The notes under the pieces: generated by a model | The model's database searches: none | What the model was told of the DNA's origin: nothing | The model's input: the letters and a program-made list of their open reading frames with translations, nothing else | Assembly: GCA_035765775.1 (NCBI GenBank) | Contig: DASTWV010000057.1 | Span: forward strand, 27,160-91,159 | DNA from: Actinomycetota bacterium | GTDB lineage: Bacteria; Actinomycetota; CADDZG01; JAHWKV01; JAOPZY01 | DNA: 64,000 nucleotides | Direction of reading: 5' to 3' | Made by a program: the position numbers and the translations under genes | In this document: piece after piece, positions 1-64,000 of the stretch | Layout of the letters: every line of letters begins with the position of its first letter | Numbering within the stretch: position 1 is the stretch's first letter

Positions 1-2221
1 CCGTGGCGGGGTCCCGGTCAACCAGGATCCCCGCCTCACCGTTACCGACCAGCTCGCAGACCCCGCTCACCCGGGTGGCGATAACCGGCAGCCCGCAGGC
101 GGCGGCCTCGAAGCTGGCCAGGGAGAAGGTCTCGTAGGCGCTGGGGAGGACGAAGACGTCGGCGGCCTGATAGAAGACCTCTGGCACCTCCGAAGGACCG
201 AAGAACGTCACATCGGGGGCCACGCCGCACGCCTCGGCGATCCCCTGCATGCGCCGGGGCTCCCCCCCGCCCACCACCCACAGGCGGTAAGGGCAGCCCT
301 GCTCCCGGACCCGCTCCAGCGCGTGGATGAGGATCGGAAGGCCCTTGCGGTCCCAATCTCCCCCGACGAAGAGGGCCACGAGGGCGTCCTCTGGGACCCC
401 GGCCTGGGCGCGCATGCGCGCGCGGGCGGCGCGGTCCGGGCGGAACACCTGGGCGTCCACCCCGTTGGGGCAGGTGGCGATGGCGACGCCCGGGAACCAG
501 CGGGCGAGCTCGGTGGCCACACCGAGGGACACCGGCGCCAGCCAGCCCAGGCGGCCAGGGCGGTAGCAGAGCCGCTCGCTGCCGCGGGCGATGGCCTTCG
601 ACACCGCCTTGTTGGCCCGGCGCAGCAGCGGGATGCCCCGCTCCGGGGGGAGGTCCCGCTGGGCGGCTTGTGCGCCGGCGTGGCAGTAGTGCACGGCGGC
701 CACATCGACTCGGTTCACCACAATGGCCCCGACGGTGTGCACCACGTCGGCGTCCACCCGCCGGAGGGCCACGCTGGCCCGGGCCAGGAACCACCCGAAG
801 CGCACCGCGAACGGCCGGGCGGGGATCGGGATGCGCGTCCAGCCCTCCACCAGGGGGATCAGCTCGGGCTCCAGGTACCCCGAAACCACGTGGAACCGGA
901 ATTCCCTGTAGGTGTGCTGGATCAGCTCGGCACACGCCCGCTCCATCCCGCCGCGGTGATCGACCCGGTGCGCCACCAGGGCGACCCGGGGCCGGGCGGC
1001 AGGATCCGCCGCGGGCGGGGGTGGGCCGGTGGGCCCGGGGGTGGCGTCGGGAGGGTGGCGCCGGAGCCTGCGCCCCCGGCCCGGGATGTCGAGCGAGGTG
1101 AGCAGCTCGGCGAAGCCCGCCGCCATCCGCTCCTCGGAGAACCGGGGGGCCCGGGCCAGGGCCCCCGCGCGCAGTGCTGCGGCCCGGGCTTCGTCCCCGA
1201 CGATGGAGAGGATGGCGTCCGCCATGGGAGCCGGCTCCCCCACCGGCACCAGCACCCCTGACACCCCGTCCTCGATGATCTCGAGCGGCCCCCCGGCAGC
1301 GGTCGCCACCAGCGGCTTGCCCAGGGCCAGCGCCTCCACCAACACCAGCCCGAAGGGCTCACCGAAGGAGGCGTGCACCACCACATCCATCGCGTCGAAC
1401 CACGGGTAGACATCGCTGCGGTGGCCGGCGAAGTGGACTCGGTCGGTGATCCCGAGCTCCTCCACCTGGGTCTGGAGCTGCGCCGGGTAGTCGCCCTCCC
1501 ACCCGAGGACCGCACCACCTACCACCAGGAAGCGCGCCGCGGGATTCGCCCTCGCCACCCGGGCGGCCGCCTCGAGGAACACCCGCTGGCCCTTCCAGGC
1601 CTGCAGGCGGCCGACGATGCCCACGACTGGGGCGGATTCCCAGCCTAGCTGCGCCCGGATCGCCTGGCCGGATCCGCGGTACTCCGCCACCTGTTCCACC
1701 GGCGATCCGAGATGGATCTTGACCACGCGGCGCTCCGGGGTCAGCTCCCGCTGGGCGGCAACCGCCTCCTCGCAGCTGGCCACCACGACCGTGGCGGGCA
1801 CCCGGGCGGCGACCGCATCCATCCGGGAGGCGGCATCCGGAATCCCCTGCTGCCACCAGATGGCCGGCACGCTGCTGGCCCAACAGGCGGCCCCGCCGTA
1901 CACGTGGCCCTTCGCCATGTTGGACACCACCGCCTGGATGCCGGTGCGGCGGATCATGCTCCGCAGCTCACGCACCACGCGGATGCCGGCGGCGGGGTCC
2001 CGGAGCCGACCGGCCTCCACCACGTGCGCCGGCCAGCCCACCTCGGCGAACCACTCCTCGACCGGACCCCGGTGCAGGAGCACAGGTTTCGGCTCGTACC
2101 CGAAGGCGGGGAGATGGCGCGCCAGGCCCACGAGGGCGCGCTCGGCGCCGCCCGGCACCGCGCTCGGGCTGACGAGCAACACCGCACCCTTGCCGGGACG
2201 CTGGTTTAGGAGGTGGGCCAT
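1..2221 (-). CDS. Tandem GT4-GT4 (two fused family-1-fold glycosyltransferase domains), partial: C-terminus runs off window start
   Basis: The minus frame from ATG 2221 stays open to position 1 and is not in the ORF track because no stop lies in the window. The N-terminus reads MAHLLNQRPGKGAVLLVSPSAVPGGAERALVGLARH, a GT4 N-terminal fold. A linker (...DIPGRGRRLRRHPPDATPGP...) leads to a second GT4-like start, RVALVAHRVDHRGGMER. The final residues in the window, ...FVLPSAYETFSLASFEAAACGLPVIATRVSGVCELVGNGEAGILVDRDP, form the GT4 E-x7-E region. The ATG lies 5 nt after the ugd stop, so the two genes are packed as an operon. Confidence 0.6.
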   Translation of the reverse strand, partial: MAHLLNQRPGKGAVLLVSPSAVPGGAERALVGLARHLPAFGYEPKPVLLHRGPVEEWFAEVGWPAHVVEAGRLRDPAAGIRVVRELRSMIRRTGIQAVVSNMAKGHVYGGAACWASSVPAIWWQQGIPDAASRMDAVAARVPATVVVASCEEAVAAQRELTPERRVVKIHLGSPVEQVAEYRGSGQAIRAQLGWESAPVVGIVGRLQAWKGQRVFLEAAARVARANPAARFLVVGGAVLGWEGDYPAQLQTQVEELGITDRVHFAGHRSDVYPWFDAMDVVVHASFGEPFGLVLVEALALGKPLVATAAGGPLEIIEDGVSGVLVPVGEPAPMADAILSIVGDEARAAALRAGALARAPRFSEERMAAGFAELLTSLDIPGRGRRLRRHPPDATPGPTGPPPPAADPAARPRVALVAHRVDHRGGMERACAELIQHTYREFRFHVVSGYLEPELIPLVEGWTRIPIPARPFAVRFGWFLARASVALRRVDADVVHTVGAIVVNRVDVAAVHYCHAGAQAAQRDLPPERGIPLLRRANKAVSKAIARGSERLCYRPGRLGWLAPVSLGVATELARWFPGVAIATCPNGVDAQVFRPDRAARARMRAQAGVPEDALVALFVGGDWDRKGLPILIHALERVREQGCPYRLWVVGGGEPRRMQGIAEACGVAPDVTFFGPSEVPEVFYQAADVFVLPSAYETFSLASFEAAACGLPVIATRVSGVCELVGNGEAGILVDRDPAT

Positions 2222-2225
2222 CGGT

Positions 2226-3551
2226 TTACGCGGCCGCTGGCTTCTGGGGAGGCCGGCCGGTCGGGTAGTACGCGAAGCCCGCTGCCGCCACCTCCTCGGG
2301 ATCCAGGAGGTTGCGGGCGTCGATGATGATCGGGATGGCCATGACCTCCCGGATCCGGGCGAGATCCAGGGCGCCGTACTCCGGCCAGTCGGTGGCCACC
2401 ACCAGGCAGTGCGCCCCCGTGGCCGCGGCATATGGGCCGTCGGCCAGTTCGAGCCCGGGCAGCGCGGCAACGGCCGAGGATCCTGCCGCGGGGTCGGCGC
2501 CGGCCACCTGCGCCCCGGCCTCCATGAGGTGCCCGGCCAAGCGGAGTGCGGGCGAGTCCCGGATGTCGTCGGTGCCCGGCTTGAAGGCGAGCCCCAGGAC
2601 CCCGACCCGCTTGCCCTCGAGGTTCCACAGGGCGGCGCGGACTTTGCCCACGATCGCGTCGAGCGCCTCGTCGTTCAGCTTGACCACCTCGTCGAGCAGG
2701 CTGAAGTCGTAGCCGAGTCGCGTGGCCTGCGAGCGGAAGGCCGCGAGATCCTTTGGGAAGCAGAACCCGCCGTAGCCGAGGCCGGCATTGAGGAAGGCGC
2801 GGCCGATCCGGGGGTCGGCGCCCATGATGTCGGCGATCGCCACCACATCGGCGCCCGAGGCCTCGCACACCCGGGCCAGGCCGTTGGCAAACGAGATCTT
2901 GAGGGCCAGGAAGGCGTTGCAGGCATGCTTGGCCAGCTCGGCGGTGGCCACGTCGGTGGCGAAGTACTGTGCCCCGGCATCGACAATCGGTGCGTACAGC
3001 TCCCGCAGGAGGCCGTGGGCGACCGCCGAGTCCGCCCCCACCAGGATCCGGTCCGGGCGCAGGGAATCCTCCACCGCCGCCCCCTCGCGCAGGAACTCGG
3101 GGTTGGATGCCACCTCGAAGCGGTGCCGGGTGGACCGCGAGAGCACGAGGCGGACCCACTCGGCGGTCTGCACCGGCACGGTCGACTTCTCCACCACCAC
3201 CATGTCCCGGCTAGCCCAGCGGGCCACGGCGGAGGCGGCGTGCTCCACCGCCACCAGGTTGGGCTCGCCGTTGGGCCGGCCCGGGGTGCCGACGCAGATG
3301 AATGCCACTTCGGCCCCGGCAATCGATGCTTCGGGGTTCCCGGCGAACACCAGGTGCCCTCCGGCCTGGCCGGCGTCCACCAGGGCCTGGAGGCCCTCCT
3401 CGTAGAAGGGCATCACTCCCGCCTGCAGCGCCGCCACCTTGGCGGCGTCGTCATCCAGGCCCACCACGTGGTGGCCGATGTGCGCCAGCGCGGCGGCAGT
3501 CACCAGGCCAACGTGGCCCGCGCCGATCACGACAATCCGTCGGCTTCTCAT
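2226..3551 (-). CDS. ugd: UDP-glucose 6-dehydrogenase
   Basis: 441 aa. N-terminal Rossmann motif IVVIGAGHVGLVTAAALA. UDPG/GDP-mannose dehydrogenase family motifs GGFCFPKD and a C-terminal UDP-binding domain. Confidence 0.9.
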   Translation of the reverse strand: MRSRRIVVIGAGHVGLVTAAALAHIGHHVVGLDDDAAKVAALQAGVMPFYEEGLQALVDAGQAGGHLVFAGNPEASIAGAEVAFICVGTPGRPNGEPNLVAVEHAASAVARWASRDMVVVEKSTVPVQTAEWVRLVLSRSTRHRFEVASNPEFLREGAAVEDSLRPDRILVGADSAVAHGLLRELYAPIVDAGAQYFATDVATAELAKHACNAFLALKISFANGLARVCEASGADVVAIADIMGADPRIGRAFLNAGLGYGGFCFPKDLAAFRSQATRLGYDFSLLDEVVKLNDEALDAIVGKVRAALWNLEGKRVGVLGLAFKPGTDDIRDSPALRLAGHLMEAGAQVAGADPAAGSSAVAALPGLELADGPYAAATGAHCLVVATDWPEYGALDLARIREVMAIPIIIDARNLLDPEEVAAAGFAYYPTGRPPQKPAAA

Positions 3552-3625
3552 ACGTCTCCTCTCAAAGGTGTGGATGGGGCATCGCTCCAGCCGGTCGCCC
3601 TCGGCAGGCGCGCCTGGGCCGGGCT

Positions 3626-5383
3626 TCAGTGGTCGTCGTGCGCCGGACGGCGCCGGGGCGCAGGCTCTCTCACCGGCTGATCGGGGAACCAGCCGTCGCC
3701 CGCAGCACCCTGCTGCCAGGGGTAGTCGGCGGAACGGGCGTGGGTGCTGACACTCGGCTGCGGGAGCTTCCCGCCCACCGGGCGGTTCGTCGCCCGCTCG
3801 GACCGCTCCCGCCTTCGGCGCGCCCCGCGGGGCTCTTCCGCGGTATACGAATAATAGTCGTACCCATAATATCCCGTATCATAATCAAAACCTCTGGACG
3901 ACCCGACTCCGTTGATCACAACCCCGAGCAGTTGGCCGCCCGCTTTCTGCAGCTGCGCCTGGGCGTGCGTGAGCGTCCGGTGGGTAACCTCGCCCGGGTT
4001 CACCACCAGCACCACCCCGTCCACCCGCGAGGCGAGCGCGCCGGCGTCCGCCACCCCCAGCAACGGGGGGGAGTCGATGATCACGAGGTCCGCCGCCGAG
4101 CGCAGGACCTCGAGGATCTCGCCGAAGCGGGCCGAGGCCAGGATCTCCGCCGGATTGGGCGGGGTGCGCCCGGCCGCCAGCACTCGCAGATGGGGCAGCT
4201 CGTTGGTCTGCATCAGGCGCTCCAGCGGCACGTTGGGCAGCACGGCGTCCACCAAGCCCAGCGAGTTCTGCAGCCCGAAGAACCGGTGGACGCTCGGGCG
4301 GCGGAGATCGGCCGAAACCAGGACGGTGCGGACACCGGAGACCGCGAACGCGGCGGCGATGTTGGCGGCCGTCGTGCTCTTGCCCTCCCCTTTCACCGAG
4401 CTGGTGACCAGCAGGGTGCCCAATGGCCGATCAACGGAGAGGAACCGCAGGTTGGTGCGCAAGCTGCGGTAGGCCTCGGCGGTGGGCGAGGCGGGGTTGT
4501 GCACCAGCGCCGCAGATCCCGCCGGGGTCTCCAGCTCCTTGGTATGGGGAACCGATCCCAGGATGAGCGAGCCCGTGACCGCCTCCACGTCCTCGGCGCT
4601 GCGCAGGCGGTCGTCGAGAGCCTCGATGAGCAACGCCAGGCCGACCGCCAGCAGGAGTCCCAGTGCTGCACCCAGCAGCACGTTCTGCTTCCCCTTCGGG
4701 CTCACCGGGAAGCGGGGGGTGGCGGCCGACTGCACGACGGATCCCCCACCGGACACGATTGAATTGGCGCCCGGCAGTTGGTCGAGTTGACCCTGGAGCG
4801 TCGTCAGGGTGTCGTTCATCGAGGTCACCGCGGTGGCGGAGGCGGGCGAGGCACCGGCGGCCGCAATCTGGGCCTTGAGCGAGTCGATCTGCGTGGTGAG
4901 GTCCTTGCTGGCGGCGGCGATGTCGTTGATCACCGCGTCCCGCTGGAAGGAGATGAACGCATTGGCCACCGCGTCGGCCCATGCGGCCGCCAGCGCAGGA
5001 TGGTGGTTGGCTGCCTGCACCTGGATGATCTGCGTGCCCGGAACCACCGACGCCTTGACTGTGGACCGCTGGGCGCCGGCGGCCCCGGGCGGCAGGTTCT
5101 TCTGGGCCAGCGTGAGCACCGCGTCGCTCTGGATCAGGGTGACGTCGGTCTGCATCGCCACGGTGGGATTAGCCAGGAAATTGAGCACGTCGGAATTCGG
5201 TGACGACGGGTTCACGAACGGGGTGACGTTGACTTCGGCGGTCGCCTGGTAGGTCGGCGCCATGCGGACCGACACCACTGCTGCGCTCACCGCCCCTGCG
5301 ACAACCAGGCCCGCGATGATCAGCCAGCGGCGCTTGAGGATGCGCAGGTACTTGCGGAGCAGCTGGGCGCCGGCGTCATCCAC
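3626..5383 (-). CDS. wzc: Wzc-like polysaccharide co-polymerase / BY tyrosine autokinase
   Basis: Cytoplasmic LLRKYLRILKRRW motif followed by TM1, then a periplasmic coiled-coil domain and TM2. The CpsD/CapB-like ATPase has Walker A GEGKST, and the C-terminus carries a Tyr cluster YDTGYYGYDYYSY. The track ORF runs to 5485. The likely start is the GTG at ~5383 just before the LLRKYL motif, overlapping the stop of the upstream HTH gene (sequence GTGGATGA). Confidence 0.85.
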   Translation of the reverse strand: MDDAGAQLLRKYLRILKRRWLIIAGLVVAGAVSAAVVSVRMAPTYQATAEVNVTPFVNPSSPNSDVLNFLANPTVAMQTDVTLIQSDAVLTLAQKNLPPGAAGAQRSTVKASVVPGTQIIQVQAANHHPALAAAWADAVANAFISFQRDAVINDIAAASKDLTTQIDSLKAQIAAAGASPASATAVTSMNDTLTTLQGQLDQLPGANSIVSGGGSVVQSAATPRFPVSPKGKQNVLLGAALGLLLAVGLALLIEALDDRLRSAEDVEAVTGSLILGSVPHTKELETPAGSAALVHNPASPTAEAYRSLRTNLRFLSVDRPLGTLLVTSSVKGEGKSTTAANIAAAFAVSGVRTVLVSADLRRPSVHRFFGLQNSLGLVDAVLPNVPLERLMQTNELPHLRVLAAGRTPPNPAEILASARFGEILEVLRSAADLVIIDSPPLLGVADAGALASRVDGVVLVVNPGEVTHRTLTHAQAQLQKAGGQLLGVVINGVGSSRGFDYDTGYYGYDYYSYTAEEPRGARRRRERSERATNRPVGGKLPQPSVSTHARSADYPWQQGAAGDGWFPDQPVREPAPRRRPAHDDH

Positions 5384-5687
5384 GGGCGCCCCCGGCGCCT
5401 TCGGCGGGAGCCGTGCGGGCGTCCGGGGGGGCGGCCCCCGCCCGGCTCCAGCTCGCCAGCACCCGGCCCACTTCGGAGACGGCAAAAAGCCGGTGGCCGC
5501 CGAAGGTCCGGTAACAGGCGATCTTGCCTTCGTCCGCCCAGGTCCGCACCGCCCGGGCGCTCACTCCCAGCGCCTTCGCCACCTCGGCGGTGCGCAGGGC
5601 GGGCTCCGCAGACGGCATCTCGGTGGGCGTCCCAGGACCGGCGAGATGACCGGGCAGCCGATCATGCATGGGATCAAGCTCTGACAT
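5376..5687 (-). CDS. Small MerR/excisionase-family HTH DNA-binding protein (BldC-like)
   Basis: An internal ATG sits behind the RBS AGGAGGGGA. The HTH region reads LRTAEVAKALGVSARAVRTWADEGKIACYRTFGGHRLF, typical of HTH_17/MerR N-terminal domains. The long track ORF 5376..6011 upstream of this ATG is a Cys/Ser/Arg-rich, non-protein-like extension. Confidence 0.6.
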   Translation of the reverse strand: MSELDPMHDRLPGHLAGPGTPTEMPSAEPALRTAEVAKALGVSARAVRTWADEGKIACYRTFGGHRLFAVSEVGRVLASWSRAGAAPPDARTAPAEGAGGARG

Positions 5688-5754
5688 GGTGCTCCCCTCC
5701 TGAGGGTGGACGTCGGGCAAGCCAGCGAGTGGCGGGACGGCAGGGATGGGCTGG

Positions 5755-6114
5755 TTACGAGGCCGCTTTGTCGCATAGGGCAGCAAGGGCGCCGCTGCGC
5801 AGCCGGTAAGCGTGCATCCGGGAGATGCCGAGCCTGCCGGCCACGGTCGACGGCGACAGGTCGGCGATGTACCACAAGAACAGCAGCTCCCGCTCCCGGG
5901 GTGCCAGGCGTTGGACCATCCGGCGGCGCAGCTCCTCGCGCTCGTCAAGACGGTGGACAAACCCGTCGTGGAATGGCCCGTGGGCAGCATCGAACGGCCC
6001 GTTCGAAACAAGCAGGACCGAGGCAGACTTGGGATCGAAGAGATCCCGATAGCGTTTCAGGGTCAGTGCCACCCCCTCCGGGGTGGCCCACAGCGTTGGC
6101 TCCGCACGTCCCAT
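5755..6114 (-). CDS. Small regulator containing only a sigma-70 region-4-like HTH
   Basis: C-terminal LAPRERELLFLWYIADLSPSTVAGRLGISRMHAYRLRSGALAAL matches sigma-70 region 4 (ECF/LuxR-like HTH). No region 2 is recognisable. Start taken at the internal MGRAEP. Confidence 0.5.
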   Translation of the reverse strand: MGRAEPTLWATPEGVALTLKRYRDLFDPKSASVLLVSNGPFDAAHGPFHDGFVHRLDEREELRRRMVQRLAPRERELLFLWYIADLSPSTVAGRLGISRMHAYRLRSGALAALCDKAAS

Positions 6115-6266
6115 GCCCACTCCGTTCTCGGTCCCCCCGGCCCGGCGGTCCAGCACGCACAACAGAAGAATGGCATCTCCTGAACCGTGTACGTGCCTTG
6201 AAACATGTAGTCCAGTAACTCTCCTTCTATAGGGGGTTATGGAGAAGCCGCAGGTACGATGCTGCC

Positions 6267-6827
6267 GTGACGACGGTGCTCTTCGTCTGCACGGCCAACC
6301 AGTGCCGCTCGCCCATGGCCGTTCTCTTCGCCCGGCAGGCCTTGGCCCAGCGGGAGCCACAGGTGCAGGTCATGGGGGCAGGGACCTCGGCCGCCGGCGC
6401 ACGGCCGGTGACACCCGCCACGGCCAAGGTCATGGCTCGCCGGGGGCTCGACGCCTCCGCGCACCGCTCCAGCGGCATCCTCGAGGCTCTCTCCCCCGAG
6501 CCTGACCTGGTGATCGGGCTGGCCCGAGAGCACGCCCGAACCGTCGTCGAGGAGCGCCCTGAGATGTTCCCGAAGACCTTTACCCTTAAGGATCTGGTTC
6601 GCCGGGCTACCGACGCCGGCCCGAGGGGCCACAACGAGGATCTCGCCTCCTACCTGTCCCGGCTGGGAGCGGGCCGCGGATTCTCGTCGTTGGCCGGGTG
6701 GGCTGCCACCGACGAGGTTGCCGACCCGGTAGGGCAACCACTGGCGGCCCACGAACGCTGCGCCGCCGAGCTCGAAACCCTGGTGGGCGCTCTGGTGGAC
6801 CATCTCTGGCCGCCACCGCGATCGTAA
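6267..6827 (+). CDS. Low-molecular-weight protein tyrosine phosphatase (Wzb-like)
   Basis: The P-loop VLFVCTANQCRSPMA is a C-X5-R(S) motif, and a D-P loop follows. 186 aa. Divergent from the wzc operon. Confidence 0.85.
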   Translation: MTTVLFVCTANQCRSPMAVLFARQALAQREPQVQVMGAGTSAAGARPVTPATAKVMARRGLDASAHRSSGILEALSPEPDLVIGLAREHARTVVEERPEMFPKTFTLKDLVRRATDAGPRGHNEDLASYLSRLGAGRGFSSLAGWAATDEVADPVGQPLAAHERCAAELETLVGALVDHLWPPPRS

Positions 6828-7454
6828 ATGCCCCGTCCATTCTGTAGGGCGTTCGACCAGCCGACTCTTCTCTGTCCTTGCGCTTCCATTCCTGGCTCGT
6901 CATATGGAGGCCGTCCGGTCCCTTCCAGGAATGCGGTGACCGCATGCGGCCCCCCATTTCCAGCTGGCATTCCCGGGAGATGTTCCCCGCCGGTTCCTGA
7001 CCAAACAGGGGCACCGGGACGAGAGACGAACGCCGCAGCTGCCGGGTCTCCGGGCGAGGTCGAGGCGGGGCCCGGGAGATCCACCCCGTCCCCGAGGCCC
7101 ACTGCTGAATGACGCCATACCCCACGTGTCAACCTTTCACGAGGTCCACGGTCAACAGAAACTTCAGGTGGAACGGACCCCCATCATAATCCGTTGAAAC
7201 GAACGTATCGTCTTCATATACCCGACGATCGTCCAAGATCACGTTTCGGGAGTTGCTTGATCCGATCCGGCATGAGGATGACGGGCGAGCCTGCCATTCC
7301 CGGACCATCCCGGGTGCCCGTCAGTGGACGGAGCCGCGGGGCGGCTGGCGGCCCGTCGGGGCCCCCTTCATCCGAAAAGGATTTTCCACTCCGGAATGTA
7401 CCGCCGTTTCTGTAACATTGTCAAGGCGGCTTTGTTTCCTGGAGATGAACACTT

Positions 7455-8111
7455 TTGACGCCCCCGGCTGGTCACCGGAGCGGTGCCGATTTCGTGACGA
7501 TGCTGCGAGGCGGAAAAAACGGCAAAGGGTTCGTGCACCATCATGGGAGGATGCACCATGCCGACCACGTCGCCCTGATCCGGGCCGGTGTCGAAGCTCA
7601 CCCGGGCACCTGGGCCGACCTGGGCTCAGGCCGGGGGGCCTTCACCCTCGCCCTGGCGGACCTCCTCGGACGCATCGGAGGCCCGGCCGGGACGATCCTT
7701 TCCATCGACCTCGACGCCGGCGCTTTGCGCTCGCAGGAGGAGGCGATGCGGCGGCGTTTCCCGGCCGCCCAGGTGGTCTACCGGCGGGCCGACTTCACCG
7801 ACCCCGCTGCCCGGGGCATCACGCCGGCCTCCCTCGACGGGCTGCTCATGGCGAACTCGCTGCACTTCATCCGCAGCCCGCGATCGGCCCTGGTGGATCT
7901 GGTAGCCCTCCTGAAACCGGGCGGCCGCTTCGTCCTGGTGGAATACGACACCGACTCGGGCACCACCTGGGTGCCGTACCCGCTCTCGTTCGCCACCTGG
8001 GAGCGGTTCTCGGCCGAGGTTGGGTTGCAGGCGACGCACCTGGTGCACCGGGTGCCGAGCCGCTTCCTGGGCCATATCTACTCGGCGGCAAGCGACGCCC
8101 CTGGAAGGTAG
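7455..8111 (+). CDS. Class I SAM-dependent methyltransferase
   Basis: Motif I DLGSGRGAFTLALA and motif II/post-I region LVEYD. Start may be the internal ATG at ~7500 or ~7551. Its TAG stop lies 10 nt before the DNA methyltransferase ATG. Confidence 0.7.
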   Translation: MTPPAGHRSGADFVTMLRGGKNGKGFVHHHGRMHHADHVALIRAGVEAHPGTWADLGSGRGAFTLALADLLGRIGGPAGTILSIDLDAGALRSQEEAMRRRFPAAQVVYRRADFTDPAARGITPASLDGLLMANSLHFIRSPRSALVDLVALLKPGGRFVLVEYDTDSGTTWVPYPLSFATWERFSAEVGLQATHLVHRVPSRFLGHIYSAASDAPGR

Positions 8112-8121
8112 CGTGGCCGCC

Positions 8122-8997
8122 ATGCCGGGCATCGACTGGGACGCGGTCATGGGGGGCTCGGCTTGCCGGACCGCCCTGGGCGCCCTGGTGGTCGGCGACG
8201 CCCTCGCACAGCTCCGGGTGCTCCCTGCCGCCAGCATCGACCTGGTGGTGACCTCGCCCCCCTACGACCGGCAGGGCAAGTACCACGACGGCCTGGCCTA
8301 CGGGCGGGACTGGTACGAGGGTTACTTCCTGGAGGTCACCGCCGAGATCCGCCGCCTGCTCGCGCCCCGGGGCAGCTTCGTCCTCAACTACCGCTCGAAA
8401 CGCCACGGCTCCGAGCGCGGGACCCTGCAGTACGAGCTCGTGTTCTGGCTCCGGGACCAGGGCTTCCTCTTCGCCGAGGATTTCGTGTGGGGCAAGCCCT
8501 CGCCCCCGCCCGGGCGGTTCAACCGGTTCCTGAAGGACGCCGTGGAGTACTGCTTCCAGTTCACCGTCTCGCCTGACTGGGCCTTTCACCCGGAGCATTG
8601 CCTGCGGCCCGCCCGCTGGGACGCCGCCGATCGCCTCCGGCGCCGGGCGCTGGCGCACAACTATGAGCGGGTGCAGGAGCCGTCCGGGCACGGGCGCCGC
8701 AGGGTGCAGGCCGGCCCCGACCTGGTGCGCCCCTCCACCTTGCTGGCCTTCGAGCCCGAGTTCGGCCCCAACCCCACCGGCCACCCCAGCCGGTTCCCCA
8801 TCGGGCTGCCAGACTTTTTCATCCGGCTGCTCAGCCAGCCCGGGGATGTGGTCCTCGACCCGTTCGCCGGCACCGGGACCACCGGGGTGGCAGCGGAGCG
8901 CCTGGGCCGGCGATGGCTGGCCGTGGAGGCCGATGCCAGCTACGCCGCAGGCTTGCCAGCCCGCCTGGCCGAGGCGCGCCCAGCTGACGGCGCCTGA
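8122..8997 (+). CDS. DNA methyltransferase, beta-class (N4-cytosine or N6-adenine)
   Basis: Motif IV DLVVTSPPY precedes motif I VLDPFAGTGTTGVAA. The IV->I order defines beta-class amino-MTases of the N6_N4_Mtase family. The internal ATG MPGIDWD is used, because the track ORF extension upstream overlaps the preceding gene. Confidence 0.85.
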   Translation: MPGIDWDAVMGGSACRTALGALVVGDALAQLRVLPAASIDLVVTSPPYDRQGKYHDGLAYGRDWYEGYFLEVTAEIRRLLAPRGSFVLNYRSKRHGSERGTLQYELVFWLRDQGFLFAEDFVWGKPSPPPGRFNRFLKDAVEYCFQFTVSPDWAFHPEHCLRPARWDAADRLRRRALAHNYERVQEPSGHGRRRVQAGPDLVRPSTLLAFEPEFGPNPTGHPSRFPIGLPDFFIRLLSQPGDVVLDPFAGTGTTGVAAERLGRRWLAVEADASYAAGLPARLAEARPADGA

Positions 8998-9041
8998 GGC
9001 GCGCGGCACTGCCGCCCGAGACCCTGCTGTGCTGCCGGGGA

Positions 9042-9290
9042 CTACGGGTGGAGGTTGTGTTCCTTTGCGATCTCCAGGAACTTCAAGATCTCGTCGGGCT
9101 TGGTGTCCTGGTTCCGCAGCGGCTGGAGGATCAGCGGGTCTTCGACCCTCTGGTGTGTGAACACGTGCCGGATGCCACGAGGGCCCTGGTAGCGGTAGCC
9201 ACAGGCCTCGATCATGCGCCGGAAATCGTTGAACGACACGTTGAGGACGTCACCGTTGCTGACCTGCTGGAAGAGCGGTTTGGGTTCCAT
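9042..9290 (-). CDS. HicA-like (YcfA family) putative toxin
   Basis: 82 aa from an internal ATG. The segment ...FRRMIEACGYRYQGPRGIRHVFTHQRVEDPLILQPLRNQDTKPDEILKFLEIAKEHNL follows the HicA pattern of an x-G-W/Y..G-S/x-H-h-F-x-H core followed by a Pro/Lys-rich C-terminus. Local GC is lower than the surroundings. Confidence 0.45.
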   Translation of the reverse strand: MEPKPLFQQVSNGDVLNVSFNDFRRMIEACGYRYQGPRGIRHVFTHQRVEDPLILQPLRNQDTKPDEILKFLEIAKEHNLHP

Positions 9291-9375
9291 GTGCTGCGAT
9301 GCTACCTGCTCTGCGCGGTTATGCAACCACCGGGGGCCGGGTGCATGACCCCGGGATGGGTAAACGTCAGGAGGG

Positions 9376-9930
9376 ATGGATGTCTTCGAGGCCATCAGGG
9401 CCCGGCGCAACGTGCGCCAGTTCGACGGCCGCCCGGTCCCGCCCACCGACCTGGACCGCATCCTGGAGGCCGGCCGCCTGGCTCCTTCGGCGGGCAATTC
9501 GCAGCCCTGGGACTTCATCCTCGTCACCGACCGGGCACTGCTCGAGGCCCTCGCCGGCGTCTGGCAGGGAGCCCGCCACGTCGCCGCGTCGGCGGCCACC
9601 ATCGCGCTGGTGGCCCCGGTGCTGGCCGATCCCGGGCGCAGCGCCATGGTGGAGTTCGACCTGGGCCAGGTGACCGCCCACCTGATGCTGGCCGCCGCCG
9701 AGCTGGGTGTCGGGTCGGCGCACGCTGCGGTCCGGGACCAGGATCTGGCCCGGCAGATCCTCGGCCTGCCGGGGGACCGCCGCCTGGCGTGGCTGATCGC
9801 CCTGGGCTACCCGGCTACCCGGGCGCTGCGGCCGCGCCGGCACCCGAACCGCCGGCCGCTGGAGGAGATCGTCCACCTGGACCGCTGGAACGAGGTCAGC
9901 CCGCCCGGACCTCCTCCAACCGGCGCCTGA
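9376..9930 (+). CDS. Nitroreductase-family flavoprotein
   Basis: RRNVRQF...[23 protein letters not shown] signature. 184 aa. Confidence 0.85.
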
Positions 9931-11143
9931 GGAACCGGCGCACCACGGCGTTCGCCGTGAGGCCCAGCGCCCGCTCGTAGGCGGCGGCCGCCTCCGCCCG
10001 CCGGCCCATGCGCCGGAAGAGGTCGGCCCGGGCGGCGTGGAACAGGTGGTAGCCGCCCAGCTCGTCGGCCAGCGGCGCCATGCGGGCCAGCCCGGCCGGG
10101 ATGTCGCCCGCCATCGCCACCGCCACCGCCCGGTTCAACTCGATCACCGGCGAGGGCACCTGGGCGGCCAGGAGGCCGTAGAGCCGGGCGATGGAGGCCC
10201 AGTCGGTGTCGGCCGCCGCCCGGGCCCGGCAGTGGGATGCCGCGATCGCCGCCTGGAGCTGGTAGGGCCCGGGCGCCGCCCGGGCGCCGAGATGGGCCAG
10301 CAGCCCCTCACCCTCGGCGATCTCGGCCCCGTCCCAGGCGCTGCGGTCCTGGTCCTCCAGGAGGACCAGCTCACCGCGGGCGGAGACCCGGGTGGCCCGC
10401 CGGGCATCGTGGAGCAGCATCAGGGCCAGGAGGGACACCACCTCGGGCTCGGTCGGCATCAGGGCCACCAGGACCCGGCCCAGCCGGATCGCCTCGGCAG
10501 CCAGCTCCCGGCGGATCAGTGCGTCGCCGCTGGTGGCCTCGTAGCCCTCGTTGTAGATCAGGTAGACGACGGCCAGCACCGAGCGCAGCCGCTCCGCCAG
10601 CAGGTGGTCCGGGGGCACCCGGTACGGGATGCCCGCCACCTTGATCTTGCGCTTGGCCCGCACCAGGCGCTGGGCCATGGTGGCCTCCGGAACCAGGAAG
10701 GCCCGGGCGATCTCCGGCGTCGTCAGCCCGCCCAGGCTCCACAGCGTGAGGGCCACGCGGGCCTCGGGGGCCAGCGCCGGGTGGCAGCAGGTGAAGATCA
10801 GGCGCAGGCGGTCGTCGTCGATGGCTCCCTCCGGCTCGTGCCCGGCCGCCTCCAGCGCGGCGAGCTGGCCCAGGGCGTCCCGCTTCTCGGTGAGGCGCCG
10901 GTCGCGCCGGAGCCGGTCGATGGCGCGGTGGCGGGCGGTGGTGGTGATCCAGGCGGCAGGGTTGTCGGGCAGCCCGTCCTGCGGCCACCGCTCCAGGGCC
11001 ACCACGAAGGCCTCCTGGACCGCCTCCTCGGCGACATCGAAGTCGCCGGTCAGCCGGATGAGCGTCGCGACCGCCCGCCCGCGCTCGGCACGGAACAGGC
11101 GGTCGACGACGCTGCCCGAAGAGCCCTCTGTGCTGATGGCTAG
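9896..11143 (-). CDS. ECF-type RNA polymerase sigma factor with C-terminal TPR-like extension (COG4941/ECF56-like)
   Basis: Region 2 (AFVVALERW...[16 protein letters not shown]) and region 4 ([31 protein letters not shown]) are present, followed by a ~200-aa helical extension. The start is uncertain: the track ATG at 11212 would overlap the YciI gene by 72 nt. The 3' end overlaps the nitroreductase 3' end by 35 nt (convergent). Confidence 0.8.
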
Positions 11144-11496
11144 CCTTCGTAGTCGATGACCGGGCGCACCTCGATCGACCCGGCCGCCGCGCCCGGGATC
11201 CTGGCGGCCCACTCGATGGCCTCGTCGAGGTCCTTGCAGGTGAAGACGTAGAAACCACCGAGGGCCTCCTTGGTCTCCGCGAACGGGCCGTCGGTGGTGA
11301 GCACCTGGCCGTCGCGCACCCGGACGGTGGTGGCCGTCGAGGAAGGCTGCAGGCCGTCGCCCGACTGGAAGATGCCGGCCGCCTGGGTCTCCTCGGTGTA
11401 GACCTGGTAGGCCTTGGCCATCTGCATGCCGTCCTCCGGCGTGGCGTCGGCGAAGCGCGACTCGTCGAGGTAGATCAGTGCCATGTACCTGGGCAT
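11140..11496 (-). CDS. YciI-like (DGPF domain) protein
   Basis: 118 aa, with motifs YMALIY...DGPFAETKE...GGFYVF. It is the canonical partner gene found upstream of COG4941/ECF41-56 sigma factors. Confidence 0.8.
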
Positions 11497-11629
11497 TGCG
11501 GTCTCCTTCCGGTCACCGGCACCCCTGCGGCGCCGTTTGACTGTACCGACGAACGGGGGGATGGCGAAATCGACAGCCGTCCAAAAAATTGTTGCTGCCG
11601 TTCTCCATGGATGGTCTATGCGGGGTGGT

Positions 11630-12115
11630 CTATGCGGCGCTCTCGGTGGTGGGGCCGGGCGGCGGAGCAGCCCGCGCTCCGTGGAAGTACGCCGACGCCT
11701 CCGGGCGGTAGAGCAACAGGATCGTCGCGGCGCCCACCCCCAGCACCACGAAGCTGGTCAGCTTGGTCCATGCCGGGTCGGCGTTGACCAGCGATGCCAG
11801 CCAGTCGGCGGCGAAGACGGCGAACAGCCCGGTGGCGGTCCGGCGCGCCCACCGGTAGCCGAGGCCGTTGGCGTGCGCCATCCACAGCCACAATGCGACG
11901 CCCAGGATGCCGGCCACCACGATCGCCACGATGGCGGCGGCGAAGGCGGCGTTGAGCTGGTGGTCGGTGAGGTGGTGCGCGCCGTGCTGGCGGATCGAGG
12001 TGCGGAGCTGGCCCATGAAGGCCAGGCCGAGGAGGAAGTTCAGCCCGCTCGCCACGGCCCCGGCGTGCATGAGCTTGACCGCCTGGGCGACGCTCGGCGG
12101 TGGGTCGGCACGCAT
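11630..12115 (-). CDS. Small integral membrane protein (4 predicted TM)
   Basis: The in-frame ATG lies 11 nt after the MidA stop. Hydrophobic segments include AFAAAIVAIVVAGILGVALWLW and FVVLGVGAATILLL. The upstream part of track ORF 11630..12940 is non-protein-like. Confidence 0.5.
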   Translation of the reverse strand: MRADPPPSVAQAVKLMHAGAVASGLNFLLGLAFMGQLRTSIRQHGAHHLTDHQLNAAFAAAIVAIVVAGILGVALWLWMAHANGLGYRWARRTATGLFAVFAADWLASLVNADPAWTKLTSFVVLGVGAATILLLYRPEASAYFHGARAAPPPGPTTESAA

Positions 12116-12128
12116 GGTGGCCAGAATG

Positions 12129-13295
12129 TCACGCCTCCCCCCCACTCCGGGGCATGGCAATGTCGCCTTTCGTCGCCCGGAACACCAGGATGTCGCCCAA
12201 GCCTCCCTCGGCGGCGAGAGCGGCGGCGGCCTCCGCCTCGCCCTCGAGCACCTCGGCCTGGCCGTGCCAGCCGCAGGCGGCGGCCCGCCACACCTGCTCG
12301 GCGAGGGCATCCACCACCTCCCCCAGCCCGATCGACAGCAGGAACAGGCGCTGTGTCGTGAGGGCCGGGTGGTGGAAGCCGGCGTGACGGGCGGCCCGGA
12401 TGACCGCCGAGAAGTTGACGTCGGCGGTGATGTCCTGATGGCCGGGGGCCTCGAGCGGGGCCTGGCCCCTCCCGGCCGGGCCGTAGGTCGCCAGCGTGCC
12501 GGTTGGCCCCCGATGCCAGATGTCGGGCTCGACATCACCGTAGTCGAGGACCAGGACCATCCCCTGCTGCAGGGCGCCGGAGGCCTCCTGCCACCAGGAC
12601 TCGAACGCTGGGCAGACCTCCATGCGGTCGCCCTCGTGGAGGTGCGGGGCCGCGGCCACCGCCGGCGCCGCCAGGTCGGCGCACGACAGGGGGCCGAGGC
12701 ACTCGTAGAGCCCGCGGCCGTCCGCATCGACGTACACCTCCCCCACCTCGCCCCGGGCCTTCTCCAGCACGTGGACCGGGAAGTTGTCCAGGACCTCGTT
12801 GGCCAGCAGGCAGCCGGTGACCGGGGAGCCGTCACCCAGGGCCGGGGTCCAGGCGGACCGCTCCGCCAAGGCCCCCAGGCGGGCGTGTTGCAGGTCCCGG
12901 ACCGGGGCGAAGCGCTCCACGAATCGCCAACGCAGGGCATCGGCTACCGGCCAGGCGAACGCCTCCTGGAGGGCCTCGGCCGCCAGATCGCCCTGGCCCG
13001 CCCCCACCTCGAGGACGGTGAACGGGTCCGGGCAGCCCAGTGCCTCCCAGATGCCAGCGAGTTCCCGGGCCAGGAGCCGGCCGAACCAGGGCGACACCGA
13101 CGAGGAGGTGGCGTAGTGGCCCCCGTGGCCGGGCTGGTGGGCGGCGTAGTAGCCGTGCTCGGGATCGTAGAGGGCGGCGTGCATGAACGCGGCGAAGGTC
13201 AGGGGTCCGCCCCGGCGGATCCTCGCCGTCAGCTCGTGCACGAGCCCGACCGTCACATGCCGGTTCCTCGAGCGTCTCCGCGCCCCGGACCGCAT
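12129..13295 (-). CDS. MidA/NDUFAF7-like class I SAM-dependent methyltransferase (DUF185)
   Basis: PLTFAAFMHAALYDPEHGYY, FGRLLARELAGIWEALGCPDPFTVLEVGAGQGDLA and VLANEVLDNFPVHVL are typical of COG1565. The upstream half of the 628-aa track ORF is a Pro/Arg/Gly-rich artefact. Start is the ATG at 13295 or the GTG 13 codons later. Confidence 0.8.
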   Translation of the reverse strand: MRSGARRRSRNRHVTVGLVHELTARIRRGGPLTFAAFMHAALYDPEHGYYAAHQPGHGGHYATSSSVSPWFGRLLARELAGIWEALGCPDPFTVLEVGAGQGDLAAEALQEAFAWPVADALRWRFVERFAPVRDLQHARLGALAERSAWTPALGDGSPVTGCLLANEVLDNFPVHVLEKARGEVGEVYVDADGRGLYECLGPLSCADLAAPAVAAAPHLHEGDRMEVCPAFESWWQEASGALQQGMVLVLDYGDVEPDIWHRGPTGTLATYGPAGRGQAPLEAPGHQDITADVNFSAVIRAARHAGFHHPALTTQRLFLLSIGLGEVVDALAEQVWRAAACGWHGQAEVLEGEAEAAAALAAEGGLGDILVFRATKGDIAMPRSGGEA

Positions 13296-13387
13296 GGGCG
13301 CGTTGCGGCGCCACTTCGCTAGTGCCCCTACTGCCTGCTGGTGCGTCGAGATATACCCCGGCCGGGCGGCCGGAGGCAAGCCGGCGA

Positions 13388-13978
13388 CTAGTGGGTGTAG
13401 GCCGGGGTCCCCCGGTGGGCGCTGCTGGCGCCGGTGCCGTTGGTGGACTTGCGGTCCGCCAGGGCTGCGGTCAGGCCGCTGACGTGGCTGCTGACCGGCT
13501 GGGCGCTGTACTGGGGTCGCTTGGCCACCGGTGACGTGTACAGCGACAGGTCGGGCAGGCGGATCCCCGGGTTTGCCACCCTGGCCGCACCGTTGTCCAC
13601 GGCGGCGTGGCGGGCATCCCAGCGGAAGGGGCGGTGGACCGGGGCGTTGGGCGTCTCCGCCTGGCGGGCCAGCTTGGCACGGCGGGCGAGGACCTCCTCG
13701 GGGGTCGGGCCGTAGAAGATGCGGCCATTGGCGATCCCGGTTTCGCGGGTCTCCACGGCGACGTGGTGCGGGATGATGCTGTTGCCCCGCCAGAGCATGC
13801 AGGTCGGGAAGAATCGGCCGTTTTTTTTGCCATACCCGGAGAACGGCCGGTACTCCAGTTCCTCCTGCGGCTCTCCGTTGTGCTGCCAGTACCCGGTCAC
13901 TGCTGCGTGATGAATGGTCTCCAACGCCGGCCCCCTTTGACGGACCCTCAAGATACGCCCGGCGGGCCCGGCCTTCAA
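13388..13978 (-). CDS. Hypothetical protein
   Basis: 196-aa ORF with strong GC3 bias and balanced composition (e.g. ETGIANGRIFYGPTPEEVLARRAKLARQ). No family recognised by eye. Confidence 0.4.
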   Translation of the reverse strand: MKAGPAGRILRVRQRGPALETIHHAAVTGYWQHNGEPQEELEYRPFSGYGKKNGRFFPTCMLWRGNSIIPHHVAVETRETGIANGRIFYGPTPEEVLARRAKLARQAETPNAPVHRPFRWDARHAAVDNGAARVANPGIRLPDLSLYTSPVAKRPQYSAQPVSSHVSGLTAALADRKSTNGTGASSAHRGTPAYTH

Positions 13979-14937
13979 TGCCTCGGTGGCGGTGCGGCCC
14001 CACCCCCGGGTGCACTGTGGCGAAGCGCTGTGGTGCGTCGGGCAGCGTCGTGATGCGGTAGTATTGCCCGGTTCGGGGCCGCTGGGCTCGTATAAAAAAC
14101 GTTCAGACGAGTCGCATAGGGCTCACCTACGCCGCTCCGGCGGCGGCCAGGGCGCCTGAGTGGCCCTCAAGAGGCATTGAGCGGCGGCCGCGGCTCCGCC
14201 GTGAAGCTCCGCGTGGTCCTGAGCCGCCCGTTGGTCAACTGCTGGCAGGAGGCCTGGCCGTCGATCCAGAGGTCGGCATCGCTGCGGCCGTGGCAGGCGA
14301 GGGCGATGAGCACATGGTCGGCCCCGGCGCACGCCCAGGCGTCGCTGCCCGGCCGGGCGGTGCGGGCGCGGTCAGCCGCGGCGGCCACCCCGCCGGCCTG
14401 GGCGGCGGTGAGATCGAGATGCCGTCCAGATCCCCACCGAGGCCCCCGGAGCCGTAGGAGCACACCAACCCGGCGGTCGGGTCCTGCACGGCCATCTCGA
14501 ACCAGAAGCCCAGGCCGGGGTTGCTGACGCCCCGCTGGACCAGAACGATTGGCGGACGAAGAGCCCCGCCACCACCCGGATGACCAGGAGGAGGGCGAGG
14601 GCGGTGGGGCGCACCCGATGACGCGTGGCCAAGCGGCGGAGCAAGAACCATGTATGCGCCCTGCCGTGGACCATGCAGGTAATGTCGGACCTTAGCAACG
14701 GGCGCTAAATAGCGCCACCGTGTCAAGTTCGGAGGATAGATTCGAGCCGGACCGGCTTGCTAGACCCCCCCAGCCCTCTTTGTGCATGGCTGAGCAGGAT
14801 AATCCTGCTCAGGGCGGCACAAATGGAGGGCGATCTGCAGGTTCGGGCTCATGCGGTCAGCAGTGTGTTGGGTCCCGGCCGGCGGAGTACACTTTCCCGA
14901 CACTCCGCGCGAGATCAGGCGTCAGCTTGGTGGCCCT

Positions 14938-15390
14938 ATGCCTAGGCTGTTCGGCAGGCGATCAACCTCGGCCGTGGCCCTTGTGGTTGGCAGTCGGAGA
15001 AACTATGTGCACGTGGTATCCCTTATCGTGCTCCTCGCGTCTCTGGCTGGGACTTCCTGTGCTCACCGGACTCATGCAGCTTCTCGGGCAACGATAACTG
15101 GACACATTTGGTTCGCCGGCCCGCGCGTGTTCTTCGTTGTTCCAGGAACCGTATGGGCTTATGAACGGAACGTCCAGGGTGAGGTCGTAGCCTCCTCTGA
15201 GACTGACACTCACGGCACTTTTAGCCTTTCGGTGCCGGCACCAGGGGTTTACGTCATCGGGGGGGACTCGCCAAAATTCAATGGGGGGAGTCCATCCCCC
15301 GCCCGTCCCGTGGCAGCGTGCGTGAGCTCACCGGTGCGCGTTTCTCCTCGGACAAGCGCCACTGTACGAGTGCTTTGTCAAGCTCAATAG
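14938..15390 (+). CDS. Small secreted protein with carboxypeptidase-regulatory-like (transthyretin-fold) domain
   Basis: Internal ATG MPRLFGRR, then the signal-like segment VVSLIVLLASLAGTSCA. The following ITGHIWFAGPRVFFVVPGTVWAYERNVQGEVVASSETDTHGTFSLSVPAPGVYVIGG resembles a CarboxypepD_reg/Cna-B-type beta-sandwich. The gene sits in a stretch of distinctly lower GC (~58%) next to tRNA genes. Confidence 0.5.
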   Translation: MPRLFGRRSTSAVALVVGSRRNYVHVVSLIVLLASLAGTSCAHRTHAASRATITGHIWFAGPRVFFVVPGTVWAYERNVQGEVVASSETDTHGTFSLSVPAPGVYVIGGDSPKFNGGSPSPARPVAACVSSPVRVSPRTSATVRVLCQAQ

Positions 15391-15558
15391 GCCGACCTGG
15401 GGCGCCCTGCGGGAATTGTCATTTGCGGGACTCGTAACTCTACCGCCCGATACCCTCGGGCGGATCTGGCCTCAATGTGGCCTGACGTTTCCGAGCAGGC
15501 CGTGGAGTCAGGGCCGCCGATCTGACGAAACTGGTCTGTGACCAGCGGAAATGCTCCG

Positions 15559-15632
15559 TACCCCCGACGGGTTTCGAACCCGTGATCTCCGCCTTGAGAG
15601 GGCGGTGTCCTAGGCCGCTAGACGACGGGGGC
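15559..15632 (-). tRNA. tRNA-Glu (anticodon CTC)
   Basis: The reverse complement GCCCCCGTCGTCTAGCGGCCTAGGACACCGCCCTCTCAAGGCGGAGATCACGGGTTCGAAACCCGTCGGGGGTA folds as a cloverleaf with a GTTCGAA T-loop. The anticodon loop is CTCTCAA. Close to E. coli tRNA-Glu. Coordinates are ±1. Confidence 0.85.
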
Positions 15633-15654
15633 CTGTGCCACTTCTGACGATCGG

Positions 15655-15727
15655 CTGCCGGGCAAGGACTCGAACCTTGAGCCTTCTGGGCCAGAACCAG
15701 ACGATCTGCCAATTGATCTACCCGGCA
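15655..15727 (-). tRNA. tRNA-Gln (anticodon CTG)
   Basis: The reverse complement TGCCGGGTAGATCAATTGGCAGATCGTCTGGTTCTGGCCCAGAAGGCTCAAGGTTCGAGTCCTTGCCCGGCA has a U1-A72 pair typical of bacterial tRNA-Gln, anticodon stem TCTGG/CCAGA, anticodon loop TTCTGGC and T-loop GGTTCGAGTCC. Coordinates are ±1. Confidence 0.85.
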
Positions 15728-15857
15728 ATCGCAAGCCAGTCTACCAAGCGCGGAGGCGCTCACGGCACAGCGGTACCGCCCGCCCGATCAGGGGCCAAGG
15801 TTCTCGAACTGTCGAGAACTGGATCGGCAGCGCCGTCAGGCTGCCGGATTTGGCCGT

Positions 15858-18290
15858 CTAGCGGGCTGCCCAGGCCCGGCTCCGGGGTCGAACCGGCGCC
15901 GGCTCCCCGGCCGGTTCCTCGACCTCGGCGCTCTGAGCGCTCGGCATCCCTGCCCACCAGAAGCCGTTGCCCGACGAGCCGTTGGAGGGAGGCCGGGGCG
16001 GGCGGGCTTCGGCGTCCCCGGTCGTTGCCTGCCGGGGAGAGGACTCCATCGCGTCCGCCACTGGGTGGTGAGATGCGGGCACGGGCGCTGGAGGCTCGGT
16101 CGCAGCCAGGATGTCCTCGACGTACACGATGCCCGGGATCTCCTCGGGCACCTCCGCCGCTGCCGGCCGGCGGTCGGTCGACCTGGGACGGGCGGCCGGA
16201 GCAACCGGGTCGGCCGCCCGAGCCGCGGGTCGTCCCGCGGCCGTCCGGGCCGAGGCGGCCGGTCGGGCGGCCGGGCGGTCGATCACCGGAGCACGCCGGG
16301 CCGCCGGCTCGAAGAGTTCGACGGGCAGCTGGCTCGGGAACTCGGGCGCCGCTGGTGGCACGGCGACTGGGCCGGCGGCCGCCCCCACCAGCACCGGCAC
16401 GGGAGTCGCCACCGGAGCCGGCGCCCGCACAGGCGCACGTTCCGGCCGGACAGGCTCCACGACCGGCCGGAACGGCTCCACAGCCGGCCGCACAGCCTCC
16501 GCAGCCTCCCCGGGCTCCAGGGCCGGGGTCGGCACCAGCACAGGGGCGGGGGCCAGCACTGGCCCGGCGAGCCGCTCCGCCGCCGCCCGCTTCTCGATCT
16601 CCTTCGACTTGCGGTGCGACCACCGGATGATCGGCCGCTCCATGCAGTAGTACGACACCGACCCCACGATCAGCGCCCCGCCGCAGGCGAAGGCGAACAT
16701 CTTGAGGAAGTCGCCCGAGGTGGCGTTAGGCGTCCAGTGCAACGTTTTCAGGGCATACCCCACGAACAGCAGGTGCGTGAGGTACAGCCCATAGCTCACG
16801 TCGCCCAGCTTCTTGCTGATCCAGTTTGTGAACGGGAACTGCGCCCATGTCGGCGCCAGAGCGGTCGCCAGGACCAGCACCGTGAAGCACACCGCCACCG
16901 GCGTGGTGCCGATCCAGTGGTCGAAGGGCCCGGACTTGAAGGCCACGTCCCGGGCTCCCGCCTGGTTCATCCACCACAGCACGCCCGACAACGATGCCGC
17001 CTCCACCGGCACCCAGGCCAGGGAGGGGATCTTGAACTTCAGGTTGCCGTTGCGGATCTGGACGAAGACGAAGGCCGCGGTCATGCCGAGCGCGAAGTGG
17101 GCGGTGTAGGTGGGGAACTGTGTGACCAGGATCTCCTTGACGAACTGGGGCGACTTCAGCCCGGCCCAGTGCGGCAGGGGGAACCAGCCGTGGGTCCCGA
17201 TGGTGCGCCAGGTGGCGGCGATCACCTCGGCGATGCCCAGGCCGACGAAGGGGTGCTTGCGGTACCACCCGGCGATCACCGGCAGCAGGGCGTAGAACAC
17301 CACTTCGATGGCCAGCGTCCACACCGCACCGTTGACGAAGAAGCCCTCGGGATAACCGAGCGCCAGCCCCAGGCTGTGCTGAGCGAAGGTCAGGTGGAGC
17401 AGCAGGGTCATCGAGCCCACCCGGGTGAAGGGCGTGACGTGCACCGGAACGGTGACCACCCAGGGCAGCAGGAGCAGGGTGGCGATCACCGCCAGGTAGT
17501 AGGCGGGCACGATCCGGGCACTCCGGCGCAGGGCGTAGGCCTTCTTGCTCCCGAAGTTGCCCTCCGCCACCATGGGCAGGAACAGCAGGAAGCCGCTCAA
17601 GATGAAGAAATAGTCGACGCTGACGTACGAGGCGACGATCAGGTGGAGCAGGAACTTGTTCGACAGGTGGGGCCGGGCAGCGGCATACAGGCAGTGGCAG
17701 GCCACGACGCCGATCGCCGCCAGCCCGCGGAAGCCGTCGGCCGACGGGACCCGCAGCCGGCCCTGGGCCCGTTTGCGGCGCCCCAGCCGGCGAGGCGCCT
17801 GACCTGCCGGTACCGATCCGCTGCCCTGGGGCGCGGTCTCCGCCGGCGGTGCATGGCCGTTCTGGGGCGGCGGGCGGAACCCGCTCCCGACCGGTGGGCG
17901 GATCTGGGCGGGCACGAAGGCGGAAATCCGGGCGCGCCCGGGCGCCGCCACCCTTTTCGCATGGCCATTGCCGTTGCCAGTGCCATTGCCGGTGCCATTC
18001 CCATTGGCCGCCCCATGGGCGTGACCGTTCGATCCCGCCGGGGCATGCCCGTTGGAGGAGACCGGGGCATGCCCGTTGGGCGCCGTCGAGCCGTGCCCGT
18101 TCCTTCCGGGCAACGCCCCGGGCAACACCCCGGGTACCCCGCCCAGCGGGCTGTACCCGTTCCGCCCCGTGGGGCTGCCGGGCTTCGGCCGGAAGGGGAT
18201 GTCGGGGTTCTCGGCCAGCAGGCGCGGACCCTTGGACGGCGAGCGCCGGGCGGTCTTCTTGGGCGCCGGGGCCGGCGGGCGGAGGCTCAC
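15858..18290 (-). CDS. Acyltransferase-3 family membrane O-acyltransferase with low-complexity N- and C-terminal extensions
   Basis: The AT3 core has FRGLAAIGVVACHCLYAA and VSVDYFFILSGFLLF with ~10 TM helices. The N-terminal ~200 aa is Asn/Gly/His/Pro-rich (NGHAPVSSNGHAPAGSNGHAHGAANGNGTGNGTGNGNGHA) and the C-terminal ~270 aa is Pro/Ala-rich. The likely start is a GTG overlapping the FkbM stop (GTGA) at ~18290. The track ATG at 18407 would overlap FkbM by 120 nt. Confidence 0.8.
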   Translation of the reverse strand: MSLRPPAPAPKKTARRSPSKGPRLLAENPDIPFRPKPGSPTGRNGYSPLGGVPGVLPGALPGRNGHGSTAPNGHAPVSSNGHAPAGSNGHAHGAANGNGTGNGTGNGNGHAKRVAAPGRARISAFVPAQIRPPVGSGFRPPPQNGHAPPAETAPQGSGSVPAGQAPRRLGRRKRAQGRLRVPSADGFRGLAAIGVVACHCLYAAARPHLSNKFLLHLIVASYVSVDYFFILSGFLLFLPMVAEGNFGSKKAYALRRSARIVPAYYLAVIATLLLLPWVVTVPVHVTPFTRVGSMTLLLHLTFAQHSLGLALGYPEGFFVNGAVWTLAIEVVFYALLPVIAGWYRKHPFVGLGIAEVIAATWRTIGTHGWFPLPHWAGLKSPQFVKEILVTQFPTYTAHFALGMTAAFVFVQIRNGNLKFKIPSLAWVPVEAASLSGVLWWMNQAGARDVAFKSGPFDHWIGTTPVAVCFTVLVLATALAPTWAQFPFTNWISKKLGDVSYGLYLTHLLFVGYALKTLHWTPNATSGDFLKMFAFACGGALIVGSVSYYCMERPIIRWSHRKSKEIEKRAAAERLAGPVLAPAPVLVPTPALEPGEAAEAVRPAVEPFRPVVEPVRPERAPVRAPAPVATPVPVLVGAAAGPVAVPPAAPEFPSQLPVELFEPAARRAPVIDRPAARPAASARTAAGRPAARAADPVAPAARPRSTDRRPAAAEVPEEIPGIVYVEDILAATEPPAPVPASHHPVADAMESSPRQATTGDAEARPPRPPSNGSSGNGFWWAGMPSAQSAEVEEPAGEPAPVRPRSRAWAAR

Positions 18291-19711
18291 GAGGGGCCCT
18301 CCCCGGCCAGGGTCACCCGCACCCACGCCACGGCCACACCCAGCTCGAGGTCCCCGTCCTCTGAGGCCGACGCCGGTGACCCGGGCGACGGGTTCACCGA
18401 GCTCCACAACCGGGTGGCCGACGTCCCCACCATCACCCGGGTGCTCCCCCTCCGGGACAGCGCCCCCTCCGGGACCACGCCGGCGTACAGGGTGCCGTGC
18501 CGGTGGGGCGAGGCGGTCAGTGCCACGTTCCGGCCCCCGACCGACACCGCCAGGCTCCCCTCGACCTCCGGGGTGACGGCCGCCGCCACCAGGAGCTCGA
18601 CGCGGGACCCGGCCCCCACCACCGCCGGCAGGTCGATCCAGGCGTCCCGGCCGGGCCCACTCCAGCGCAGGCCGAGGTCGCCCACCACCTGGGGCGGGTG
18701 CCAGCCCCCGCCGGCGAAGGCGGGGTCGGTCAGGCTGATCTTCACCGTCCCGGGCCGCCGGAACGACGAGACCGGGGCCGGGGCCGCCGGGGCCGGAGGC
18801 GCTCCCGGCGACGCCAGAGCCGCCGAAATCCGTTCGGCCACCGCCGGCGGGGCGCCATCCCGGGCCAACCCGAGGGCCAGCCCGGACACGTCGTGGAATC
18901 CCAGCGCCCCGGTGATGCAGGCGTCGCGCACGAGCTGGTGCCAGCCGAGACCGGCGGCCGGGTAGGCCACCTCCCGGCGCAGGTAGTAGGCGTTCGCCCA
19001 GAAGAGCTGGCCGGGGCCGCTGTCGAACCGGTGGGCGCCGTCATCCAGCTGCCACACGTCGGGCGTGCGCCAGCCGAGGTCGGCCCCCGCCTGCCCGTAG
19101 TGGGCGAGGTCCCGCAGCCGCCAGAGGACGAAACCCCGCCGGCGCAGGAACCGGTCGACGTCGCCGAATAGCGGCGCCCCGGCGTAGAGCTCGTTGAACT
19201 CGACCTCGACCTCGACCGCCCGCACCCCGGCCAGGGTCGCCTGGGCGCCCTCCAGGACGCCCAGCTCCGACCCCTGCGTATCGACCTTGATGACATCCAC
19301 CCGCGCGATCCCCTCAGCGGCGCACCACTCGTCCAGGACGGCCAGCTCGACCATCACCGAGGACTCCGGGGTGATCACCCCGAGGCCCGGGTGCCGCTCG
19401 TAGGCCGCCGCCGAAGGCGGGTAGAGCGAGGAGCACGCCGGCTGCCGGGTGACGTGCAGGGTGGCCACCCCCGAACGGGGGCCCAGCGCCACCGGCGCTA
19501 CCCGGTGCGGCGCCCCCGACCGCCGGTGGAGTTCCTGCAGCCGCCGGCACTCCTCGGCGTCCGGCTCGAAGCCGATGGCCACATAGCGGTCACCCAGGTC
19601 GTCCCAGGTGGAAGCAAACCCCCACCGGGCGCCCACGTCAACCACGACGATGGGGTCGTCGAGGAGGGGGGCGATGGCGGCGGCTCGCGAGGAAGGTAGA
19701 GGTAGATCCAA
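18287..19711 (-). CDS. FkbM-family SAM-dependent methyltransferase with C-terminal extension
   Basis: Motifs VVDVGARWG and IKVDTQGSELGVLEGA (Methyltransf_21/FkbM), followed by a ~200-aa C-terminal beta-rich extension. Confidence 0.8.
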   Translation of the reverse strand: MDLPLPSSRAAAIAPLLDDPIVVVDVGARWGFASTWDDLGDRYVAIGFEPDAEECRRLQELHRRSGAPHRVAPVALGPRSGVATLHVTRQPACSSLYPPSAAAYERHPGLGVITPESSVMVELAVLDEWCAAEGIARVDVIKVDTQGSELGVLEGAQATLAGVRAVEVEVEFNELYAGAPLFGDVDRFLRRRGFVLWRLRDLAHYGQAGADLGWRTPDVWQLDDGAHRFDSGPGQLFWANAYYLRREVAYPAAGLGWHQLVRDACITGALGFHDVSGLALGLARDGAPPAVAERISAALASPGAPPAPAAPAPVSSFRRPGTVKISLTDPAFAGGGWHPPQVVGDLGLRWSGPGRDAWIDLPAVVGAGSRVELLVAAAVTPEVEGSLAVSVGGRNVALTASPHRHGTLYAGVVPEGALSRRGSTRVMVGTSATRLWSSVNPSPGSPASASEDGDLELGVAVAWVRVTLAGEGPS

Positions 19712-19824
19712 TTGGGCACCTCTCGGGGCGGCACCGGACGGCGCATTCTACATGTCACGCATCATCGGCAGGCATGACCGTTTTGCTAAGCGCCAATCCG
19801 GCGCGGCCTTGCTAGCCTCCCGCC

Positions 19825-22347
19825 ATGCGCATCGGCATCGACTACCAGATCCTCGCCCTGGGGCCGGAGCTCATCACCCGGGGGATGGGCCGCTACACCC
19901 AGCAGCAGCTGCGCGAGGTCCTGGCGGTGGACCGGGACAACGAGTACCTCCTGCTGTGCGAGGCGGGGGCCGACCTCTCGCTGATCGATCCCGCCGTCCT
20001 GGAAGCCCCCAACGTCGACCTCGCCTGCTACCCGAAACCCCGCGCCGAGGTGACCGAAGCGACCACCCTCCAGCTGGCCGAGCACTACCTGGCCTGGCTG
20101 GAGCGCCAGGGCCTCGATCTCTACCACGCCACCGCCCCGCTCATGCTGACCGGCCCCCCGCTGGTCCGCGTGGACACCTGCCCCACAGTCGTCACCCTCT
20201 ACGACCTCATCCCGCTGCGCTACCCCGACCGCTACTACGTCGAGGACCCCCTCCGCCGCCAGTACGAGCGGGGCCTCGGGTTCCTGGCGACCGCCGACCG
20301 GCTCCTCGCCATCTCGGAGTACGCCCGGAGCGACGCCGTGGCCCTCATCGGCTACCCGGAGGAGCGCATCGACAAGGCCTGGCCGATCGCCGACGACGTC
20401 TTCCGGCCGCTCCCCGACCACCTCGTCCGCAAGCTGCTCAGCGTGGTCTCCAGCCGGATCCGGATCCCCGAGCACTACCTGCTCACGGTCAGCCACATCC
20501 ACTACTCCAAGAACCTCGACACGCTGCTCCGGGCGTACGCCGGCCTCCCCGAGGCCCTGCGCACCCGGCTGCCGCTGGTGCTCTGCTGCCACCTGGACCA
20601 GGCCAGCCTGAACGCCGTCGGCAGCCTGGCCTTCGACCTCGGCATCAGCGCCGACCTCGTGATCACCGGTGGCGTGTCCGACGCCGAGCTCGCCGCCCTG
20701 TACAACCGGGCGACGCTGGTGGTCCACCCGTCCCGGGCCGAGGGCTTCGGGTTCCCGGTGCTGGAGGCGATGCGCTGCGGTGCCCCGGTGGTCACCACCA
20801 CAGCGTCGTCCCTGCCCGAAGTGGCGGGCGACGCCGCGCTCCAGGTGGACCCCGAGGACGCCGGCTCCCTCGCCGCCGCCATCCAGCGGGTGGCCGGCGA
20901 CCCGGCCCTCCAGGCCACCCTGCGGGCGAAGGGCTTCGTCCAGGCGGAGCGCTTCAACCGCCACCAGCTGGCCGAGGCCACCCTGGCGTGCTACCAGCGG
21001 GCCGTCGCCCTCCCACCGGCGCCCGGAGGACCGGGACCCGCAGGCCGGCGGATCGCCCTGTGGACTCCCCTGCCGCCGCAGGCCACCGGCATCGCCGACT
21101 ACTCGGCAGAGCTCCTGGACGGCCTCGCCACCCGGTGCGAGGTGGACGTCTTCGTCGACGGCGGGTACCTCCCGGCGGGAGCCGTCCTGCAGCGCCACCA
21201 CATCCACCACGCCTCCGGCTTCGTCCGGCGCAACGCAGCCCGCCCGTACGACGCCGTGCTCTACCAGGTGGGGGCATCACCCTTCCACGCCTACATGACG
21301 GCGGCGTTCGAGGCCCACCCGGGCATCGCCGTGCTCCACGACCTCATCTGGAGCAACGTCGTGTACACCGAGATCGTCCACGAGACGGGCGACGCCCCCC
21401 GGTTCCACCGCATGCTGGCCGACCTGCACGGCGCCCGGGCGGTCGAGGAGCTGCGCCGGCTCGCCTTCGAGGACCAGGACGCGGTCTGGGACTTCTTCGG
21501 GCGCTACCCGATGCTCGACCCGGTGGTGAACCCGAGCATCGCCCAGATCGTGCACTTCCCGGACGCCGCCCGGGAGCTGCTGGCTGCCTTCCCGGGCAGC
21601 CACCCCTGGGTGGTGCCGATGGGGGTGGCCGATCCCTATGCGGGCCAGCCGGACCTGGACCAGGCGGCGGCGCGCACCGCCCTCGGGATGGACCCGGAGC
21701 GCTTCGTCGCCTCCCTCGTCGGCCTGGTCCACCCGCTCAAACGGGTCGAGTCCTGCCTGTGGGCCATCGCCGCCCTGAAGGAGCAGGGCCGCCACCCCCT
21801 CCTGGTGGTCGCCGGCCCGTGTTACGACCAGGCCTACCTGGAGCGGCTCTCCCACCTCGGCTACACGCTGGGCCTGGGCGACACCCTGGAGTTCACCGGC
21901 CGGCTCCCCCGGGAGGACTTCGACCGGCACATGGTGGCCGCCGATGTGATCGTCAACCTGCGCGCCCCGGTCCACAAGCACATGTCGGCAGTGCTCATGC
22001 GCTCGGTCGCCGCCGGCAAGCCGGTGGTGCTCAGCGACCTCCCGGAGTGGCGCTTCCTGCCCGGGTCGTTCTGCTGGCGGGTCCCCGTGGCGGGCGAGGC
22101 CGAGGCGGTGGCCACCGCCCTCGGCGCCCTGGAGGACGACCCCGGGCGCCGCCGGGCCATGGGTGAGGCCGCCCGCGCCTGGTACCTGGCCGAGGGCACC
22201 GCCGAGCGGATGGCGGAGCGCTACCTCGGGGTGGTCGATGCCGTGATCGGCGGCCGGGGCCAGCCTCCCCCTGCCCACCGGGGCGCCCCCCAGACGGATC
22301 GATACAATTCGCCGGTGCCCGGACCGCTGACCCCCTCTTCCGCATGA
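19825..22347 (+). CDS. Tandem GT4-GT4 glycosyltransferase (two complete family-1-fold GT domains in one 840-aa protein)
   Basis: Domain 1 (~1-400) includes LTVSHIHYSKNLDTLLRAY, GFGFPVLEAMRCGAPVVTT and the E-x7-E region. Domain 2 (~410-840) includes GLVHPLKRVESCLWAIAAL and SAVLMRSVAAGKPVVLSDLPEW. Resembles WbdA-type dual-domain mannosyl/rhamnosyl transferases. The stop overlaps the next gene's start (ATGA). Confidence 0.85.
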   Translation: MRIGIDYQILALGPELITRGMGRYTQQQLREVLAVDRDNEYLLLCEAGADLSLIDPAVLEAPNVDLACYPKPRAEVTEATTLQLAEHYLAWLERQGLDLYHATAPLMLTGPPLVRVDTCPTVVTLYDLIPLRYPDRYYVEDPLRRQYERGLGFLATADRLLAISEYARSDAVALIGYPEERIDKAWPIADDVFRPLPDHLVRKLLSVVSSRIRIPEHYLLTVSHIHYSKNLDTLLRAYAGLPEALRTRLPLVLCCHLDQASLNAVGSLAFDLGISADLVITGGVSDAELAALYNRATLVVHPSRAEGFGFPVLEAMRCGAPVVTTTASSLPEVAGDAALQVDPEDAGSLAAAIQRVAGDPALQATLRAKGFVQAERFNRHQLAEATLACYQRAVALPPAPGGPGPAGRRIALWTPLPPQATGIADYSAELLDGLATRCEVDVFVDGGYLPAGAVLQRHHIHHASGFVRRNAARPYDAVLYQVGASPFHAYMTAAFEAHPGIAVLHDLIWSNVVYTEIVHETGDAPRFHRMLADLHGARAVEELRRLAFEDQDAVWDFFGRYPMLDPVVNPSIAQIVHFPDAARELLAAFPGSHPWVVPMGVADPYAGQPDLDQAAARTALGMDPERFVASLVGLVHPLKRVESCLWAIAALKEQGRHPLLVVAGPCYDQAYLERLSHLGYTLGLGDTLEFTGRLPREDFDRHMVAADVIVNLRAPVHKHMSAVLMRSVAAGKPVVLSDLPEWRFLPGSFCWRVPVAGEAEAVATALGALEDDPGRRRAMGEAARAWYLAEGTAERMAERYLGVVDAVIGGRGQPPPAHRGAPQTDRYNSPVPGPLTPSSA

Positions 22348-23576
22348 CCGTGTCGTTCGCCGAGCTGCCCGCCGTCCTGCGGGCCGCCGAGGACCGGGTC
22401 CGCGCCCTGCACGAGGAGCTCGCCCGGGGCGTCACGGCCGTCGACGAGGCGCTGGCCGCCATTGACCGGGACCGGGACGCCGCCGACGAGGCCCTCGACG
22501 CCGTCCCGGCCATCGGGCGCCGCCTGGCTGGCCGCCTGGCCGCCGCCGACGTGTCCGCCCCAGCCGTCCCCCTCGACGGTCCGGGCTGGGAGCCGGTGCC
22601 GGTGGCCGTGGGCGACGGCCTCGCCTTCACCGTGATGCTCGACACCGCCATGCACGACCCGGTGACCGCCGGGCTCGCCACCGGGCGGACCTCGGACGAG
22701 CCCCTCATTGCCCTGATGCTGGAGTTCGTGCAGCCGGGCGACTGGGTCATCGACCTCGGCGCCCACGTCGGCACCTTCTCGCTGGCCGCCGCCGCCCGGG
22801 GGTGCGGCGTCCTGGCCATCGAGGCGTCCCCCGCCAACGCCGCCCTGCTGCGGGCCAGCGCCGCCCGCAATGGGTTCCACGACCTCCGGGTCATCCACTG
22901 CGCCGCCACCGACACCGCCGGCCCCCTCTCCTTCGAGGCCAACGGCCCGTGGGGGCACATGACCTGGGGCGGCGAAGGGGAGACCCACACCGTCACGGTG
23001 CCCGGGGTGCCCATCGACCAGCTGCTGGGCGCCTTCGCCTCCCCCCCGCCCGCCTTCATCAAGATGGACGTCGAGGGCGCCGAGCTGAAGGCGATCGCCG
23101 GCATGCGGGCGCTGCTGTCCGGGCCGGGCGCCCCGCCGGTGCTCTTCGAGTCCAACGGCCACGCCCTGGCCCTCGCCGGGGCCACGCCCAACGAGCTGCA
23201 GGCCTGCTTCGAGGAGCTGGGCTACGCCACCTACCTGATCGAGGGCCGCCGCCTCACCCGGCTCTCCCCGGACGAGGTCCAGGTGGTCACCGTCGCCGAC
23301 TGCCTGGCGATGAAGCGCCGGCCCGCCGGTCTCGACGCCTGGGAGGTCCGCATCCAGTCCACCGAGGAGGATGCCCTGCTGCGCATCACCGCCGAGGCCG
23401 CCCACCCCAACCCGGACTGCCGGGCGTACGCCGCCCGGGCGCTGGAGGGGCTGGACCCCGAGCTCCTGTCCCACCCGCTGGTGACCGGGGCGCTGGCCGA
23501 CCTCCGGGCAGATGCCGACCCCGTCGTGGTGGCGGCAGCCGCCTGGTCGCACCCCGGCGAGGGGGCGCAGCCGTGA
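22344..23576 (+). CDS. FkbM-family SAM-dependent methyltransferase
   Basis: Motifs VIDLGAHVGTFSLAAA and IKMDVEGAELKAIAG. 410 aa. Confidence 0.8.
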   Translation: MTVSFAELPAVLRAAEDRVRALHEELARGVTAVDEALAAIDRDRDAADEALDAVPAIGRRLAGRLAAADVSAPAVPLDGPGWEPVPVAVGDGLAFTVMLDTAMHDPVTAGLATGRTSDEPLIALMLEFVQPGDWVIDLGAHVGTFSLAAAARGCGVLAIEASPANAALLRASAARNGFHDLRVIHCAATDTAGPLSFEANGPWGHMTWGGEGETHTVTVPGVPIDQLLGAFASPPPAFIKMDVEGAELKAIAGMRALLSGPGAPPVLFESNGHALALAGATPNELQACFEELGYATYLIEGRRLTRLSPDEVQVVTVADCLAMKRRPAGLDAWEVRIQSTEEDALLRITAEAAHPNPDCRAYAARALEGLDPELLSHPLVTGALADLRADADPVVVAAAAWSHPGEGAQP

Positions 23577-23578
23577 CC

Positions 23579-24697
23579 ATGGTCTCCTACGCCCAGAACG
23601 GTGAGGACGTCCTCCTGGACCGCTGCTTCCCCCGGGGCAAGGCCGGCTTCTACATCGACGTCGGCGCCAGCGACCCGTCGGTGGCGTCGGTCACCCGCCA
23701 CTTCTACGACCTGGGCTGGCACGGCATCAACGTCGAGCCCACCACCGGCTCGTTCGAGCGGCTGCAGGCCGAGCGCCGCCGGGACATCAACCTCAACGTG
23801 GCGGCCTCCGACCGCAGCGGCGAGCTCACGTTCCACGAGTTCCCCGGCTACGACTCCGGCGTGTCCACCGCCTCCGAGGTCAACTACACCCGCCACCGGG
23901 ACGCCGGCCTCACAGCCACGGAGCGCACCGTCGCCGCCCTGACGCTGGCGGAGATCTGCGAGCGCCACGTACCGGGCCCGATCGACTTCCTGTCCGTGGA
24001 CGTCGAGGGCCACGAGGAGAAGGTGCTGGCGGGCGCCGACTTCACCCGTTGGCGCCCCCGGGTGGTCCTGGTGGAGGCTACCGAGCCGACCACCCTGGAG
24101 GAGGGCATCGACCCGCCCCGGCTGCTGCAGCCCAGCCACGAGTCCTGGGAGCCGATCCTGCTGGAGGCGGGCTACCTGTTCGCCGCCTTCGACGGCATCA
24201 ACCGCTTCTATGTCCGCAAGGAGGACGCCGACCTCGCGCCGGTCCTGGCGGTGCCGGTGAACTTCCTGGACGGCTACCTCACCTACGCCCACTTCAAGTT
24301 GCAGAAGGACCTGGAGATGCTGCGCAGCGAGCAGTACGCCGACTGGGTGGCCAACCAGACCCTGCGGGCCGAGTACCAGTCCCTCTCCGGCGAGCTGGCC
24401 GTGCTCCGGGCGGCGTACGAGAAGGTGGAGCGGGCTCTCACCACCATGCGGGCGGCCTACGAGCACCTCCGGGGCGAGGTGGCGCAGGCGGAACGCGTCG
24501 CGGGCGACGCGCTCGGCGCGGTCGCCGACGCCCGGGCGCAGGTGGAGCACGTCAGCCCCCTGGCCCTAGCCGTCGCCCGCCGGCTGACTGCCGCCTCCAG
24601 CCGCTACCCTGGCGCCGCCCGGCCGCTGAAGCAGGCGCTGCGGGCCGGCCGCGACCTGAAGCGTTCCATCGACGGCAGCAAGGGGGGACCCCGATGA
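23579..24697 (+). CDS. FkbM-family SAM-dependent methyltransferase with C-terminal coiled-coil
   Basis: Motifs YIDVGASDPSV and LSVDVEGHEEKVLAGA. The C-terminal ~120 aa is heptad-like (LQKDLEMLRSEQYADWVANQTLRAEYQSLSGELAVLRAAYEKVERALTTMRAAYEHLRGEVAQAE). An alternative GTG start overlaps the previous stop (GTGA). Confidence 0.8.
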   Translation: MVSYAQNGEDVLLDRCFPRGKAGFYIDVGASDPSVASVTRHFYDLGWHGINVEPTTGSFERLQAERRRDINLNVAASDRSGELTFHEFPGYDSGVSTASEVNYTRHRDAGLTATERTVAALTLAEICERHVPGPIDFLSVDVEGHEEKVLAGADFTRWRPRVVLVEATEPTTLEEGIDPPRLLQPSHESWEPILLEAGYLFAAFDGINRFYVRKEDADLAPVLAVPVNFLDGYLTYAHFKLQKDLEMLRSEQYADWVANQTLRAEYQSLSGELAVLRAAYEKVERALTTMRAAYEHLRGEVAQAERVAGDALGAVADARAQVEHVSPLALAVARRLTAASSRYPGAARPLKQALRAGRDLKRSIDGSKGGPR

Positions 24698-25452
24698 TCG
24701 ATCTGCCGGCACGCCAGGACGACCCCAGGCTCCAGGGCTGGTACCACACCATCGAGCTCGGCAACGGGCTGGTGTCCGACGGGTTCTTCGACCACCGCCC
24801 GGTGGTGCACCGCTACGGCATCCCCGAGTCCCTGCGGGGCAAGGAGGTGCTGGACGTCGGCACGGGCGACGGCTTCTTCGCCTTCGAGATGGAGCGCCGG
24901 GGCGCCGCCCGGGTGACCGCCATCGACGTCGCCCGCATGAAGGACTGCGACTGGGTTCCCAATATGCGCTACCGGCTGGCCGACGCCGCCATGGGCGACC
25001 CGTGGCCCCGGCACTTCCGCCTGGCCCACGCCATGCGCCGCTCCCGGGTGGACTACAAGCCGTGCAACGTGTACGACCTGTCGCCCTACACCGTCGGCAT
25101 GTTCGACATCGTGTTCTGCGGCTCGCTGTTGCTGCACCTGCAGAACCCGTTGGCCGCCCTGATCGCCATCCGGTCGGTCACCCGGGAGTACGCCATCATC
25201 GAGACCGCCATCGAGCCGGAGTGGGACGAGAAGTACCCCTCCCGGCCGGTGCTGTCGTTCGGCTACCAGAAGGACGAGGTGGTGCCGGGCGAGAACAACG
25301 CCTTCTGGGTGATGAGCTCCTGCACCCTCGAGAAGATGATCCGCTACGCCGGCTTCGCCGAGGTGGAGCGCCAGGGCACCTTCATGCTGCCGCCCCACAC
25401 CGACGTCACGGCGTGCTCGATGATCGCCAAGCCGCCGCCGGCCTGGGGCTGA
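24694..25452 (+). CDS. Class I SAM-dependent methyltransferase (CmoB/DUF1698-like)
   Basis: ATG overlaps the preceding stop (ATGA). The N-terminal WYHTIELGNG is followed by motif I VLDVGTGDGFFAFEM and by DIVFCGSLLLHL. Confidence 0.8.
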   Translation: MIDLPARQDDPRLQGWYHTIELGNGLVSDGFFDHRPVVHRYGIPESLRGKEVLDVGTGDGFFAFEMERRGAARVTAIDVARMKDCDWVPNMRYRLADAAMGDPWPRHFRLAHAMRRSRVDYKPCNVYDLSPYTVGMFDIVFCGSLLLHLQNPLAALIAIRSVTREYAIIETAIEPEWDEKYPSRPVLSFGYQKDEVVPGENNAFWVMSSCTLEKMIRYAGFAEVERQGTFMLPPHTDVTACSMIAKPPPAWG

Positions 25453-25828
25453 CGGCCCGCCGGGTACGGCGCAGGAGCAGGAACAGGGTCAGCACCAGCA
25501 CCGGCAACACGGTGCAGTGGTAGGCGATGTCGATGGCCGGCCCGCCCGAGATCGTGATGGTCACCCCGACCAGGAATCCGGCGATGGCGAAGCCGACGGC
25601 GGCCACCACGCCCGCCCACGACCTGGCGGGCGCCCGCCAGCCCGCCCCGGCGCCCACGGCGAGCACGGCGCCGATGACCGCCTCGGCGATCCCCGCGGCA
25701 CTCGGCCGGTAGGGCGGCGTCCCGCCCCCCACGACCCCGCTCAGGTGCAGGGTGGACATCACCGCCAGGGACGCGGCCTCGGCGGCCATGAGGATGGCTG
25801 CGGAGCGGGGGACGCGGCGCTCGTTCAT
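25406..25828 (-). CDS. Small membrane protein (3-4 TM)
   Basis: Hydrophobic helices include AAILMAAEAASLAVMSTL, AVIGAVLAVGAGAGW, VVAAVGFAIAGFLVGVTI and TVLPVLVLTLFLLL. Convergent with the methyltransferase above and overlapping its 3' end. Confidence 0.45.
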   Translation of the reverse strand: MNERRVPRSAAILMAAEAASLAVMSTLHLSGVVGGGTPPYRPSAAGIAEAVIGAVLAVGAGAGWRAPARSWAGVVAAVGFAIAGFLVGVTITISGGPAIDIAYHCTVLPVLVLTLFLLLRRTRRAVSPRPAAAWRSSSTP

Positions 25829-25949
25829 GGAGCCATTGTCGGGCCGGCGGAGCGGCGCGTCGTCGTCCTGCGGGCCCCATTGCCCCTACATCTCTGGGCG
25901 TAGGCGCGGCCGGGGTGCTCGGCCCAGCGCCGGACCTCGGGCATTCCGG

Positions 25950-27900
25950 CTTTGGAGAGTCTGTGAGTGCTGGAGGTAGCTATACAGGCCGTCGCAGAAT
26001 CACGCGCCATAGAGCGGGCTTCACCCCTCGATGGGTCACATCCGGAGGCTCCTAGGCCGCCACAAGGACATCCCGCCGGAGGATGTTTCTGCGCCCGGTC
26101 CCGTGCAAGACGCGCCTGAGCGAGCGGAGAGCGCCGGAGGTGGCCGGGGAACCTGCCTTCCCGTGCCGCATCCGTGGCGAGTGCTTCTTGCCATACAGCT
26201 TCAGCAGGTTGTTGCACATGGCCAGCAGGATCCACTCGTCGTTGGCGCCCTGCTCGCCCATGCGCAAGAACTGTCGGTAATGGCGATTCCATTTGATCTG
26301 GCCGAAGACCGGCTCGACGATGTACTGGCGCTGGGCGTAGGCCGCCACCCCCTCCTCGGTGAGCAGGCGGTGCGTCATGGCGTCGATCGGCGAGCAGCCC
26401 TCGGGCGGGTCCCCCACCCGGTAGCCCTCCTCGGCCTGCTGGTGGCGCAGCTTGTAGGCCTTGGACGTGGCGATCATCCGGGGAGGGCCGGCGGCGGTCA
26501 GGTTGGCGGTGCTCAGGTAGCCGGCGTCGGCCAGCACCAGGTCGAACGAGTCGGTGATGCCCGCCAGCTCCAAGTTGGCGAGGCCGAGGACCACCATCGG
26601 CTGGTAGGAGCCGGTGTCGGCGGCGCAGGTGGTGACCTGGGCGCCCACGATGATCTGGTCCGAGCTCACCAACGCCTGGGCGTTGAAGGCCTGGAGGTAG
26701 CGGCCGGCCTGGTCCACCATGATGGCGCTGGCGGGGTCGGTGGTGTTGATCTTCTCCTCGGCCGCCCGGGCGGCGTCCTGGGCGGCCGCCTCGGCCAGCT
26801 GGGCCTGTGCGGCGGCCACCCCCCGGTCCAGGTTTGGGTGGCGTCCTCCCGGCTTGCGGCCCTGGGCTGCCGCCTCCGCCTCCACCGCCTGGCGGCGGGC
26901 CTTGACCGCCTCGGCCTGTTCTTTGGCGACCTCCAGGTCGGCTTCGGCCTCCGGCAGGGTGGGCTGGTCGCGGGTGGTCAGCCGAGGATCGACCCGGGGT
27001 GCCCGCCGGGCGGTCTCCCGTCGGCGCTCGGTGCGCTCCGCCAGACCCTGGCGTTCGGCGTCCAGGGCGTCGGCGTGGCGCTGGTTGACCAGCTCCAGCG
27101 CGGCGTTCAGGTGGGCCTCCCGGGACCCGGGCTCGATCAGGTGCTCGGGCAGCTCGTCGCCCCGGGACTGGCCGAGGCGCTGGTCGTCCTCGGCGTCGGC
27201 CAGCTCACCCTGGCTGACCAGCTCGGCAGCCTTCTTGGTGGCCTCGGCCTTCAACTCGGCCAACTCCTTAGCGATCTGTTTTTTGGTGCGGTTGGCCCTG
27301 AGCGAGGCGCGGGCACGGATCTTGGTGCCATCCAGGGCGACTGTGCCCGCGATCGTCAGCCCGGCGGCTTGGCACAGCATCAGGATGTCGCTGAACAGCG
27401 CCCGGATCTGGGGAGCCTGCTCGGCGCGGAAGCGGGCGATCGTGGCGTGGTCGGGCACCTGGTTGGCGGCGATCACCCGGAAGGCGACGTCGACCTTGCA
27501 GGCTGCCTCGATCGCCCGGGAGGAGTACACCCCGGTGCAGTAGGCGTAGAACAGCAAGGTGAGCAGCATCTCGGGGTCATAGGCGGCCCGGCCGGGACCC
27601 CAGTTGGGGTGGCGGCCGTGCAGCTTCCAGGTCTTTTGCTTGAGCTTGTCGACGACGCTGAGCACGAACCAGGCGAGGTGGTCCGGGGGCAGCCAGTCGA
27701 GCAGGCTGGGCGGCATGAGGAACGGGGTCATGCGATCCGTGGAGACATAGTGTTTGGCCATGCCCCCATTCGCGCACACTTCCGGGGGAAGGTGTTGGAT
27801 TTCGCGATTGCTAGTTTGAGGCCTCGATTTTGCGACACCCTGATAGGTGGCTCAGCGTCACAGGAAACTCCACTAGTGGCCCTGGCATCCATCTCCAAGC
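25950..27900 (-). mobile_element. IS1182-family insertion sequence (boundaries approximate)
   Basis: Contains the 26052..27779 transposase ORF. An imperfect terminal inverted repeat, GCTTTGGAGAG at ~25950 and CATCTCCAAGC at ~27890, flanks ~1.95 kb. The element is inserted between a membrane-protein gene and a REP13E12-like element. Confidence 0.6.
26052..27779 (-). CDS. IS1182-family DDE transposase
   Basis: The N-terminal MTPFLMPPSLLDWLPPDHLAWFVLSVVDKL is the IS1182 N-terminal signature. Also present are YDPEMLLTLLFYAYCTGVYSSRAIE, a central coiled-coil and a C-terminal DDE region (ADAGYLS...). 575 aa. Confidence 0.8.
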   Translation of the reverse strand: MCANGGMAKHYVSTDRMTPFLMPPSLLDWLPPDHLAWFVLSVVDKLKQKTWKLHGRHPNWGPGRAAYDPEMLLTLLFYAYCTGVYSSRAIEAACKVDVAFRVIAANQVPDHATIARFRAEQAPQIRALFSDILMLCQAAGLTIAGTVALDGTKIRARASLRANRTKKQIAKELAELKAEATKKAAELVSQGELADAEDDQRLGQSRGDELPEHLIEPGSREAHLNAALELVNQRHADALDAERQGLAERTERRRETARRAPRVDPRLTTRDQPTLPEAEADLEVAKEQAEAVKARRQAVEAEAAAQGRKPGGRHPNLDRGVAAAQAQLAEAAAQDAARAAEEKINTTDPASAIMVDQAGRYLQAFNAQALVSSDQIIVGAQVTTCAADTGSYQPMVVLGLANLELAGITDSFDLVLADAGYLSTANLTAAGPPRMIATSKAYKLRHQQAEEGYRVGDPPEGCSPIDAMTHRLLTEEGVAAYAQRQYIVEPVFGQIKWNRHYRQFLRMGEQGANDEWILLAMCNNLLKLYGKKHSPRMRHGKAGSPATSGALRSLRRVLHGTGRRNILRRDVLVAA

Positions 27901-27978
27901 GCCGCGCCAGTGACGCCGGGCGCCCGTCGCAGGGTGAAGAGGGTTCGGCTGGGTGGAGGGTGGAGGGAAGGCCCGGCC

Positions 27979-29505
27979 TTAACGGGGCGGGGGGTCCTCC
28001 CAGTCGTAGTGGGCGGGGCCGAGCTCGAAGGTCTCGGTTTGCTCCTCGTAGAGCCAGGCGTCCTCCGCTGGCGGCCCCGTGCTGGGGGACCGGGTGTCGG
28101 GGGGTGGCTTGGCCGCCTCCTCGATCACGCCCCGGGGCACCCCCGAGAAGCGGCCGTCCCTGCCGTAGAGCCCACAGATGACATCGACCAGGTTCATCGA
28201 CCCCCCGAGGTAGCGGCACAGGGTGTCGGTGGGCTCCACCGGGAAGCCGAGCTGGGCGGTGTAGGTGACCTCGGGGCGCTCCTCGGCGCCCACCTCCGAG
28301 CCATCGGGCCGCAGGAAGCAGAACTGCCCCGGGGCGGCCACCACGATGCGGTAGCCCCCCTCGTGCACCAAGACGTGGTGCGCCCAGCACAGCTGACACA
28401 GGTTGGCCAACGAGGTCTCCCCGCCCTTAGCCCAGTGCACGATGTGGTGGCCCTCGACATGGCGGGTGTGGCCACAGCCGGGGAACACGCAGCCCTGGTC
28501 CCGGGAGCCCAGGGCGGTGCGCAGGGGGGTGGGCAGGCACCGGCTGCGCCGCCCCACCGACAACGGCTGGCCGTCGGCGTCCTCGACGAGCGTGACCACG
28601 GTGGCGTCGCAGGTGATGCGCCGGGCGGACTCCGGGGCCAGGGGGGCCTCGGCCCCCGCCAGCTCGCAGCGGGCGTCTGGCCCGGGCTGGTGGCCGGAGA
28701 GCAGGGCGGCGTCGACGTGGACCACCACCTCGGCGCGGGCCGCCCCCGGGCGGGCGGAGCACTCCCGGTCCCGCACCGCCTCACAGATCGCCACCAGGGC
28801 GTCGGCCTGGCGGGCCTCCCAGGGCCGGCGTGCGGTCTCGGTCGGGGAGTCGCGCACCTCGAGCTGTTGCGCCTCGGCCTTGAGCTCGGCGGCCACCTGG
28901 TTGAGGGCCGCCTCGATCACCAGCCCGGCCTCCGGGGAGAAGGTGCCCGAGAGGTGGAAGAAGCCCTCGTCGTCGAAGCAGTACGACAGCCCCCGGGCCT
29001 CCCGCCCGGCCAGGGCGGCCTCGTTCCGGGCCGCCTCGCCATGGGCCGCCAGCAGCCAGCGGTAGCGGCGCAGCGCCCGCTCCAGCATCGGGCCGGTGGC
29101 CGCCCGGGCCAGGGCGATGAGCTCGTCTTCGATCTCGGGGGTGGCCACCCGGAGCAGGGCACCCACCTGGCTCCAGCACAGCTTGCCCGCCGAGAACGCC
29201 TGCCGGATCCTGGTGCACTCCTGCAGCCTGCGGGCCAGGGCGACCATCTCGCGTGCCGCCCGGGAGCCCATGCCCGCCCGGTAGCCCAGGAACGAGGCCA
29301 TGGCCGGGGTGCCCTCCCAGCCCCGGGCGGTCTCGTAGGCCGCGACCCAGCACAGCGCCTGGCACTGGGCGGCTGCCACCTGGCCGAGCAGGGAGACCAC
29401 CGCGTCCCCCAGGGCCTCGGTGCCGAAGTCCTCGGGCGGGAACAGATCCGTGGTCGGTTGCTCGAACATGTGTTCTATGATACCCGGCAGTGCAGAAGAA
29501 TGCAA
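27979..29505 (-). CDS. DUF222 / HNH endonuclease protein (REP13E12-like repetitive element protein)
   Basis: The DUF222 N-terminal region precedes an HNH motif, CVFPGCGHTRHVEGHHIVHWAKGGETSLANLCQLCWAHHVLVHEGGY. This is the architecture of the actinobacterial 13E12 repeat family. Confidence 0.8.
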   Translation of the reverse strand: MHSSALPGIIEHMFEQPTTDLFPPEDFGTEALGDAVVSLLGQVAAAQCQALCWVAAYETARGWEGTPAMASFLGYRAGMGSRAAREMVALARRLQECTRIRQAFSAGKLCWSQVGALLRVATPEIEDELIALARAATGPMLERALRRYRWLLAAHGEAARNEAALAGREARGLSYCFDDEGFFHLSGTFSPEAGLVIEAALNQVAAELKAEAQQLEVRDSPTETARRPWEARQADALVAICEAVRDRECSARPGAARAEVVVHVDAALLSGHQPGPDARCELAGAEAPLAPESARRITCDATVVTLVEDADGQPLSVGRRSRCLPTPLRTALGSRDQGCVFPGCGHTRHVEGHHIVHWAKGGETSLANLCQLCWAHHVLVHEGGYRIVVAAPGQFCFLRPDGSEVGAEERPEVTYTAQLGFPVEPTDTLCRYLGGSMNLVDVICGLYGRDGRFSGVPRGVIEEAAKPPPDTRSPSTGPPAEDAWLYEEQTETFELGPAHYDWEDPPPR

Positions 29506-29811
29506 GCGATGGGCAACGGATCTTGAAGATTTTCTTACGGTAGCTCGCTCGATCCCGCTGACAGCAGCGGTTCCGCGTCGCCGTTGCCCACTTCGTGGAA
29601 GATCTGGGGCCGGGCTGGCCCTTCCGGCCGGGCCTCAGGGTGAAGGGTATAGAAGGTGGAGGGAACCGGCGACATCATGGACCTTCCCCCCAGATGGGCG
29701 GGCCAGCTGGCAGTTCGGGCCCGGCGTCACGCCGGCGAGGCTCAGGTCGTGCGGCGCCCGATCCGCACCCACGACGTCTCCCGCTCCCGGGAGCGACGGC
29801 CTGACCCGCCG

Positions 29812-30438
29812 TCATCCTGCGTCTTCGCCGGCCGTTTCCTCCCCCGCCCGCGCTGCCGCCCGCAACTGGTCCTCGGACCAGGTCAGGCGGCCGCTGCGCA
29901 GATCGTCGACGACGCCCTCGACCCAGCGCAGCTCGGTCCCGGTCACCGCCCACTGGTACTCGGAGTCCAGCAGGGCGACCCGGGGCACGCCGACGGCGCC
30001 TCGCAGGCCCTCGGTCTGGCGGTCGAGCTCGGCCTGCAGGTCAGCTCGGCGGCACTCGAGCTGGGCCAGGGCATCGTCCGGCCCGAGCAGCATCACGAAG
30101 GACATCCCGGCCGGGAACTCGGGGAAGTCGGGAGCCGGGGAGGCGACCATCGCCCGGACCCATTCCACGACCACCCGTCGCCCCTCGGCGGTGATCTCGT
30201 AGACCACCCGCTCCGGGCGCTGACCCTCCCGGAGCACCTCCCGGACGGCGATGAGGCCTTCCCGGTCGAGGCGCTCGATGACCTTGTAGAGCGTCGCCCG
30301 CTGCCCGACGTTCACCACGTCGCCCTTGCCCCACTGCTTGAGCAGTTGTTGCATGCGGTACGGGTGCAACGGCTCGTAGCAGAGGAGGGCCAGGGCGGCC
30401 ATGGCCAGAGGGGAACGACGGTGCACGTCCGGACCCAT
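29812..30438 (-). CDS. PadR-family transcriptional regulator with C-terminal dimerisation extension
   Basis: The winged-HTH core reads MAALALLCYEPLHPYRMQQLLKQWGKGDVVNVGQRATLYKVIERLDREGLIAVRE, typical of PadR. Start is the ATG at 30438 or the internal ATG at 30402. Confidence 0.75.
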   Translation of the reverse strand: MGPDVHRRSPLAMAALALLCYEPLHPYRMQQLLKQWGKGDVVNVGQRATLYKVIERLDREGLIAVREVLREGQRPERVVYEITAEGRRVVVEWVRAMVASPAPDFPEFPAGMSFVMLLGPDDALAQLECRRADLQAELDRQTEGLRGAVGVPRVALLDSEYQWAVTGTELRWVEGVVDDLRSGRLTWSEDQLRAAARAGEETAGEDAG

Positions 30439-30475
30439 AATAACTAGTCCATTAGTTGTAGATACACTAGTTGCC
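30439..30475. promoter_or_regulatory. AT-rich palindromic element upstream of padR (candidate operator/promoter)
   Basis: Two ACTAGT palindromes 17 bp apart within the local GC minimum (AACTAGTCCATTAGTTGTAGATACACTAGTT), directly 5' of the PadR ORF. Confidence 0.35.
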
Positions 30476-30880
30476 CCTCCAACAGGGGAGAAGAGATCAT
30501 GGCAGATGCTCTGACCCCAGGGCTGATGCCCGCCGGTTCCTGCAACAACCCTGCCCGCACCCACTGACGCGTGTGAGGCACGGCACCGGTGGCCACATCG
30601 AGCTCCAGACGCGGTGGACACCGTGCGCGCAGACCGCGACGGCACGTGATCGTGCTCGATGCCGTGGTCATCGTCCCGGCCCCGGCTGACGACGGCCCGC
30701 TTGGCGCACGAGTCCGTACCCGACTCGTGGGCGAGCAGTTGGCTGCCCTGTGTTGATTGACCTCGAGGTCACCTCGGCTCTGCGAGGCCTGTGGCCGGCG
30801 GACCGTTGGCCCGCGGCTGGGCTCTCCGGCACACCCTGACGATCTACGACGCCCCCGGAGGGCTTTCAGGGACGCCTCTT

Positions 30881-32683
30881 TCAGGCGCTCGCCGGGGGCA
30901 CCCCCGGCACCCCCCGCACCCGCAGGCCGAGCTCCTTCAGCTGCGCCTCCTCGACAGCATCCGGCGCCCCGGTCAGCAGGTCGGTGAACGACGACGTCTT
31001 CGGGAAGGCGATCACCTCCCGGATCGAGTCCTTCCCTGCCAGCATCGCCACCAGCCGGTCGATGCCGAAGGCGATCCCGCCGTGGGGGGGGGCGCCGTAC
31101 TGGAACGCCCGCACGAACCAGCCGAAGCGCTGCTCGGCCCGCTCCTCGTCGATACCGATCAGCGAGAACACCCGGCGCTGCAGGTCCGGGCGATGGATAC
31201 GCACGGAGCCGCCGCCCAGCTCCCACCCGTTCAGCACCAGGTCGTAGGCCCGGGCGCGCACCGCCCCGGGGTCGGACTCCAGGATTGCCTCGTCGTCGGG
31301 ATGCGGGGCGGTGAAGGGGTGGTGGACCGGGTCCCAGCGGCGCTCGGTGTCGTTCCACTCCACCAGGGGCATGTCCACCACCCAGGTCAGCTGCCAGGAG
31401 GCAGGGTCGGTCGGGGCCAGGGCCGGCCGGAGCCCCAGCAGGTCCGCCACCGCCAGGCGCACCGCCCCGAGGGCCCGGTTGGCCACCGCCCGGCGGTCGG
31501 CCACCACCAGCACCAGGTCCCCATCGGTGGCCCCGGTGGCTGCGGCCAAAGAGTCCACCACCGCAGCGGACAGGAACTTGGCCAGCGGCGAGGTCACCCC
31601 GCCCTCGGCAGCGGCGTCGAACACCAGCCATGCCAGGCCCCCCGCCCCGTTGGCCTTGGCGACCGCGGTCAGGGCGTCGAGGTCCTTCCGGCCCCGCCCG
31701 GTCGCCGCCCATCCGGGCACGCAGACAGCCCGGGCCGCCCCCCCGGCGTCCAGGGCACGGCGGAACACTTGCACCTCGGAGGCGGCGAACACCGCTCCGA
31801 CGTCCACCATCGCCAGGCCGAAGCGCAGGTCGGGCTTGTCGGTGCCGTAGCGGTCCATCGCCTCCTCGAAGCGGATCCGGGGCAGGGGCACCGGGATGTC
31901 GACGCCGTGGGCGGCCCGGAACACGGCCGCCACCATGCCCTCCGTAACCCCCAGCACCGACTCCTCGTCGGCGAAGGACATCTCGACGTCCAGCTGCGTG
32001 AACTCGGGCTGGCGGTCCGCCCGGGGATCCTCGTCCCGCAGGCACTTGACGATCTGGTAGTAGCGGTCCACGCCCGCCACCATCAGCAGCTGCTTGAAGA
32101 GCTGGGGCGACTGCGGCAGGGCGAAGAACGCCCCCGGCTCCAGCCGGGAGGGCACCAGGAAGTCCCGGGCGCCCTCGGGCGTGCTCTTGGTCAGCAAGGG
32201 GGTCTCGACCTCCAGGAAGCCCTCGGCGTCGTAGTGCTCCCGGATGGCCCGGACCACCGTCGAGCGCAGCCGGAGCAGGGCCTGCATCTCGGGCCGGCGC
32301 AGGTCCAGGTAGCGGTAGCGCAGGCGGGTGTCCTCCCCCGCCTCGGTGCGGTCCTCGATCTGGAAGGGCGGGACGGCCGCCTCGGCCAGCAACTCGATCG
32401 ACGAGGCCGCCACCTCCACCTCCCCGGTGCCGATGTTCGGGTTCACGTTGGCGGGGGGCCGGGCCCGGACCTCGCCGGTGACCATCAGCACGAACTCCGG
32501 CCGCACCCGCTGCACGACGGTGTGCGCCTCCGGCGAGTCTTCGGGGTGCACCACCACCTGGACCAGGCCCTCCCGGTCCCGCAGGTCCAAGAACACCACC
32601 CCGCCGTGGTCCCGGCGGGCCTGCACCCAACCGGCGAGGCGCACCGAGCGGCCGGCATCCCCGGCACGCAGCAACCCGCACAT
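30881..32683 (-). CDS. aspS: Aspartyl-tRNA synthetase
   Basis: The class II aaRS N-terminal OB fold has RAGDAGRSVRLAGWVQARRDHGGVVFLDLRD. Motifs 1-3 are present (FFALPQSPQLFKQLLMV, GGGSVRIHR, GIAFGIDRLVAML). The internal ATG at 32683 is used, because the track extension upstream is Arg/Pro-rich. Confidence 0.9.
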   Translation of the reverse strand: MCGLLRAGDAGRSVRLAGWVQARRDHGGVVFLDLRDREGLVQVVVHPEDSPEAHTVVQRVRPEFVLMVTGEVRARPPANVNPNIGTGEVEVAASSIELLAEAAVPPFQIEDRTEAGEDTRLRYRYLDLRRPEMQALLRLRSTVVRAIREHYDAEGFLEVETPLLTKSTPEGARDFLVPSRLEPGAFFALPQSPQLFKQLLMVAGVDRYYQIVKCLRDEDPRADRQPEFTQLDVEMSFADEESVLGVTEGMVAAVFRAAHGVDIPVPLPRIRFEEAMDRYGTDKPDLRFGLAMVDVGAVFAASEVQVFRRALDAGGAARAVCVPGWAATGRGRKDLDALTAVAKANGAGGLAWLVFDAAAEGGVTSPLAKFLSAAVVDSLAAATGATDGDLVLVVADRRAVANRALGAVRLAVADLLGLRPALAPTDPASWQLTWVVDMPLVEWNDTERRWDPVHHPFTAPHPDDEAILESDPGAVRARAYDLVLNGWELGGGSVRIHRPDLQRRVFSLIGIDEERAEQRFGWFVRAFQYGAPPHGGIAFGIDRLVAMLAGKDSIREVIAFPKTSSFTDLLTGAPDAVEEAQLKELGLRVRGVPGVPPASA

Positions 32684-32730
32684 GTCGCTGCGGTAGGGGC
32701 TGAGCCCGGGGCCGCGCCCGTCCAGAGCGC

Positions 32731-33237
32731 TCACGGCGCCGCGCTCGCCATCCGGCGGGCCAGGCGCTCCCGGGTGGACTCGAGGCCCTCGGGCAGCACC
32801 ATGGTGTCGCCGAAGAGCGGCATGAAGTTGGTGTCGCCGCTCCAGCGGGGCACGGCGTGGATGTGGAGGTGGTCCGGGGCCCCCGCCCCTGCGGCCCGGC
32901 CGATGTTGATCCCGACGTTGCACCCGTCCGGGGTCATCTCCACCTTCAGGGCGGCCAGGGAGCGGATCAGCAGGTCCATCAGCGCCATGCGTTCCTCCAC
33001 GGTGAGCAGTTCCAGGTCGCCGATGTGGCGGGTCGGCACCACCATGACGTGCCCGCTGTTGTACGGGTAGCGGTTCAGCACCACGAAGGCGGCCGGCTCC
33101 CGGGCGACCACCAGGCTGGCGGCATCATCGGTGGAGGCGGCTGCATCGCACAGGAAGCATCCCGTCCCAGCGGTGGGGCCCTCCTTGGGGGCGCTGACGT
33201 AGGCCAGGCGCCAGGGCCGGAAGAGGCGCTCCATCAA
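32731..33237 (-). CDS. HIT-family (histidine triad) nucleotide hydrolase/transferase
   Basis: Cys cluster CFLC and HIT motif HLHIHAVPR (H-x-H-x-H). 168 aa. Its start overlaps the thrS stop by 4 nt. Confidence 0.85.
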   Translation of the reverse strand: MMERLFRPWRLAYVSAPKEGPTAGTGCFLCDAAASTDDAASLVVAREPAAFVVLNRYPYNSGHVMVVPTRHIGDLELLTVEERMALMDLLIRSLAALKVEMTPDGCNVGINIGRAAGAGAPDHLHIHAVPRWSGDTNFMPLFGDTMVLPEGLESTRERLARRMASAAP

Positions 33238-35042
33238 TCGAGGACGCCCCGGCGGGCGACCTCGTCCACCAGGCCGGCGACGAAGCGGTCCAGGGGCACC
33301 CCGTCGGACTTCTCGCCGGTGCGAGCCCGCACCGAGACCGTCCCGGCCTCCATCTCCCGGTCGCCCAGCACCAGCATGTACGGCACCTTCATCCCCTGGG
33401 CTTTGCGCACCCGGTTGCCCAGCGTCTCCCCGGACTCGTCCACCTCAGCCCGAAGGCCGGCCGCGGCCAGAGCCGCAGCAACCTCGGTCGCGTACGGCCC
33501 ATGCCGGTCGGCGATCGGGATGACCACGACCTGGATCGGCGCCAGCCAGGCGGGGAATGCGCCGGCGTAGTGCTCCACCAGGATGCCGAAGAACCGCTCC
33601 ACCGAGCCGAACAACGCCCGGTGGATCATCCACGGGCGGACGCGCTCGTTGTCGGCGCTGACGTAGGACATGTCGAAGCGGGCGGGCATGTTGAAGTCCA
33701 CCTGCAGGGTCGAGACCTGCCAGGCCCGGCCGATGGCGTCCCGGATGTCGACGTCGATCTTCGGCCCGTAGAAGGCGGCGTCCGCCTCGTTGATCACGTA
33801 GGGCACGCCCTCGGCCTCCAGGGCCTGGCGGAGCGCCGAGGTGGCCAGGTCCCAGCCCTCGTCGGTGCCCACGCTCTTGGCCGGGTCCCGGGTGGAGAGT
33901 TTGGCCTCGAAGGTGTCGAAGCCGAAGTCGCGCAGCATGCGCAGGACGAAGCCCAGCAGGCTGCGCAGCTCGTCCACCACCTGTTCCTCGGGCAGGAAGA
34001 TGTGGGCGTCGTCCTGGGTGAAGCCCCGGGCACGCAGAAGCCCGTGCAGGACGCCGCTGCGCTCGAAGCGGTACACCGAGCCGAACTCGAAGATGCGCAG
34101 CGGCAGCTCCCGGTAGGAGCGCATGCGGCTCTTGTAGACCAGGATGTGGAACGGGCAGTTCATCGGCTTGACGTAGTACTTGGCGCCCTCCAGCTCCATG
34201 GGCGGGTACATGTTCTCGGCGTAGAAGCCGAGGTGGCCCGAGATCTCCCACAGCGTGGACCGGGCGACGTGGGGCGTGAAGGCGAACTCGTAGCCCGAGC
34301 GCTCGTGCACCTGGCGGGAGTACTCCTCCATGATCCGGCGGATCAGCGACCCTTTCGGGTGCCACACCGCCAGCCCGCCGCCCAGCTCGGAGGGGAAGGA
34401 GAACAGGTCCAGCTCCGTGCCCAGCCGCCGGTGGTCGCGGCGCTGCGCCTCCTCGAGGCGGTGCAGGTAGGCCTCGAGGTCGGCCTTGGTGAACCACGCC
34501 GTGCCGTAGATCCGCTGCAGCATCGGGCGGTGCTCGTCGCCCCGCCAGTAGGCGCCCGAGGTGCGCAGGAGCTTGAAGGCCGGGATGGCGCCGGTGGAGT
34601 CGACGTGCGGGCCGCGGCACAGGTCCAGGTAGCTCTGGCCCGGCTTGGCCTTGCTGGGGTTGCGGTACAGCGACACCCGCTCCCCTTCGACGCCCTGCTC
34701 GGAGGACTCGCCGATGCCCTGCAGGATCTCCACCTTGTAGGGCTGGTCCGAGAACAGCTCGATCGCCTCCGGGATCGAAACCTCCTCGCGCTCGAAGGGC
34801 TGGTCCTGGCGGATGATCCCCTGCATCTGCTTCTCGATGGCCGCCAGGTCCTCGGGCAGGAACGGCCGGCCGATGTCGAAGTCGTAGTAGAAGCCGTCCT
34901 CGATGGGCGGACCGATGGCGTAGTGGGCGTCCGGCCACAGGGCGAGCACCGCCTGGGCCATGACGTGGGCCGCCGAGTGGCGCAGCACCGCCAGCGCCTC
35001 CGGGTCGTGGTCGCGCTCCGCCGGGGGCGCCTGCTCGCTCAT
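33234..35042 (-). CDS. thrS: Threonyl-tRNA synthetase (short form lacking N-terminal TGS domain)
   Basis: Begins close to the editing-domain HxxxH motif (RHSAAHVMAQAV). The class II catalytic core (HRRLGTELDLFSF, FTQDDAHIF, RPWMIHRALFGSVERF) and an anticodon-binding domain are present. 602 aa from the internal ATG at 35042. Confidence 0.9.
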   Translation of the reverse strand: MSEQAPPAERDHDPEALAVLRHSAAHVMAQAVLALWPDAHYAIGPPIEDGFYYDFDIGRPFLPEDLAAIEKQMQGIIRQDQPFEREEVSIPEAIELFSDQPYKVEILQGIGESSEQGVEGERVSLYRNPSKAKPGQSYLDLCRGPHVDSTGAIPAFKLLRTSGAYWRGDEHRPMLQRIYGTAWFTKADLEAYLHRLEEAQRRDHRRLGTELDLFSFPSELGGGLAVWHPKGSLIRRIMEEYSRQVHERSGYEFAFTPHVARSTLWEISGHLGFYAENMYPPMELEGAKYYVKPMNCPFHILVYKSRMRSYRELPLRIFEFGSVYRFERSGVLHGLLRARGFTQDDAHIFLPEEQVVDELRSLLGFVLRMLRDFGFDTFEAKLSTRDPAKSVGTDEGWDLATSALRQALEAEGVPYVINEADAAFYGPKIDVDIRDAIGRAWQVSTLQVDFNMPARFDMSYVSADNERVRPWMIHRALFGSVERFFGILVEHYAGAFPAWLAPIQVVVIPIADRHGPYATEVAAALAAAGLRAEVDESGETLGNRVRKAQGMKVPYMLVLGDREMEAGTVSVRARTGEKSDGVPLDRFVAGLVDEVARRGVLD

Positions 35043-35097
35043 GGCTCGCAGACTACCAAGCAGCCTTCGGGCGCCCCCCGGCGGGTAGGGTGGGGGC

Positions 35098-35427
35098 ATG
35101 CCCGCACCGGAGGAGGCCAGCCGCATCCCGGCGGACCAGATCGTCCGGGACTTCCTGCACGCCCAGAACCTGGAGCAGGTGGGCAAGGCGGAGGAGGCGG
35201 TGGGCCTCTACGAGGAGGCGGTCGCCGCCGGGTTCGACGCCGCCGGGCCCTACGACCGCCTGATCTTCATCTACCAGCAGCGCCGGGCGCACCGGGACGT
35301 CATCCGGGTGTGCGAGGCGTCGCTGCGGGCCGTGCGCACCTACGAGGCGAAGCGCACCTGGTACCGGGCGCAGATGGCCGAGGCCGAGAAGGCCCTCGGG
35401 GCGCCGCCGGCGCCGACCGCCCGGTAG
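35098..35427 (+). CDS. Hypothetical small helical protein
   Basis: 109 aa with high GC3 and TPR-like helical composition (EEAVGLYEEAVAAGFDAAGPYDRLIFIYQQRRAHRDVIRVCEASLRAV). Confidence 0.45.
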   Translation: MPAPEEASRIPADQIVRDFLHAQNLEQVGKAEEAVGLYEEAVAAGFDAAGPYDRLIFIYQQRRAHRDVIRVCEASLRAVRTYEAKRTWYRAQMAEAEKALGAPPAPTAR

Positions 35428-35484
35428 CTGGAGGCCACGGCAGGCAGGACCCGCCGGCGTTCCGTGGGCAGGAAACCGGGGCGG

Positions 35485-36390
35485 CTAGGCCCGGCCCTCG
35501 TAGACGTCGACGAAGTGGCGGTACTTGCGTGCGATCAGCGCGGCGCCCGCTGAGCGGTCCATCGTCCCGCTCGCCACGCCCTTCACGGACTCGTTGAAGA
35601 TCGACCGCCCGATGGCGAAGCCGAGGTAGCCCGGCACGCCGGCCCCGGCCCGCAACCAGGTCTCCACCTTGGCGTCGTCCGCCCCCCGGCCCAGCACCAC
35701 GCAGCCCACGGTGTCCCGGCCGTCCCGGCGGACCAGTTCGGAGACCTGCCCGCAGGTCTCCCGGGACTCCAGGCCCTCGATCTTCCAGACGTCGGGGTCG
35801 ATGCCGGCCTCCTGGATCTCCTCGATGATGCGCAGCATCAGCCCGGGGCGGACCTCGGTGTCGTAGCGGTTGGCGTCGCCGCCCACGGCGGCGAGTTGCG
35901 CAGGCGTCGCCGGCACCAGCAGCTCGAAGAGGAACCGCCGGCCGTGGTCGGCCAGCCAGTCGCCGAGGCGCTTGAGGCGGGCGAACTGGCGCTGGTTCAT
36001 CTCGGGGTCCCACTCCGGGTTGGAGCGCACCAGCACCTTGGCGAAGGTGGGGTCGAACTCCTCGATGTGGTCCCCGAAGGCGTCGCCGTACTCGAAGTCG
36101 AACTCGTCCTGGCCGGTCTTCTCCACCGGCATGGCGAAGGGGAACCCGTCCGCCTTCGCCTTGCGGGCGACGTCGGCGCCGTACTGCTCGTCGGTGAGCA
36201 CCCCGGCGGTCTCCACGGCGGCGCCGTCGGCGATGGCCTGCTGCAGGCCCTCGAAGATCAGCAGCTTGCCGTCGGCGATCCGCGCGGTGTCCTCAGCGGT
36301 CGGCGGCCCGGTTACGCCGAAGAGCTTCTGGAAGGACCCCCGGTGGTCGAAGGCCATGATGTAGATCGTGCGGTCGTAGCCGAGTGGCAT
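35485..36390 (-). CDS. DUF2090-family protein (IolC C-terminal-like, putative aldolase)
   Basis: N-terminal IYIMAFDHRGSF and TIM-barrel-like alternation. 301 aa. Family assignment is by recollection of the DUF2090 N-terminal motif. Confidence 0.55.
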   Translation of the reverse strand: MPLGYDRTIYIMAFDHRGSFQKLFGVTGPPTAEDTARIADGKLLIFEGLQQAIADGAAVETAGVLTDEQYGADVARKAKADGFPFAMPVEKTGQDEFDFEYGDAFGDHIEEFDPTFAKVLVRSNPEWDPEMNQRQFARLKRLGDWLADHGRRFLFELLVPATPAQLAAVGGDANRYDTEVRPGLMLRIIEEIQEAGIDPDVWKIEGLESRETCGQVSELVRRDGRDTVGCVVLGRGADDAKVETWLRAGAGVPGYLGFAIGRSIFNESVKGVASGTMDRSAGAALIARKYRHFVDVYEGRA

Positions 36391-36405
36391 CGCGGTCCAG
36401 CCCTC

Positions 36406-37014
36406 CTAGTCGTCTGCTCCGTCGTCGGTGTCCAGCCCGCTGTGGAGTTCGGCGTGCAGGGCGGCCAGGTCGGCCAGCTCCCCGGCGGTCCTGCCCGCCT
36501 CCACCTCGTGGGCACGGATGAGGTGCCCCACCATCTTCTCCTCGTCCGACAGGAGCAATACCCAGTCGCCGATCACCTCGCCCAGGCTCTCGACCCAGGC
36601 GGGCCGGTCATCCTCGGGCTGAGCCATCAGCTCCTCGAGGACGGGGTCGAGCATGCTGCGCGGGATCAGGCCCAGCACCCCCGCCACCGGGAACACATCG
36701 GAGACCACGAGGCGCCCGTCGCGTTCCTGCGCCAGGTGGAAGTCCCGGCCCCGGTACTGGCGGACCCAGCCCTCGAGCGCGTCGTCGTCCTCCAGGTCCC
36801 GCAGGCTCTCCACGACAAAGTCGAAGGTCTCCGCCCGGGACAGCGCGAGGTCCCAGTCGGCGATCAGGACGAAGGCTTCCAGCGCCTCCTCGAGCTCGGC
36901 CGTGACCGGGACATCGAGCTCGTCGCCCTCCCAGTCCTCGCCCTCGTCCTCGTCGTCCTCGAGATCCTCGTCCAACTCCTCTTCGAGGGTCTCGTCGTCA
37001 TCGCCGTTGGCCAT
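36406..37014 (-). CDS. Acidic hypothetical protein
   Basis: 202 aa. The N-terminal 40 aa is poly-Asp/Glu (DDDETLEEELDEDLEDDEDEGEDWEGDE) and the protein is overall highly acidic. Tightly follows the ABC-F gene. Confidence 0.5.
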   Translation of the reverse strand: MANGDDDETLEEELDEDLEDDEDEGEDWEGDELDVPVTAELEEALEAFVLIADWDLALSRAETFDFVVESLRDLEDDDALEGWVRQYRGRDFHLAQERDGRLVVSDVFPVAGVLGLIPRSMLDPVLEELMAQPEDDRPAWVESLGEVIGDWVLLLSDEEKMVGHLIRAHEVEAGRTAGELADLAALHAELHSGLDTDDGADD

Positions 37015-37063
37015 GGCCGGATCATACCGAGAAGGGCCGCAGCCCCAAACCGATGGGACCGCC

Positions 37064-39025
37064 TCAGCGCGCCGCGGCCTGTTCCTCCAGGAGCCCGGCG
37101 GCTTCCTCCCAGGCGGCCTCCAGGTCCTTCACCCGCTTGGCCCGGGCCTCGTAGTCGTCCACCAGGCCGGCGACATCGGCCCCGGAAGCGTAGACCGCGG
37201 GATCCGCCAGGCGGGCGGTCAGCTCGTTCAGCCGGGCCGATTCCGCCTCCAGCTGGGCCTCGATGCGGCTGACCGATTGCTGCAGGGCCCGGAGGGCTGA
37301 CCGGGCCTGGGCCCCCGCCCGGCGCCGGTCGGCGGCGGCCTGGCCGTTCTCGGGCTTCGCGTTGGTCTGGGCCGAGGCCTTGCCGGCCCTGCCCGCCGGC
37401 GGGGCGCCCGCCTGGGCGTCACGCTGCGAGAGGTAGAAGTCATAGTCGCCGGCGTAGGAGGTGACCCGGCCCGCCCGCACCTCGACCACCCGGGTGGCGA
37501 CGCTGCGAATCAGGTGGCGGTCGTGGGTGACCAGGACCAGTGCCCCCTGGTAGGCCAGCAGGGCCTGCTCCAGGACATCCCGGCTGGCGATGTCGAGGTG
37601 GTTGGTGGGCTCGTCGAGGACCAGCACGTTCAGCGGTGTCACCAGGAGCTTGGCGATCGCCAGCCGGGTGCGCTCGCCCCCGGACAGCACGCTGATCGGC
37701 TTGCGCAGATCCTCGGCGCTGAACCGGAAGCGGCCCAGCAGGTCGCCGGGCCGGATCGCCGCTCCGGCGGGGATGGCCGCGGCGATCTCATCCAGGACCC
37801 GGTTGGTCATAGTGAGGGTCTCATCCTGGTGCTGGGCGAAGTAGGCCAGCGCCACGTTGTGGCCCAGCGTGCGCTGCCCCTCCTGCGGAACCAGGACGCC
37901 GGCGAGCAGCTTCAGCATCGTGGTCTTGCCTGCCCCGTTGGGCCCCACCAGGGCGATCTTCTGGCCCCGCTCGACCGCGAGGTCCAGCCCGGCGTACAGC
38001 GGCGTCGCCCCGTAGCCGAACGACACGCCGTGCAGCTCGACCACCACCCGGCCGGCCCGGGGCGGCGTCGGGAAGGCGAGCCCCATCGCCCGGGGGCGCA
38101 CCTCGGGCACCCGGGGACCCCCTTCGGCCCGGGCCCGCTCCTGGGCCTTGATGCGGCTCTGCACCTGGCGGGCCTTGGTCGCCTTGGCCCGGAAGCGGTC
38201 GATGAACTCCTGCGCCTCGGCATCCGAGCGTGCCCGGGCGCGCTCGGCGGCCTCGGCCTGCTCGGTCGCCAGCGCCCGCTGGGCCACGTAGGCCTCGTAG
38301 TCGCCCTTGTAGGCCACCAGCTTCCCGCCGTCGATCTCCACCACCCGGGTGGCGACCTGGTTGATGAACTCCCGGTCGTGCGACACCAGGAAGACGGCCC
38401 CGTGGTAGGTCCGGATGAAGCGCTCCAGCCACTCGACCGCTTCGATGTCGAGGTGGTTGGTGGGCTCGTCCAGCAACAGGAGATCCGGGGCGGCCAGGAG
38501 CAGCTTGGCGAGGGCGGCACGCATCAGCTGCCCACCGGACAGGGCGTCGGCCGGCATCGCCAGATCGGCCCCGGCGAACCCGACCCCGGCGAGGATCGAG
38601 CGGGCCTCGAACTCCACCGAATAGCCGTCCAGGCCGGTGAAGCGCTCGTGGAGCTCGGCGTGCTCGGCGATGAGCCGGTCGCGCTCGGGTCCCTCCTCGG
38701 AGCCGACCAGCTCCTCCTCCAGGACGGCCAGCCGGCGGCCGGTCTCGGTGACGTCGCCGGCGGCGGTCAGCACCTCGTCCAGCAGGCTGCGGCCGGGCAG
38801 CGGGTCGGCCTCCTGGCGGAGGTACCCGATCACCGCCCGCTTGATGACCTGGATCTCCCCCCGGTCCGGGGCCTGCTCGCCGGCCAGCATGTCGAAGAGC
38901 GTGGTCTTGCCCGATCCGTTCGGGCCCACCAGGGCCACCCGGTCCCGCGGCCCGACGTGCAGGGCGGCGCCGGTGAACAGGTCCCGGGGGCCGAACGCCT
39001 TCCACAGATTGGTCACCGTGATCAT
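37064..39025 (-). CDS. ABC-F family ATPase (Uup/EttA-like; two ABC domains, no TMD)
   Basis: Walker A GPNGSGKTT in domain 1 and GPNGAGKTT in domain 2, each followed by an LSGG signature, with an inter-domain linker and a C-terminal coiled-coil. The internal ATG MITVTNLWKAF is used. Confidence 0.9.
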   Translation of the reverse strand: MITVTNLWKAFGPRDLFTGAALHVGPRDRVALVGPNGSGKTTLFDMLAGEQAPDRGEIQVIKRAVIGYLRQEADPLPGRSLLDEVLTAAGDVTETGRRLAVLEEELVGSEEGPERDRLIAEHAELHERFTGLDGYSVEFEARSILAGVGFAGADLAMPADALSGGQLMRAALAKLLLAAPDLLLLDEPTNHLDIEAVEWLERFIRTYHGAVFLVSHDREFINQVATRVVEIDGGKLVAYKGDYEAYVAQRALATEQAEAAERARARSDAEAQEFIDRFRAKATKARQVQSRIKAQERARAEGGPRVPEVRPRAMGLAFPTPPRAGRVVVELHGVSFGYGATPLYAGLDLAVERGQKIALVGPNGAGKTTMLKLLAGVLVPQEGQRTLGHNVALAYFAQHQDETLTMTNRVLDEIAAAIPAGAAIRPGDLLGRFRFSAEDLRKPISVLSGGERTRLAIAKLLVTPLNVLVLDEPTNHLDIASRDVLEQALLAYQGALVLVTHDRHLIRSVATRVVEVRAGRVTSYAGDYDFYLSQRDAQAGAPPAGRAGKASAQTNAKPENGQAAADRRRAGAQARSALRALQQSVSRIEAQLEAESARLNELTARLADPAVYASGADVAGLVDDYEARAKRVKDLEAAWEEAAGLLEEQAAAR

Positions 39026-39077
39026 GGGGCCAGTGTAGGGGCGGGATAGCGCCCGACCTGCGGTAGCATCCCGGGCC

Positions 39078-39998
39078 GTGCCCGAGTGGACCCCCGAGAT
39101 CGACGTCGACGCCGACCTGGCCCGGCGCCTGGTCGGCACCCAGTTCCCCGAGGTCGACACGACCTCGCTGGAGGCCTTCGGCGAGGGCTGGGACAACGTC
39201 CTGTGGCTGACCGGCGGCGGCACCCTGTTCCGCTTCCCGCGCCGGGAGATGGCGGCTCCGGGCGTGGCCCGGGAGCTCGCGGTCCTGCCGGTCCTGGCCG
39301 GGCGCCTGCCGCTGGCCGTCCCGGCAGTCGAGCGGGCAGGCAAGCCCGACGAGGCCGCCGGCTACCCCTGGCCCTTCTTCGGTGGCCCGCCGATCCCGGG
39401 CCGGGAGTCGGGCGAGGCGGCCCTGACCGACGACCAGCGAGCGGGCATCGCCCGGCCCCTCGGTGAGTTCCTCCACGCCCTCCACGCGCCGGCGACCGCC
39501 GAGGCGGTCCAAGCCGTCTATGACCTCCCCGTGGACCCGAACCGGCGGGCCGACATGGGCGAGCGCATCCGCCGCACCCGCATGGCCTGGGGCGACCTCC
39601 AGCGCCTGGGTCTCTGGTCGCCGAGCGGCGCCATCATCGACGTCATCGAAGGCGCCCGCATGCTGCGCTACCCAACCACCACAGCGGTGGTCCACGGCGA
39701 CCTGCATTTCCGCCACCTGTTGATCGAGGGCGGGCGTCTCAGCGGGGTCATCGACTGGGGCGATACCTGCCTCGCCTGCCCCGCCATCGACCTGCCGCTC
39801 TACTGGAGCTTTTTCCCGCCCTCGGCACGCGCCGAGTTCCTGCAGGCCTACGGCCCGGTCAGCGACCAGGACCTGGTCCGGGCACGGGTCCTCGCCCTCT
39901 GGATGAACGCCGTCCTGGCCCTGTACGGGCACCAGACCGGCAAGGAGGCGGTCGTGCGGGAGGCCGTGGGGGGCCTGCGCCGCGCCAGCGTGGACTGA
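39078..39998 (+). CDS. Aminoglycoside/antibiotic phosphotransferase (APH) family kinase
   Basis: The Brenner motif HGDLHFRHLL and IDWGD are typical of the APH/choline-kinase-like fold. 306 aa. Confidence 0.8.
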   Translation: MPEWTPEIDVDADLARRLVGTQFPEVDTTSLEAFGEGWDNVLWLTGGGTLFRFPRREMAAPGVARELAVLPVLAGRLPLAVPAVERAGKPDEAAGYPWPFFGGPPIPGRESGEAALTDDQRAGIARPLGEFLHALHAPATAEAVQAVYDLPVDPNRRADMGERIRRTRMAWGDLQRLGLWSPSGAIIDVIEGARMLRYPTTTAVVHGDLHFRHLLIEGGRLSGVIDWGDTCLACPAIDLPLYWSFFPPSARAEFLQAYGPVSDQDLVRARVLALWMNAVLALYGHQTGKEAVVREAVGGLRRASVD

Positions 39999-40134
39999 AG
40001 CGGGAGCTGAGGGCCCGATGTGGGCCGATTGTTCCCAGATTTAACCCATTCGCGCTGGTATCAAACGTCGCGCGCTGCCATCATTTAAGAGTGGCTGCTC
40101 GTTGGGCGCGGCGTGGCGCGGTAGAGGAGGGGTA

Positions 40135-40563
40135 ATGGACCTGAGCAAGCTGACCAAAGGGGATCGCATAGTGGTCGCCGGCGCGATCCTGCTGGTGCTG
40201 GATCTGCTTCTGCTTCCCTGGCTGTCGTACAGCATTCCGGGGATCCTGACCGTCTCAGTCAAGGGCGTCGATGCGCCTGATTCCCTGCTGGGGGTACTGG
40301 CCCTGGTCATCGCTCTTGCGATGGGGGCCCAGATCGTTCTGGCTCGCATGAGCGAGGTGAAGCTGCCGGAAATCGGCATGCCGTGGGGCCAGGCACACTT
40401 CTTCGGAGGCGTGGCGACCCTTGTGCTTCTCGGGCTGAAGTTCATCCTCCACACCAGCCACCTCGCCATCGGTGCCTACCTGGGCCTGATCTTCGCCATT
40501 GTGCTCACGGTCGGGGCGGTCGCGGTGCGCAAGGAGTCGACGACTGCCGGCACCGCCGGCTAG
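40135..40563 (+). CDS. Small integral membrane protein (4 TM)
   Basis: Internal ATG MDLSKLTKGDRIVVAGAILLVLDLLLLPW, with three further hydrophobic helices. Confidence 0.5.
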   Translation: MDLSKLTKGDRIVVAGAILLVLDLLLLPWLSYSIPGILTVSVKGVDAPDSLLGVLALVIALAMGAQIVLARMSEVKLPEIGMPWGQAHFFGGVATLVLLGLKFILHTSHLAIGAYLGLIFAIVLTVGAVAVRKESTTAGTAG

Positions 40564-41146
40564 GGCCTCTGGTTTTGGTTTCCTGCGAGCCCGGGCGCTA
40601 GGACACGGCCCGGGCTCGTGCGCGCCAGCCCCATGGCCACGAGGGCGGGGCTGACCGTCCAGGCTGGATGCGCCGGCTCGCACGAGACAGTTGGATGCGA
40701 AAGAAGGTCGGTCGGGGGGCACGTGAAGGTCGCCACATGCGTCCCCGACCACCACTGTGCGATGGTCCCCCCAACGCCGAGCACCAGGGCCACCACGCAG
40801 TAGCCGGCTACCCAGCGGTCCCCGGCTCCTTCCGGGCGCCCCACACGGTGAGGGCGGGCAGGACGACGCAGAGGGCCACGACGAACGAGGCATCGACTCG
40901 TTGTTATCGACGGGCGGGGCGAACAAAGCGAGTAGCCAAAAGGGACTAACCTGCACTGCTAGGCGTGAAAGCATCGGTTCAGGCTGGCGGAGACACGTTT
41001 GTGCATCGCTGACCGCTAATAAGGCGGTTATTCATGCACGAAAGCTGTCCACCGATGCACATACTGCCCTGACCGGGCCCTTACAGCGTCTCAGGACAGG
41101 CCGGGACCGGCCGATGTTCCCCCTGGAGCGGGCACAACACTTCTGA

Positions 41147-41218
41147 GTGGGCGCGACTGGGATCGAACCAGTGGCCTCTGCTGTGTGAGAGCAGCGCTCT
41201 CCCCCTGAGCTACGCGCC
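41147..41218 (-). tRNA. tRNA-Val (anticodon CAC)
   Basis: The reverse complement GGGCGCGTAGCTCAGGGGGAGAGCGCTGCTCTCACACAGCAGAGGCCACTGGTTCGATCCCAGTCGCGCCCA gives a canonical cloverleaf. The anticodon loop is CTCACAC and the T-loop is GGTTCGATCC. Coordinates are ±1. Confidence 0.85.
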
Positions 41219-41264
41219 CCCAGGAGGTACCTCGTCCACGAAGTATAGGCGCCGGGCGGCCCCG

Positions 41265-41906
41265 TCAGCGGCGCCGGAGCGCAACCATCACCCCGTCCCG
41301 GGTCGGCACGATCGCCGAGTCGAAGTCGGGGTCGGCGGCGATCAGGTCGTTGTGCCGCCGGATGGCCACCGTGGACGCCTCGTCGTTGTCCCGGGCCACC
41401 TTGCCGGACCACAGGACGTTGTCGCAGATGTAGAGGCCCCCCACCCGGACCCGCTCCCGGGCCAGCGCCCAGGCGCCGGGGTAGCCCTCCTTGTCGATGT
41501 CGCAGTACACAATGTCGAACTCGCCGGGGATCTCCCGCAGGGCGACCATGGCGTCGCCCACCACGAAGCGGCAGCGGGGCCACACCCCTGCCCGGGTGAG
41601 GAACCCCTCCGCCTGGCGGGCGTTCTCGGGATCCGTGTCGGTCAGGGTCACCTCGCCGCCCTCCCCGACCGCCCGGGCGAACCAGTAGGCCGAGAACCCG
41701 AAGCCCGAGCCCATCTCGAACACCCGGCGGGCACCGATGGAGCGGGCGAGGAGCTCGACGGTGGAGCCCACGACCCGGCCCACGATCGGGAAGCCCCGCT
41801 GCTCGGCGAGCGCCTCCATGTCCTGCAGCACGGGCTCGTCGAACCGGTCGGTGAGCCGGCGCAGGTAGGCCGAGACGTCGGCGTCGATGAAATCCACGGG
41901 CCCCAT
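41265..41906 (-). CDS. Class I SAM-dependent O-methyltransferase (family 3, caffeoyl-CoA OMT-like)
   Basis: VFEMGSGFGFSAYWFA (motif I), DIVYCDIDKEGY and GGLYICDNVLWSG, as in the Methyltransf_3 family. Confidence 0.85.
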   Translation of the reverse strand: MGPVDFIDADVSAYLRRLTDRFDEPVLQDMEALAEQRGFPIVGRVVGSTVELLARSIGARRVFEMGSGFGFSAYWFARAVGEGGEVTLTDTDPENARQAEGFLTRAGVWPRCRFVVGDAMVALREIPGEFDIVYCDIDKEGYPGAWALARERVRVGGLYICDNVLWSGKVARDNDEASTVAIRRHNDLIAADPDFDSAIVPTRDGVMVALRRR

Positions 41907-41962
41907 CCTCTCACCCGAAAACCGAAGGAAGCCGGGGGAAGCCGGGGGACACCGGGGGTACC

Positions 41963-42757
41963 GTGGGAACCATGGCCGCCACCGACCAGCACGCCCTCGA
42001 CACCGTCCGGGGCTGGATCGCCGGAGCGAGGTCGATCGTCGCCCTCACCGGTGCCGGCATCTCCACCGAGTCCGGGATCCCGGACTTCCGGGGGCCGTCC
42101 GGGGTGTGGACCCGGGACGCCAAGGCGGAGCGCCTGAGCCACATCGACGCCTACGTCTCCGATCCCGCCCTCCGGGTCGAGGTCTGGCGCCAGCGCATTG
42201 CCCACCCGGCGTGGAGCGCGGTGGCGAACCCGGGCCACCGGGCGTTGGTCGACCTGGAGCACTCGGGGCGGCTCTCGATGCTGGTGACCCAGAACATCGA
42301 CGGCCTCCACCGCGACGCCGGCACGTCGCCCGGCCTCCTCATCGAGATCCACGGCACCATGCGGGACGTCATCTGCCTGGCATGCGGCGACCGGTTCCCC
42401 GCCCAGCAGGCCTTCGACCGGGTCCGGGCGGGCGAGGAGGACCCGCCCTGCCTGGGCTGCGGCGGCATCCTGAAGTCGGCCACCATCTCGTTCGGCCAGT
42501 CCCTCATCCCCGAGGACCTCGCCCGGGCCGAGCGGGCGGCCGCGGAGTGCGACCTCCTCCTCGCCATCGGCACATCGCTGCTGGTCTACCCGGTGGCGGG
42601 CCTGCCCCGCATCGCCCTGGAGCACGGCGCCCGACTGGTGATCGTCAACGGTGAGCCGACCCCCTATGACGGCGCCGCCCACGCCGTGGTCCGCCTGCCC
42701 ATCGGCCAGGTGCTCCCCCGCCTCATCCCTCACGAACCGGGCCGGCTGCCCTCGTAG
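41963..42757 (+). CDS. NAD-dependent protein deacylase, Sir2/CobB family
   Basis: LTGAGISTESGIPDFRG, QNIDGLH and Zn-binding CLACG...CLGCGG. Confidence 0.85.
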   Translation: MGTMAATDQHALDTVRGWIAGARSIVALTGAGISTESGIPDFRGPSGVWTRDAKAERLSHIDAYVSDPALRVEVWRQRIAHPAWSAVANPGHRALVDLEHSGRLSMLVTQNIDGLHRDAGTSPGLLIEIHGTMRDVICLACGDRFPAQQAFDRVRAGEEDPPCLGCGGILKSATISFGQSLIPEDLARAERAAAECDLLLAIGTSLLVYPVAGLPRIALEHGARLVIVNGEPTPYDGAAHAVVRLPIGQVLPRLIPHEPGRLPS

Positions 42758-43554
42758 AAGGCCACGGCCGCCGCGCTCGCCACGTTCAGCGAGTCGACCC
42801 CGGCCGCGATCGGGATGCGGACTGCCGCATCGGCCGCCGAGAGGGCTGCCGCAGACAGGCCGGGGCCCTCGGTGCCCAGCAGGAACGCCACCCGGTCCCG
42901 GGCGCCCAGGCCCAGCGAGCGGATGTCTGCCGCCCCGGCACCCGGCGTGAGGGCGACAACGTAGAACCCCTCCGCCCGCAACCACCCGATGCCCCCCGGC
43001 CACGCCGCCAGCCGGGCGGAGGGCACCGAGAGGACGTGGCCGATCGAGACCCGGATGCAGCGGCGGTAGAAGGGGTCACAACATTCGGGCGACAGCAGCA
43101 CGGCGTCCAGCCCGAAGGCGGCGGCGTTGCGAAAGATGCCGCCCAGGTTCTCGTGGTCGGTGACCGCCTCGGTGACCGCCACCCGCCGGGCGGAGGCCAC
43201 CAGGGCCGCCGGGTCCACCGCCGGCCCCCGGAGGGCCGACGCCAGGACCCCCCGGTGGATGTTGAAGCCCGCCACCGCGTTCATGACCGCCTGGTTCGCC
43301 ACGTAGACCGGGTGGGCGACGCCATCGAGCAGCGCCCCGAGAGCGGCCAGCCCCTTCGGGGTCACCAGCACCGAGCGCACGCCGAACCCGGACCCGAGCA
43401 GCCGGCGGACGACGAGCTCGCCCTCGGCGATGAAGATCCCCTGGCCGCCCGCCCCCGGCTCCTCGACCGCCCGGCGCAGGTCAGCATCCTTCAGGCCGAT
43501 GTAGTCGGCCAACCGGGGATCCCCGGGGTCGTCGACCTCGACCGGGGCGCTCAC
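42730..43554 (-). CDS. TrmH/SpoU-family RNA 2'-O-methyltransferase
   Basis: An N-terminal VDDPGDPRLADY (L30e-like substrate-binding) region precedes SPOUT motifs ENLGGIFRNAAAFGLDAVLL, LLGTEGPGLS and IPIAAGVDSLNVASAAAVAFYE. The GTG start overlaps the stop of the upstream oxidoreductase (GTGA). The track ORF extends a further ~250 aa upstream in a Gly/Arg-rich non-protein-like stretch. Confidence 0.8.
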   Translation of the reverse strand: MSAPVEVDDPGDPRLADYIGLKDADLRRAVEEPGAGGQGIFIAEGELVVRRLLGSGFGVRSVLVTPKGLAALGALLDGVAHPVYVANQAVMNAVAGFNIHRGVLASALRGPAVDPAALVASARRVAVTEAVTDHENLGGIFRNAAAFGLDAVLLSPECCDPFYRRCIRVSIGHVLSVPSARLAAWPGGIGWLRAEGFYVVALTPGAGAADIRSLGLGARDRVAFLLGTEGPGLSAAALSAADAAVRIPIAAGVDSLNVASAAAVAFYEGSRPGS

Positions 43555-44570
43555 CCGATATCGACCAGCACCTTGCCCACCGCCCCCGCCTCGACGGCCT
43601 CGTGCGCGGCGGCCATCTCCTCGAGCGGGAAGCGGATCACGGGCAGGCCGGCCGCCTCCCCCACCCGGAGAGCGCCGTCCGCCACGGCGCTCGCCACGGC
43701 GGCCACCGCCGCCTGCTTCACCGCCGGGGCCAATCCGTACACGAGCACGAACTGCCACCGGGCATTCAGCACCATCGAGGGCCGCACCGGGATCGCCGCC
43801 TCCGGGGTCCCGCCGCTGGCGTAGGAGGCCACGGTGCCCCCGGGAGCGAGCACCGCCATGTCCAGGGCGGCATTGGCGACGACGGCCACTTCGACCACCA
43901 GGTCCACGCCGCCCGGAGCCGCCGCCCGGATGGCCGACCCGGCGTCCTCGGTGCGGTAGTTCACCACGCAGTGCGCCCCGGCGGCGGCCGCCAGGACGCC
44001 CTTCTCGGGACTGCTGACGGTCGTGATCACGGTCGCCCCGGCCCAGCGGGCGAGCTCGATGGCGGCGTGGCCCACCGACCCGGCCCCACCGGCCACCAGG
44101 ACCGTCCTGCCCGCCAGCGCCCCGGGGGCCAACTGGGCCGGGCCCTCCCCCGCCGTGAGGCAGCGGTGGGCGGTGATCGCCGGGGTGCCGAGGCTGGCGC
44201 CGAGCTCGAACGGGGCGCCCCCGGGCAGGGCGACGGCGTGGTCGGCGGGGAGGGCGACGAACTCCTGGCCGGTGCCCCCCGGGCGCTGGAACTGGGCTTC
44301 CCACAGCCAGACCCGCTCCCCCACCCGGCCCTCCGGGACACCCGGGCCCACCGCCTCGATCACGCCGGCGCCGTCCTGGTTCGGTACCACCTCGGGGAAG
44401 GGCGTCGGCTGATCGGGCGCGCTCCCCCGGCGCACCTTCCAGTCGGTCGGGTTGACGCCCGATACCGCCACCCGGACCAGCACCTCGCCCGGACCCGGGT
44501 CGGGTACGGGCCGCTCAGCCAGCTGCAGCACCTCCGGCCCCCCGGTGCGGGAATACACGATTGCCTTCAT
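43551..44570 (-). CDS. NADPH:quinone oxidoreductase / medium-chain dehydrogenase-reductase family
   Basis: N-terminal MKAIVYSRTGGPEVLQLAERPVPDPGPGEVLVRV, and a Rossmann motif LVAGGAGSVGHAAIELA. Confidence 0.85.
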   Translation of the reverse strand: MKAIVYSRTGGPEVLQLAERPVPDPGPGEVLVRVAVSGVNPTDWKVRRGSAPDQPTPFPEVVPNQDGAGVIEAVGPGVPEGRVGERVWLWEAQFQRPGGTGQEFVALPADHAVALPGGAPFELGASLGTPAITAHRCLTAGEGPAQLAPGALAGRTVLVAGGAGSVGHAAIELARWAGATVITTVSSPEKGVLAAAAGAHCVVNYRTEDAGSAIRAAAPGGVDLVVEVAVVANAALDMAVLAPGGTVASYASGGTPEAAIPVRPSMVLNARWQFVLVYGLAPAVKQAAVAAVASAVADGALRVGEAAGLPVIRFPLEEMAAAHEAVEAGAVGKVLVDIG

Positions 44571-44748
44571 CTTGTCGCTCCTCCCTTATGCCAACAGAGC
44601 CATCGTCCCACGCAGGGCCGGAGTGCCAAGAGTTCAAGAGGTGTTCACGCTCCGTTCACACAAACGGGGCGTTGCGCTGCGCGGCACTGTGTAGGCTCGA
44701 GAGAGAACCGATGAACAGGACCGAGGGGCCGAGAGGCCGGAGAAGCCA

Positions 44749-45387
44749 TTGAAGAGGGGACAGCCGGGTCCCGAGACCGCCGTGGACCGCCTGCTGGAGC
44801 GCCAGCGGTTGGCGCAGGCACTGGCCTACGTCCCGGCCGGGGTCCGCCTGCTCGACGTGGGGTGCGGCGACGGCGCCCTCCTGCGGGCCGCCGGATCCCG
44901 GATCGGATGGGGGGTGGGCATCGACCCCGCCCTCCCCGGCACCATCATCGGGCGCAACTACCGGTTGGTCCGGGGGGCGTTCCCCCAGCACCTCGACGAC
45001 CGGGACCCCTTCGACGTCATCACCCTGCTGGCGCTCCTCGAGGAAGTACCCCGGGGCCAGCTCCCCGCCCTGGCCTCGGCCTGCGCCATGCACCTGCACC
45101 CGGGCGGGCGCCTCATCGTCACCACGCCCTCACCGGGGGTGGACGGGGTGGCCCGCCTGCTGGAGAGCGCCCACGTCATCTCGGGCCCGCCCCGGCGGCG
45201 CACCCTGCTCGATGCCGCCGAGATCCGGGACGTCTTCGCCGCCGCCGGGCTTTCCATCGAGGCCAGCCGGCACTTCGAGCTCGGCTACAACAACGTGCTG
45301 GTTTTCGCCCGGAACCGCCTGGCGCGGACCTTCATCCAGCTGCCCGACACCGCCCCCCGGCACCCGGTCCTCTCCGGCCGGGGCTGA
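44749..45387 (+). CDS. Class I SAM-dependent methyltransferase
   Basis: Motif I LLDVGCGDGALL and motif II HLHPGGRLIV. 212 aa. Confidence 0.75.
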   Translation: MKRGQPGPETAVDRLLERQRLAQALAYVPAGVRLLDVGCGDGALLRAAGSRIGWGVGIDPALPGTIIGRNYRLVRGAFPQHLDDRDPFDVITLLALLEEVPRGQLPALASACAMHLHPGGRLIVTTPSPGVDGVARLLESAHVISGPPRRRTLLDAAEIRDVFAAAGLSIEASRHFELGYNNVLVFARNRLARTFIQLPDTAPRHPVLSGRG

Positions 45388-45723
45388 TCCCCCGGCGGCC
45401 CGCCGGCTGGTGTAGCGCTCGTACTGCATCCGGAACAGGGCGATCACGCCCTCGGCGTCCTCGGGGCGGCGCATCCAGCAGCTCACCCACCCGCTGTCGG
45501 GCAGCACATGGTGGGGCTCGGCCCGGCCTGCAGCGATCACCTCGTCGTGGATGCGGCGGGGGAAGGGCAGGTCCGCCAGGCGGTCGCCGTGCACGTGGCC
45601 CAACTCCCGGCGGCCGAGCCGGTACTCGATCCCGCCGAAGCGGTGCACGGTGGTCGCAACCCCCGGCCAGGATGCCACCGCCTCACGGATCAACTGGCCG
45701 GCGGATTTCGCAGACGTGGCCAT
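45130..45723 (-). CDS. Hypothetical protein (true 3' end uncertain; ORF overlaps convergent methyltransferase by ~250 nt)
   Basis: Internal ATG MATSAKSAGQLIREAVASWPGVATTVHRFGGIEYRLGRRELGHVHGDRLADLPFPRRIHDEVIAAGRAEPHHVLPDSGWVSCWMRRPEDAEGVIALFRMQYERY. This ~110-aa N-terminal part is compositionally protein-like. The C-terminal tail overlapping the methyltransferase is Gly/Pro-rich and probably not translated in this form. Confidence 0.35.
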   Translation of the reverse strand: MATSAKSAGQLIREAVASWPGVATTVHRFGGIEYRLGRRELGHVHGDRLADLPFPRRIHDEVIAAGRAEPHHVLPDSGWVSCWMRRPEDAEGVIALFRMQYERYTSRRAAGGSAPAGEDRVPGGGVGQLDEGPRQAVPGENQHVVVAELEVPAGLDGKPGGGEDVPDLGGIEQGAPPGRARDDVGALQQAGHPVHPR

Positions 45724-45992
45724 GAACCACGGTACTCCGGGCCAAATTTTTAACTTGACCGCCGCGCCCGGCGTCCGGAGAATCAAGAGAAATCGGCGAT
45801 TCCCGTGCCACTGGGGGCCCCCGCTTGTATCACCAAACGGACAACTCGCCAGCGATTCACGTACCACCGGCCCCCGATCCCGCCCGGGGGGCCGCCGCTA
45901 TCCACACCGGCGCCTCGGCCGCCATGCTGGCCACCCGCGGCGCCAGCCCCGGGGTCGTCCCGGCCAAGATCCGGGCACCCAGGGCGGATGGC

Positions 45993-48815
45993 ATGCGCCG
46001 GCTCCGGCTCGAGGAGGCCCTCGCCGCCGGGGCGTGGGACCGCACGCTGAGCCTGATAGCCGCCCCGGCGGGCGCGGGCAAGACGACGCTGCTGGCCCAG
46101 TGCGCCGCCGCGCTGGGCGCGCCGGCCGCCTGGTACCGGGTCGAGGAATCCGACGGCGACGCCCGCCTTGCGCTGGCCTACCTCGAGGCCACCCTGCGTG
46201 ACGCCCTCCCCGGCCTGCCCGGCCTCCCGGGCGGGTGGGCGAGCGTGGAGGACGCCGTGCTCGCCCTGGAGGGGTCCCCCGCCACCCGGGTGGTCCTGGT
46301 GGTCGACGACCTCCACCTCCTCGAGGGGACACCGGCGGCCGGGGCCTTCGAGCAGTTGCTCGCCTACCGGCCCCCGTCGCTGGCCGTCCTGGCCGCCACC
46401 CGGCGCGTGCCGTCCCTGGCCCTGCTCACCCGCCTGCGCATCGCCGGCCAGCTCCTCTACCTGGGGGCCGAGGACCTCCGCTTCCGGAGCTGGGAGGTGG
46501 AGCGCCTGTTCGCCGAGCACTACCGCCAGCCCCTCCCGCCGGAGGAGGCGGGCGAGCTGGCCCGCCGGACCGAGGGCTGGGCCGCCGGGCTGCAGATGTT
46601 CCACCTGGGCACCAGCGGCAAGACCGCCACCGAACGGCGCCAGACCCTGGCCGCCCTCGCCACCCGGCGGCTGGCCCGCGAGTACCTCGCCCGCAACGTG
46701 CTGGACGACCTGCCGCCCGCGCTGCGCCAGTTCCTGGTCGGAAGCTGCGTCCTCAGCCGCATGTCCGGGCCGCTGTGCGACGCCCTGCTCGGCACCACCG
46801 GCAGCGAGCGCTGCCTGCAGGAGCTGGAGCGCCGCCAGGTGTTCACCTCCACACTCGACACCGGCGGCTACCGCTACCACGAAGCCCTCCGGGCGCACCT
46901 CGAAGGGGTGCTGCGGGAGGAGCTCGGCCCCGACCTCGCCCGGGACCGCTACCGCAAGGCGGGGACCGTCCTGGAGGCCGACGGGCTGGCGGTCGACGCC
47001 CTGCAGGCGTACTGCCGGGCAGAGGACTGGCCGTCGGTGGAGCGGCTGCTGGGCGCGGCGGGCGGCAGCCTGGCCATGGGGCGGGGCGACTGGATCAGCC
47101 TGCTCCCAGCGAACCTGCGCGCCCACGATCCCTGGGCACTGCTGGCCACCGCCCGCCGGCTGCGGGCGCACGGCCGCTGGACCGAGGCCCAGGCCACCTA
47201 CCGCCTCGCCGAGGAGGGGTTCGGCTCCCAGGCCGGCCCGCAGACCGGCCTGGACAGCGCGGTGGAGGAGCGCCTCGCCCTGGGCTCCTGGATGGAGCCC
47301 GCCCCGCCTGCCCCCGACTGGAGCGGGGCTCTCCGCCGGGCGGTCGCCGGCGACCCCCTGGGCGCCCTGGCCGGCGGCATCGCCGGGGCGCGCGGGCTGC
47401 TGGCGGGGGGCCTGGCCAGCCTGCTGGCCGGGGACGTCGATGAGGCCCGGAGCCGGCTCGCCACCGTCCTCGGCGCCGAGGACGCCAGCCCCGAGCTGGC
47501 TGCCGGGGCCATGGTCGCCGAGGCGGCCGCCGCGGCCCTCGCCGGTCTCCCGGAGGCCAAGGAACTCGCCGAGCACGCCTCGGCCCGGGCCGAGGAGCTG
47601 CGGATCCCCTGGCTGGCCCGGGTCGGCCAGGCGGTCCTCGCCCTCACCGACCGCCCGGACGGGCGCTCCGAGGCAGCCGCGGCCCGCTTCTTCTGCCAGG
47701 AGCAGGGCGACGCCTGGGGCGCCAGCCTCGCCGGGCTGCTCGAGGGCCTCGGGGAGCTGCAGGCGGGCGGGACGCACGCCGGCGTGCTGGAACAGGCCGC
47801 CCACGGCTTCGCCGGGCTGCACGCCTACGTCCTCGAGGCCTGGTGCCTGTGCGCCCGGGCCGCGATGCTGGCCGCCGCCGCCGACCCGCAGGCCCGGGCA
47901 GCGGCCGATCACGCCGAGCGCCAGGCCCGCCGCGTGGGCCTGCGGGGACCGTGGGCGCTGGCCTACCTCGCCCTTGCCCGCATCGACGGGGCCTCGCTCG
48001 ACGAGGTCGGCCGCTGGGCCGGGGCGCTCAGCCGGGACAGCGGGTTGGCCCTGCTGCGTGCCTTCGCAGCCCCCCGGGCAAGGACGGGCCCGGCTGACCC
48101 CCCGCCGCCCCCCGTGCGGGTGCAGTGCTTCGGCGGGTTCAGCCTCTCGGTGGGCGGCGCCGAGGCGGACCTCGCCCGGGTGAAGCCCCGACCCAGGAAG
48201 CTTCTGCACCTGCTGGCCCTGCACGCCGGCGCCCCCCTGCACCGTGAGGTCCTGATCGAAGCTCTGTGGCCGGGCGCCGATCCCCGCGTGGGTGCCCGGA
48301 ACCTGCACGTGGCGGTCTCGGTCCTGCGCCAGTGCCTCCAGTCCGCCCCTGTGTCAGGGGCGGTGCGCATCGACCGGGACGGGGAGGACTACCGGCTGGT
48401 CCCGGCCGCGGCCTGGTCGGTCGATGTCGTCGAACTGGCCGACCTCGTGGGGCGCGCCCGGCGCCTCCAGGCAGGCGGCGAGCAGGCCGAGGCCGTCGGG
48501 ACGCTGACCACCGCCCTCAGCATCTACCGGGGCGAGCTCTTCCCGGAGGACGGGCCGGACGACTGGGTGGTGCGGGCCCGGGAGCGCTTCCGGTCCCTGG
48601 CGGTCGAGTCCGCCTGCGAGCTGGCCGACCTCCTCCTGGCCGAGGGCGACGGGCTGGCCGCGGCCCGGGCATGCGAGCTGGGCCTGGACGCCGACCACAC
48701 CCGGGATGACCTGTGGCGGGCCCTCGAGGAGGCCCACGAGTTGGCTGGCAACCACGCCGCCGCCCTGGCGGCGCACCGGCGCTACGAGAAGGTGCTGGCC
48801 GACCTGGGGATTTAG
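45993..48815 (+). CDS. Large regulator: N-terminal NB-ARC/AAA ATPase + TPR-like repeats, C-terminal SARP module (OmpR-type winged HTH + BTAD)
   Basis: MalT/LAL-like N-terminus RLRLEEALAAGAWDRTLSLIAAPAGAGKTTLLAQ (P-loop), with LVVDDLHLL as Walker B. A long Ala/Leu-rich helical repeat region follows. The C-terminus has VRVQCFGGFSLSVGG....RPRKLLHLLALHAGAPLHREVLIEALWPG (wHTH) and ELFPEDGPDDWVVRARERFRSLAVESACELADLLLAEGD....AALAAHRRYEKVLADLGI (BTAD). The domain order is inverted relative to canonical AfsR/SARP-LAL proteins. The internal ATG at 45993 is used. Confidence 0.8.
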   Translation: MRRLRLEEALAAGAWDRTLSLIAAPAGAGKTTLLAQCAAALGAPAAWYRVEESDGDARLALAYLEATLRDALPGLPGLPGGWASVEDAVLALEGSPATRVVLVVDDLHLLEGTPAAGAFEQLLAYRPPSLAVLAATRRVPSLALLTRLRIAGQLLYLGAEDLRFRSWEVERLFAEHYRQPLPPEEAGELARRTEGWAAGLQMFHLGTSGKTATERRQTLAALATRRLAREYLARNVLDDLPPALRQFLVGSCVLSRMSGPLCDALLGTTGSERCLQELERRQVFTSTLDTGGYRYHEALRAHLEGVLREELGPDLARDRYRKAGTVLEADGLAVDALQAYCRAEDWPSVERLLGAAGGSLAMGRGDWISLLPANLRAHDPWALLATARRLRAHGRWTEAQATYRLAEEGFGSQAGPQTGLDSAVEERLALGSWMEPAPPAPDWSGALRRAVAGDPLGALAGGIAGARGLLAGGLASLLAGDVDEARSRLATVLGAEDASPELAAGAMVAEAAAAALAGLPEAKELAEHASARAEELRIPWLARVGQAVLALTDRPDGRSEAAAARFFCQEQGDAWGASLAGLLEGLGELQAGGTHAGVLEQAAHGFAGLHAYVLEAWCLCARAAMLAAAADPQARAAADHAERQARRVGLRGPWALAYLALARIDGASLDEVGRWAGALSRDSGLALLRAFAAPRARTGPADPPPPPVRVQCFGGFSLSVGGAEADLARVKPRPRKLLHLLALHAGAPLHREVLIEALWPGADPRVGARNLHVAVSVLRQCLQSAPVSGAVRIDRDGEDYRLVPAAAWSVDVVELADLVGRARRLQAGGEQAEAVGTLTTALSIYRGELFPEDGPDDWVVRARERFRSLAVESACELADLLLAEGDGLAAARACELGLDADHTRDDLWRALEEAHELAGNHAAALAAHRRYEKVLADLGI

Positions 48816-48840
48816 CGTCGGCGGTGCTGCCGACGCTCGC
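48816..48840. terminator. Bidirectional hairpin between convergent genes (putative terminator)
   Basis: A perfect 9-bp inverted repeat, AGCGTCGGC-ggtgct-GCCGACGCT, lies immediately after the regulator's TAG and 6 nt before the PAAR gene stop. A short T-run (TTT) precedes it on the plus strand. Confidence 0.4.
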
Positions 48841-48845
48841 CGAGC

Positions 48846-49148
48846 CTAGCCGCCGATCTCCACGGTCGGGAGACCCAAAGCGATCGCCCCGCCGTGCGCG
48901 GTGGTGTCGCCCATCCGGGCGGCGGGCTTGCCGTTGATCAGGACCGTGACCGAGCCCTTCACGATCGTGTCGGGCGGCCCCACGCAGGTGCACATCATGC
49001 CCATCGTGGCCGCCGGGACGCCCCCGATCAACACCGGGGGGCCTGCCGGGGGCCCGGTCACCGGCCCGCCGACGTGCGGTATGGGCGGCGTTCCGGGCGT
49101 GACCATCGGGCAGGTGTGCATGTCGCCGATGCGGGCCGCCGGGGGCAT
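48846..49148 (-). CDS. PAAR-domain spike-tip protein
   Basis: 100 aa from an internal ATG behind the AAGGAG RBS. Sequence MPPAARIGDMHTCPMVTPG...PVLIGGVPAATMGMMCTCVGPPDTIVKGSVTVLINGKPAARMGDTTAHGGAIALGLPTVEIGG carries three PAAR-like motifs (PAARIGD, PAATMG, PAARMGD). Confidence 0.85.
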   Translation of the reverse strand: MPPAARIGDMHTCPMVTPGTPPIPHVGGPVTGPPAGPPVLIGGVPAATMGMMCTCVGPPDTIVKGSVTVLINGKPAARMGDTTAHGGAIALGLPTVEIGG

Positions 49149-49155
49149 GGCTCTC

Positions 49156-51804
49156 CTACTCCTTGGTGAAGAACTCCAGCTCACTGATGGCCACGGAGGT
49201 GCCACCGCTGGACGACGGGTAGACCGACTCGATGGTGATCGTCACCCCCCGGATGCCATGGCCGTGCTCCAGGGTCAGGAGCTGGGCGTCGGGCTGGTTC
49301 TTGAGCGTCAGGGTGTCCGACTGCCCGTTGCTGTAGCTGATGAGCACCGACTTCGGCCGCGGCTCGGCGACAAAGGTGGCGCCAATGCCGCTGAACACGT
49401 TCACCCGGTCCAGGTTGACCGGTTGCTGGGACGTGGAGGAAAAGAGGATGAACATCGAGACCCCCACCCCGAGCTTGGGGCTCGCCTGCGCCTGCCACCA
49501 GGTGTTGGTGTGACCGTCGATGGCCTGCGCCGCCAGGTGCGTGGGCACTGAGGAGGTCGACGAGGCGTTCAACGGCGTCACCAGGTTGTAGTGCGGCGAC
49601 ACCTTCTTGCGGATGCTGGAGGTGACGCTCTTCACCTTGTTCTCGACTGTCTTGCGGTACGGCCCGGCGGCGGCCACGATCCCGGCGACCACCGCCAGGG
49701 CGATTATGATCTTGATCACCTTGCCCACTGCCGAGGGCTTGGGGGCTGTCCGGCTCCCGTGGCCCTGGGCCGGCCGTTCGCCGGCGGCGAGCACCGCCTT
49801 CTTCCGCCCGAAGATGCGCTTCCACCAGGAGACCTTGGGTGTCGGGGCCACGACCGCCGCCTCCAGCGAGGTGCCACAGCGCCGGCAGAACCTGCGGTTG
49901 GGCGTATTGCCCTCACCGCACTGGCCGCAGATGAGGTCGCCCGGAGCGTAGGTGCGGGCCGGTGGCGGCGCCTCCGCAGGGGCGGGCCGGGCTTTGGCGG
50001 CCGCGGGCTTCACCGCCTCGGGCTGGGACACCTGGGGCTTCACCGCCGCGGGGGCCTGGGGCGGCATCGGTCCCCCGTACGGCGAGGGCGACGCGGCGTA
50101 GGGAGGCGCCGGTGCGCCGGGGGCCGGGGCTGGCGTGTCGGCTCGTGACGCGGCCGCGGGGGCCTGCGTCGCCGGAGCCGGTTCCCAGAGGGAACGCTGC
50201 GGCGGCGGAGGGCCCGGTGGTGCGGGAGGAGGTGGAGCTCCCCACAGAGGAGGTCCCGCGGGCGCGGCAGGCGGCGCGGGCGGGCCTGCTGCCGGTGCCG
50301 GGGTGGGTCGGGGGCCGGCCGGCGATGCCCCGGGCGGTGGTGGTGGGGGCGCCTTGGCCACGAGTGCCGCTGCTCGGCGGGCAGCCTCCTGGGCCTTGGC
50401 CGCCTGCTCGGCGGCGAGGCGGGCCTCCTCCTGCGCCCGGCGGGCCTCCTCTTCCGCCTGGGCCTTGGCGGCGGCCTCCGCTTCCGCGCGTCGGGCCTGC
50501 GCCTCCGCTTCCCGGCGGGCGGCCTCATGAGCCTGGGCGGCAGCTGCAGCCCGAGCCTCCTCCTCGAGCCGGGCGGCCTGCTCAGCCTGGCGCGCCTGTT
50601 CCGCCTCGGCAGCCTCCTCGGCCGGCGTTGGGGGTGGCGTGCCGTCCGGTCCAGCCGCCAGGCCAGCCCCGGGCGCCGAGCCGGCGTCGCCGGGCGACGG
50701 GGGCGACCCAAACGACGTGGCGGGCGCAGGCGGCGAGAGAGGCGCAGCAGGCGATACGGCGGGCTCCGACGGCGCCGGCCCAGCAGGCGGGCGGGTCCCC
50801 AGGACGCTCTGCATCCGTGGACGACGTGCCCTGCCGGTTTCCGGCGCCGGGGCGCCCGTCGATGCCGGGGCGTCAGCCGCTGCGGTCGACAGAGATTCGG
50901 CTTCGGCGCCTACCGGTCCTTCCGGACCGGCGGGTGCAGGGGCGTCGTCCGCCAAGGACCGGCGCCCGGGGCGAGCCGGCCCCAACGGAGCGTCGCTCAG
51001 GCTGTAGCGGCCGGACGCGAGCGGTTCTGCCCATGGTTCCACCCGGGCCCGGGCAGGCTCTCCCGCCGGCCCAGGCGGCTCCGCACTCGGCCCAGGAGGC
51101 GCTGCTCCCACCGGTCCGGGTGGCCGTTCGGCGGTCTTCTCACCCCGCGGGCCCGGTCTCGGCCCACCGGTCCCGGCCGCCTCGGCCGGGGGCTCCGGTG
51201 CCACGTCCGGACCCGGTTTCGGTCCCGGCTTGGACGCTTCCTCCGAGCGGGCCGCAGCCGCAGCCGCCTCAGCAGCCGCCTGCATTTGGGCCTGGGCGGC
51301 GTCGGCAGCTTGGGTGGCGTCGGCAGCTTGGGCGGCCTGCCGTCTCGCAGCTTCCTCGGCCTCAGCGGCGGCGTGGCGCCGGGCGGCTTCCTCAGCCTCG
51401 GCCCGTTGGTGCTCCTGCTCGGCGGCCACCCGGGCGGCCTCGGCCGCAGCCCGCCGGGCCTGCTCCTCGGCGGCGGCACGGCGGGCGGCTTCCTCGGCGG
51501 CTCGGCGGGCGGCCTCCTCGGCCTCCGCTGCCCGGCGGCGGGCTTCCTCGGCAGCTCGCTGGGCGGCGAGGCGCTGGCGCTCCTCCTCCCGTTGCCGGAG
51601 CTCGGTGGCCAGGTCGGGCGGCGGGGGGGGCGGGGTCAGCGGAGCCGGCGCCGGGGTGGGTGAAGGCACCGGAGCGGCCTCCGGGGGGAACGCCGGGGCG
51701 GCGGGTGCCTCGCGCTCCCCGGTGAATTCCAGGAAGGAGCCGCAGGAACCGCAGAACTCGTCGCCGTCCTCGTTGCGGTTCCCGCACTGCTTACAGATGA
51801 TCAA
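49156..51804 (-). CDS. Double zinc-ribbon / coiled-coil / single-TM / discoidin (F5/8 type C)-like domain protein embedded in the CIS operon
   Basis: The likely TTG start overlaps the gpI stop, and a GAGGTGG RBS lies 7 nt upstream. The N-terminal zinc ribbon is IICKQCGNRNEDGDEFCGSCGSF. About 500 aa of Ala/Glu/Arg-rich coiled-coil (RRAAEAEEAARRAAEEAARR...) alternate with Pro-rich segments. A second zinc ribbon is LICGQCGEGNTPNRRFCRRCGTS. One TM helix (VIKIIIALAVVAGIVAAAG) follows. The C-terminal ~170 aa, AIDGHTNTWWQAQ....GGTSVAISELEFF, resembles the F5_F8_type_C/NPCBM carbohydrate-binding fold. The upstream ~115 codons of track ORF 49156..52149 are a non-coding extension. Confidence 0.7.
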   Translation of the reverse strand: MIICKQCGNRNEDGDEFCGSCGSFLEFTGEREAPAAPAFPPEAAPVPSPTPAPAPLTPPPPPPDLATELRQREEERQRLAAQRAAEEARRRAAEAEEAARRAAEEAARRAAAEEQARRAAAEAARVAAEQEHQRAEAEEAARRHAAAEAEEAARRQAAQAADATQAADAAQAQMQAAAEAAAAAARSEEASKPGPKPGPDVAPEPPAEAAGTGGPRPGPRGEKTAERPPGPVGAAPPGPSAEPPGPAGEPARARVEPWAEPLASGRYSLSDAPLGPARPGRRSLADDAPAPAGPEGPVGAEAESLSTAAADAPASTGAPAPETGRARRPRMQSVLGTRPPAGPAPSEPAVSPAAPLSPPAPATSFGSPPSPGDAGSAPGAGLAAGPDGTPPPTPAEEAAEAEQARQAEQAARLEEEARAAAAAQAHEAARREAEAQARRAEAEAAAKAQAEEEARRAQEEARLAAEQAAKAQEAARRAAALVAKAPPPPPPGASPAGPRPTPAPAAGPPAPPAAPAGPPLWGAPPPPAPPGPPPPQRSLWEPAPATQAPAAASRADTPAPAPGAPAPPYAASPSPYGGPMPPQAPAAVKPQVSQPEAVKPAAAKARPAPAEAPPPARTYAPGDLICGQCGEGNTPNRRFCRRCGTSLEAAVVAPTPKVSWWKRIFGRKKAVLAAGERPAQGHGSRTAPKPSAVGKVIKIIIALAVVAGIVAAAGPYRKTVENKVKSVTSSIRKKVSPHYNLVTPLNASSTSSVPTHLAAQAIDGHTNTWWQAQASPKLGVGVSMFILFSSTSQQPVNLDRVNVFSGIGATFVAEPRPKSVLISYSNGQSDTLTLKNQPDAQLLTLEHGHGIRGVTITIESVYPSSSGGTSVAISELEFFTKE

Positions 51805-52340
51805 CCGGTGACCACCTCGATCTGGTGGGGGATGTGGGCGGGCTTTCCCGAGGAAACTACCGCTTCGAGCCGTTGGCGATCCACAACTCCTGCATCGGCC
51901 ACCCGAACCCGCACCTTGAGGGACGGCTCGGCGGTGCCCGGGAGATCGCCGTTGGGCACCGGCGACCACGCGGCGGCCCCGCTCTCCTCCACCTCGACGT
52001 CGCCCCCGAAGACAAGGCGCACTAGCCCGACCAACCCCCGCACCGTCCCCCGCTGCGCGTAGAGCGCGGACGCCTCGCCCACCAGCGCCCGCCGCCGCTC
52101 CAGCGACCAGGTCTCGTCCAGCACCACCCCCACCCAGCCGGCCAACCATTCCAAAAAGTCCGGGGGAGCGACGGCGGGGCTCAGGTAGGCGTCGAGGTTG
52201 TCGAGGGCCAGGAACACCGGCGCCAGCACCTCATCCAGCCCGGCGGTGATGCGCTGGGTGAAGCTGTCCTCGTAGTAGATCGGCGGCAGCAGGAACCCCA
52301 GCGGCTGGGGGCTGGCCATACCCCGGACGGCGCCCCTCAT
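51801..52340 (-). CDS. Baseplate protein, P2 gpI-like (Afp12/Pvc12 position)
   Basis: LLPPIYYED...DAYLSPAVAPPDFLEWLAGWVGVVLDETWSLERRRALVGEASALYAQRGT matches the Tail_P2_I family signature (LLPP....LLPWLA....W....R.....HR.KGT). The ATG overlaps the gpJ stop (ATGA). Confidence 0.75.
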   Translation of the reverse strand: MRGAVRGMASPQPLGFLLPPIYYEDSFTQRITAGLDEVLAPVFLALDNLDAYLSPAVAPPDFLEWLAGWVGVVLDETWSLERRRALVGEASALYAQRGTVRGLVGLVRLVFGGDVEVEESGAAAWSPVPNGDLPGTAEPSLKVRVRVADAGVVDRQRLEAVVSSGKPAHIPHQIEVVTG

Positions 52341-54283
52341 GCCGGCTCGACCAGGACCTGGTGCCCGTAGGAGAACACCAGGGCATGGGGGTCGATCGCC
52401 AGGCGCTGCACGGCCTCGCCCCGCCGGCCGGTGATCGGATCCGCCGGGTAGAGGCGGGCCTCGTCCACCAGCTCGACACCCGGCAGGCGCTGCAGGACCG
52501 CGTAGACCTCACCCGCGTGGATGGGGCGCCCGAACGGCCAGCCGGTCCCGTCGGGGCCGCCGCTGATCGGGTGGAAGTACCCGTAGAGGGCTTCGACCGC
52601 CGCCGCCCGCAGGCGGTCCACCGAGGCCGACCGGCGGGCCCGCAGCCGGGCCACCACGGTGATCCCCTGGTAGACCGGGGGCTCCACCACCAGGCGGGAG
52701 CCGATCACCCGGCGCTCGTCGAGGGCCCCCGCGACCCGGGCGAGCGTCTCGTCCGAGGGGACCAGCTGCTCGAACTCCAGGCGCCCGGCCTCCCGCTCGC
52801 TGGCCGCCGGCACCACCAGCACCCGGACGGCCCCGGGATCGGCGCCATTGCCCGCAGGCGCACACCGGACCCGGGCGACCTCGGGCGCCGCCTCGAGGGA
52901 GATCTGCTCGTAGTCCTCGGCGGTCACCGCCCGGTCCCGGGTCCGCAGGGTGAGGGGGCCCCGCAGTTTCGCCGACTCCAGGTCCTCGCCGTCCACCCCG
53001 CCCGAAGCGGGGCGCCGGTTCACCACCGAGCCCACGAAGGGGATCGTGGTGCGCAGCACCGAGATGGCACCCCGAGCGACGTTGCCCCGCCGGCCGCCGC
53101 CGGTGCGGTAGGAGCGCACCCGCAGGACGGCGCCGTCGCCCGGGGCGGCCCCGTACCGGCGCAGGGACCCGTCGGGCTCCCGGACGGCGGGGCCGAAGGC
53201 GATCTCGCCGCTGGCGGCGTCCAGCTGGAAGTGGCGGTCGTGCGGGCCGCTGTGGGCGAAGCCGTCCACCGGAGCCCACTCCTCCCACCCCTCGCCCTCG
53301 CTCACCTCGAGGATCACGGGGGCCTCCCCCGGGACCACCGGGGCGTTGCGCAGCGGGTAGCGCTGGCCGGCGCCCCCGGTGGCGGTGGCCACCACCTCGC
53401 CCTCGATGATCTCGGCGTTCACCGCCACCGTCGTCCCGCCGATGGTGGACGCCGCCACCCGGCTGATGAACGGCGGGGCGCTGTAGACCGGCTGGCCCTC
53501 CTCGGCGTCGGTGACCCGGCAGCGCAGCCAGCCCGCCCGTCGGCCGGCGATCTGGGAGGCCTGGTGGGAGGCGGGGACGTGCAGCACCACCTCGCCGTCC
53601 TTGTTCAGGCCCCCGGTGGTGTCCCGCTCGAGCTCGCAGACTGCCCAGCCCCGGCCATCCCATGCCTCCCAGGCAATCGGGGGGTTCCGGGGGTCGACAC
53701 CGACGCCCTCGATCCGGCAGCCCAGCTCCAGGAGGACCGCACACGACGGCACCGGGTTGGACAGGCCGATCAGGAGGGCGTCGCCCGGCTTGGGGGGCGC
53801 ATCGAAGCACGGGAAGCCATCCCCGATCTCCAGCCGGTCGGTCTGGTCGCCGGCCTGTGGGCCGAGGGCCGTGGCGACGCGAGACCGGGAGCACGGAACA
53901 ATGGCGAGGTCCGAGAGCACCGTGAACGACACCGCCTCCTCGGTGGGCGTGCGCAGCGTCGATACCTCGGTCCCGGCGGGGACGTCGATGGTGACCTCCT
54001 GGGTGGCGGACAGCCAGAAGGTCACGTCCACCTTGGCGGCGGTGGGTGGGAACAGCCGGATCCCCATGAGGTCCAGGAACTTGATGTAGAGCCGGTCGGG
54101 CACCCGGTTCAGCCGGAACAGCAGCTGGTCGGTCATGAAGGCGAACGTCTCGATCAGCGTCACGCCCGGGTCGGAAACGTTGTGGTCGGTCCACTCCGGG
54201 CAGCGCTGCTGGACCAGGCGCTTGGCCTCGTCGACCAGGTCCTGGAACCGGCGATCATCCAGGTTCGGCGCCGGCAGCGTCAT
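52337..54283 (-). CDS. Baseplate J-like protein (gpJ / Afp11 homologue)
   Basis: 648 aa. The N-terminal LDDRRFQDLVDEAKRLV....WTDHNVSDPGVTLIETFAFMTDQLLFRLNRVP is the conserved Baseplate_J N-terminus. Confidence 0.85.
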   Translation of the reverse strand: MTLPAPNLDDRRFQDLVDEAKRLVQQRCPEWTDHNVSDPGVTLIETFAFMTDQLLFRLNRVPDRLYIKFLDLMGIRLFPPTAAKVDVTFWLSATQEVTIDVPAGTEVSTLRTPTEEAVSFTVLSDLAIVPCSRSRVATALGPQAGDQTDRLEIGDGFPCFDAPPKPGDALLIGLSNPVPSCAVLLELGCRIEGVGVDPRNPPIAWEAWDGRGWAVCELERDTTGGLNKDGEVVLHVPASHQASQIAGRRAGWLRCRVTDAEEGQPVYSAPPFISRVAASTIGGTTVAVNAEIIEGEVVATATGGAGQRYPLRNAPVVPGEAPVILEVSEGEGWEEWAPVDGFAHSGPHDRHFQLDAASGEIAFGPAVREPDGSLRRYGAAPGDGAVLRVRSYRTGGGRRGNVARGAISVLRTTIPFVGSVVNRRPASGGVDGEDLESAKLRGPLTLRTRDRAVTAEDYEQISLEAAPEVARVRCAPAGNGADPGAVRVLVVPAASEREAGRLEFEQLVPSDETLARVAGALDERRVIGSRLVVEPPVYQGITVVARLRARRSASVDRLRAAAVEALYGYFHPISGGPDGTGWPFGRPIHAGEVYAVLQRLPGVELVDEARLYPADPITGRRGEAVQRLAIDPHALVFSYGHQVLVEPA

Positions 54284-54702
54284 TCCCCGACCCCCGCTTC
54301 CGGCAGGGTCTCGCTCGGGATCACGTAGAAGGGGAACACCAGGTTGCGGGGGTCATTGGTGCCGCGGATCGAGTACTGCACGTCGATGTAGACCGTCGAG
54401 GCATCGGCCGGGTCGGTGGTCACCGCGATCCCTTCCACATCCACCCGGGGCTCCCAGCGCTCGATCGACCGGCGCACCTCGTAGGCGATCCGCCCGGCGG
54501 TGGACCCGGTGACGGCGGCGAAGACGAAGTCGTGGATGGCGCACCCGAACTCGGGGCGCATCGGCCGCTCGCCGTAGGCGGTCCCGATGATGAGCCGGAT
54601 GGCCTCCTCGACCTCCTGTTCGCGCCCGACGAGGGCGATGCCCCCGCTGGCGCTGGTGCGCACCGGGAAGGCCCAGCCCTTGCCGACGAAGTCCTCGGTC
54701 AC
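54280..54702 (-). CDS. gp25/GPW-like baseplate wedge protein (lysozyme-like fold)
   Basis: VTEDFVGKGWAFPVRTSASGGIALVGREQEVEEAIRLIIGTAYGERPMRPEFGCAIHDFVFAAV....IERWEPRV belongs to the GPW_gp25 family. The GTG start follows a GAGGGAG RBS, and the track ORF extends further upstream into noise. Confidence 0.85.
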   Translation of the reverse strand: MTEDFVGKGWAFPVRTSASGGIALVGREQEVEEAIRLIIGTAYGERPMRPEFGCAIHDFVFAAVTGSTAGRIAYEVRRSIERWEPRVDVEGIAVTTDPADASTVYIDVQYSIRGTNDPRNLVFPFYVIPSETLPEAGVGE

Positions 54703-54728
54703 GTGCGCTCCCTCATCGTTGGCCCACC

Positions 54729-56597
54729 TCAGTTGATCTTGACGATGGCGCCCTGGACCTGGACCATGGCGCCGCCTTTGAGCTCGGCAGTGGCGTTGGC
54801 GTTGATGCTGATCGTGGCGCCCTGCACCGTGACCTGGGCGGTTCCGTTCGCCTTCAGCTGCACCCCCTTGATCTCGACGTTGCCGCCGCCGCCGTCGATC
54901 GACACCCCGCTGTCGGCCTTGATGCTCACCTGGCGGCCCTTGAGGTCCAGGTTGCCCGCTGCGGTGATCTTGATGTCGCCCGGGGCCCCCTTGCACTCGA
55001 TCTCGATGGTCCCGTCGGCATTGATGGTCAGCTTCTGGTTGTTCTTCGACAGCTTCACGATGTACTTGCTGTCGCCGGTCTGCAGCAGGATCCCGTCGTC
55101 GGTCCCCTCCTTCTCGGTGAAGGAGAGGCGGTGGTGGGTGCGGCTGAAGAAGTCCCGGCGCTGGACCTTGCCCGAGGCATCGTCGATGGTCGGCACCGAG
55201 CCGGTCGGCGGCTTGTCGACGCCGTTGTAGAGCCCGGCCAGCACGTACGGCCGGCGGCTGTCGCCCTGCTCGAAGGCCACCAGCACCTCGTCGCCCACCT
55301 CGGGCACCAGCACGGCCCCGTACCCGTTGCCCGCCGAGATCTGGGCGACCCGCGCCCAGTCGCTTTCGTAGGTATCGTCCAGCCAGGGGAACTTCAGCTT
55401 GACCCGGCACTGGTTCTCCGGGTCCTTGGCATTGGTCACGATCGCCTGCACCACCCCGGGGATGGGTTTCCGGGACGCGGAACCGCTGCCCTTGCCCGCT
55501 GCCCCGCCGGAAGCGAGGCCCAGCAGCGTCGAGTTCTGCTTGCCGCTCACGGTGAAAAAGGTGGTGTAGCCGCCGTCGGGGTCATAGTGGTGGCGGGCGG
55601 AGGTCAGGCGGTACTTACCGTCGAACGGCTTGCCCACCTGCCCGAGGCTGACGGCCGCCCCCGCCTTCAGGTCGGTGTTGCCCAGGGCCACGCCGTCGAA
55701 GGTGGCGGAGGCGCTGCCGATGTCCTCGGCCCGGGCCGCGGCGGCGGCCTCGCACTCGGCCTGCGTGGCGAACGGGATGCTGGCGGCGAGGTGCGTCGGC
55801 GAGCCGAATTTGCCGCCCAGGTCCGCCGGGGTGACATCGAGATGGCTGGCGGAGCTCTTCGCCGGCGACGTCCCCACTATCTCCCGCTTCTGCTTGGGGT
55901 CCCAGCTCCGGACCTTGACCTCCGTGACCTGCTCGGCGGCGGAGACCGCGCAGCGGAAGCTCAGCAGGTTCTCCCCCAGGGTGAGCTGCAACGGGTTGGT
56001 GGAGGCAAGCGTGCCGGGGCCCGGAGCGCCCGACGCCGACTGCGGCTTGCGGAAGTCGAGCTTGCCCTTGGTGACCATCAGCTCGTAGCCCACCTCGGCC
56101 GACAGCCCACCGAGGAAGTCCCAGTCCGAGCAGTTGAACTGCGTGATCACGTCGTGCACGACCGATGTCGAGTCGACGGTCCCCAGCGACAGTCCATTGC
56201 GCTGGGCCACCTTGCCCGCCACGTCCGAGTAGCTCATGTTCTTGTAGGCCGCGGTGGTCCGCCCCCGGAACAAGCGGTGGGACGTGTCGAGTCCGCGGAC
56301 CACCGAGAGCGTCCCCAGCGGGTCGTGCTCGGCCTCCAGGGCCGTGATCTCGGCGTCCTCGATCAGGACCGTTCCCGAGGGGCTGGCATCCGACACCACC
56401 TTGATGGTCACCTTGCCGCCGATCTGGATCCCGGACGAGGCCGCAAACACCACCCGGCCAGGGTCCCGGAAGGTGAGCACGAAGGCGTCCGGGAGGTTGA
56501 GGCTGGTCTCCACGTAGGCGGACACCAGCAGCTCCTCGAGCGACGCGCTGAGCGGGGAGCCTGCGAGGCTCACCGACAGCGAGTGGGTGGGGTTCAT
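54729..56597 (-). CDS. VgrG/gpD-gp5-like central spike protein
   Basis: 622 aa from an internal ATG overlapping the upstream stop (ATGA). An N-terminal Phage_GPD-like region and a middle OB/gp5-like region (GVVQAIVTNAKDPENQCRVKLKFPWLDDTYESDWARVAQISAGNGYGAVLVPEVGDEVLVAFEQGDSRRPYVLAGLYNG) are present. The C-terminus is a beta-helix of repeats (KLTINADGTIEIECKG...DIKITAAGNLDLKGRQVSIKADSGVSIDGGGGNVEIKG...). Confidence 0.85.
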   Translation of the reverse strand: MNPTHSLSVSLAGSPLSASLEELLVSAYVETSLNLPDAFVLTFRDPGRVVFAASSGIQIGGKVTIKVVSDASPSGTVLIEDAEITALEAEHDPLGTLSVVRGLDTSHRLFRGRTTAAYKNMSYSDVAGKVAQRNGLSLGTVDSTSVVHDVITQFNCSDWDFLGGLSAEVGYELMVTKGKLDFRKPQSASGAPGPGTLASTNPLQLTLGENLLSFRCAVSAAEQVTEVKVRSWDPKQKREIVGTSPAKSSASHLDVTPADLGGKFGSPTHLAASIPFATQAECEAAAAARAEDIGSASATFDGVALGNTDLKAGAAVSLGQVGKPFDGKYRLTSARHHYDPDGGYTTFFTVSGKQNSTLLGLASGGAAGKGSGSASRKPIPGVVQAIVTNAKDPENQCRVKLKFPWLDDTYESDWARVAQISAGNGYGAVLVPEVGDEVLVAFEQGDSRRPYVLAGLYNGVDKPPTGSVPTIDDASGKVQRRDFFSRTHHRLSFTEKEGTDDGILLQTGDSKYIVKLSKNNQKLTINADGTIEIECKGAPGDIKITAAGNLDLKGRQVSIKADSGVSIDGGGGNVEIKGVQLKANGTAQVTVQGATISINANATAELKGGAMVQVQGAIVKIN

Positions 56598-57310
56598 GCC
56601 GGCCCCGCTGCCGAGGAGATCGAGGGGATGAGCAGGTGGCGACCGGCGGCCACCCGGAGCGGGTCGTCGATCCCATTGGCCTCGGCCAGCGCCCGCCACA
56701 GCGTCGGGTCGCCGTACTCCTGGTAGGCGATGCCAGCCAGCGTGTCCCCCTCGAGGAACTGGCGGGTCGCCATCGCCGCCAGAGCCCCCGAGGTGGGGTT
56801 CTGCTTGCCCTGCTTGGTCGGCAGCTCGTGCAGGGTGAGGGAGCACACCGCCCGGATCGGCTTGCCGTTGGGGTGGAACAGCGTGTAGCGGGCGCTGACC
56901 TGCTGGATGTAGCCCACGAAGTACACCTTGTCCCAGCCGAAGCGCACCGCAGGGGGCACCGGCCGGTCCTTGCCCTGCGAGGCGGACGTCGGCGTGCAGG
57001 CATCGATGAGCTTCTGCACGTCCTTGGAGACGTCCCCGTCGGACTCCTCCGAGGCGTCGAGGAACATCTCCAGGCTCATGTGCGACGGGTTGGGCCCCAT
57101 GTACTGCGCCGGCCCGGCGTTGCTGCTGCCGGCGACGTTGGTGGTCTGCCAGTTGGCGCTCTTGGCGATGGAGAACTCCTGGGGGTTGAACTGGAAGTGG
57201 ATGGTGCCCGTGGTCGAGCCGGCGCTCACCTCGCCGGTCGAGGAGCTCTTGATCTCGGCCAGCTCCAGGTAGGCCATGGTGAAGCCCGAGGGCGGGGGTC
57301 CTATGGGCAT
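56594..57310 (-). CDS. LysM-domain baseplate hub / tube-initiator-like protein (Afp7/Pvc7 position)
   Basis: The C-terminal LysM domain reads GDTLAGIAYQEYGDPTLWRALAEANGIDDPLRVAAGRHLLIPS. The N-terminal ~180 aa is beta-rich and tube-like. Position between the tube and spike genes. Confidence 0.7.
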   Translation of the reverse strand: MPIGPPPSGFTMAYLELAEIKSSSTGEVSAGSTTGTIHFQFNPQEFSIAKSANWQTTNVAGSSNAGPAQYMGPNPSHMSLEMFLDASEESDGDVSKDVQKLIDACTPTSASQGKDRPVPPAVRFGWDKVYFVGYIQQVSARYTLFHPNGKPIRAVCSLTLHELPTKQGKQNPTSGALAAMATRQFLEGDTLAGIAYQEYGDPTLWRALAEANGIDDPLRVAAGRHLLIPSISSAAGPA

Positions 57311-57313
57311 GGC

Positions 57314-57754
57314 CTACGCCGCCTCGAGGGTGAAGCCGTTGTGGGCGATCTCGAGCGATTCCTCCGCCACCTTGGGCGACTCCGCCGAGAACGAGGGCCC
57401 GCTCCACTTCACCGGGATGACCCCGGTCAGGTGCCAGGTCACCAGGCGGTTGCCCTGCGGGGTGAGCGCCACGATCTCGGCCGAGGTGCGCTTGACCCCC
57501 TTCGCCAGCCCGGCCAGCCAGGAGGCCACCTTGATGCTCTCCGGGCCGATCGGGCGGGTGAAGCGCACGTTGGAGAAGGTGATGCGCACCGGCAGCTTCC
57601 AGACGTAGCCGTTGTTGCCCCCCTCGACCCGCTCCTCGGTGACGACGTCCATCGACAGCCCGTCGCAGGTGGTGAACTCGCCCAGGTCCACGCCGTCGAT
57701 GCGCACGTGGAAGTAGAGGGCGACTGCTGGGTCGGTGTCGGTGGCGCCGGGCAC
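57314..57754 (-). CDS. Tail tube protein (T4 gp19 / Afp1-5 family)
   Basis: 146 aa. ALYFHVRIDGVDLGEFTTCDGLSMDVVTEE....VWKLPVRITFSNVRFTRP is characteristic of the Phage_T4_gp19 tube family. Confidence 0.85.
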   Translation of the reverse strand: MPGATDTDPAVALYFHVRIDGVDLGEFTTCDGLSMDVVTEERVEGGNNGYVWKLPVRITFSNVRFTRPIGPESIKVASWLAGLAKGVKRTSAEIVALTPQGNRLVTWHLTGVIPVKWSGPSFSAESPKVAEESLEIAHNGFTLEAA

Positions 57755-57770
57755 GTCGGTCGGTTTCCTT

Positions 57771-60700
57771 TCAGGTGAGGTCGGTCAGGAGTCCCGCCCG
57801 CTCCCGGTCGTGCCAGAGCTCCCGGCGCAGGTAGGGCCGGAGGCGGGGGTAGAGGCGGCGGGCGAGCTCATCGATGTCGTCGGGCAGGGCTTTGTTCGGC
57901 TCCACCGGGGCCGTCTCGGGGCCGGCGGTGGCCGCAGATGCCGCCGGGCTGGTTGCCGGTGAACGTGGGGCCGGGGAGGTTCTGGGCGGGCTGGCCATGG
58001 GGGACGGGGTGCCGGTGGCGGTTTCTGTCGGCGCTCGCTGCACCATGCGGAACACCTGCTCCGCCGTGGGGCGGGTGGGAGCAGGAGATAGCCGCAGGAT
58101 GGGGGCGGGAAGCGGGGAGCGGGACACCAGGGCATCCATGGAAGCCCTACCCCCCGGCGCCGACCGGGGCTGGGACGACGGGGCGGCCGGCGTTGCCGGG
58201 GCGGCCGGCGTTGCCGGGGCGGCCGGGCCGTGGCCGGGGAGAGATCGTTGCAGGGCGCGGACCCCGAGGAGCGGAGTCGGTGCCTCGGGCAGCCTGGGGG
58301 CCGCCCACGGGGTGGCGGTCGGCATCGGGAGGGCCGGCAGGTCGGCGCCGGTGGGGTCTGGGTGCGCGGGGCCCGGAGGCGGCGAATTGGGCAGAACCCC
58401 GGTGGCGTCGGCCTCACCTCGCCCCCGGAGGGCGGTGGCGATCGGGCGCTCGGGGAGCGGGGCGGTATGGCCGGCCGGGACCCGGTGCGCGGGGCCCGGA
58501 GGCGAACTGGACAACAAAAGCCGTGAGTTCTGAGGGTAATGGTGCGCGGAAACCTCGGGGCTGGGCGCGACGCCGGCGCTGGGCAGCGCCGTGGCGATCG
58601 GGCGCTCGGGCAGCGGGGCGATGTGCTCGACCGGGGATGGGGACCGCTCTGGGAGCGCCGGAAGGTTGACCAAGTGGGATTCGGTGGGTGAATGGGGCAA
58701 CAAGACCGGTGGATGCTGCGCGTGACGCTGCGCGGAAACCTCAGGACGGGCCGGCGTTGCGGCAGCGCCTTCGTCCGTTGGGCGGGGCAAGGCGGTGGCG
58801 ATGGGACGCTCCGCCAGCGATGAGATCTCCCAGCTGCGTGGCGCCGAAGGTTCGGCGAATGTGCCCGGCAGCCGAGAAGCACCCTCCTTGCTCAGTTCGA
58901 GCCCAGTCCCGGGCAGCTCGGCCGGCACGGGGGGGCTTTGGTGCTGGGAGTCTGCGGGCAGCGCGGTGGCGATCGGGCGCTCCGTGAGCGGCGCAACCCC
59001 GGTGGCCGGGACGGCCTGCGCCGGGTCCGTCTGCGCCGCGTCGGTCTGCGCCGGGAGGGCGGCCGCCGGCCCCCCGGGGACAACCGGGAGCGTCGGCTCC
59101 GGGATTCTGTGTACACCGGGGTGCTCCATATGGCGCTGCGTGTACACAGAATCCGGGGTTGGCGACAATCGCTGGGCGGTTCGCTCGGGAGCTGCGCCCC
59201 GGGCGGTCAGCGGCGGGGCAGGCGGCGACGCGGACGGGACACTCTCGGGCAGCCGGGCGGGGACGACCGCCCCGCGCATCGCCCCGGCGGGGTTTCCGGC
59301 GCCCTCGCTGAGCGGCGGAGCAGCCTCGGGCAACGAGGTCGAGATCGGTCGGTCGGCCAGCGGCGGTGCGGCGGGTGAGCTGACCGATGGATCGGGGCCT
59401 TCCGTGATCCGCTGCGGTGCCGGTTCCGGGGTCTGCGACGAGAGAGGTGCCGGCGGCCACGATGTAATGGGCACATCCTCCGGGATCCGGACGGCGGGTG
59501 CCTCGCCACGCTCCGCTGGAACGGTGCCGGCGCTCCCATCCGGCGGCAGGGGCGGTGCCACCTCGGGCAGCGCGGTCTCGATCGGTCGTTCGGCCAGGGG
59601 GGGTGTGACCAGCGCTCTGGTGGCCGCCGAAGAAGGAGCGTCGACGAGCTGCTGCACCGGCGCCTCCGGCTTGGACGCGAGGTCCGCCGGAGGAGCACCG
59701 GCCTTGCCCGGCAACGGTGCCCCCAGCCCGAGGCCCAGCTGGCGGATGGTCCGTCGCTTCACGGCCACCGGAGCGGTCCGGGCCACAGCCGCTGCTCCGG
59801 GTGCCACGACGGGCGAAGAGGGCGATGCCGGACCCGGTGCGGCCGGGGAGCGCGGCGGGGCTATAGGCGGACCCGAAGGATCCGAGGGCCCCGGCAACGG
59901 CGAGGCAATCGGCGGAGCCGCCGAGGCAGGGCTGCCCGCGGCGGCAGGGCCAGACGGAACGGCGGGGGGAGCCGAGCGGACCACCGGGGCCGCCGGGAGA
60001 CGCTGGATCGGTGGCCCGGACGGGACGGGAGTGACCGGTCCGCCGTTCCGGGATGCGGCCGGCCGGGGGGCCGCGGCCGGAGGCACCGGCCGGGGCGGAA
60101 GCTGGTCGGGTGGCGACACCAGGTCCGCCGGCCCCTCGGCGGCGGGGGGCAACGTCTCGGCTCCTAGCGTCGGCGCCTCCATCGGCCGTCCTTGGGGTGC
60201 CATGGAGGGAACGGGCGGTTCGGCGACCGGTTCGACGGGCAGCCCAGCGACTGTCTGCGCCACCGGCCCCGCAGGGTCTGCAGAGGGAACACCGACCGGG
60301 GCAACGCGGGGCAAAGGGATGGTCGCGGCAGGGGCTGCCACCGACCGCGAGACGGACGGCATCTCCACCGCCGGGAGCTCCCGGGGCACCAGGCCTTTCG
60401 GGGCTGCCTGGAGGAGCGGCCGGATCGGCTTGGAAACTGGGACCGCGGGACTGGCCCCCCTCGGGGCCGCGCCGGCGGAGTCCCGCCCGCTGAGCTGGCC
60501 CGGATCCGGAACCGGGTCGATCTCCCGGGCCGGCGCGCCCGCCGACTGCTGCTGCACCTGAGGCTCCGCCCCGGTCTCGACTAGCGACCCCGGCACCACC
60601 GCATCCGATCCCAGCACCACAACCGGCCCCGGCACCGGCACCGGCGCCCCAACTGCCGGGGGAACGGGGGCAGCGGGCTCGCTCCACCGGATCGCCGGGG

Positions 60701-61148
60701 GGTCGGCCGCCCGGAACACGGTCCGCCAGGTCCGCTCCCGCCCAGGCCCTCCGGCCCGCCGCCGGGGAGCACGGGGAGCACGTTGGGCACGGGGAGCACG
60801 GGGGGCAAGGGGCGGGGAAGCTACCTGACGCTGCACGGGTGCCGGGGCCACCACAGAGGTCAGCCCGCTCACCAGGCCTGCCGGCGCTTCCTCCGACACC
60901 CCGTGCGCCAGCGGCGCCAGGAAGGGGTAGGGCGCCGTCTGGGCGGCAAGGCCGTCCTTGAAACTCTGGACCCCCACCACGGTGGGCATCGCACCGAGGA
61001 CCGGCTCGAACCCGCGGGCGGCCCGCCACTCCCCGGCCTCGGGGCGCGCAGAGGCGGGCGGCGTCACCGGCGGGGCGACGGGAACCGACTCAGGCCGCGC
61101 ACCCTGACCGGCACCGCGGCCAGCCCGGGCACCGAAACCGCCCCGCAC
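57771..61148 (-). CDS. Pro/Ala-rich tandem-repeat protein in tape-measure position (putative length determinant)
   Basis: 1125 aa with high GC3 throughout. There are at least 7 divergent ~55-60-aa repeats sharing the core P-L-(A/T)-(E/D)-R-P-I-(A/S/E)-T-(A/S)-L-P. The core is conserved at amino-acid level despite nucleotide divergence. The distinct charged C-terminus is DIDELARRLYPRLRPYLRRELWHDRERAGLLTDLT. The gene is tightly packed between the two tube genes (7-nt and 16-nt gaps). Confidence 0.6.
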   Translation of the reverse strand: MRGGFGARAGRGAGQGARPESVPVAPPVTPPASARPEAGEWRAARGFEPVLGAMPTVVGVQSFKDGLAAQTAPYPFLAPLAHGVSEEAPAGLVSGLTSVVAPAPVQRQVASPPLAPRAPRAQRAPRAPRRRAGGPGRERTWRTVFRAADPPAIRWSEPAAPVPPAVGAPVPVPGPVVVLGSDAVVPGSLVETGAEPQVQQQSAGAPAREIDPVPDPGQLSGRDSAGAAPRGASPAVPVSKPIRPLLQAAPKGLVPRELPAVEMPSVSRSVAAPAATIPLPRVAPVGVPSADPAGPVAQTVAGLPVEPVAEPPVPSMAPQGRPMEAPTLGAETLPPAAEGPADLVSPPDQLPPRPVPPAAAPRPAASRNGGPVTPVPSGPPIQRLPAAPVVRSAPPAVPSGPAAAGSPASAAPPIASPLPGPSDPSGPPIAPPRSPAAPGPASPSSPVVAPGAAAVARTAPVAVKRRTIRQLGLGLGAPLPGKAGAPPADLASKPEAPVQQLVDAPSSAATRALVTPPLAERPIETALPEVAPPLPPDGSAGTVPAERGEAPAVRIPEDVPITSWPPAPLSSQTPEPAPQRITEGPDPSVSSPAAPPLADRPISTSLPEAAPPLSEGAGNPAGAMRGAVVPARLPESVPSASPPAPPLTARGAAPERTAQRLSPTPDSVYTQRHMEHPGVHRIPEPTLPVVPGGPAAALPAQTDAAQTDPAQAVPATGVAPLTERPIATALPADSQHQSPPVPAELPGTGLELSKEGASRLPGTFAEPSAPRSWEISSLAERPIATALPRPTDEGAAATPARPEVSAQRHAQHPPVLLPHSPTESHLVNLPALPERSPSPVEHIAPLPERPIATALPSAGVAPSPEVSAHHYPQNSRLLLSSSPPGPAHRVPAGHTAPLPERPIATALRGRGEADATGVLPNSPPPGPAHPDPTGADLPALPMPTATPWAAPRLPEAPTPLLGVRALQRSLPGHGPAAPATPAAPATPAAPSSQPRSAPGGRASMDALVSRSPLPAPILRLSPAPTRPTAEQVFRMVQRAPTETATGTPSPMASPPRTSPAPRSPATSPAASAATAGPETAPVEPNKALPDDIDELARRLYPRLRPYLRRELWHDRERAGLLTDLT
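58430..59620. repeat. Tandem array of degenerate ~165-190-bp repeats (coding; inside the Pro-rich ORF)
   Basis: Recurring core GGCGGTGGCGATCGGGCGCTC(G/C)G(G/C)GAGCGG and variants at ~58433, 58596, 58790, 58959, 59338 and 59571 on the plus strand. The reverse complement encodes ...ERPIATA.... Confidence 0.6.
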
Positions 61149-61154
61149 CGGGGC

Positions 61155-61313
61155 TCACCTACCCCGGTCCTGTTCCTCGTTCAGCCGTCCGATCTCCTTC
61201 ACGAAGCGCTGCCGGACGGGATGCTCGAGGTCCAGGATGTCGTCGAGGCTCCAGTGGAAGTGGTAGGCGACGTACGCGACCTCCCGGTAGAGCCGGTCTG
61301 GCGCGTACGTCAC
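61155..61313 (-). CDS. Small ORF (52 aa) in -1 frame overlapping the preceding gene's stop
   Basis: The GTG start overlaps the TGA of ORF 61310..61783 (tcGTGAcg). It encodes VTYAPDRLYREVAYVAYHFHWSLDDILDLEHPVRQRFVKEIGRLNEEQDRGR, which is protein-like and has high GC3, and it ends 7 nt before the Pro-rich gene. It may be an independent small protein or a -1 frameshift extension. Confidence 0.3.
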   Translation of the reverse strand: MTYAPDRLYREVAYVAYHFHWSLDDILDLEHPVRQRFVKEIGRLNEEQDRGR

Positions 61314-61783
61314 GATTCCCCCAGGCGACCACCGGCCACATCGACCGAGAAGTTGTGCTCGCAGGCCGGGCAGGTCACCGCGGCCCGGGTGTGGCCCTCT
61401 TCGTTGATCCGCCGGTAGAGGTCCTGGAGGAACGCCACGTCGGAGGCGAACATGTTCTCCAGCACCCCACCGTGGATGTCCTCCACCGTCCCCAGCCGGG
61501 TGATCACCCGGGCCAGCAGCACGATGGTCAGGTAGGCAGGGTTCTCCTTGACCCGGTCGTCGTGCAGCGGCAAGAGCTCGTCCCGGGCGGTCGCCAGGCG
61601 CATGGCGCCGTTGCGGTGCACCGTGCCCGACCGGTCGACATAGCCCCGGGGGAGCACGAAATCGAACTCGGTCTGGAGCTTGCGCGGCTCCTCCGCGCGC
61701 CCCGCCCCGCGCCCGGAACCCTCGGAGGGCGCGTCGTCCTCGCTCCTGCCCGCCTCCAGGACGGGCGCCAGTCCCCGGCGCAT
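61310..61783 (-). CDS. Hypothetical CIS-associated protein (possible tape-measure/tail assembly chaperone)
   Basis: <=157 aa. Protein-like segments include EFDFVLPRGYVDRSGTVHRNGAMRLATARDELLPLHDDRVKENPAYLTIVLLARVITRLGTVEDIHGGVLENMFASDVAFLQDLYRRINEEGH, plus CxxC (TCPACEH). The start overlaps the tube gene stop by 1 nt, although the true start may lie further downstream. Confidence 0.45.
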   Translation of the reverse strand: MRRGLAPVLEAGRSEDDAPSEGSGRGAGRAEEPRKLQTEFDFVLPRGYVDRSGTVHRNGAMRLATARDELLPLHDDRVKENPAYLTIVLLARVITRLGTVEDIHGGVLENMFASDVAFLQDLYRRINEEGHTRAAVTCPACEHNFSVDVAGGRLGES

Positions 61784-62226
61784 CAGGCGGGTGCGCAGCC
61801 TTCGTGGGCGATCGTGAGCTTCTCGGTGAGGATGCTGGTGTCACCGGCTTTCAACGTCCCCACCTCCAGCACCTTGGGCCAGCAGTTGGTCAGCTTGTAG
61901 CGCATGATCTCGGCACCCTGGTAGTCGTAGACAATCACCGAGCCGCCCTTCCGGGAGACGGGCATGTTGCCCTGGTGAGCGTCCTTGACCCAGTCCTGGA
62001 AGGTCTTGTCCGACGTCAGGCCCCGGGTGATGCTGATCTCGCCGATCTTCGGCCGGCCGGGGAGCTGCTTGTTGACGTACTTGCCGTCTTTGGTGTTGGC
62101 CTTGAGCTCGATGACGTCCTGCTCCATCTTCACGCCCGACAGCTCCTGGATCTGCTTGATCTGGATGCCGTCGAATTCGAACCCGAACGACCAGCCAACA
62201 CTCGCATCCTCATCGGGCAGGGCCAT
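61783..62226 (-). CDS. Tail tube protein (T4 gp19 / Afp1-family), second paralogue
   Basis: 147 aa. WSFGFEFDGIQIKQIQELSGVKMEQDVIELK....YKLTNCWPKVLEVGTLKAGDTSILTEKLTIAHEG fits the Phage_T4_gp19 family. Confidence 0.85.
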   Translation of the reverse strand: MALPDEDASVGWSFGFEFDGIQIKQIQELSGVKMEQDVIELKANTKDGKYVNKQLPGRPKIGEISITRGLTSDKTFQDWVKDAHQGNMPVSRKGGSVIVYDYQGAEIMRYKLTNCWPKVLEVGTLKAGDTSILTEKLTIAHEGCAPA

Positions 62227-62274
62227 AGGACCTGTACCCCCTTTCGTTCAGTAGCAGGCAGTAAGCAGGGACGG

Positions 62275-63804
62275 TTATTCGGTCAGCGATGCTCCGCCGG
62301 AGAACTGCGAGAGCCGGAAGACCACGAACTCAGCGGGCTTAACCGGGGCAACGCCGATCTCGCAGATCACCATCCCGGCGTCGATCGACTCCGCCGGGTT
62401 GGTCTCGTCGTCGCACTTCACGTAGTACGCCTGGTCGGGGTTCAGACCGAACAGGGCGCCCTTGCGCCACTCGTTCACCAGGAAGGTGGCGATGGTGCGG
62501 CGCATCTTGGCCCACAGCGCATAGTCGTTCGGCTCGAAAACGGCCCACTGGGTGCCGCCCAGGATGGACTCCTCCAGGTAGTTGAACAGCCGCCGGATGT
62601 TGAGGTACCGCCACGCCGGGTCGCTGGACAGGGTGCGGGCGCCCCACACCCGCGTGCCCCGGCCGGGGAAGTTGCGGATGCAGTTGATGCCGTGGGGGTT
62701 CAGGAGGTCGTGCTCGCTCTTGGTGATGTTCAACTCCAGGGTGATCGCCCCCCGGACCACCTCGTTGGCAGGTGCCTTGTGCACGCCCCGGGTGTCGTCG
62801 TTGCGCCCCCAGATGCCCGCCATGTGCCCGCTGGGCGGGACGAAGATGTTCTGCCCCGAGGCGGGGTCGAAGACCTTGATCCACGGCCAGTACAGGGCGG
62901 CGTACTTGGAGTCGTAGCCCGCCTTGTCCACCCGCCACTCCCGGATCTGCTGGGCGTTCAGCCCGGGCGGGGAGTCGAGGATGGCCACCCGGTCGCCCAT
63001 CAACTCGCAGTGGGCGATCATCGCCAGCTGGACCGCCTTCAGCCCCTCCTGGTCGATCATGCCCTTCTGGTAGGCGGCCATGAGGTCGGGCACGCACACC
63101 ATCGTGATCGGGTCGATGGCCTCCAGGCCCCCGAAGCCGGTCCGGTCCGACGCGTCGCCTACGTAGTCGTCCGGCGCCAGGCGGGCCGGGGCGGGCGGGC
63201 TGCCCCCGCCGGTCAGGCTCACGGTGGACTTGACGGGCTTGTCGAGCGCGGCGCCCGGCGTGGCCTCCTCGATGCGGATCACTTTGGAGACGGCGTTCAC
63301 CATGGCCACCACGTTCTGGCGACCCTTCTTGGTGCTGGCCTTGTCGAACTCCTCGACCTGTTGGCCGTCGCGGCGGATGATGAGCTTGAACTGGTCCTCG
63401 GTGGCGCCCTCCCCGGGGTCGGCCACCTCGACCGAGATGTTGTTGCCCGCCGCCCCCGGCTCCAGCGCCCGGATGACGTAGCCGCCCAGCCGGGCGTCGG
63501 CCCCGCTGGCCAACTCGCCCCGCGGCCCGGAGCCGTTGCCGTCGCCGCCCACCCGGACGACGTAGCACGCTCCCCCGCCGTTGAGGAAGTACCCGTACAC
63601 CGCGTGGGCGAGGTAGGTGCCCTCGACGAACTCGCCGAAGGTGTTCGTGAACTGGCCCCAGTTGGTGCAGAGCGTCGGCTCGTTCAAGGGGCCCTGGGCA
63701 GCAAGGCCGACGAACGCGGCCACCGCCGTCCCCACGCCTTCGATCGGCCGGGATCCGGAGTCCACCTCCTCGACATAGACGCCGGGGGACAGGTACTGGG
63801 GCAT
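62275..63804 (-). CDS. Contractile tail sheath protein
   Basis: 509 aa. The N-terminal MPQYLSPGVYVEEVDSG is the canonical sheath start. A C-terminal conserved sheath domain follows (WPWIKVFDP...GINCIRNFPGRGTRVWGARTL). A strong GAGGAGGAGG RBS lies upstream. Confidence 0.9.
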   Translation of the reverse strand: MPQYLSPGVYVEEVDSGSRPIEGVGTAVAAFVGLAAQGPLNEPTLCTNWGQFTNTFGEFVEGTYLAHAVYGYFLNGGGACYVVRVGGDGNGSGPRGELASGADARLGGYVIRALEPGAAGNNISVEVADPGEGATEDQFKLIIRRDGQQVEEFDKASTKKGRQNVVAMVNAVSKVIRIEEATPGAALDKPVKSTVSLTGGGSPPAPARLAPDDYVGDASDRTGFGGLEAIDPITMVCVPDLMAAYQKGMIDQEGLKAVQLAMIAHCELMGDRVAILDSPPGLNAQQIREWRVDKAGYDSKYAALYWPWIKVFDPASGQNIFVPPSGHMAGIWGRNDDTRGVHKAPANEVVRGAITLELNITKSEHDLLNPHGINCIRNFPGRGTRVWGARTLSSDPAWRYLNIRRLFNYLEESILGGTQWAVFEPNDYALWAKMRRTIATFLVNEWRKGALFGLNPDQAYYVKCDDETNPAESIDAGMVICEIGVAPVKPAEFVVFRLSQFSGGASLTE

Positions 63805-63945
63805 AGGGCCTCCTCCTCGCTACGAGGTCGATGTGCAGGATCTGGCGTCCAGCGTCCGCCTTTCGGGAGGCGGCAACAACGGCCAAGCGGACCGTTCTCG
63901 GGGAAGGCCTGGCTGCCCTCTTGGGTTGCCTGAAGAGGCAGACCC

Positions 63946-64000
63946 CTACTCGCTGCCCTCTTTCTCTTCCTCTTCTTCCTCCTGGCGCTGCACGGGAGCG
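63946..64000 (-). CDS. 3' end of an upstream gene with poly-Glu C-terminus (partial)
   Basis: The minus-strand frame ends ...APVQRQEEEEEEKEGSE* at ~63946 and continues beyond the window end. It is 140 bp upstream of the sheath gene across a hairpin-containing spacer. Confidence 0.25.
   Translation of the reverse strand, partial: APVQRQEEEEEEKEGSE

Follow-up and report, generated by a model that had tools for sequence, protein, structure and literature searches.

Within the window, the whole 64-kb stretch of DNA analysed here, a long plus-strand reading frame ends at 48815, as had been proposed, and converges on minus-strand genes whose assignment to a CIS operon is borne out by Pfam, which recognises sheath, two gp19-type tube genes, CIS_tube/LysM, gp25, Baseplate_J, Tail_P2_I and PAAR (Table 1). 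The stops of the regulator and PAAR genes lie 30 bp apart, again as proposed. Another reading frame upstream of the sheath gene has its stop at 63946, so the operon runs past the window edge.

Table 1. Features of the regulator gene, the convergent gap and the CIS operon. Residues follow the 963-aa numbering; the genes of the operon are listed 3' to 5'.
Feature	Position	Strand	Basis or remark
Candidate sigma-70-like promoter of the regulator, TTGACC-17-GAGAAT	45755-45783	+	Motif scan, conservation
Regulator gene	45825-48815	+	TTG 45825 start favoured; stop codon 48813-48815
MalT-type STAND core (nucleotide-binding domain and winged-helix/arm), residues about 12-383	45957-47072	+	NCBIfam, PDB, Foldseek
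Walker A P-loop APAGAGKTT, residues 47-55	46062-46088	+	Direct sequence reading
Walker B acidic pair D128 and D129 in VVDDLH	46305-46310	+	Invariant in 24 relatives
All-helical solenoid, residues about 321-715	46884-48068	+	AF2 secondary structure, pLDDT roughly 80-95
Flexible linker from sensor to DNA-binding module, residues 716-726	48069-48101	+	pLDDT below 50
OmpR-type winged helix-turn-helix (wHTH), residues 731-833	48114-48422	+	Pfam Trans_reg_C E 1.3e-7; EmbR and AfsR matches
Bacterial transcriptional activation domain (BTAD), residues 834-960	48423-48803	+	Pfam BTAD E 6e-13
Perfect 9-bp inverted repeat, AGCGTCGGC (48814-48822) and GCCGACGCT (48829-48837), 6-nt loop	48814-48837		Overlaps regulator stop codon
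CIS operon	48846-63804	-	Pfam scans
PAAR	48846-49205	-	PAAR_motif E 2e-22
Zinc-ribbon/F5-8C-like ORF	49156-52149	-	CIS operon
Tail_P2_I	51801-52340	-	Pfam
Baseplate_J	52337-54283	-	Pfam
gp25	54280-55410	-	Pfam
CIS_tube+LysM	56594-57310	-	Pfam
gp19 tube	57314-57754	-	Pfam
1125-aa ORF	57771-61148	-	CIS operon
157-aa ORF	61310-61783	-	CIS operon
Tube	61783-62226	-	CIS operon
Sheath	62275-63804	-	CIS operon

The regulator comprises 996 aa when read from TTG 45825 and 963 aa when read from ATG 45924, the latter form being an exact match to a database record (P0001). We favour the TTG, with the ATG as the other candidate, because it coincides in alignment with the start called for an 84%-identical orthologue, brings back an N-terminal motif common to the relatives P0002-P0005, and is preceded 7 nt upstream by a Shine-Dalgarno-like GGGGG run. 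The start originally assigned, ATG 45993, is rejected because it would cut off the conserved motif VVxAKxRxP, which aligns with the N-terminus of MalT. Further upstream, a single sigma-70-like site is seen where 0.0 are expected, and both of its hexamer regions are conserved in the locus of the 84%-identical orthologue (L001), making it a candidate for the promoter of the regulator gene.

A hairpin had been described between the convergent genes. Its perfect 9-bp repeat is present, but its stability does not exceed chance: the minimum free energies of -23.5 and -24.5 kcal/mol lie at z = -0.19 and -0.68 relative to shuffled sequence. The hairpin has no T-tract, and the gap between the regulator and PAAR genes varies among relatives, from 237 nt in L001 to a 4-nt overlap in L005. 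Given the chance-level energy and the missing T-tract we do not call a terminator here, and the idea of a bidirectional one is rejected.

What kind of protein is encoded? Pfam, PDB profile search, AF2 and Foldseek concur on the predicted order of domains, with the P-loop/AAA part first and Trans_reg_C and BTAD at the extreme C-terminus (residues 731-960 of 963). The ATPase itself, which had been named NB-ARC, yields no NB-ARC Pfam match at E <= 0.1, and its best match is MalT instead. The NCBIfam MalT model (PRK04841) is matched over positions 3-384 with an E-value of 4e-45, the MalT structure 8bob is the top PDB match in the profile search (E 2e-46), 8bob_C takes the first rank in Foldseek with the regulator model, and Pfam WHD_MalT (PF25873) is present in relatives. 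Across the conservation set of 24 relatives at 47-84% identity, A47, P48, A49, G50, G52, K53 and T55 of the P-loop are invariant, as are R792, L794, H795, V796, A797, S799 and R802 of the wHTH, whose recognition helix occupies about residues 787-805 (window 48282-48338). Both domains of the C-terminal module score above their Pfam cut-offs (Trans_reg_C 32.0 bits vs 26.2, BTAD 49.8 bits vs 22.1). In the AF2 model (pLDDT 82.6) this module resembles the SARP module of AfsR in the RNAP complexes 8k60 and 8hvr (target TM 0.72, rmsd 3.7-3.8 A). AF2 models the predicted TPR region as an all-helical solenoid, whereas Pfam gives no TPR match in the window protein and weak ones in some relatives; the solenoid is presumably the sensor domain, of a TPR/SUPR-like kind.

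The AF2 model thus contains the four parts of the STAND layout in their order: P-loop NOD, winged helix, repeat sensor and effector. As in MalT and the LAL proteins, a MalT-type STAND ATPase with Walker A and B motifs is followed by the MalT winged helix, and Pfam finds no match to the C-terminal LuxR/GerE-type HTH of that group in the regulator. The SARP hallmark of an OmpR-type wHTH directly before an all-helical BTAD is present at the C-terminus, whereas the module is N-terminal in the described SARP classes (small, medium, large and SARP-LAL; PMC10972967, PMC10936776), and the NB-ARC domain of AfsR-type large SARPs is absent. The regulator is a MalT/LAL chassis in which a SARP output replaces the LuxR HTH. 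The original prediction of an inverted AfsR/NB-ARC SARP therefore does not hold: the core is MalT-type, and nothing is inverted, since the effector domain of the MalT clade is normally C-terminal.

The closest comparison is with MalT, which has the same succession of N-terminal ATPase, winged helix/arm, helical-repeat sensor and C-terminal DNA-binding effector, and significant sequence and fold similarity to the regulator over about 370 residues. The MalT effector, however, is a LuxR/GerE HTH rather than an OmpR-type wHTH plus BTAD, no sequence match is detectable between the sensor regions of the two proteins, and the NCBIfam MalT score of 154 bits against a cut-off of 537 means that the regulator is not a MalT equivalog. 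AfsR and the large SARPs and SARP-LALs (PimR, SanG, PolY) likewise combine a SARP module, an ATPase switch and helical repeats in about 1000 aa, but the AfsR-type ATPase is NB-ARC where that of the regulator is MalT-type, and their target systems are biosynthetic clusters rather than a CIS. The best sequence match to the C-terminal 245 aa is EmbR of Mycobacterium tuberculosis (E 8e-8 alone, 3e-15 with the family profile), which has the recognition-helix signature H..VS.LR..L in common with the regulator; unlike the latter, EmbR is a wHTH-BTAD-FHA protein with an N-terminal SARP module and no ATPase.

The architecture is no rarity and belongs to a populated family with names already in databases. 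At least 120 full-length relatives with the same architecture occur among the matches listed, and 461 candidate relatives are found in GTDB species genomes, the best 80 of which match over their full length. Their hosts are Dormibacterota, Chloroflexota and Actinomycetota, mostly uncultured, the Actinomycetota being non-streptomycete. A literature search for a C-terminal SARP or MalT-BTAD architecture returned nothing relevant. As to the origin of the family, an effector swap from a CIS-adjacent LAL was considered and dropped, the LAL in L007 having no significant similarity to the regulator.

The linkage of this family to CIS genes is strict. In the GTDB species genomes, 61 loci have enough flank to be judged, and all 61 carry CIS genes within 10 kb of the orthologue: the regulator converges with the CIS 3' end, as in the window, in 54 of them, is co-directional with the sheath downstream in 6, and has the CIS upstream in 1. 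The genes on the non-CIS flank are unrelated from locus to locus; the contigs of the next-closest relatives (P0010, P0003) stop just past the regulator, with the non-CIS flank readable. BTAD has been reported as a regulatory 'shell' domain, 28-fold enriched around eCIS and represented by 96 genes in 5 phyla (Geller et al. 2021), and the window, where a complete CIS operon lies with its PAAR gene 30 bp from a BTAD gene, conforms to this association. The 'shell' genes of that study (eCIStem) are very probably the same gene set as the present family. One of them, Mjls_0921 of Mycobacterium sp. JLS (about 881 aa), lies beside Tail_P2_I and Baseplate_J in a position like that of the regulator. Geller et al. 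2021 give the Pfam domain and a general regulatory role, without architecture, ATPase type, operator or cascade. Because its relatives stand beside CIS genes in every judgeable locus, the regulator is very probably a dedicated on-switch of the adjacent CIS. The original proposal of a dedicated CIS regulator is supported by this linkage, by the prevailing convergent arrangement, by the unrelated opposite flank and by the published BTAD enrichment.

Where might such a switch act? In relatives we find a conserved candidate operator of SARP style, new in this analysis, which consists of three direct repeats of CGTTRAS at an 11-bp period, followed by a -10-like hexamer. Its sites are confined to the region ahead of a co-conserved gene for a NarL/GerE-type regulator, located at the 5' end of the CIS, and are present in 19 of 23 loci; in the 4 other GerE-bearing loci the PWM finds none. 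The spaced pair GTTRAB-N5-GTTRAB at period 11 is present in 20 of the 23 GerE-gene upstream regions versus 0-2 at periods 7-19, and over all regulator loci there are 10 exact matches at period 11 versus 0-3 at any other period not divisible by 3. Anchored alignment resolves CGTTRAS in both DR1 and DR2, followed by a degenerate DR3 and, after a spacer of 10 nt, by the hexamer CA.gCT, the putative -10 element. A PWM scan of 2.2 Mb from 164 loci gives 19 matches of at least 12 bits, all of them directly upstream of the GerE gene and on its strand, including 2 sites left out of training; the same scan never places the operator before sheath, Pvc16 or other structural genes. L091, which holds a close relative of the sheath, has no GerE gene in the 3.5 kb upstream of Pvc16. 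SARP sites are characterised by a spacing of 11 or 22 bp and a 3' repeat next to the -10 element (PMC10972967, PMC10936776). If the hexamer is placed at -12 to -7, the first bases of DR2 and DR3 fall at -40 and -29, the positions of DRup and DRdown of AfsR at afsS, so that the candidate operator matches the afs-box geometry, with DR3 ending 10 nt before the hexamer rather than the canonical 8. The sole OmpR-type wHTH protein conserved in the operator loci is the MalT-SARP regulator. Operator and regulator occur together in one genome in 10 loci, all with the GerE gene next to that of the regulator; this count comes from a set in which most convergent loci are not traceable to the 5' end of the cluster. 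From these regularities we infer that the regulator binds the operator and thereby activates the GerE-type gene.

The window itself contains neither part of this arrangement. The best PWM score in its 64 kb is -0.3 bits versus at least 18.9 bits for true sites, with 0 relaxed matches, and it has no GerE homologue; the GerE gene is absent from the nearest relatives' loci as well, as far as these can be read. In exact look-ups, neither the window's sheath protein nor P0001 led to a record running on past position 64000, and the tube protein matched a contig of just 1.3 kb. The heptameric SARP repeats expected around 61150 and in the stretch 63805-63945 ahead of the sheath gene were looked for and are absent, no heptamer repeat of 11- or 22-bp period being found at 63790-64000, 61100-61330 or 45380-45930. 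The pattern CGTTGAC-N4-CGTTGAC with up to 3 mismatches has 9 matches in the window versus 4.9 expected, which is not significant. One of these matches, the intergenic TGTTCAC-GCTC-CGTTCAC at 44642-44659, fails the relaxed consensus and the PWM. Two further candidates were discarded: a direct repeat of 14 nt ahead of the sheath gene has a 40-nt spacing, wrong for a SARP, and does not recur in the upstream regions of the ten closest sheath genes inspected; and TTCGGCTGATGTGTCGCAC arrays with a period of 22-25 nt lie upstream of the regulator in 6 closely related loci only, with no copy in the window. What is conserved ahead of the sheath gene is an inverted repeat, TGCCC-N4-GGGCA; an HTH protein acting as a dimer, or a hairpin in the RNA, would fit it better than a SARP.

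We consider it reasonably probable that the protein is a STAND (NLR-like) activator dedicated to the adjacent CIS, with a SARP output on a MalT-type chassis and, at the level of the family, the promoter of the NarL/GerE-type gene heading the CIS cluster as its likeliest target. In MalT, signal plus ATP leads to oligomerisation and cooperative binding at repeated sites, and by analogy a similar logic is expected of the regulator. A ligand or protein signal would bind the solenoid sensor and relieve autoinhibition, ATP at the conserved Walker A/B site would drive oligomerisation, and the activated protein would switch on the GerE-type gene. The restriction of the operator to this gene suggests a two-tier cascade, in which the sensor would act on the GerE-type regulator and the latter on the CIS structural operons, resembling the step from PimR to the LuxR-type regulator PimM. 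Since the window has neither operator nor GerE homologue, the cascade stays a family-level proposal for this locus; if this genome has both, they would lie beyond the window edge.

The missing GerE gene in the window and in the nearest relatives could also be taken to mean that no intermediate exists and that the regulator binds heptameric repeats directly at the CIS structural promoters, whether ahead of the sheath gene or within the operon. SARPs commonly activate structural operons directly (PMC10972967), and the sheath gene does have a conserved element upstream. That element, however, is an inverted repeat, the three window regions searched lack heptamers of the proper period, no copy of the family operator exists anywhere in the window, and in 164 loci this operator never precedes a structural gene, all of which makes direct binding rather improbable. 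About equally doubtful is the possibility that CGTTRAS is bound by the NarL/GerE-type protein itself, in autoregulation, or by some other factor, with the sites of the MalT-SARP regulator elsewhere. Every operator match accompanies a GerE gene, the loci examined were all chosen through the regulator or the sheath gene, and TGCCCG, which follows DR2 in many sites, resembles a half-site of the sheath-upstream inverted repeat. Yet three head-to-tail repeats of 11-bp period abutting a -10 element are the hallmark of wHTH proteins of the OmpR/PhoB/SARP kind, and their register matches the afs box of AfsR. HTH proteins of the NarL/LuxR type, for their part, usually act as dimers on inverted repeats.

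Two other readings dispense with the CIS promoter or with transcription altogether, and both appear very unlikely. The regulator is transcribed away from the promoter side of the CIS and has its own conserved promoter region, which would fit a pleiotropic, AfsR-like protein or a regulator of the 5' neighbours (methyltransferase, Sir2, dehydrogenase) that adjoins the CIS by accident; but these neighbours are wholly different among loci, while the CIS is constant. Its STAND architecture and a weak Foldseek similarity to Avs4 (rank 14) would also fit an NLR-like immune or stress sensor of Avs type with a non-transcriptional output, its wHTH and BTAD serving protein contacts or being vestigial, and Streptomyces CIS are described as mediating stress-induced cell death. 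Against this stand the invariance of the recognition-helix residues across phyla, the superposition of the SARP module on DNA- and RNAP-bound AfsR, and the existence of a matching operator. More speculative than the activator cascade favoured above, and unlikely in its full extent, is the picture of a new NLR-like class (MalT-type STAND plus C-terminal SARP) acting as master switch of cytoplasmic, cell-death-type CIS across Dormibacterota, Chloroflexota and Actinomycetota, which would sense a stress, damage or phage signal and fire the cascade from CGTTRAS through the NarL-type regulator to the CIS.

For the window itself the gain is modest, as it holds an ordinary member of the family whose target lies outside the given sequence. 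More broadly, little is known of how CIS, cytoplasmic or extracellular, are switched on beyond Streptomyces, where control runs from bldA to SCO4263. SCO4263/SlpR, a cluster-situated LuxR-type regulator needed for CIS particle production, lies at one edge of a related cluster (clade IId-type) and is thus the functional analogue of the regulator, from which its description as LuxR-type and bldA (TTA-codon) dependent sets it apart. For the CIS in several soil phyla, which are abundant and mostly uncultured, the family offers a testable control circuit made up of an ATP-switch sensor, a regulator of the second tier and a defined candidate operator. It extends the SARP concept past antibiotic clusters and past the N-terminal layout of current classifications, and shows that the STAND chassis can swap LuxR-type and SARP-type outputs. 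The regulator and operator could serve to induce silent CIS clusters heterologously. If the picture of a master switch were true, an NLR-type sensor would be tied to a phage-tail-like device for suicide or injection, and bacteria would have a counterpart to the programmed cell death that NLRs trigger.

The domain order put forward in the original prediction, with the ATPase first and a winged helix-turn-helix (wHTH) plus BTAD module at the extreme C-terminus of the regulator, is confirmed by Pfam and by an AlphaFold2 model built on 24 relatives (mean pLDDT 82.6). The Pfam matches are a weak P-loop/AAA one near the N-terminus and Trans_reg_C (E 1.3e-7) followed by BTAD (E 6e-13) at the very end of the protein. 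The ATPase is not of the NB-ARC type that had been supposed: no Pfam NB-ARC match is found at E <= 0.1, and the evidence points to MalT instead. The NCBIfam MalT model matches with E 4e-45 (model positions 3-384), the family profile matches the MalT structure 8bob (E 2e-46), 8bob_C is the top Foldseek match of the AlphaFold2 model, and relatives carry Pfam WHD_MalT (PF25873). Over its C-terminal 235 residues the model superposes on the SARP module of AfsR in the RNAP-promoter complexes 8k60 and 8hvr (TM 0.72, target; rmsd 3.7-3.8 A) and also on EmbR, and both AfsR and EmbR are matched by sequence too.

The regulator is built on a MalT-type STAND chassis, and a SARP module stands where MalT/LAL proteins have a LuxR HTH. 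Since the effector is usually C-terminal within the MalT clade, effector exchange describes the protein better than the ‘inverted’ AfsR-type layout initially ascribed to it. Neither the donor nor the recipient of this exchange can be named, because the one CIS-adjacent LAL tested, from the relative's locus L007, shows no detectable similarity to the regulator. The SARPs described in a 2024 review and in the AfsR structural papers carry the module at the N-terminus only, unlike the regulator, and no C-terminal layout is described in the SARP literature searched, phrase searches included. Among relatives at 47-84% identity the Walker A motif (APAGxGKT), the Walker B pair D128/D129 and the recognition-helix residues R792, L794, H795, V796, A797, S799 and R802 are all invariant.

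This architecture is established in the databases, as the best matching clusters and the GTDB stretches demonstrate. A protein search at E <= 1e-10 returned at least 1100 clusters, and the best 120, for which the architecture is described, are all full-length (~930-1040 aa) with BTAD and WHD_MalT, accompanied by Trans_reg_C in nearly all and AAA_22 in most; the relatives go by the names ‘BTAD domain-containing putative transcriptional regulator’ or ‘DNA-binding SARP family transcriptional activator’. A relative is encoded in 461 stretches from GTDB species representatives, of which the best 80 align almost end to end; these 80 are all MAG-derived, mostly from Dormibacterota, Chloroflexota (including Limnocylindria) and Actinomycetota (e.g. 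Acidimicrobiia, Thermoleophilia, Nitriliruptorales).

Regulator domains (residues of the 963-aa version) and features of the window
Feature	Position	Strand	Basis or remark
Alpha/beta nucleotide-binding domain	residues ~27-230		AlphaFold2 model
Winged-helix/arm region	to residue ~320		AlphaFold2 model
All-helical solenoid	residues ~321-715		AlphaFold2 model
Low-confidence linker	residues 716-726		AlphaFold2 model
Beta/alpha winged HTH	residues 731-833		AlphaFold2 model
Helical BTAD	residues 834-960		AlphaFold2 model
Methyltransferase gene	44749-45387		convergent to ‘Luciferase’ gene
‘Luciferase’ gene	45130-45723	minus	Pfam E 3e-21
Conserved blocks TTTTAACTTGACC, GAGAATCAAG	45755-45801		conserved in L001
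Palindrome AATCGGCGATT	45791-45801		conserved in L001
9-bp inverted repeat, 6-nt loop	48814-48822 / 48829-48837
PAAR gene	48846-49205	minus	Pfam PAAR_motif E 2e-22
CIS operon	48846 to window edge	minus	Pfam: PAAR, zinc-ribbon protein, Tail_P2_I, Baseplate_J, gp25, CIS_tube/LysM, two gp19-type tube proteins, sheath
997-aa ORF	49156-52149	minus	between Tail_P2_I and PAAR
1125-aa ORF	57771-61148	minus	tape-measure position; no Pfam match
CTTCCC	63901-63906	minus
14-nt direct repeat CTGGCTGCCCTCTT	63909-63922	plus (as read)
Inverted repeat TGCCTcttcAGGCA	63927-63940	minus
14-nt direct repeat CTCGCTGCCCTCTT	63949-63962	plus (as read)

The regulator gene is real, a single long plus-strand ORF that ends at 48815 as predicted, while its proposed start at ATG 45993 would cut away a conserved N-terminal motif, VVxAKxRxP, that aligns with the opening residues of MalT. 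An identical protein in the database, P0001, is 963 aa long and begins at ATG 45924. A start at TTG 45825, giving 996 aa, is favoured by its alignment with the called GTG start of an 84%-identical orthologue (locus L001), by the N-terminal motif M-x-H-x-T-D/N-E/D/N-S... that it adds and that is common to the relatives P0002-P0005, and by a GGGGG run 7 nt upstream. At the other end, the 30 bp to the stop of the convergent PAAR gene and the perfect 9-bp hairpin across this gap are both present; the hairpin is unexceptional, with an MFE of -23.5 and -24.5 kcal/mol (z-scores -0.19 and -0.68 against dinucleotide shuffles) and no T-tract at 48814-48837. The gap is not conserved, measuring 237 nt in L001 and being replaced by a 4-nt gene overlap in the Dormibacterota locus L005.

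The palindrome upstream of the regulator lies at its predicted transcription start and is a possible repressor or autoregulatory site; L001 holds two copies of AGAATCAAG, 22 nt apart. The small ‘Luciferase’ gene, divergent from the regulator, is conserved in L001, and its 3' part overlaps the methyltransferase gene by ~250 nt, so that one of the two gene models is possibly wrong. Within the operon, the 997-aa ORF has two zinc-ribbon motifs and, at its C-terminus, an F5/8-type-C-like domain (weak NADase_transloc match), with a very long low-complexity stretch rich in Ala, Pro and Glu in the middle; its true start is probably internal, since the given one overlaps the Tail_P2_I gene. In L005 and L006, both from Dormibacterota, a shorter zinc-ribbon gene is likewise the last of the CIS genes and adjoins the regulator; a conserved accessory or anchoring role in the CIS is possible for this protein. 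The 1125-aa ORF has an unusual codon-position GC content (GC2 0.68).

How closely is the family tied to CIS? All five annotated neighbourhoods of relatives (47-84% identity) contain CIS genes. Of the best 80 GTDB loci, searched by tblastn with the CIS proteins of the window, 61 could be judged, the other 19 having less than 2.7 kb of downstream sequence, and all 61 carry CIS genes within 10 kb of the regulator; they are present in every locus with 4 kb or more downstream. The operon is downstream and convergent, as in the window, in 54 of these loci, six have a co-directional sheath gene 7-10 kb downstream, and in one the CIS lies upstream. The genes on the 5' side of the regulator are unrelated from locus to locus. 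Taken together, the universal CIS and the unrelated 5' flanks are strong comparative evidence of a dedicated functional link, and the predicted role as a dedicated CIS regulator is well supported by comparative genomics, having been partly anticipated in the literature.

In outline, the link had been noted before: Geller et al. 2021 (PMC8213781) list BTAD (PF03704) among eCIS ‘shell’ domains and propose that eCIS are regulated by adjacent GerE- or BTAD-carrying genes; in their supplementary tables BTAD is enriched 28-fold at eCIS (96 genes, 5 phyla, class ‘Regulatory’). In the cultured Mycobacterium sp. JLS the BTAD gene Mjls_0921 (~881 aa) stands immediately next to Tail_P2_I and Baseplate_J (supplementary files 5 and 13) and adjoins a large GerE gene, Mjls_0920; Mjls_0921 is a possible genetically tractable family member. 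Particle production in Streptomyces needs SCO4263/SlpR, a LuxR-type cluster-situated regulator. Other regulators recur near the present CIS loci beside the MalT-SARP gene: a 917-aa LAL (AAA_16-TPR-GerE; L007, 15323-18076), an HD-GerE protein (L003, 5769-7373) and a NarL-type GerE protein (L002, 8925-9551), which suggests multi-layer, lineage-dependent control of CIS.

The invariant recognition helix leads one to expect a conserved operator. A screen for fixed-period heptamer repeats across relatives picked CGTTGAC-N4-CGTTGAC, and the pattern GTTRAB-N5-GTTRAB has 10 exact matches at period 11, against 0-3 at other periods that are not multiples of 3. Nine of the 10 lie directly upstream of a conserved ~226-aa gene whose product is NarL-type (receiver-like domain plus GerE HTH). 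In sheath-anchored metagenome loci the usual order is this GerE-type gene, Pvc16, AAA+ ATPase, eCIS_core, sheath, tube ... Tail_P2_I; the MalT-SARP gene closes the cluster at the opposite end, in convergent orientation. With all loci pooled, a period-11 pair with at most one mismatch occurs in 20 of 23 upstream regions of the GerE-type gene (0-2 for periods 7-19). The anchored alignment of 17 sites reads DR1 CGTTRAS, 4 nt, DR2 CGTTRAS, 4 nt and a degenerate DR3 (CGgaAAg), followed after 10 nt by a CA.gCT hexamer, whose A2 and T6 fit a -10 element. If this hexamer occupies -12 to -7, DR2 starts at -40 and DR3 at -29, matching the DRup (-40 to -30) and DRdown (-29 to -19) of AfsR at afsS in the AfsR structural papers, with one extra repeat a helical turn upstream. 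The TTGAC embedded in DR2 is separated from the hexamer by 20 nt, a greater distance than an unaided sigma-70-type promoter allows and one consistent with an activator requirement. A 45-nt PWM derived from these sites (leave-one-out scores of true sites at least 18.9 bits, median 37.3) yields 19 sites of at least 12 bits over 2.2 Mb in 164 loci; every one is directly upstream of a GerE-type gene on the same strand, and two were outside the training set. In relatives, the GerE-type gene thus has an exclusive, conserved sequence element with the geometry of a SARP operator.

Arrays of a different kind, with 3-6 copies of approximately TTCGGCTGATGTGTCGCAC spaced by 22-25 nt (conserved pattern 25, 22, 23), occur in a group of Dormibacterota/Chloroflexota loci, mostly 300-700 nt upstream of the regulator gene (L005 ~9422, L017 2916-3050, L018 ~5348, L021 ~1126, L024 ~31, L043 ~8323 and ~9699). 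They could be binding-site arrays or small dispersed repeats, and are absent from the window.

The heptameric SARP repeats envisaged upstream of the sheath gene and near 61150 do not occur at an 11- or 22-bp period in 63790-64000, in 61100-61330 or upstream of the regulator. The window contains no relaxed operator match and no GerE-type homologue, and its best PWM score of -0.3 bits is below the mean of 3.3 for shuffle maxima. The operon does not begin with the sheath gene, since a further minus-strand ORF ends at 63946; eCIS_core, AAA+, Pvc16 and GerE, which precede the sheath gene in relatives, take a further 5-9 kb there; the operator of this organism, if the circuit is present, is outside the window. 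The cascade is therefore proposed at the family level, and for this locus it is a prediction. The sheath-upstream region (63805-63945) has, on the minus strand, TGCCC-N4-GGGCA with CTTCCC following after 8-20 nt; the inverted repeat is placed 105-136 nt ahead of the sheath ATG in the window and six other loci. This strict pattern is found in 7 of 75 sheath-upstream regions (the window, L089, L097, L110, L114, L130 and L151), and looser versions in others; it could serve a dimeric HTH protein, such as the GerE-type regulator, as an operator, or form a 5'-UTR RNA hairpin. One copy of the 14-nt direct repeat (40-nt spacing) runs into the end of the ORF that precedes the sheath gene; the repeat was not found in the sheath-upstream regions of the ten closest sheath relatives.

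What could be the mechanism of control? From the relatives' loci we infer a cascade leading from the regulator through the GerE-type gene to the CIS. By what is known of MalT and AfsR, signal binding by the solenoid sensor would lift autoinhibition and ATP binding would promote oligomerisation, upon which neighbouring SARP modules would sit side by side on the direct repeats, touch sigma region 4 and the RNAP core and activate transcription. The NarL-type product would then switch on the CIS operons, with TGCCC-N4-GGGCA and CTTCCC upstream of the sheath as a candidate site. The original prediction had the regulator activate the CIS structural promoters directly, which is disfavoured by the lack of an operator before any structural gene in the window or the 164 loci. 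The NarL-type protein might itself bind the operator found upstream of its gene, although the head-to-tail 11-bp geometry points, short of proof, to a wHTH protein. Control of the non-CIS neighbours is disfavoured in view of their lack of conservation, as is a non-transcriptional, NLR-like role in view of the invariant recognition helix.

The family of MalT-type STAND regulators with SARP output is large, uncharacterised and specific to CIS, and the gene in the window is an ordinary member of it. The candidate operator and the cascade in its relatives are, as far as could be established, new, and they are testable.

Follow-up and report, generated by a model that had tools for sequence, protein, structure and literature searches.

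The 64-kb stretch of DNA analyzed here (the window), part of the chromosome of an uncultured Actinomycetota bacterium, carries at positions 48846 to 63804 a phage-tail-like contractile injection system (CIS) operon of 13 tightly packed minus-strand genes. Best matches and synteny together make it very probable that these genes encode the structural parts of a class IId CIS of the CIS-Sc lineage. Rather than a new kind of system, the locus is an ordinary example of the Streptomyces-type (class IId) family known from earlier work. All 13 ORFs of the operon reported by the initial annotation are present where it had placed them, while its description of the system as non-canonical and poorly characterized does not hold, class IId having already been described.

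Core components and gene order

Profile searches identified sheath, tube, DUF6760, tube initiator, LysM hub, VgrG spike, gp25, gpJ, gpI, zinc-ribbon/TM/discoidin and PAAR proteins (Table 1), with the core parts assigned to sheath, tube and baseplate families as had been proposed. Family matches are to Pfam, and the 9gtp, 9gtr, 9rce and 8bl4 matches were obtained with phmmer against PDB chains. The suggested resemblance to the cytoplasmic CIS of Streptomyces is borne out by the matches of Cis2 (phmmer E value of 5e-216 to the sheath in 8bky/9gtp) and Cis11 to CIS-Sc chains. The tube initiator also matches the NCBIfam family CIS5_fam (5.5e-16), under the family cut-off.

Table 1. Features of the CIS locus and its edges (letters denote operon genes in transcription order)
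Gene	Position	Strand	Product	Length (aa)	Evidence
A	62275..63804	-	Contractile sheath (Cis2)	509	Phage_sheath_1 4e-24 and Phage_sheath_1C (Pfam)
B	61783..62226	-	Inner tube (Cis1a)	147	Phage_T4_gp19 1e-30; CIS-Sc tube chain 8bl4_v 4.4e-26
C	61310..61783	-	Tail-assembly-chaperone-like protein, C-terminal H..CxxCxH knuckle	157	phrog_508
D	61155..61313	-	DUF6760 small protein	52	DUF6760 1.6e-13 (Pfam)
E	57771..61148	-	Pro/Ala-rich low-complexity protein, tape-measure slot	1125	Composition, P 21%, A 18%
F	57314..57754	-	Tube initiator (Cis1b / Cis5-like)	146	T4_gp19 6e-29; 9gtp_a 1.3e-41
G	56594..57310	-	Baseplate hub / tube initiator with LysM (Cis7)	238	CIS_tube 5e-26 and LysM; 9gtp_P 2.5e-44
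H	54729..56597	-	VgrG-like spike (Cis8)	622	Phage_base_V 1.5e-27; 9gtr_q 5.6e-111
I	54280..54702	-	gp25-like sheath initiator (Cis9)	140	GPW_gp25 1e-23; 9gtp_V 1.2e-52
J	52337..54283	-	Baseplate wedge gpJ (Cis11)	648	Baseplate_J 3e-18; 9gtp_1K 2.8e-244
K	51801..52340	-	Baseplate wedge gpI (Cis12)	179	Tail_P2_I 9e-14; 9gtp_E 2.9e-41
L	49156..51804	-	CisA-family bitopic membrane protein	882	Pfam; NCBIfam NADase_discoid 57 bits (cut-off 38)
M	48846..49148	-	PAAR spike tip (Cis10), last gene of operon	100	PAAR_motif 1.3e-22; 9rce_c "SalCis10" 3.4e-35
	63946..64000	-	3' end of gene upstream of sheath		Translation APVQRQEEEEEEKEGSE*, 18 codons
	45825..48815	+	STAND-ATPase / SARP-type regulator (Trans_reg_C + BTAD), convergent	996	Pfam

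The operon is compact, but start/stop overlaps, said to occur at nearly every junction, are found at only 6 of the 12 (B/C, 1 nt; C/D, GTGA; G/H, I/J and J/K, ATGA; K/L, TTGA), the other six being gaps of 3 to 48 nt. About 12 stops would be expected by chance in the 1125 codons of gene E and about 6 in the 550-codon linker of gene L (an estimate from base frequencies at local composition), so neither of these two long low-complexity ORFs is accidental.

Of the nine modelled structural proteins of CIS-Sc (Streptomyces coelicolor, SCO4242-SCO4260; PDB 9gtp, 9gtr, 9gts, and 8bky), only the cap, whose gene falls outside the window, lacks a clear homologue here, and identities are roughly 30 to 60%. 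Across Streptomyces proteins the identity is 31 to 61% for most parts, and the sheath and gpJ reach 56 to 61% with the clusters on the Streptomyces sp. NBC_01324 plasmid (NZ_CP108387.1) and S. cattleya pSCAT (61% for the plasmid sheaths). The order of genes in these two plasmid clusters is identical from the sheath to the CisA-like gene, including the chaperone-like zinc-ribbon gene and DUF6760. The same order recurs in ∼60 loci from Actinomycetota, Chloroflexota, and Dormibacterota, with synteny kept in those related MAG loci that were long enough to judge (80 fetched) and also in metagenome contigs. The closely related Chloroflexota MAG loci share the synteny of the window and 67 to 71% sheath identity, and the class IId systems of Roseiflexus and Deinococcota, of the same lineage as the window, are cytoplasmic like CIS-Sc, as reported for Chloroflexota and Deinococcota (PMC12998442).

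More distantly, Afp and PVC (class I) have core baseplate, tube, and sheath homology to the window proteins (E values of 1e-5 to 1e-53) and the common Afp7-8-9-11-12 order, but their three sheath paralogues, Afp13 fiber, and alpha-helical Afp14, which is encoded beyond the baseplate genes, have no counterpart here. The absence of Afp13 and of a recognizable Afp14 tape measure is shared with CIS-Sc, and the lack of Afp13 and a typical Afp14 is published for class IId (PMC10066040). Two of the three slots singled out as non-canonical, those of the fiber and the tape measure, are thus known hallmarks of the class. The third is the terminal PAAR gene, which is indeed specific to this locus. PAAR (Cis10) is found in some class IId clusters and missing from others, S. 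coelicolor among the latter, and where present in relatives, including the Streptomyces plasmid clusters, it lies between VgrG and gp25. PAAR is therefore optional in class IId, and its terminal place here is a minor rearrangement. Only this placement and a CisA-like protein of twice the usual length set the locus apart.

A CisA-family protein in the fiber slot

Just 3′ of cis12, as in CIS-Sc, sits the gene for a zinc-ribbon/TM/discoidin protein. A membrane zinc-ribbon protein had been noted in this slot and is present, but it is not non-canonical, as it belongs to the known CisA (SCO4242) family, judged by three matching domains, a family HMM, and a CBM32/discoidin fold. Its zinc ribbons (residues 4 to 23 and 626 to 648), one TM segment (∼696 to 714), and discoidin/CBM32-like domain (748 to 878) mirror the HHpred map of Sco4242. 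An HMM built from 72 homologues matched the published S. cattleya Sco4242 homologue, located by tblastn directly 3′ of gpI, at 2e-37, and identity to CisA is ∼29% over the shared region. The discoidin domain recognized from the sequence is confirmed as a fold by AlphaFold (mean pLDDT of 88; blocks from residue 121 mostly 93 to 98) and by Foldseek matches of the model to CBM32 and F5/8-type C modules (E value of 9e-9, target-normalized TM score of 0.73 to 0.79).

At 882 aa, the protein is twice the usual length of the family (420 to 460 aa), compared to 468 aa in CIS-Sc and 320 to 369 aa in the Streptomyces plasmid clusters. It has a linker of ∼600 aa in which two Ala/Glu/Arg-rich stretches (66 to 190 and 393 to 485) lie between Pro-rich stretches. 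Roseiflexus was reported to lack close cisA homologues (PMC12998442), whereas in the window, as in many Chloroflexota MAG loci, gpI is followed by an ORF with at least the CisA-type N-terminal zinc ribbon. The first description of CisA dates from 2023, and its requirement for firing was demonstrated in 2025 (PMC10020575, PMC12237407).

This protein bears on an unlikely alternative, that the locus encodes a true extracellular CIS whose lysis-released particles attack other cells, with the discoidin-domain protein as a receptor-binding element replacing the fiber. Sco4242 was initially proposed to be a fiber by Vladimirov et al., who detected it in purified particles, the C-terminal domain adopts the CBM32 fold, which binds glycans, and relatives are accompanied by the eCIS hallmark genes eCIS_core, Pvc16_N cap, and AAA ATPase. 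However, the zinc ribbon and the discoidin domain are separated by one strong TM segment, as suits a protein anchored in the membrane but not a fiber carried on the particle. Work on CisA moreover showed it to be a bitopic membrane protein and missing from the particle structure, and every class IId system imaged so far is cytoplasmic (PMC10066040, PMC12998442).

The tape-measure slot

A Pro-rich protein does occupy the tape-measure slot, as claimed, but it is not peculiar to this locus. An equivalent of 563 to 1373 aa, ending in LDELARxLYxRIRxRLRxELxxDRERAG, occupies this position in 52 of 64 related loci, making it a class feature, and the absence of a typical tape measure has been published. 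The window protein contains six PL(A/T/P)ERPI(A/E/S)T(A/S)LP (ERPIATALP-type) repeats, an ∼18-fold enrichment of [VIL]QR motifs, a conserved C-terminal helix motif (∼1088 to 1123), and a conserved N-terminal module (∼36 to 165) that is common to the related loci in the same frame. It has no TM segment and no match in Pfam, NCBIfam, or PHROGs. The Streptomyces plasmid clusters encode a Pro/Ala/Gly-rich ORF of 906 to 1020 aa with the same C-terminal motif and a middle without detectable similarity. On these sequence features, the protein is a member of a conserved, under-annotated family.

The 157-aa protein encoded upstream has no Pfam or NCBIfam match, but all 50 of 50 homologues matched phrog_508, "tail assembly chaperone" (best E value of 8.8e-7). 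It has >8000 relatives in the database, 60 to 80% identity across phyla, and a poor AlphaFold model (pLDDT of 54), and its place after the tube gene makes it the probable counterpart of Sco4251. The DUF6760 gene overlaps the stop codon of this gene with its GTG start in the −1 frame, an overlap and position that recur in related loci. Given its conservation and this chaperone-like neighbor, the Pro-rich protein may be a disordered tape-measure equivalent, a component reported absent by the authors of the CIS-Sc structure (PMC12237407). In the Streptomyces davawensis CIS, whose tape-measure-related effector is Tme and which its authors place in a clade distant from CIS-Sc (PMC11126660), the largest ORF is also largely disordered and immediately upstream of the baseplate genes, and in the related locus L086 the equivalent of the Pro-rich ORF bears an eCIS_core domain, as in Tme. 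Tme, however, combines DUF4157 with TM helices, coiled coils, and a C-terminal nuclease, and the window protein shows none of these.

Surroundings of the operon

Cap, ATPase, and effector genes are absent from the 64-kb window, and the guess that such genes lie past position 64000 fits the closest relatives, L089 and L002. In L089, the closest, the order is AAA ATPase, eCIS_core, and sheath; in L002 it is LuxR, eCIS_core, Pvc16_N cap, WHD+AAA ATPase, and sheath. The eCIS_core protein directly upstream of the L089 sheath ends in ...AAPVQREEEKEEESSE*, with similar C-terminal ends in L002 and L003, and the 18 residues at the window's edge are probably the tail of an eCIS_core (DUF4157, Sle2-like) protein. 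By analogy with these loci, the cluster should continue shortly after position 64000 with cap, AAA+ ATPase, and DUF4157 genes.

On the other side, the convergent STAND/SARP gene, with a MalT-like N-terminal half (NCBIfam), probably encodes the regulator of the cluster, whereas the regulator of the Streptomyces plasmid cluster is of the LuxR type. Homologues adjoin CIS clusters in L002 (45% identity, full length), L009, L008, L055, L065, L067, L071, L026, and L085.

Elsewhere the window contains AspRS, ThrRS, an ABC-F protein, three tRNAs, and polysaccharide genes. At a distance of 20 kb from the operon are an IS transposase and a gene for an HNH-like DUF222 protein.

A defective-prophage tail module or an R-type tailocin would account for the phage tail homologues of all the core genes, for the myophage order of sheath, tube, chaperone, long ORF, hub, spike, and wedges, and for the transposase and DUF222 genes. 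This origin is nevertheless very unlikely. No capsid, terminase, or portal gene is found in the remaining 49 kb of the window, and integrase, lysis cassette, and fiber are likewise missing from these 49 kb on one side. In addition, eCIS-specific genes occur upstream in relatives, the whole cluster has been kept together across phyla beside a dedicated regulator, and the best matches are CIS structures, not phages. Least likely of all is a membrane-anchored T6SS-like secretion machine firing outward repeatedly, for although VgrG and PAAR are present and a membrane-protein gene adjoins the baseplate genes, family matches to T6SS are limited to those two proteins, the sheath is of the Phage_sheath_1 and not the TssB/TssC type, TssJLM and ClpV homologues are absent, and CIS-Sc was explicitly set apart from T6SS by Casu et al.

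Proposed mode of action

For the class IId CIS favored here, homology shows a sheath that polymerizes around a tube on a baseplate of tube initiator, LysM hub, PAAR-capped VgrG spike, gp25 sheath initiator, and gpJ/gpI wedges. In place of a tail fiber gene, the slot holds that of the CisA-family bitopic protein, with a cytoplasmic zinc-ribbon N terminus and an extracytoplasmic glycan-binding discoidin domain. By analogy with the published function of CisA and CIS-Sc (PMC12237407, PMC10066040, PMC10020575), particles would form unattached in the cytoplasm and be recruited to the membrane via the baseplate by the CisA-like protein, which would also license firing, and firing would release cargo and kill or lyse the stressed producer cell; the points on cytoplasmic localization, membrane recruitment, and cell death are carried over from Streptomyces, and the host here is a MAG that may not be filamentous.

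Position and weak homology suggest that the 157-aa and DUF6760 proteins could be tail assembly chaperones for the 1125-aa Pro-rich protein, which occupies the tape-measure slot and would probably lie inside the tube, with its conserved termini as anchors.

Operon content and placement in class IId

The operon consists of 13 ORFs reading in one direction. The initial annotation had given the parts list of a contractile injection system (CIS) correctly, and Pfam assigned the ORFs to sheath, tube and baseplate families accordingly. Its statement that start and stop codons overlap at nearly every junction was true of 6 of the 12 junctions (B/C by 1 nt; C/D as GTGA; G/H, I/J and J/K as ATGA; and K/L, which joins the CisA-like gene to gpI [cis12], as TTGA), while the remaining 6 are gaps of 3 to 48 nt. 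Promoter and terminator scans showed nothing above background.

Features of the operon (ORFs lettered A to M in transcription order) and of the rest of the window
Feature	Position	Strand	Pfam match or remark
Operon, 13 ORFs	48846-63804	-	
A, sheath		-	Phage_sheath_1 + 1C
B, first tube protein		-	T4_gp19
C, 157-aa ORF (chaperone-like)	61310-61783	-	no match
D, 52-aa ORF	61155-61313	-	DUF6760
E, 1125-aa ORF (long ORF)	57771-61148	-	no match
F, second tube protein		-	T4_gp19
G, hub		-	CIS_tube + LysM
H, spike		-	Phage_base_V
I, gp25		-	GPW_gp25
J, gpJ		-	Baseplate_J
K, gpI		-	Tail_P2_I
L, 882-aa protein (CisA-like)	49156-51804	-	two zinc ribbons + weak NADase_transloc (F5/8 type C) match
M, PAAR		-	PAAR
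STAND-ATPase/SARP regulator, 996 aa	45825-48815	+	Trans_reg_C + BTAD; convergent to operon
GC-rich inverted repeat, 8 bp	~48815-48836		between STAND/SARP stop and PAAR stop; no T run
IS-type DDE transposase adjoining DUF222 gene	26052-29505	-	DUF772 + DDE_Tnp_1
N6/N4 DNA methylase	8020-8997	+	unrelated to operon
ECF-type sigma factor	9896-11212	-	DUF6596; unrelated to operon
Methyltransf_28 protein, 628 aa	12129-14015	-	unrelated to operon
tRNA-Glu(CTC), tRNA-Gln(CTG), tRNA-Val(CAC)	15558-15727 and 41147-41219 (-)		

A phmmer search of the concatenated window proteins against all PDB chains returned the Streptomyces CIS as the top match for every core part except PAAR. Named after the components of the Streptomyces coelicolor system (CIS-Sc), the best E-values were 2.8e-244 for Cis11 (gpJ), 5e-216 for the sheath (Cis2), 5.6e-111 for Cis8, 1.2e-52 for Cis9, 2.5e-44 for Cis7, 1.3e-41 for Cis1b, 2.9e-41 for Cis12 (gpI), and 4.4e-26 for Cis1a. 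Chains from Afp, PVC, AlgoCIS, the cyanobacterial system, pyocin, and T4 all scored far lower.

When gpJ was searched against plasmids by tblastn, clusters of class IId, the lineage of CIS-Sc, appeared on Streptomyces, Kitasatospora, and Deinococcus replicons. Apart from the position of PAAR, the gene order of the window is identical to that in Streptomyces sp. NBC_01324 (NZ_CP108387.1) and on S. cattleya pSCAT. The NBC_01324 cluster encodes LuxR, a hypothetical protein, a DUF4255 cap, an ATP-binding protein, sheath, tube, a zinc-ribbon protein, and DUF6760, followed by a 1020-aa hypothetical protein, tube, LysM, VgrG, PAAR, gp25, baseplate J, a tail protein, and a zinc-ribbon protein; its identity to the window is 61% for the sheath, 59% for gpJ, 60% for gp25, and 71% for the 157-aa protein. 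Scanning one genome per species, with the window's own genome not among the representatives, we obtained 80 loci, in which the best sheath identity was 78% (Nitriliruptorales and Actinomycetota metagenome-assembled genomes) and the window's order recurred in Acidimicrobiia, Chloroflexota, and Dormibacterota. The succession of sheath, tube, small ORF pair, long ORF, tube initiator, LysM hub, VgrG, gp25, gpJ, gpI, and CisA-like protein is common to about 60 related loci. No record of the exact sheath protein was found, and NCBI lists an identical copy of the 157-aa protein from a metagenome-assembled genome of an Actinomycetota bacterium.

Best matches and synteny thus place the locus within the class IId (Streptomyces-type) CIS. 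The PDB matches and the gene order support the kind of machine first proposed, a contractile injection system like the cytoplasmic CIS of Streptomyces. Its description as non-canonical is not borne out, as the same order is found in the Streptomyces plasmid clusters and in the ∼60 related loci. The operon adds little as a CIS locus: imaging, structures, and genetic dissection of class IId systems are already available from Streptomyces, and the spread of the class to Chloroflexota and Deinococcota has been published.

The operon does not match an extracellular CIS of the Afp/PVC type. Such systems have an Afp13 fibre, several sheath paralogues, and an Afp14 helical tape measure encoded behind the baseplate genes, whereas the window has one sheath gene without paralogues, no fibre-like ORF in the operon, and, in place of a typical Afp14, a long ORF that precedes the baseplate genes and matches nothing in Pfam, NCBIfam, or PHROGs. 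Prophage and tailocin readings were set aside as unlikely. The 49 kb on the 3' side of the operon contain no capsid, portal, terminase, or integrase gene; the 5' side lies outside the window and in relatives carries CIS genes. A type VI secretion system was dismissed, the sheath being of the Phage_sheath_1 type and no TssB/TssC, TssJLM, or ClpV family being matched in the window.

PAAR and the genes upstream of the sheath

Cis10 (PAAR) is present in S. venezuelae and absent from S. coelicolor (Casu et al.). About half of the related loci have a gene of ∼400 nt between VgrG and gp25, detectably PAAR in 11 of them, and the other half have none. The corresponding junction in the window measures only 26 nt; PAAR instead follows the CisA-like gene and closes the operon, as initially annotated, and is preceded by an AAGGAG ribosome-binding site of its own. 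This terminal position is a local rearrangement.

Genes for the cap (Cis16, Pvc16_N/DUF4255) and the AAA+ ATPase (Cis15) lie upstream of the sheath in three relatives (L002, L082, and L089). The close relative L002 carries there a STAND/BTAD regulator, LuxR, eCIS_core (DUF4157), a Pvc16_N cap, and a WHD+AAA ATPase. In L089, the closest relative with flanking sequence (its 157-aa protein is ∼90% identical), the order is ATPase, a 189-aa eCIS_core protein with the end AAPVQREEEKEEESSE, and sheath; the truncated ORF upstream of the sheath in the window has the end APVQRQEEEEEEKEGSE. Given these upstream genes and the likeness of the two ends, the hallmark genes (cap, ATPase, and eCIS_core) very probably lie just outside the window, beyond position 64000.

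A CisA family member after gpI

SCO4242 is a conserved membrane protein encoded just after the baseplate genes (Vladimirov et al.; Casu et al.). Now named CisA, it was shown to be a bitopic protein that in situ contraction requires but that the purified particle does not contain (Casu et al. 2025, PMC12237407). Its published HHpred map contains a zinc ribbon (1-31), a second zinc ribbon just before the transmembrane (TM) segment (219-246), and an NADase_NGA-like domain (319-464).

The same three domains are found in the 882-aa protein, as Zn_Ribbon_1 (4-23), DZR (626-648), and NADase_transloc (748-878) in Pfam, with one strong hydrophobic (TM) segment at 696-714; the match to NCBIfam NADase_discoid scored 57 bits against a cut-off of 38. 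AlphaFold modelled residues 619-882 with a mean pLDDT of 88 (blocks from residue 121 mostly 93-98), and Foldseek related this model to CBM32 and F5/8-type C carbohydrate-binding modules. The C-terminal 300 residues are 29% identical to the ORF after gpI on S. cattleya pSCAT (tblastn, 1e-9), which we take to be AEW99545.1, given by Vladimirov et al. as the Sco4242 homologue of that species. An HMM made from 72 full-length database sequences related to the 882-aa protein recognised its counterparts in S. cattleya (2.3e-37) and NBC_01324 (2.8e-34) and none of the other window proteins, which served as decoys. Compared through these two homologues and the published Sco4242 domain map, the occupant of the supposed fibre slot is, on sequence grounds, a member of the CisA family.

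Its relatives are 420 to 460 aa long, or 320 to 369 aa in two Streptomyces plasmids. The linker between the ribbons of the 882-aa protein spans ∼600 aa, with Ala/Glu/Arg-rich stretches (66-190 and 393-485) between Pro-rich ones. On one Logan metagenome contig (L081), which covers only 3' sequence that the window also contains, the gene caller cut the CisA-like sequence into two ORFs in different frames; we regard it as a single gene because the frame is uninterrupted and all relatives are single proteins. The window locus shows that anchors of the CisA type occur far outside Streptomyces, in uncultured Actinomycetota and probably also in Chloroflexota, and that their cytoplasmic tether can double in length.

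Regulator and surroundings

The STAND/SARP protein is likely a dedicated regulator, which we count as part of the system, since at least nine other loci (L002, L008, L009, L026, L055, L065, L067, L071, and L085) have a homologue next to their CIS cluster, some of them in the same convergent position. Outside the operon, the window contains aspartyl- and threonyl-tRNA synthetases, an ABC-F protein, polysaccharide genes, an ECF sigma factor, an IS transposase, and three tRNA genes, which fit a chromosomal setting and were the only hits of an Rfam search. No phage head or packaging genes were found in the rest of the window, whose only mobile-element signature is the stretch with the transposase and the DUF222 gene, ∼20 kb from the operon.

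A conserved protein family in the tape-measure slot

According to the literature, class IId clusters encode no typical tape measure, although the particles of CIS-Sc have a uniform length. Published particle lengths are 233 nm for S. coelicolor, 217 nm for Roseiflexus, 238 nm for C. chliarophilus, and 365 nm for D. aquatilis.

The long ORF is the longest of the operon and lies between the chaperone-like gene(s) and the tube initiator, so that the local order of sheath, tube, chaperone(s), long ORF, and tube initiator/hub is the classical myophage order. Its sequence is unlike that of known tape measures, being neither predominantly helical nor coiled-coil and lacking any profile match; it contains 21% Pro and 18% Ala and six copies of PL(A/T/P)ERPI(A/E/S)T(A/S)LP. 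The features of the tape-measure-related effectors Tme and Sle1, namely TM helices, DUF4157, and enzyme domains, are likewise missing from it.

A single long ORF fills the interval from DUF6760 to the tube initiator in related loci. Equivalents in 52 of 64 loci measure 563 to 1373 aa, contain much Pro, Ala, Gly, and Ser, and end in the motif LDELARxLYxRIRxRLRxELxxDRERAG; in frame with this end, they have in common an N-terminal module (WPFGR ... AW..LPPIQR ... PLGH ... AP.GLV). Among Streptomyces, the family is carried for instance by S. cattleya, S. clavuligerus, and NBC_01324. In two near relatives of the window, the first ∼170 residues are conserved, followed by divergence with in-frame indels. 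Because both ends are conserved in one frame around a variable middle of 2 to 4 kb, we consider this a real long protein rather than a chance open frame. The comparison thus reveals a conserved tape-measure-slot family with an N-terminal module, a variable Pro-rich middle, and an invariant-like C-terminal helix.

[VIL]QR tripeptides, as in PPIQRTAG and TPVVQRVDG, occur 276 times in the 52 proteins of this slot, against 15.6 expected from shuffles. They may represent a docking or loading motif shared by these proteins and eCIS_core proteins. Neighbouring eCIS_core proteins also carry the tripeptide, at the N terminus (LQRAAGN) and at the C terminus (PVQRE).

No meaningful PDB match emerged from a profile of the C-terminal motif, and the only proteins that this profile retrieved in database searches were 32 to 76 aa long. 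When the N-terminal module was run with phmmer against 1.8 billion representatives, just 18 sequences matched, weakly, and most of them were fragments. In L002 and many metagenome contigs, the long ORF is annotated merely as a C-terminal stub of 32 to 76 aa (49 aa in one case). Such stub annotation by gene callers leaves the family largely invisible in databases, and it may be the reason why the field reports no tape measure despite the uniform CIS-Sc particles. In the low-complexity regions of the long ORF and the CisA-like gene, third codon positions are no richer in GC than first positions, and callers that rely on third-position GC can therefore choose the wrong frame or strand. As a speculation, S. 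coelicolor sco4249, annotated as divergent from sco4248, might be such a miscall.

All 50 homologues of the 157-aa protein that were tested matched PHROG 508 (phrog_508, "tail assembly chaperone"), with a best E-value of 8.8e-7; the AlphaFold model of the 157-aa protein (pLDDT 54) was too poor for a fold search. The DUF6760 ORF lies in the -1 frame and begins over the chaperone-like stop (GTGA, 61310-61313), and reading the sequence of this junction revealed no canonical -1 slippery heptamer. The GTGA overlap is kept in related loci and resembles the G/GT chaperone pair of phage tails.

Two loci have a different arrangement in this slot. In L086 (721-2343), a 540-aa ORF with an eCIS_core (DUF4157) domain occupies it, linking the slot to Tme-type effectors. 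On Deinococcus grandis pDEGR-1 (L094, 3219-6998), a single annotated ORF of 1259 aa directly follows the sheath and combines a tube domain with ∼1100 aa of Pro/Ala-rich sequence that has a related end motif (DLDQVAREVYARLRERLSQELRRLN); no chaperone or DUF6760 genes separate the two parts, and the cluster is rearranged and contains sheath-like pseudogene fragments.

With moderate confidence, we regard the window's long ORF as a putative tape-measure equivalent or lumen scaffold. That this widespread, largely unannotated family would supply class IId with its missing tape measure or lumen scaffold is a more tentative proposal, which we hold to be possible but short of probable. The protein would then be an intrinsically disordered ruler rather than a helical one, anchored by its conserved N-terminal module and conserved C-terminal helix and handled by the adjacent chaperone pair (the 157-aa protein and DUF6760).

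Proposed working of the system

Cytoplasmic particles that fire inside the producer and cause its death have been described for class IId systems (PMC10066040, PMC12237407, PMC12998442). By homology, the window encodes a contractile sheath-tube particle on a baseplate of Cis1b, Cis7, Cis8 (with PAAR), Cis9, Cis11, and Cis12. Extending the work on Streptomyces, Roseiflexus, and Deinococcota to this locus, we expect that particles would assemble free in the cytoplasm, that the CisA-like anchor would bring the baseplate to the membrane, and that contraction would then release cargo and kill the producer under stress. The discoidin domain of the anchor is predicted to lie outside and its zinc-ribbon tether inside; in Streptomyces this tether is predicted to contact Cis11.

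If the long-ORF family does act as proposed, a disordered tape measure would overturn the published statement that class IId has no tape measure and would explain the uniform particle length of these systems.

Follow-up and report, generated by a model that had tools for sequence, protein, structure and literature searches.

A CIS locus within a stretch of 64,000 nucleotides (the window), which comes from an uncultured Actinomycetota MAG rather than from Streptomyces, raises the question of what is encoded at positions 49156-51804, between a Tail_P2_I wedge gene and a PAAR gene. The preliminary description likened it to the membrane adaptor proposed for Streptomyces cytoplasmic CIS, and this comparison proves apt, as the reading frame is both a sequence homologue and a positional orthologue of CisA/Sco4242. 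By sequence, this 882-residue gene belongs to the described CisA (Sco4242) family, as a divergent and extra-long member, and does not encode a new type of protein. No factor other than CisA is known so far to link a cytoplasmic CIS to the membrane and permit firing, and CisA has been studied in a single species.

CisA is the membrane adaptor of the cytoplasmic CIS of S. coelicolor (Casu et al., eLife 2025, PMC12237407; Vladimirov et al. 2023, PMC10020575; Casu et al. 2023, PMC10066040). A PhoA-LacZ reporter in S. coelicolor identified it as a bitopic membrane protein with N-in/C-out topology; it is needed for in situ CIS contraction and CIS-dependent cell death, and the purified particle does not contain it (PMC12237407). 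Sco4242 homologues in actinomycete class IId CIS loci had already been described by Vladimirov et al. 2023, with a Cys-rich, probably Zn-binding domain ('conserved domain 2'), a TM helix and a carbohydrate-related CTD (PMC10020575), and the 2025 paper likened the CisA ectodomain to solute-binding protein domains (PMC12237407). The T6SS TssJLM complex, the thylakoid-anchored tCIS of Anabaena and the fibres of eCIS and phage tails share the logic that a baseplate meets a membrane before firing (PMC12237407), yet no sequence or domain relationship between them and the CisA type was seen. Unlike TssJLM, tCIS and fibres, the CisA type is a separate single-pass protein outside the particle.

The gene lies on the minus strand, since stops interrupt the plus-strand frame; the minus-strand translation gives 882 aa without an internal stop. 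Its TTG start (51804-51802) overlaps the TGA of the Tail_P2_I gene (51803-51801) as tTGA and has GAGGTGG 7 nt 5' of it; the putative start in the orthologue L088 is CTG. At the other end, the TAG stop (49158-49156) falls 7 nt before the PAAR ATG (49148), and AAGGAG lies within the final codons, ahead of PAAR. Translational coupling on both sides, as first proposed, therefore holds, with the minor correction that placing the stop 8 nt before the PAAR RBS was slightly off. The cisA-like gene is the next-to-last cistron of the baseplate operon. An exact look-up of the 882-aa product in the protein collection returned no entry, so the deposited annotation must use a different start.

A far shorter gene would result if the 882-aa frame were a high-G+C artefact, with the real gene limited to the 303-aa C-terminal module and the Ala/Pro/Glu/Arg-rich stretch non-coding or read in another frame. 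A gene caller does return a 303-aa protein and a 239-aa ORF in another frame from an identical Logan contig, but that contig begins inside the cisA-like gene. Likewise, the gene models of 75 of 107 database homologues include a single zinc ribbon, whereas the N-terminal ribbon sits directly at the cis12 stop, preceded by a good Shine-Dalgarno sequence, is in frame in all 37 metagenome loci with sufficient upstream DNA, and is also present in S. coelicolor CisA. The GC3 of the linker (0.64-0.88) is below that of the folded domains; however, its tandem-repeat periods are multiples of 3 in 15 of 17 rows, and in the 56% identical orthologue L088 the frame is open, with in-frame indels and conserved islands. 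The short model would also leave 1.7 kb of non-coding DNA within the operon. The contig start, the open L088 frame and the 37 N-terminal ribbons contradict the 303-aa gene, which is rejected, and leave the artefact view with practically no chance of being right: the evidence says that the linker is really coding.

Table. Features of the cisA-like gene, its product and its neighbours, in window coordinates (aa, residues of the 882-aa product).
Feature	Position	Strand	Evidence
cis8 / VgrG-like spike gene	54729..56597	-	Pfam Phage_base_V 1.5e-27
cis9 / gp25-like gene, GTG start at 54702	54280..54702	-	Pfam GPW_gp25 8e-23
cis11 / gpJ-like baseplate wedge gene	52337..54283	-	TIGR02243 1.4e-165; NCBI HEU5003791.1
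cis12 / gpI-like baseplate wedge gene; stop overlaps cisA start	51801..52340	-	Pfam Tail_P2_I 9e-14, TIGR02242 2e-24
cisA-like gene, 882 aa, TTG start, TAG stop	49156..51804	-	Open frame, Streptomyces CisA homology, two-zinc-ribbon architecture in 37/37 loci
ZnR1, N-terminal zinc ribbon, aa 1-27, C4/C7/C18/C21 then FLEF	51724..51804	-	Pfam Zn_Ribbon_1 1.2e-10
Predicted long helix 1, aa 63-190 (128 aa)	51235..51618	-	AF2 helix, pLDDT 92-97; in-frame tandem repeats
Predicted long helix 2, aa 394-484 (91 aa), composition as helix 1	50353..50625	-	AF2 helix, pLDDT 86-96
ZnR2, second zinc ribbon, aa 621-650, PGDLICGQCG..RRFCRRCG	49855..49944	-	Pfam DZR 1.2e-8
Juxtamembrane motifs WWKRIF and AGERP, predicted cytoplasmic, aa 660-678	49771..49827	-	W660, R663, G675, R677 (nearly) invariant
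Predicted single transmembrane helix, aa 692-714	49663..49731	-	Kyte-Doolittle; AF2 helix 692-712
Predicted extracytoplasmic discoidin / CBM32-like (NADase-type glycan-binding) domain (CTD), aa 739-881	49162..49590	-	
PAAR gene, 100 aa, ATG 7 nt after cisA stop	48846..49148	-	Pfam PAAR_motif 1.3e-22
Candidate terminator: GC-rich hairpin GCGTCGGC-agcacc-GCCGACGC, between convergent PAAR and regulator genes	48815..48836	.	Read from sequence
Convergent AAA / Trans_reg_C / BTAD regulator gene, 996 aa	45825..48815	+	Pfam BTAD 6e-13, Trans_reg_C 1.3e-7

The architecture of the product is colinear with S. coelicolor CisA aa 1-310, the reference taken from the CIF file of PMC12237407: ZnR1, disordered linker, ZnR2, PWWRRLF, AGDRP and TM. 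BLASTP aligns CisA aa 223-276 with aa 626-678 of the window protein (37% identity, E 3e-9) and aa 6-29 with aa 4-27. Canonical CisA proteins were recovered by a genome-contig search with the same 310 residues, and in CTD comparisons orthologues stand in for S. coelicolor CisA; where they match its aa 1-310, they are 84-98% identical to it. Full-length canonical CisA from L009, which is 89% identical to the S. coelicolor protein, aligns end to end with window aa 621-882 (28% identity over 265 aa, E 2e-19). By BLASTP, the window C-terminal module matches all 53 extracted Streptomyces CisA proteins, and the CTD alone matches 45 of them (best E 4e-8).

Searches in both directions point to the same gene. 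Within the 64-kb window, the sole match of S. albidoflavus CisA (L067) is this ORF (E 2.6e-13), and the window ORF in turn matches only cisA in the 17-kb loci L067 and L009. CisA is operationally defined by reciprocal best BLAST with S. albus J1074 CisA (PMC12237407), and within 17-kb loci the window ORF is a reciprocal best match of this kind. Streptomyces CisA shares with the window protein the position straight after cis12, the domain order ZnR-linker-ZnR2-WW[KR]RxF-AG[DE]RP-TM-CTD, and a CTD of about 150 aa matching NF047619. The C-terminal module is only 24-28% identical to functional CisA, so function is transferred across a large evolutionary distance.

The two CxxC...CxxC ribbons named in the preliminary description are present, while the spacing of about 500 aa given there is in fact 604 aa. 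The protein has exactly eight Cys, arranged as CKQC..CGSC (4-21) and CGQC..CRRC (626-643), and both ribbons score over the Pfam cut-off. ZnR1 aligns with CisA aa 6-29, with C4, C7, G8, F17, C18 and C21 invariant in alignment A1, and ZnR2 aligns with CisA aa 223-250, with C626, C629, C640 and C643 invariant in alignments A1 and A2. The first four Cys thus correspond to CisA C6-C23 and the second four to C223-C240, and both sets are family-invariant. The juxtamembrane WWKRIF and AGERP are the same motifs as PWWRRLF..AGDRP in S. coelicolor CisA.

A single membrane-spanning helix, also proposed at the outset, is what Kyte-Doolittle analysis and AF2 predict. The 19-residue hydropathy mean peaks at 2.59 (aa 696-714), the second best value anywhere in the protein is 0.99, and no other segment is a candidate. 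Charge around the helix is balanced, at about +4 per side, and the local positive-inside signal is not one-sided; the N-in/C-out topology therefore rests on homology, the lack of a signal peptide and the Cys4 ribbons. On these grounds, the N-terminus of the window protein would be cytoplasmic and the C-terminus would lie outside.

The C-terminal domain had been likened to F5/8-type-C carbohydrate-binding beta-sandwiches, and its fold bears this out: it is an eight-stranded beta-sandwich superposable on CBM32. It scores 57.2 bits against NF047619 (cut-off 38, E 1.7e-15) and 19.5 against Pfam PF25302, below the cut-off of 27; canonical CisA CTDs match NF047619 at 4e-24 and 3e-21. By sequence profile, the closest relative of solved structure is the NADase-type glycan-binding domain (NF047619 / PF25302) of 7ji1 (8.7e-18), deposited in the PDB as 'ADP-ribosyl cyclase / cyclic ADP-ribose hydrolase'. 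In NADase proteins this domain forms the N-terminal part of a secreted toxin, whereas in the window it would be the ectodomain at the C-terminus of a CIS accessory protein that is anchored in the membrane and has no NADase domain. Sequence identity of the CTD to CBM32 / F5/8 type C domains (C. perfringens NanJ CBM32, 2v72; BT3015C, 7blg) is just 15-16%. APC10/DOC domains, which serve protein-protein binding, rank equally high as fold matches, so glycan binding by the CTD is putative only. By homology to CisA, the domain probably binds cell-wall glycan or senses envelope stress.

Such a domain might also sit on a tail fibre or receptor-binding protein of a released extracellular particle and bind glycans of target cells; Vladimirov et al. 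2023 read Sco4242 as such a 'putative fiber' (PMC10020575). The gene does take the fibre position behind the wedge genes, but the TM helix, which is strongly predicted, is an invariant feature of the family, and Cys4 zinc ribbons suit the cytoplasm. Although the CBM32/discoidin fold is typical for glycan-binding modules, Pfam and NCBIfam scans returned only zinc ribbons and the discoidin domain, and no fibre-type domain. Sco4242 peptides occur in purified particles (PMC10020575), whereas CisA is found in the membrane fraction and the cryo-EM particle shows neither fibres nor CisA (PMC12237407). A fibre is accordingly an improbable identity for the window protein, and a CisA-type membrane protein is preferred.

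The gene order in the window is cis8, cis9, cis11, cis12, the cisA-like ORF and PAAR. Cis11 and gp25 are 56-65% identical to their Streptomyces counterparts (Cis11 56-59%), which places the window CIS in the same class as the Streptomyces CIS. The expected linkage of homologues to CIS genes in other genomes is almost always found: the homologue lies directly 3' of Tail_P2_I in 5 of 5 looked-up loci, and cis12/cis11 precede family members in all 75 Streptomyces loci and in 29 of the 31 metagenome loci whose upstream sequence spans 3 kb or more. The cisA start overlaps the cis12 stop as xTGA in 40 of 43 loci, and cisA is almost always translationally coupled to cis12.

The surroundings of the gene differ from those in Streptomyces. 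PAAR usually lies between VgrG and gp25, whereas in the window it lies behind cisA; here cis8 and gp25 are 26 nt apart, so that PAAR is missing from its usual place. In L088, L089 and L090, too, PAAR adjoins cisA, and the relocation is drawn from the five looked-up loci with Pfam annotation together with these close relatives. A tblastn search with the window PAAR (1e-5), which is insensitive for distant PAAR, found none in 74 Streptomyces loci. The hairpin downstream of PAAR has no U-tract. Next to cisA the window has a convergent BTAD regulator, whose homologues, likewise convergent, follow the gene in 42 of 66 metagenome loci, whereas none was detected beside cisA in 75 Streptomyces loci (tblastn, E 1e-5).

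This neighbour suggests another role, in which the protein would be a transmembrane sensor that signals the envelope state to the AAA/BTAD (SARP-like) regulator and governs CIS expression rather than docking the particle. Relay proteins of the zinc-binding anti-sigma or one-component kind provide a model, and the eLife authors also speculate on a sensor or checkpoint role (PMC12237407). The recurrence of the regulator in metagenome loci fits this idea, as do L130 and L135, family members without preceding baseplate genes that keep the cisA-regulator pair. However, the coupling of cisA to cis12 argues for stoichiometric co-production with baseplate proteins, and the Streptomyces loci, in which the CisA phenotype was established, show no such regulator by tblastn at E 1e-5. 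Particles of the S. coelicolor cisA mutant, moreover, assemble and do not contract (PMC12237407). A mainly regulatory sensor is therefore improbable.

With the gene model, domain content, CisA homology and conserved linkage to cis12 and cis11 established, the product is read, at a probability of roughly 0.8, as a bitopic membrane protein of the CisA family that belongs to a CIS of the Streptomyces type (class IId, probably cytoplasmic). Given the consistent position of family members after cis12/cis11, its most likely function would be to bring the baseplate of the cytoplasmic CIS to the membrane and to trigger or license its firing. The N-terminal 690 residues, comprising the two ribbons, WWKRIF/AGERP and the very long linker, would remain in the cytoplasm and contact the baseplate periphery, where the predicted partner in Streptomyces is Cis11; the CisA-Cis11 contact is an AlphaFold prediction only (PMC12237407). 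The single TM helix would anchor the protein, and the discoidin/CBM32-like CTD would lie outside the membrane and may oligomerise; for CisA a pentamer is predicted. Membrane capture of a free-floating CIS particle would then permit sheath contraction. For the window system, both the baseplate partner and a ligand of the discoidin domain are putative.

What is unusual in the window is the linker, with its two long non-heptad helices, and the relocation of PAAR downstream of cisA. The linker between ZnR1 and ZnR2 is the longest seen (604 aa), compared with a family median of about 170 and about 200 aa in S. coelicolor CisA. It contains two predicted long Ala/Glu/Arg helices, the like of which were not detected in 50 Streptomyces CisA linkers; similar putative helices of 40-357 aa occur in 36 of 213 sampled two-ribbon family members, none of them from Streptomyces. 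Helix 1 consists of 44% Ala, 22% Glu/Asp and 16% Arg/Lys, and helix 2 is 63% identical to the L088 orthologue.

The linker had been described as an Ala/Glu/Arg-rich coiled-coil; the Ala/Glu/Arg helices are retained in AF2 models, but the coiled-coil is rejected for want of heptad hydrophobic residues. A heptad pattern was sought in both helices and none was found: only 4% of residues are L/I/V/M/F/W/Y, and hydrophobic residues occupy, at best, a fraction of 0.11 and 0.08 of the a/d positions. Checked as single alpha-helices, they contain 23 and 16 i/i+4 opposite-charge pairs and 38% charged residues, and AF2 models them as isolated helices (pLDDT >90), yet they are 44% Ala. Classical ER/K helices are less Ala-rich than this.

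The linker and its helices, about 19 and 14 nm long if fully helical, may form an extended tether or spacer. Because the linker is three times as long as that of S. coelicolor CisA and carries long helices absent from Streptomyces CisA, its mechanics could differ. A distinct subclass of CisA adaptors, in which long charged helices replace or extend the disordered linker, coupled with a CisA/BTAD-regulator sensing pair, is a tentative and rather doubtful proposal. If it is true, the Ala/Glu/Arg single helices would be semi-rigid rulers or 'fishing rods' that hold ZnR1 tens of nanometres off the membrane and thereby determine the capture radius of a cytoplasmic CIS or the geometry of its firing, and the sensing pair could exist without adjacent baseplate genes, as in L130 and L135. 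A short linear motif in the window linker, RPRMQSVLGTRP, resembles DRARSLLVPVADPE, which is conserved in 48 of 50 Streptomyces CisA proteins. Outside Streptomyces CisA a similar pattern appears in only 3 of 220 family members, so the resemblance may be chance, and RPRMQSVLGTRP was rejected as a candidate baseplate-binding motif.

The current view of CisA action is unchanged, and the practical value of the locus therefore lies in better annotation and a comparative resource, not in a new mechanism. Family proteins are routinely truncated by automatic gene callers. The window protein is an extreme natural variant of linker length that could be used to test whether the length or rigidity of the linker affects CIS recruitment. 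What defines the family is the combination of two zinc ribbons with the WW[KR]RxF and AG[DE]RP motifs, a TM helix and a discoidin ectodomain of NADase type. Its profile is matched at E<=1e-30 by 918 clusters formed at 50% identity, and the family extends well beyond Streptomyces.

The 882-aa product of the cisA-like gene is, judged by homology, a divergent orthologue of Streptomyces CisA (Sco4242). This assignment draws on colinear motifs, end-to-end alignment, a shared domain profile, mutual sole matches and conserved gene linkage. Residues 1-310 of S. coelicolor CisA, taken from the CIF file in the supplement of PMC12237407, contain two cysteine quartets (C6/C9/C20/C23 and C223/C226/C237/C240), PWWRRLF, AGDRP and a TM helix, in the same linear order as in the window protein. 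A genome scan with this query identified 80 Streptomyces loci, which yielded 53 full CisA ORFs; the window protein's C-terminal module can be aligned over its full length with every one of them (28% identity over 265 aa, E 2e-19, against the CisA of L009, which is 89% identical to the S. coelicolor protein). Canonical CisA C-terminal domains match NF047619 at 4e-24 and 3e-21 (L009, aa 342-465; S. albidoflavus L067, aa 302-428). This ORF is the sole match of S. albidoflavus CisA in the window, and cisA is the ORF's sole match in the Streptomyces loci. Window Cis11 and gp25 share 56-65% identity with their Streptomyces counterparts.

The same-strand neighbours of the gene form a standard contractile-injection baseplate module (see table), with tube, tube-LysM and sheath genes farther upstream. 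Sco4242 has this same location within the cis cluster of S. coelicolor and is found in class IId clusters not only of Streptomyces but also of other actinomycetes (PMC10020575, PMC10066040). The Streptomyces membrane adaptor named in the preliminary description proved an apt comparison. A search with aa 621-882 returned 107 relatives at full coverage, and a profile of 31 full-length members, run against 1.84 billion representatives, recovered 918 clusters (50% identity) at E<=1e-30. All members share one order of elements: ribbon, linker, ribbon, WW[KR]RxF, AG[DE]RP, TM helix and discoidin domain. Their genomic context is nearly invariant. The gene directly follows Tail_P2_I in all five members looked up (Streptomyces sp., Longispora albida and three metagenome/MAG contigs), and its start overlaps the cis12 stop as xTGA in 40/43 loci. 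The linkage of homologues to CIS genes likewise holds: cis12 and cis11 precede the gene in the same orientation in 29 of 31 metagenome loci having >=3 kb of upstream sequence, and both genes lie upstream in 75/75 Streptomyces loci with upstream sequence.

Features of the cisA-like gene, its neighbours (window positions) and its product (aa)
Feature	Position	Strand	Detail
AAA / winged-helix Trans_reg_C / BTAD (SARP-like) regulator	45825-48815	+	996 aa; converges on cisA-PAAR operon end
PAAR gene	48846-49148		100 aa; NCBI HEU5003788.1
cisA-like gene	49156-51804	-	882 aa
Tail_P2_I (cis12)	51801-52340	-	
TIGR02243/Baseplate_J (cis11)	52337-54283	-	NCBI HEU5003791.1
gp25	54280-54702	-	
VgrG-like spike	54729-56597	-	same strand as cisA-like gene
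ORF without family match	57771-61148		1125 aa; upstream of baseplate genes
Zinc ribbon 1	aa 1-27		C4, C7, C18, C21
Pro-rich stretch	aa 28-62		
Predicted helix 1	aa 63-190		pLDDT 92-97
Disordered, Pro/Ala/Gly-rich	aa 191-393		
Predicted helix 2	aa 394-484		
Pro/Ala-rich	aa 485-620		
Zinc ribbon 2	aa 621-650		C626, C629, C640, C643
WWKRIF...AGERP	aa 660-678		
Sole hydrophobic helix	aa 692-714		KD 2.59, next best 0.99
Charged juxtamembrane helix	aa 714-735		
Beta-sandwich	aa 739-881		NADase-type discoidin class

The gene model holds, with close coupling on both sides. The reverse complement of the interval is an open 882-codon frame within a longer stop-free stretch; the plus-strand reading is interrupted by stops and was ruled out. 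The proposed TTG start (51804-51802), with GAGGTGG 7 nt upstream, overlaps the cis12 TGA as tTGA, while the TAG stop (49158-49156) lies 7 nt ahead of the PAAR ATG and an AAGGAG falls within the final codons. Exact matches to Cis11 and PAAR (accessions in the table) assign the window to an Actinomycetota MAG with third-party annotation at NCBI, and a Logan contig is 100% identical to window 42052-50760. An exact look-up of the 882-aa product found no entry in the protein collection searched. At the corresponding position of L088, one of the window's closest relatives (~1317), CTG replaces TTG, while the GAGGTGG box is unchanged and the overlap with the cis12 stop reads cTGA; since this orthologue has no canonical in-frame start nearby, coupled re-initiation that tolerates non-canonical start codons is suggested.

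The long linker invites the objection that the ORF is a gene-calling artefact, a reading we do not favour. The linker is very probably truly coding, because its tandem repeats have periods divisible by three in 15/17 rows, in the 56% identical L088 orthologue this frame stays open despite many in-frame indels, and the N-terminal ribbon stands in frame at the cis12 stop in 37/37 metagenome loci with enough upstream sequence. The window and L088 linkers also share islands that include MxSVLGTRP, EAARRAAALVAK-PPPP and QPEAVKPAA. Long antisense or off-frame ORFs over the linker (587 aa, 378 aa and others; window 49962-51725 (+) and other frames) find no support as genes and are shadow ORFs typical of 78% G+C DNA. 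Automatic gene calling is systematically at fault in this family, usually truncating the gene or settling on an Arg-rich ORF in the wrong frame of the G+C-rich linker: 75/107 called database matches contain only one ribbon, and P0029 (in L006) has a true length of 591 aa from a true start at 9086. Further examples are L005 2-721 and 694-1605. A 303-aa database product was rejected as the true gene model, its source contig beginning inside the gene.

The predicted anatomy largely follows the preliminary description. Its single TM helix and C-terminal beta-sandwich are both recovered, as are its two Cys4 ribbons, which hold all eight cysteines of the protein; the ribbons lie 604 aa apart rather than about 500. 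Such a linker exceeds those of 162 two-ribbon proteins from two database searches (52-481, median 170) and of 57 metagenome ORFs (55-474). The long Ala/Glu/Arg helices are likewise predicted (44-45% Ala, 22% Glu/Asp, 16% Arg/Lys). The coiled coil is not upheld, as neither helix has a populated heptad register and large hydrophobics make up 4%; charged single helices may fit better. Helix-like segments of this kind, 40-357 aa long, occur in 36/213 two-ribbon family members and in none of the Streptomyces CisA proteins.

Work published in 2025 (PMC12237407) established that S. coelicolor CisA is a bitopic membrane protein with N-in/C-out topology, and that contraction in situ and cell death mediated by the CIS both depend on it; purified particles lack the protein, and Cis11 is its predicted contact. 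By homology we propose, without favouring a true extracellular tail fibre, that the ribbons and conserved juxtamembrane motifs of the cytoplasmic part would bring free-floating CIS particles to the membrane by their baseplate. The TM helix would anchor the protein, the discoidin ectodomain would bind or sense some feature of the cell envelope and possibly form oligomers, and docking would then license sheath contraction. Homology and linkage were computed here; localisation, topology and phenotype are published for S. coelicolor only, and the partner and ligand are inferred. Sco4242 was described in 2023 with a Cys-rich, probably Zn-binding domain before its TM helix and a conserved, carbohydrate-related ~150-aa C-terminal domain after it (PMC10020575, PMC10066040). 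PMC12237407 likens the ectodomain to solute-binding protein domains, where NF047619 (4e-24) indicates a NADase-type discoidin, and never mentions zinc, although the S. coelicolor sequence contains two Cys4 ribbons.

The original observation is thus confirmed and its interpretation supported: the gene adds a member of extreme length to a family that was already characterised. The analysis also yields a sharper family definition, the placement of the CisA ectodomain in the NADase-type discoidin class, and evidence that annotation usually truncates these genes. The natural series of linker lengths could serve to probe the way in which CisA places the injection system.

The window PAAR gene lies directly 3' of cisA, leaving just 26 nt between VgrG and gp25 (54702-54729). 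This order is common to the closest relatives (L088, L089 and L090; PAAR 81-85% identical), unlike L001, L002, L004 and L007, where PAAR occupies the usual VgrG-gp25 site. A homologous convergent regulator lies <=1.5 kb from the cisA stop in 42/66 metagenome loci (about two-thirds) and in L001, L004 and L006; in 75 Streptomyces loci, a tblastn search at 1e-5 brought up no such regulator. CisA as a sensor feeding this adjacent BTAD regulator is not favoured over the membrane-docking role. Two loci, L130 (5247-6476) and L135 (3052-4248), encode full-length two-ribbon homologues with the convergent regulator kept; upstream of them lie genes for Ig-like (Cep192_D3/HYDIN/TIG) proteins and a C39-like peptidase, with no cis11/cis12 within 3.5-5.7 kb upstream. 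They may be rearranged loci or reflect CIS-independent use of CisA.

In 48/50 sequences, the otherwise disordered Streptomyces linker (L008-L087) carries a strongly conserved short motif, DRARSLLVPVADPE. L088 and the window (aa 326-338, ~50791-50829) have an island that resembles it loosely, R(P)RMxSVLGTRP; because the family otherwise lacks the pattern, the likeness may be chance. In P0147, P0229, P0233 and P0213 (768-923 aa), whose Ala/Glu/Arg helix-like linkers are the longest (up to 357 aa), the profile match stops ~140-145 residues short of the C-terminus, which implies that an additional domain follows the discoidin domain. A GC-rich hairpin with an 8-bp stem and no U-tract (48815-48836) sits precisely where the PAAR and regulator genes converge, between their stop codons, and is a possible bidirectional terminator.
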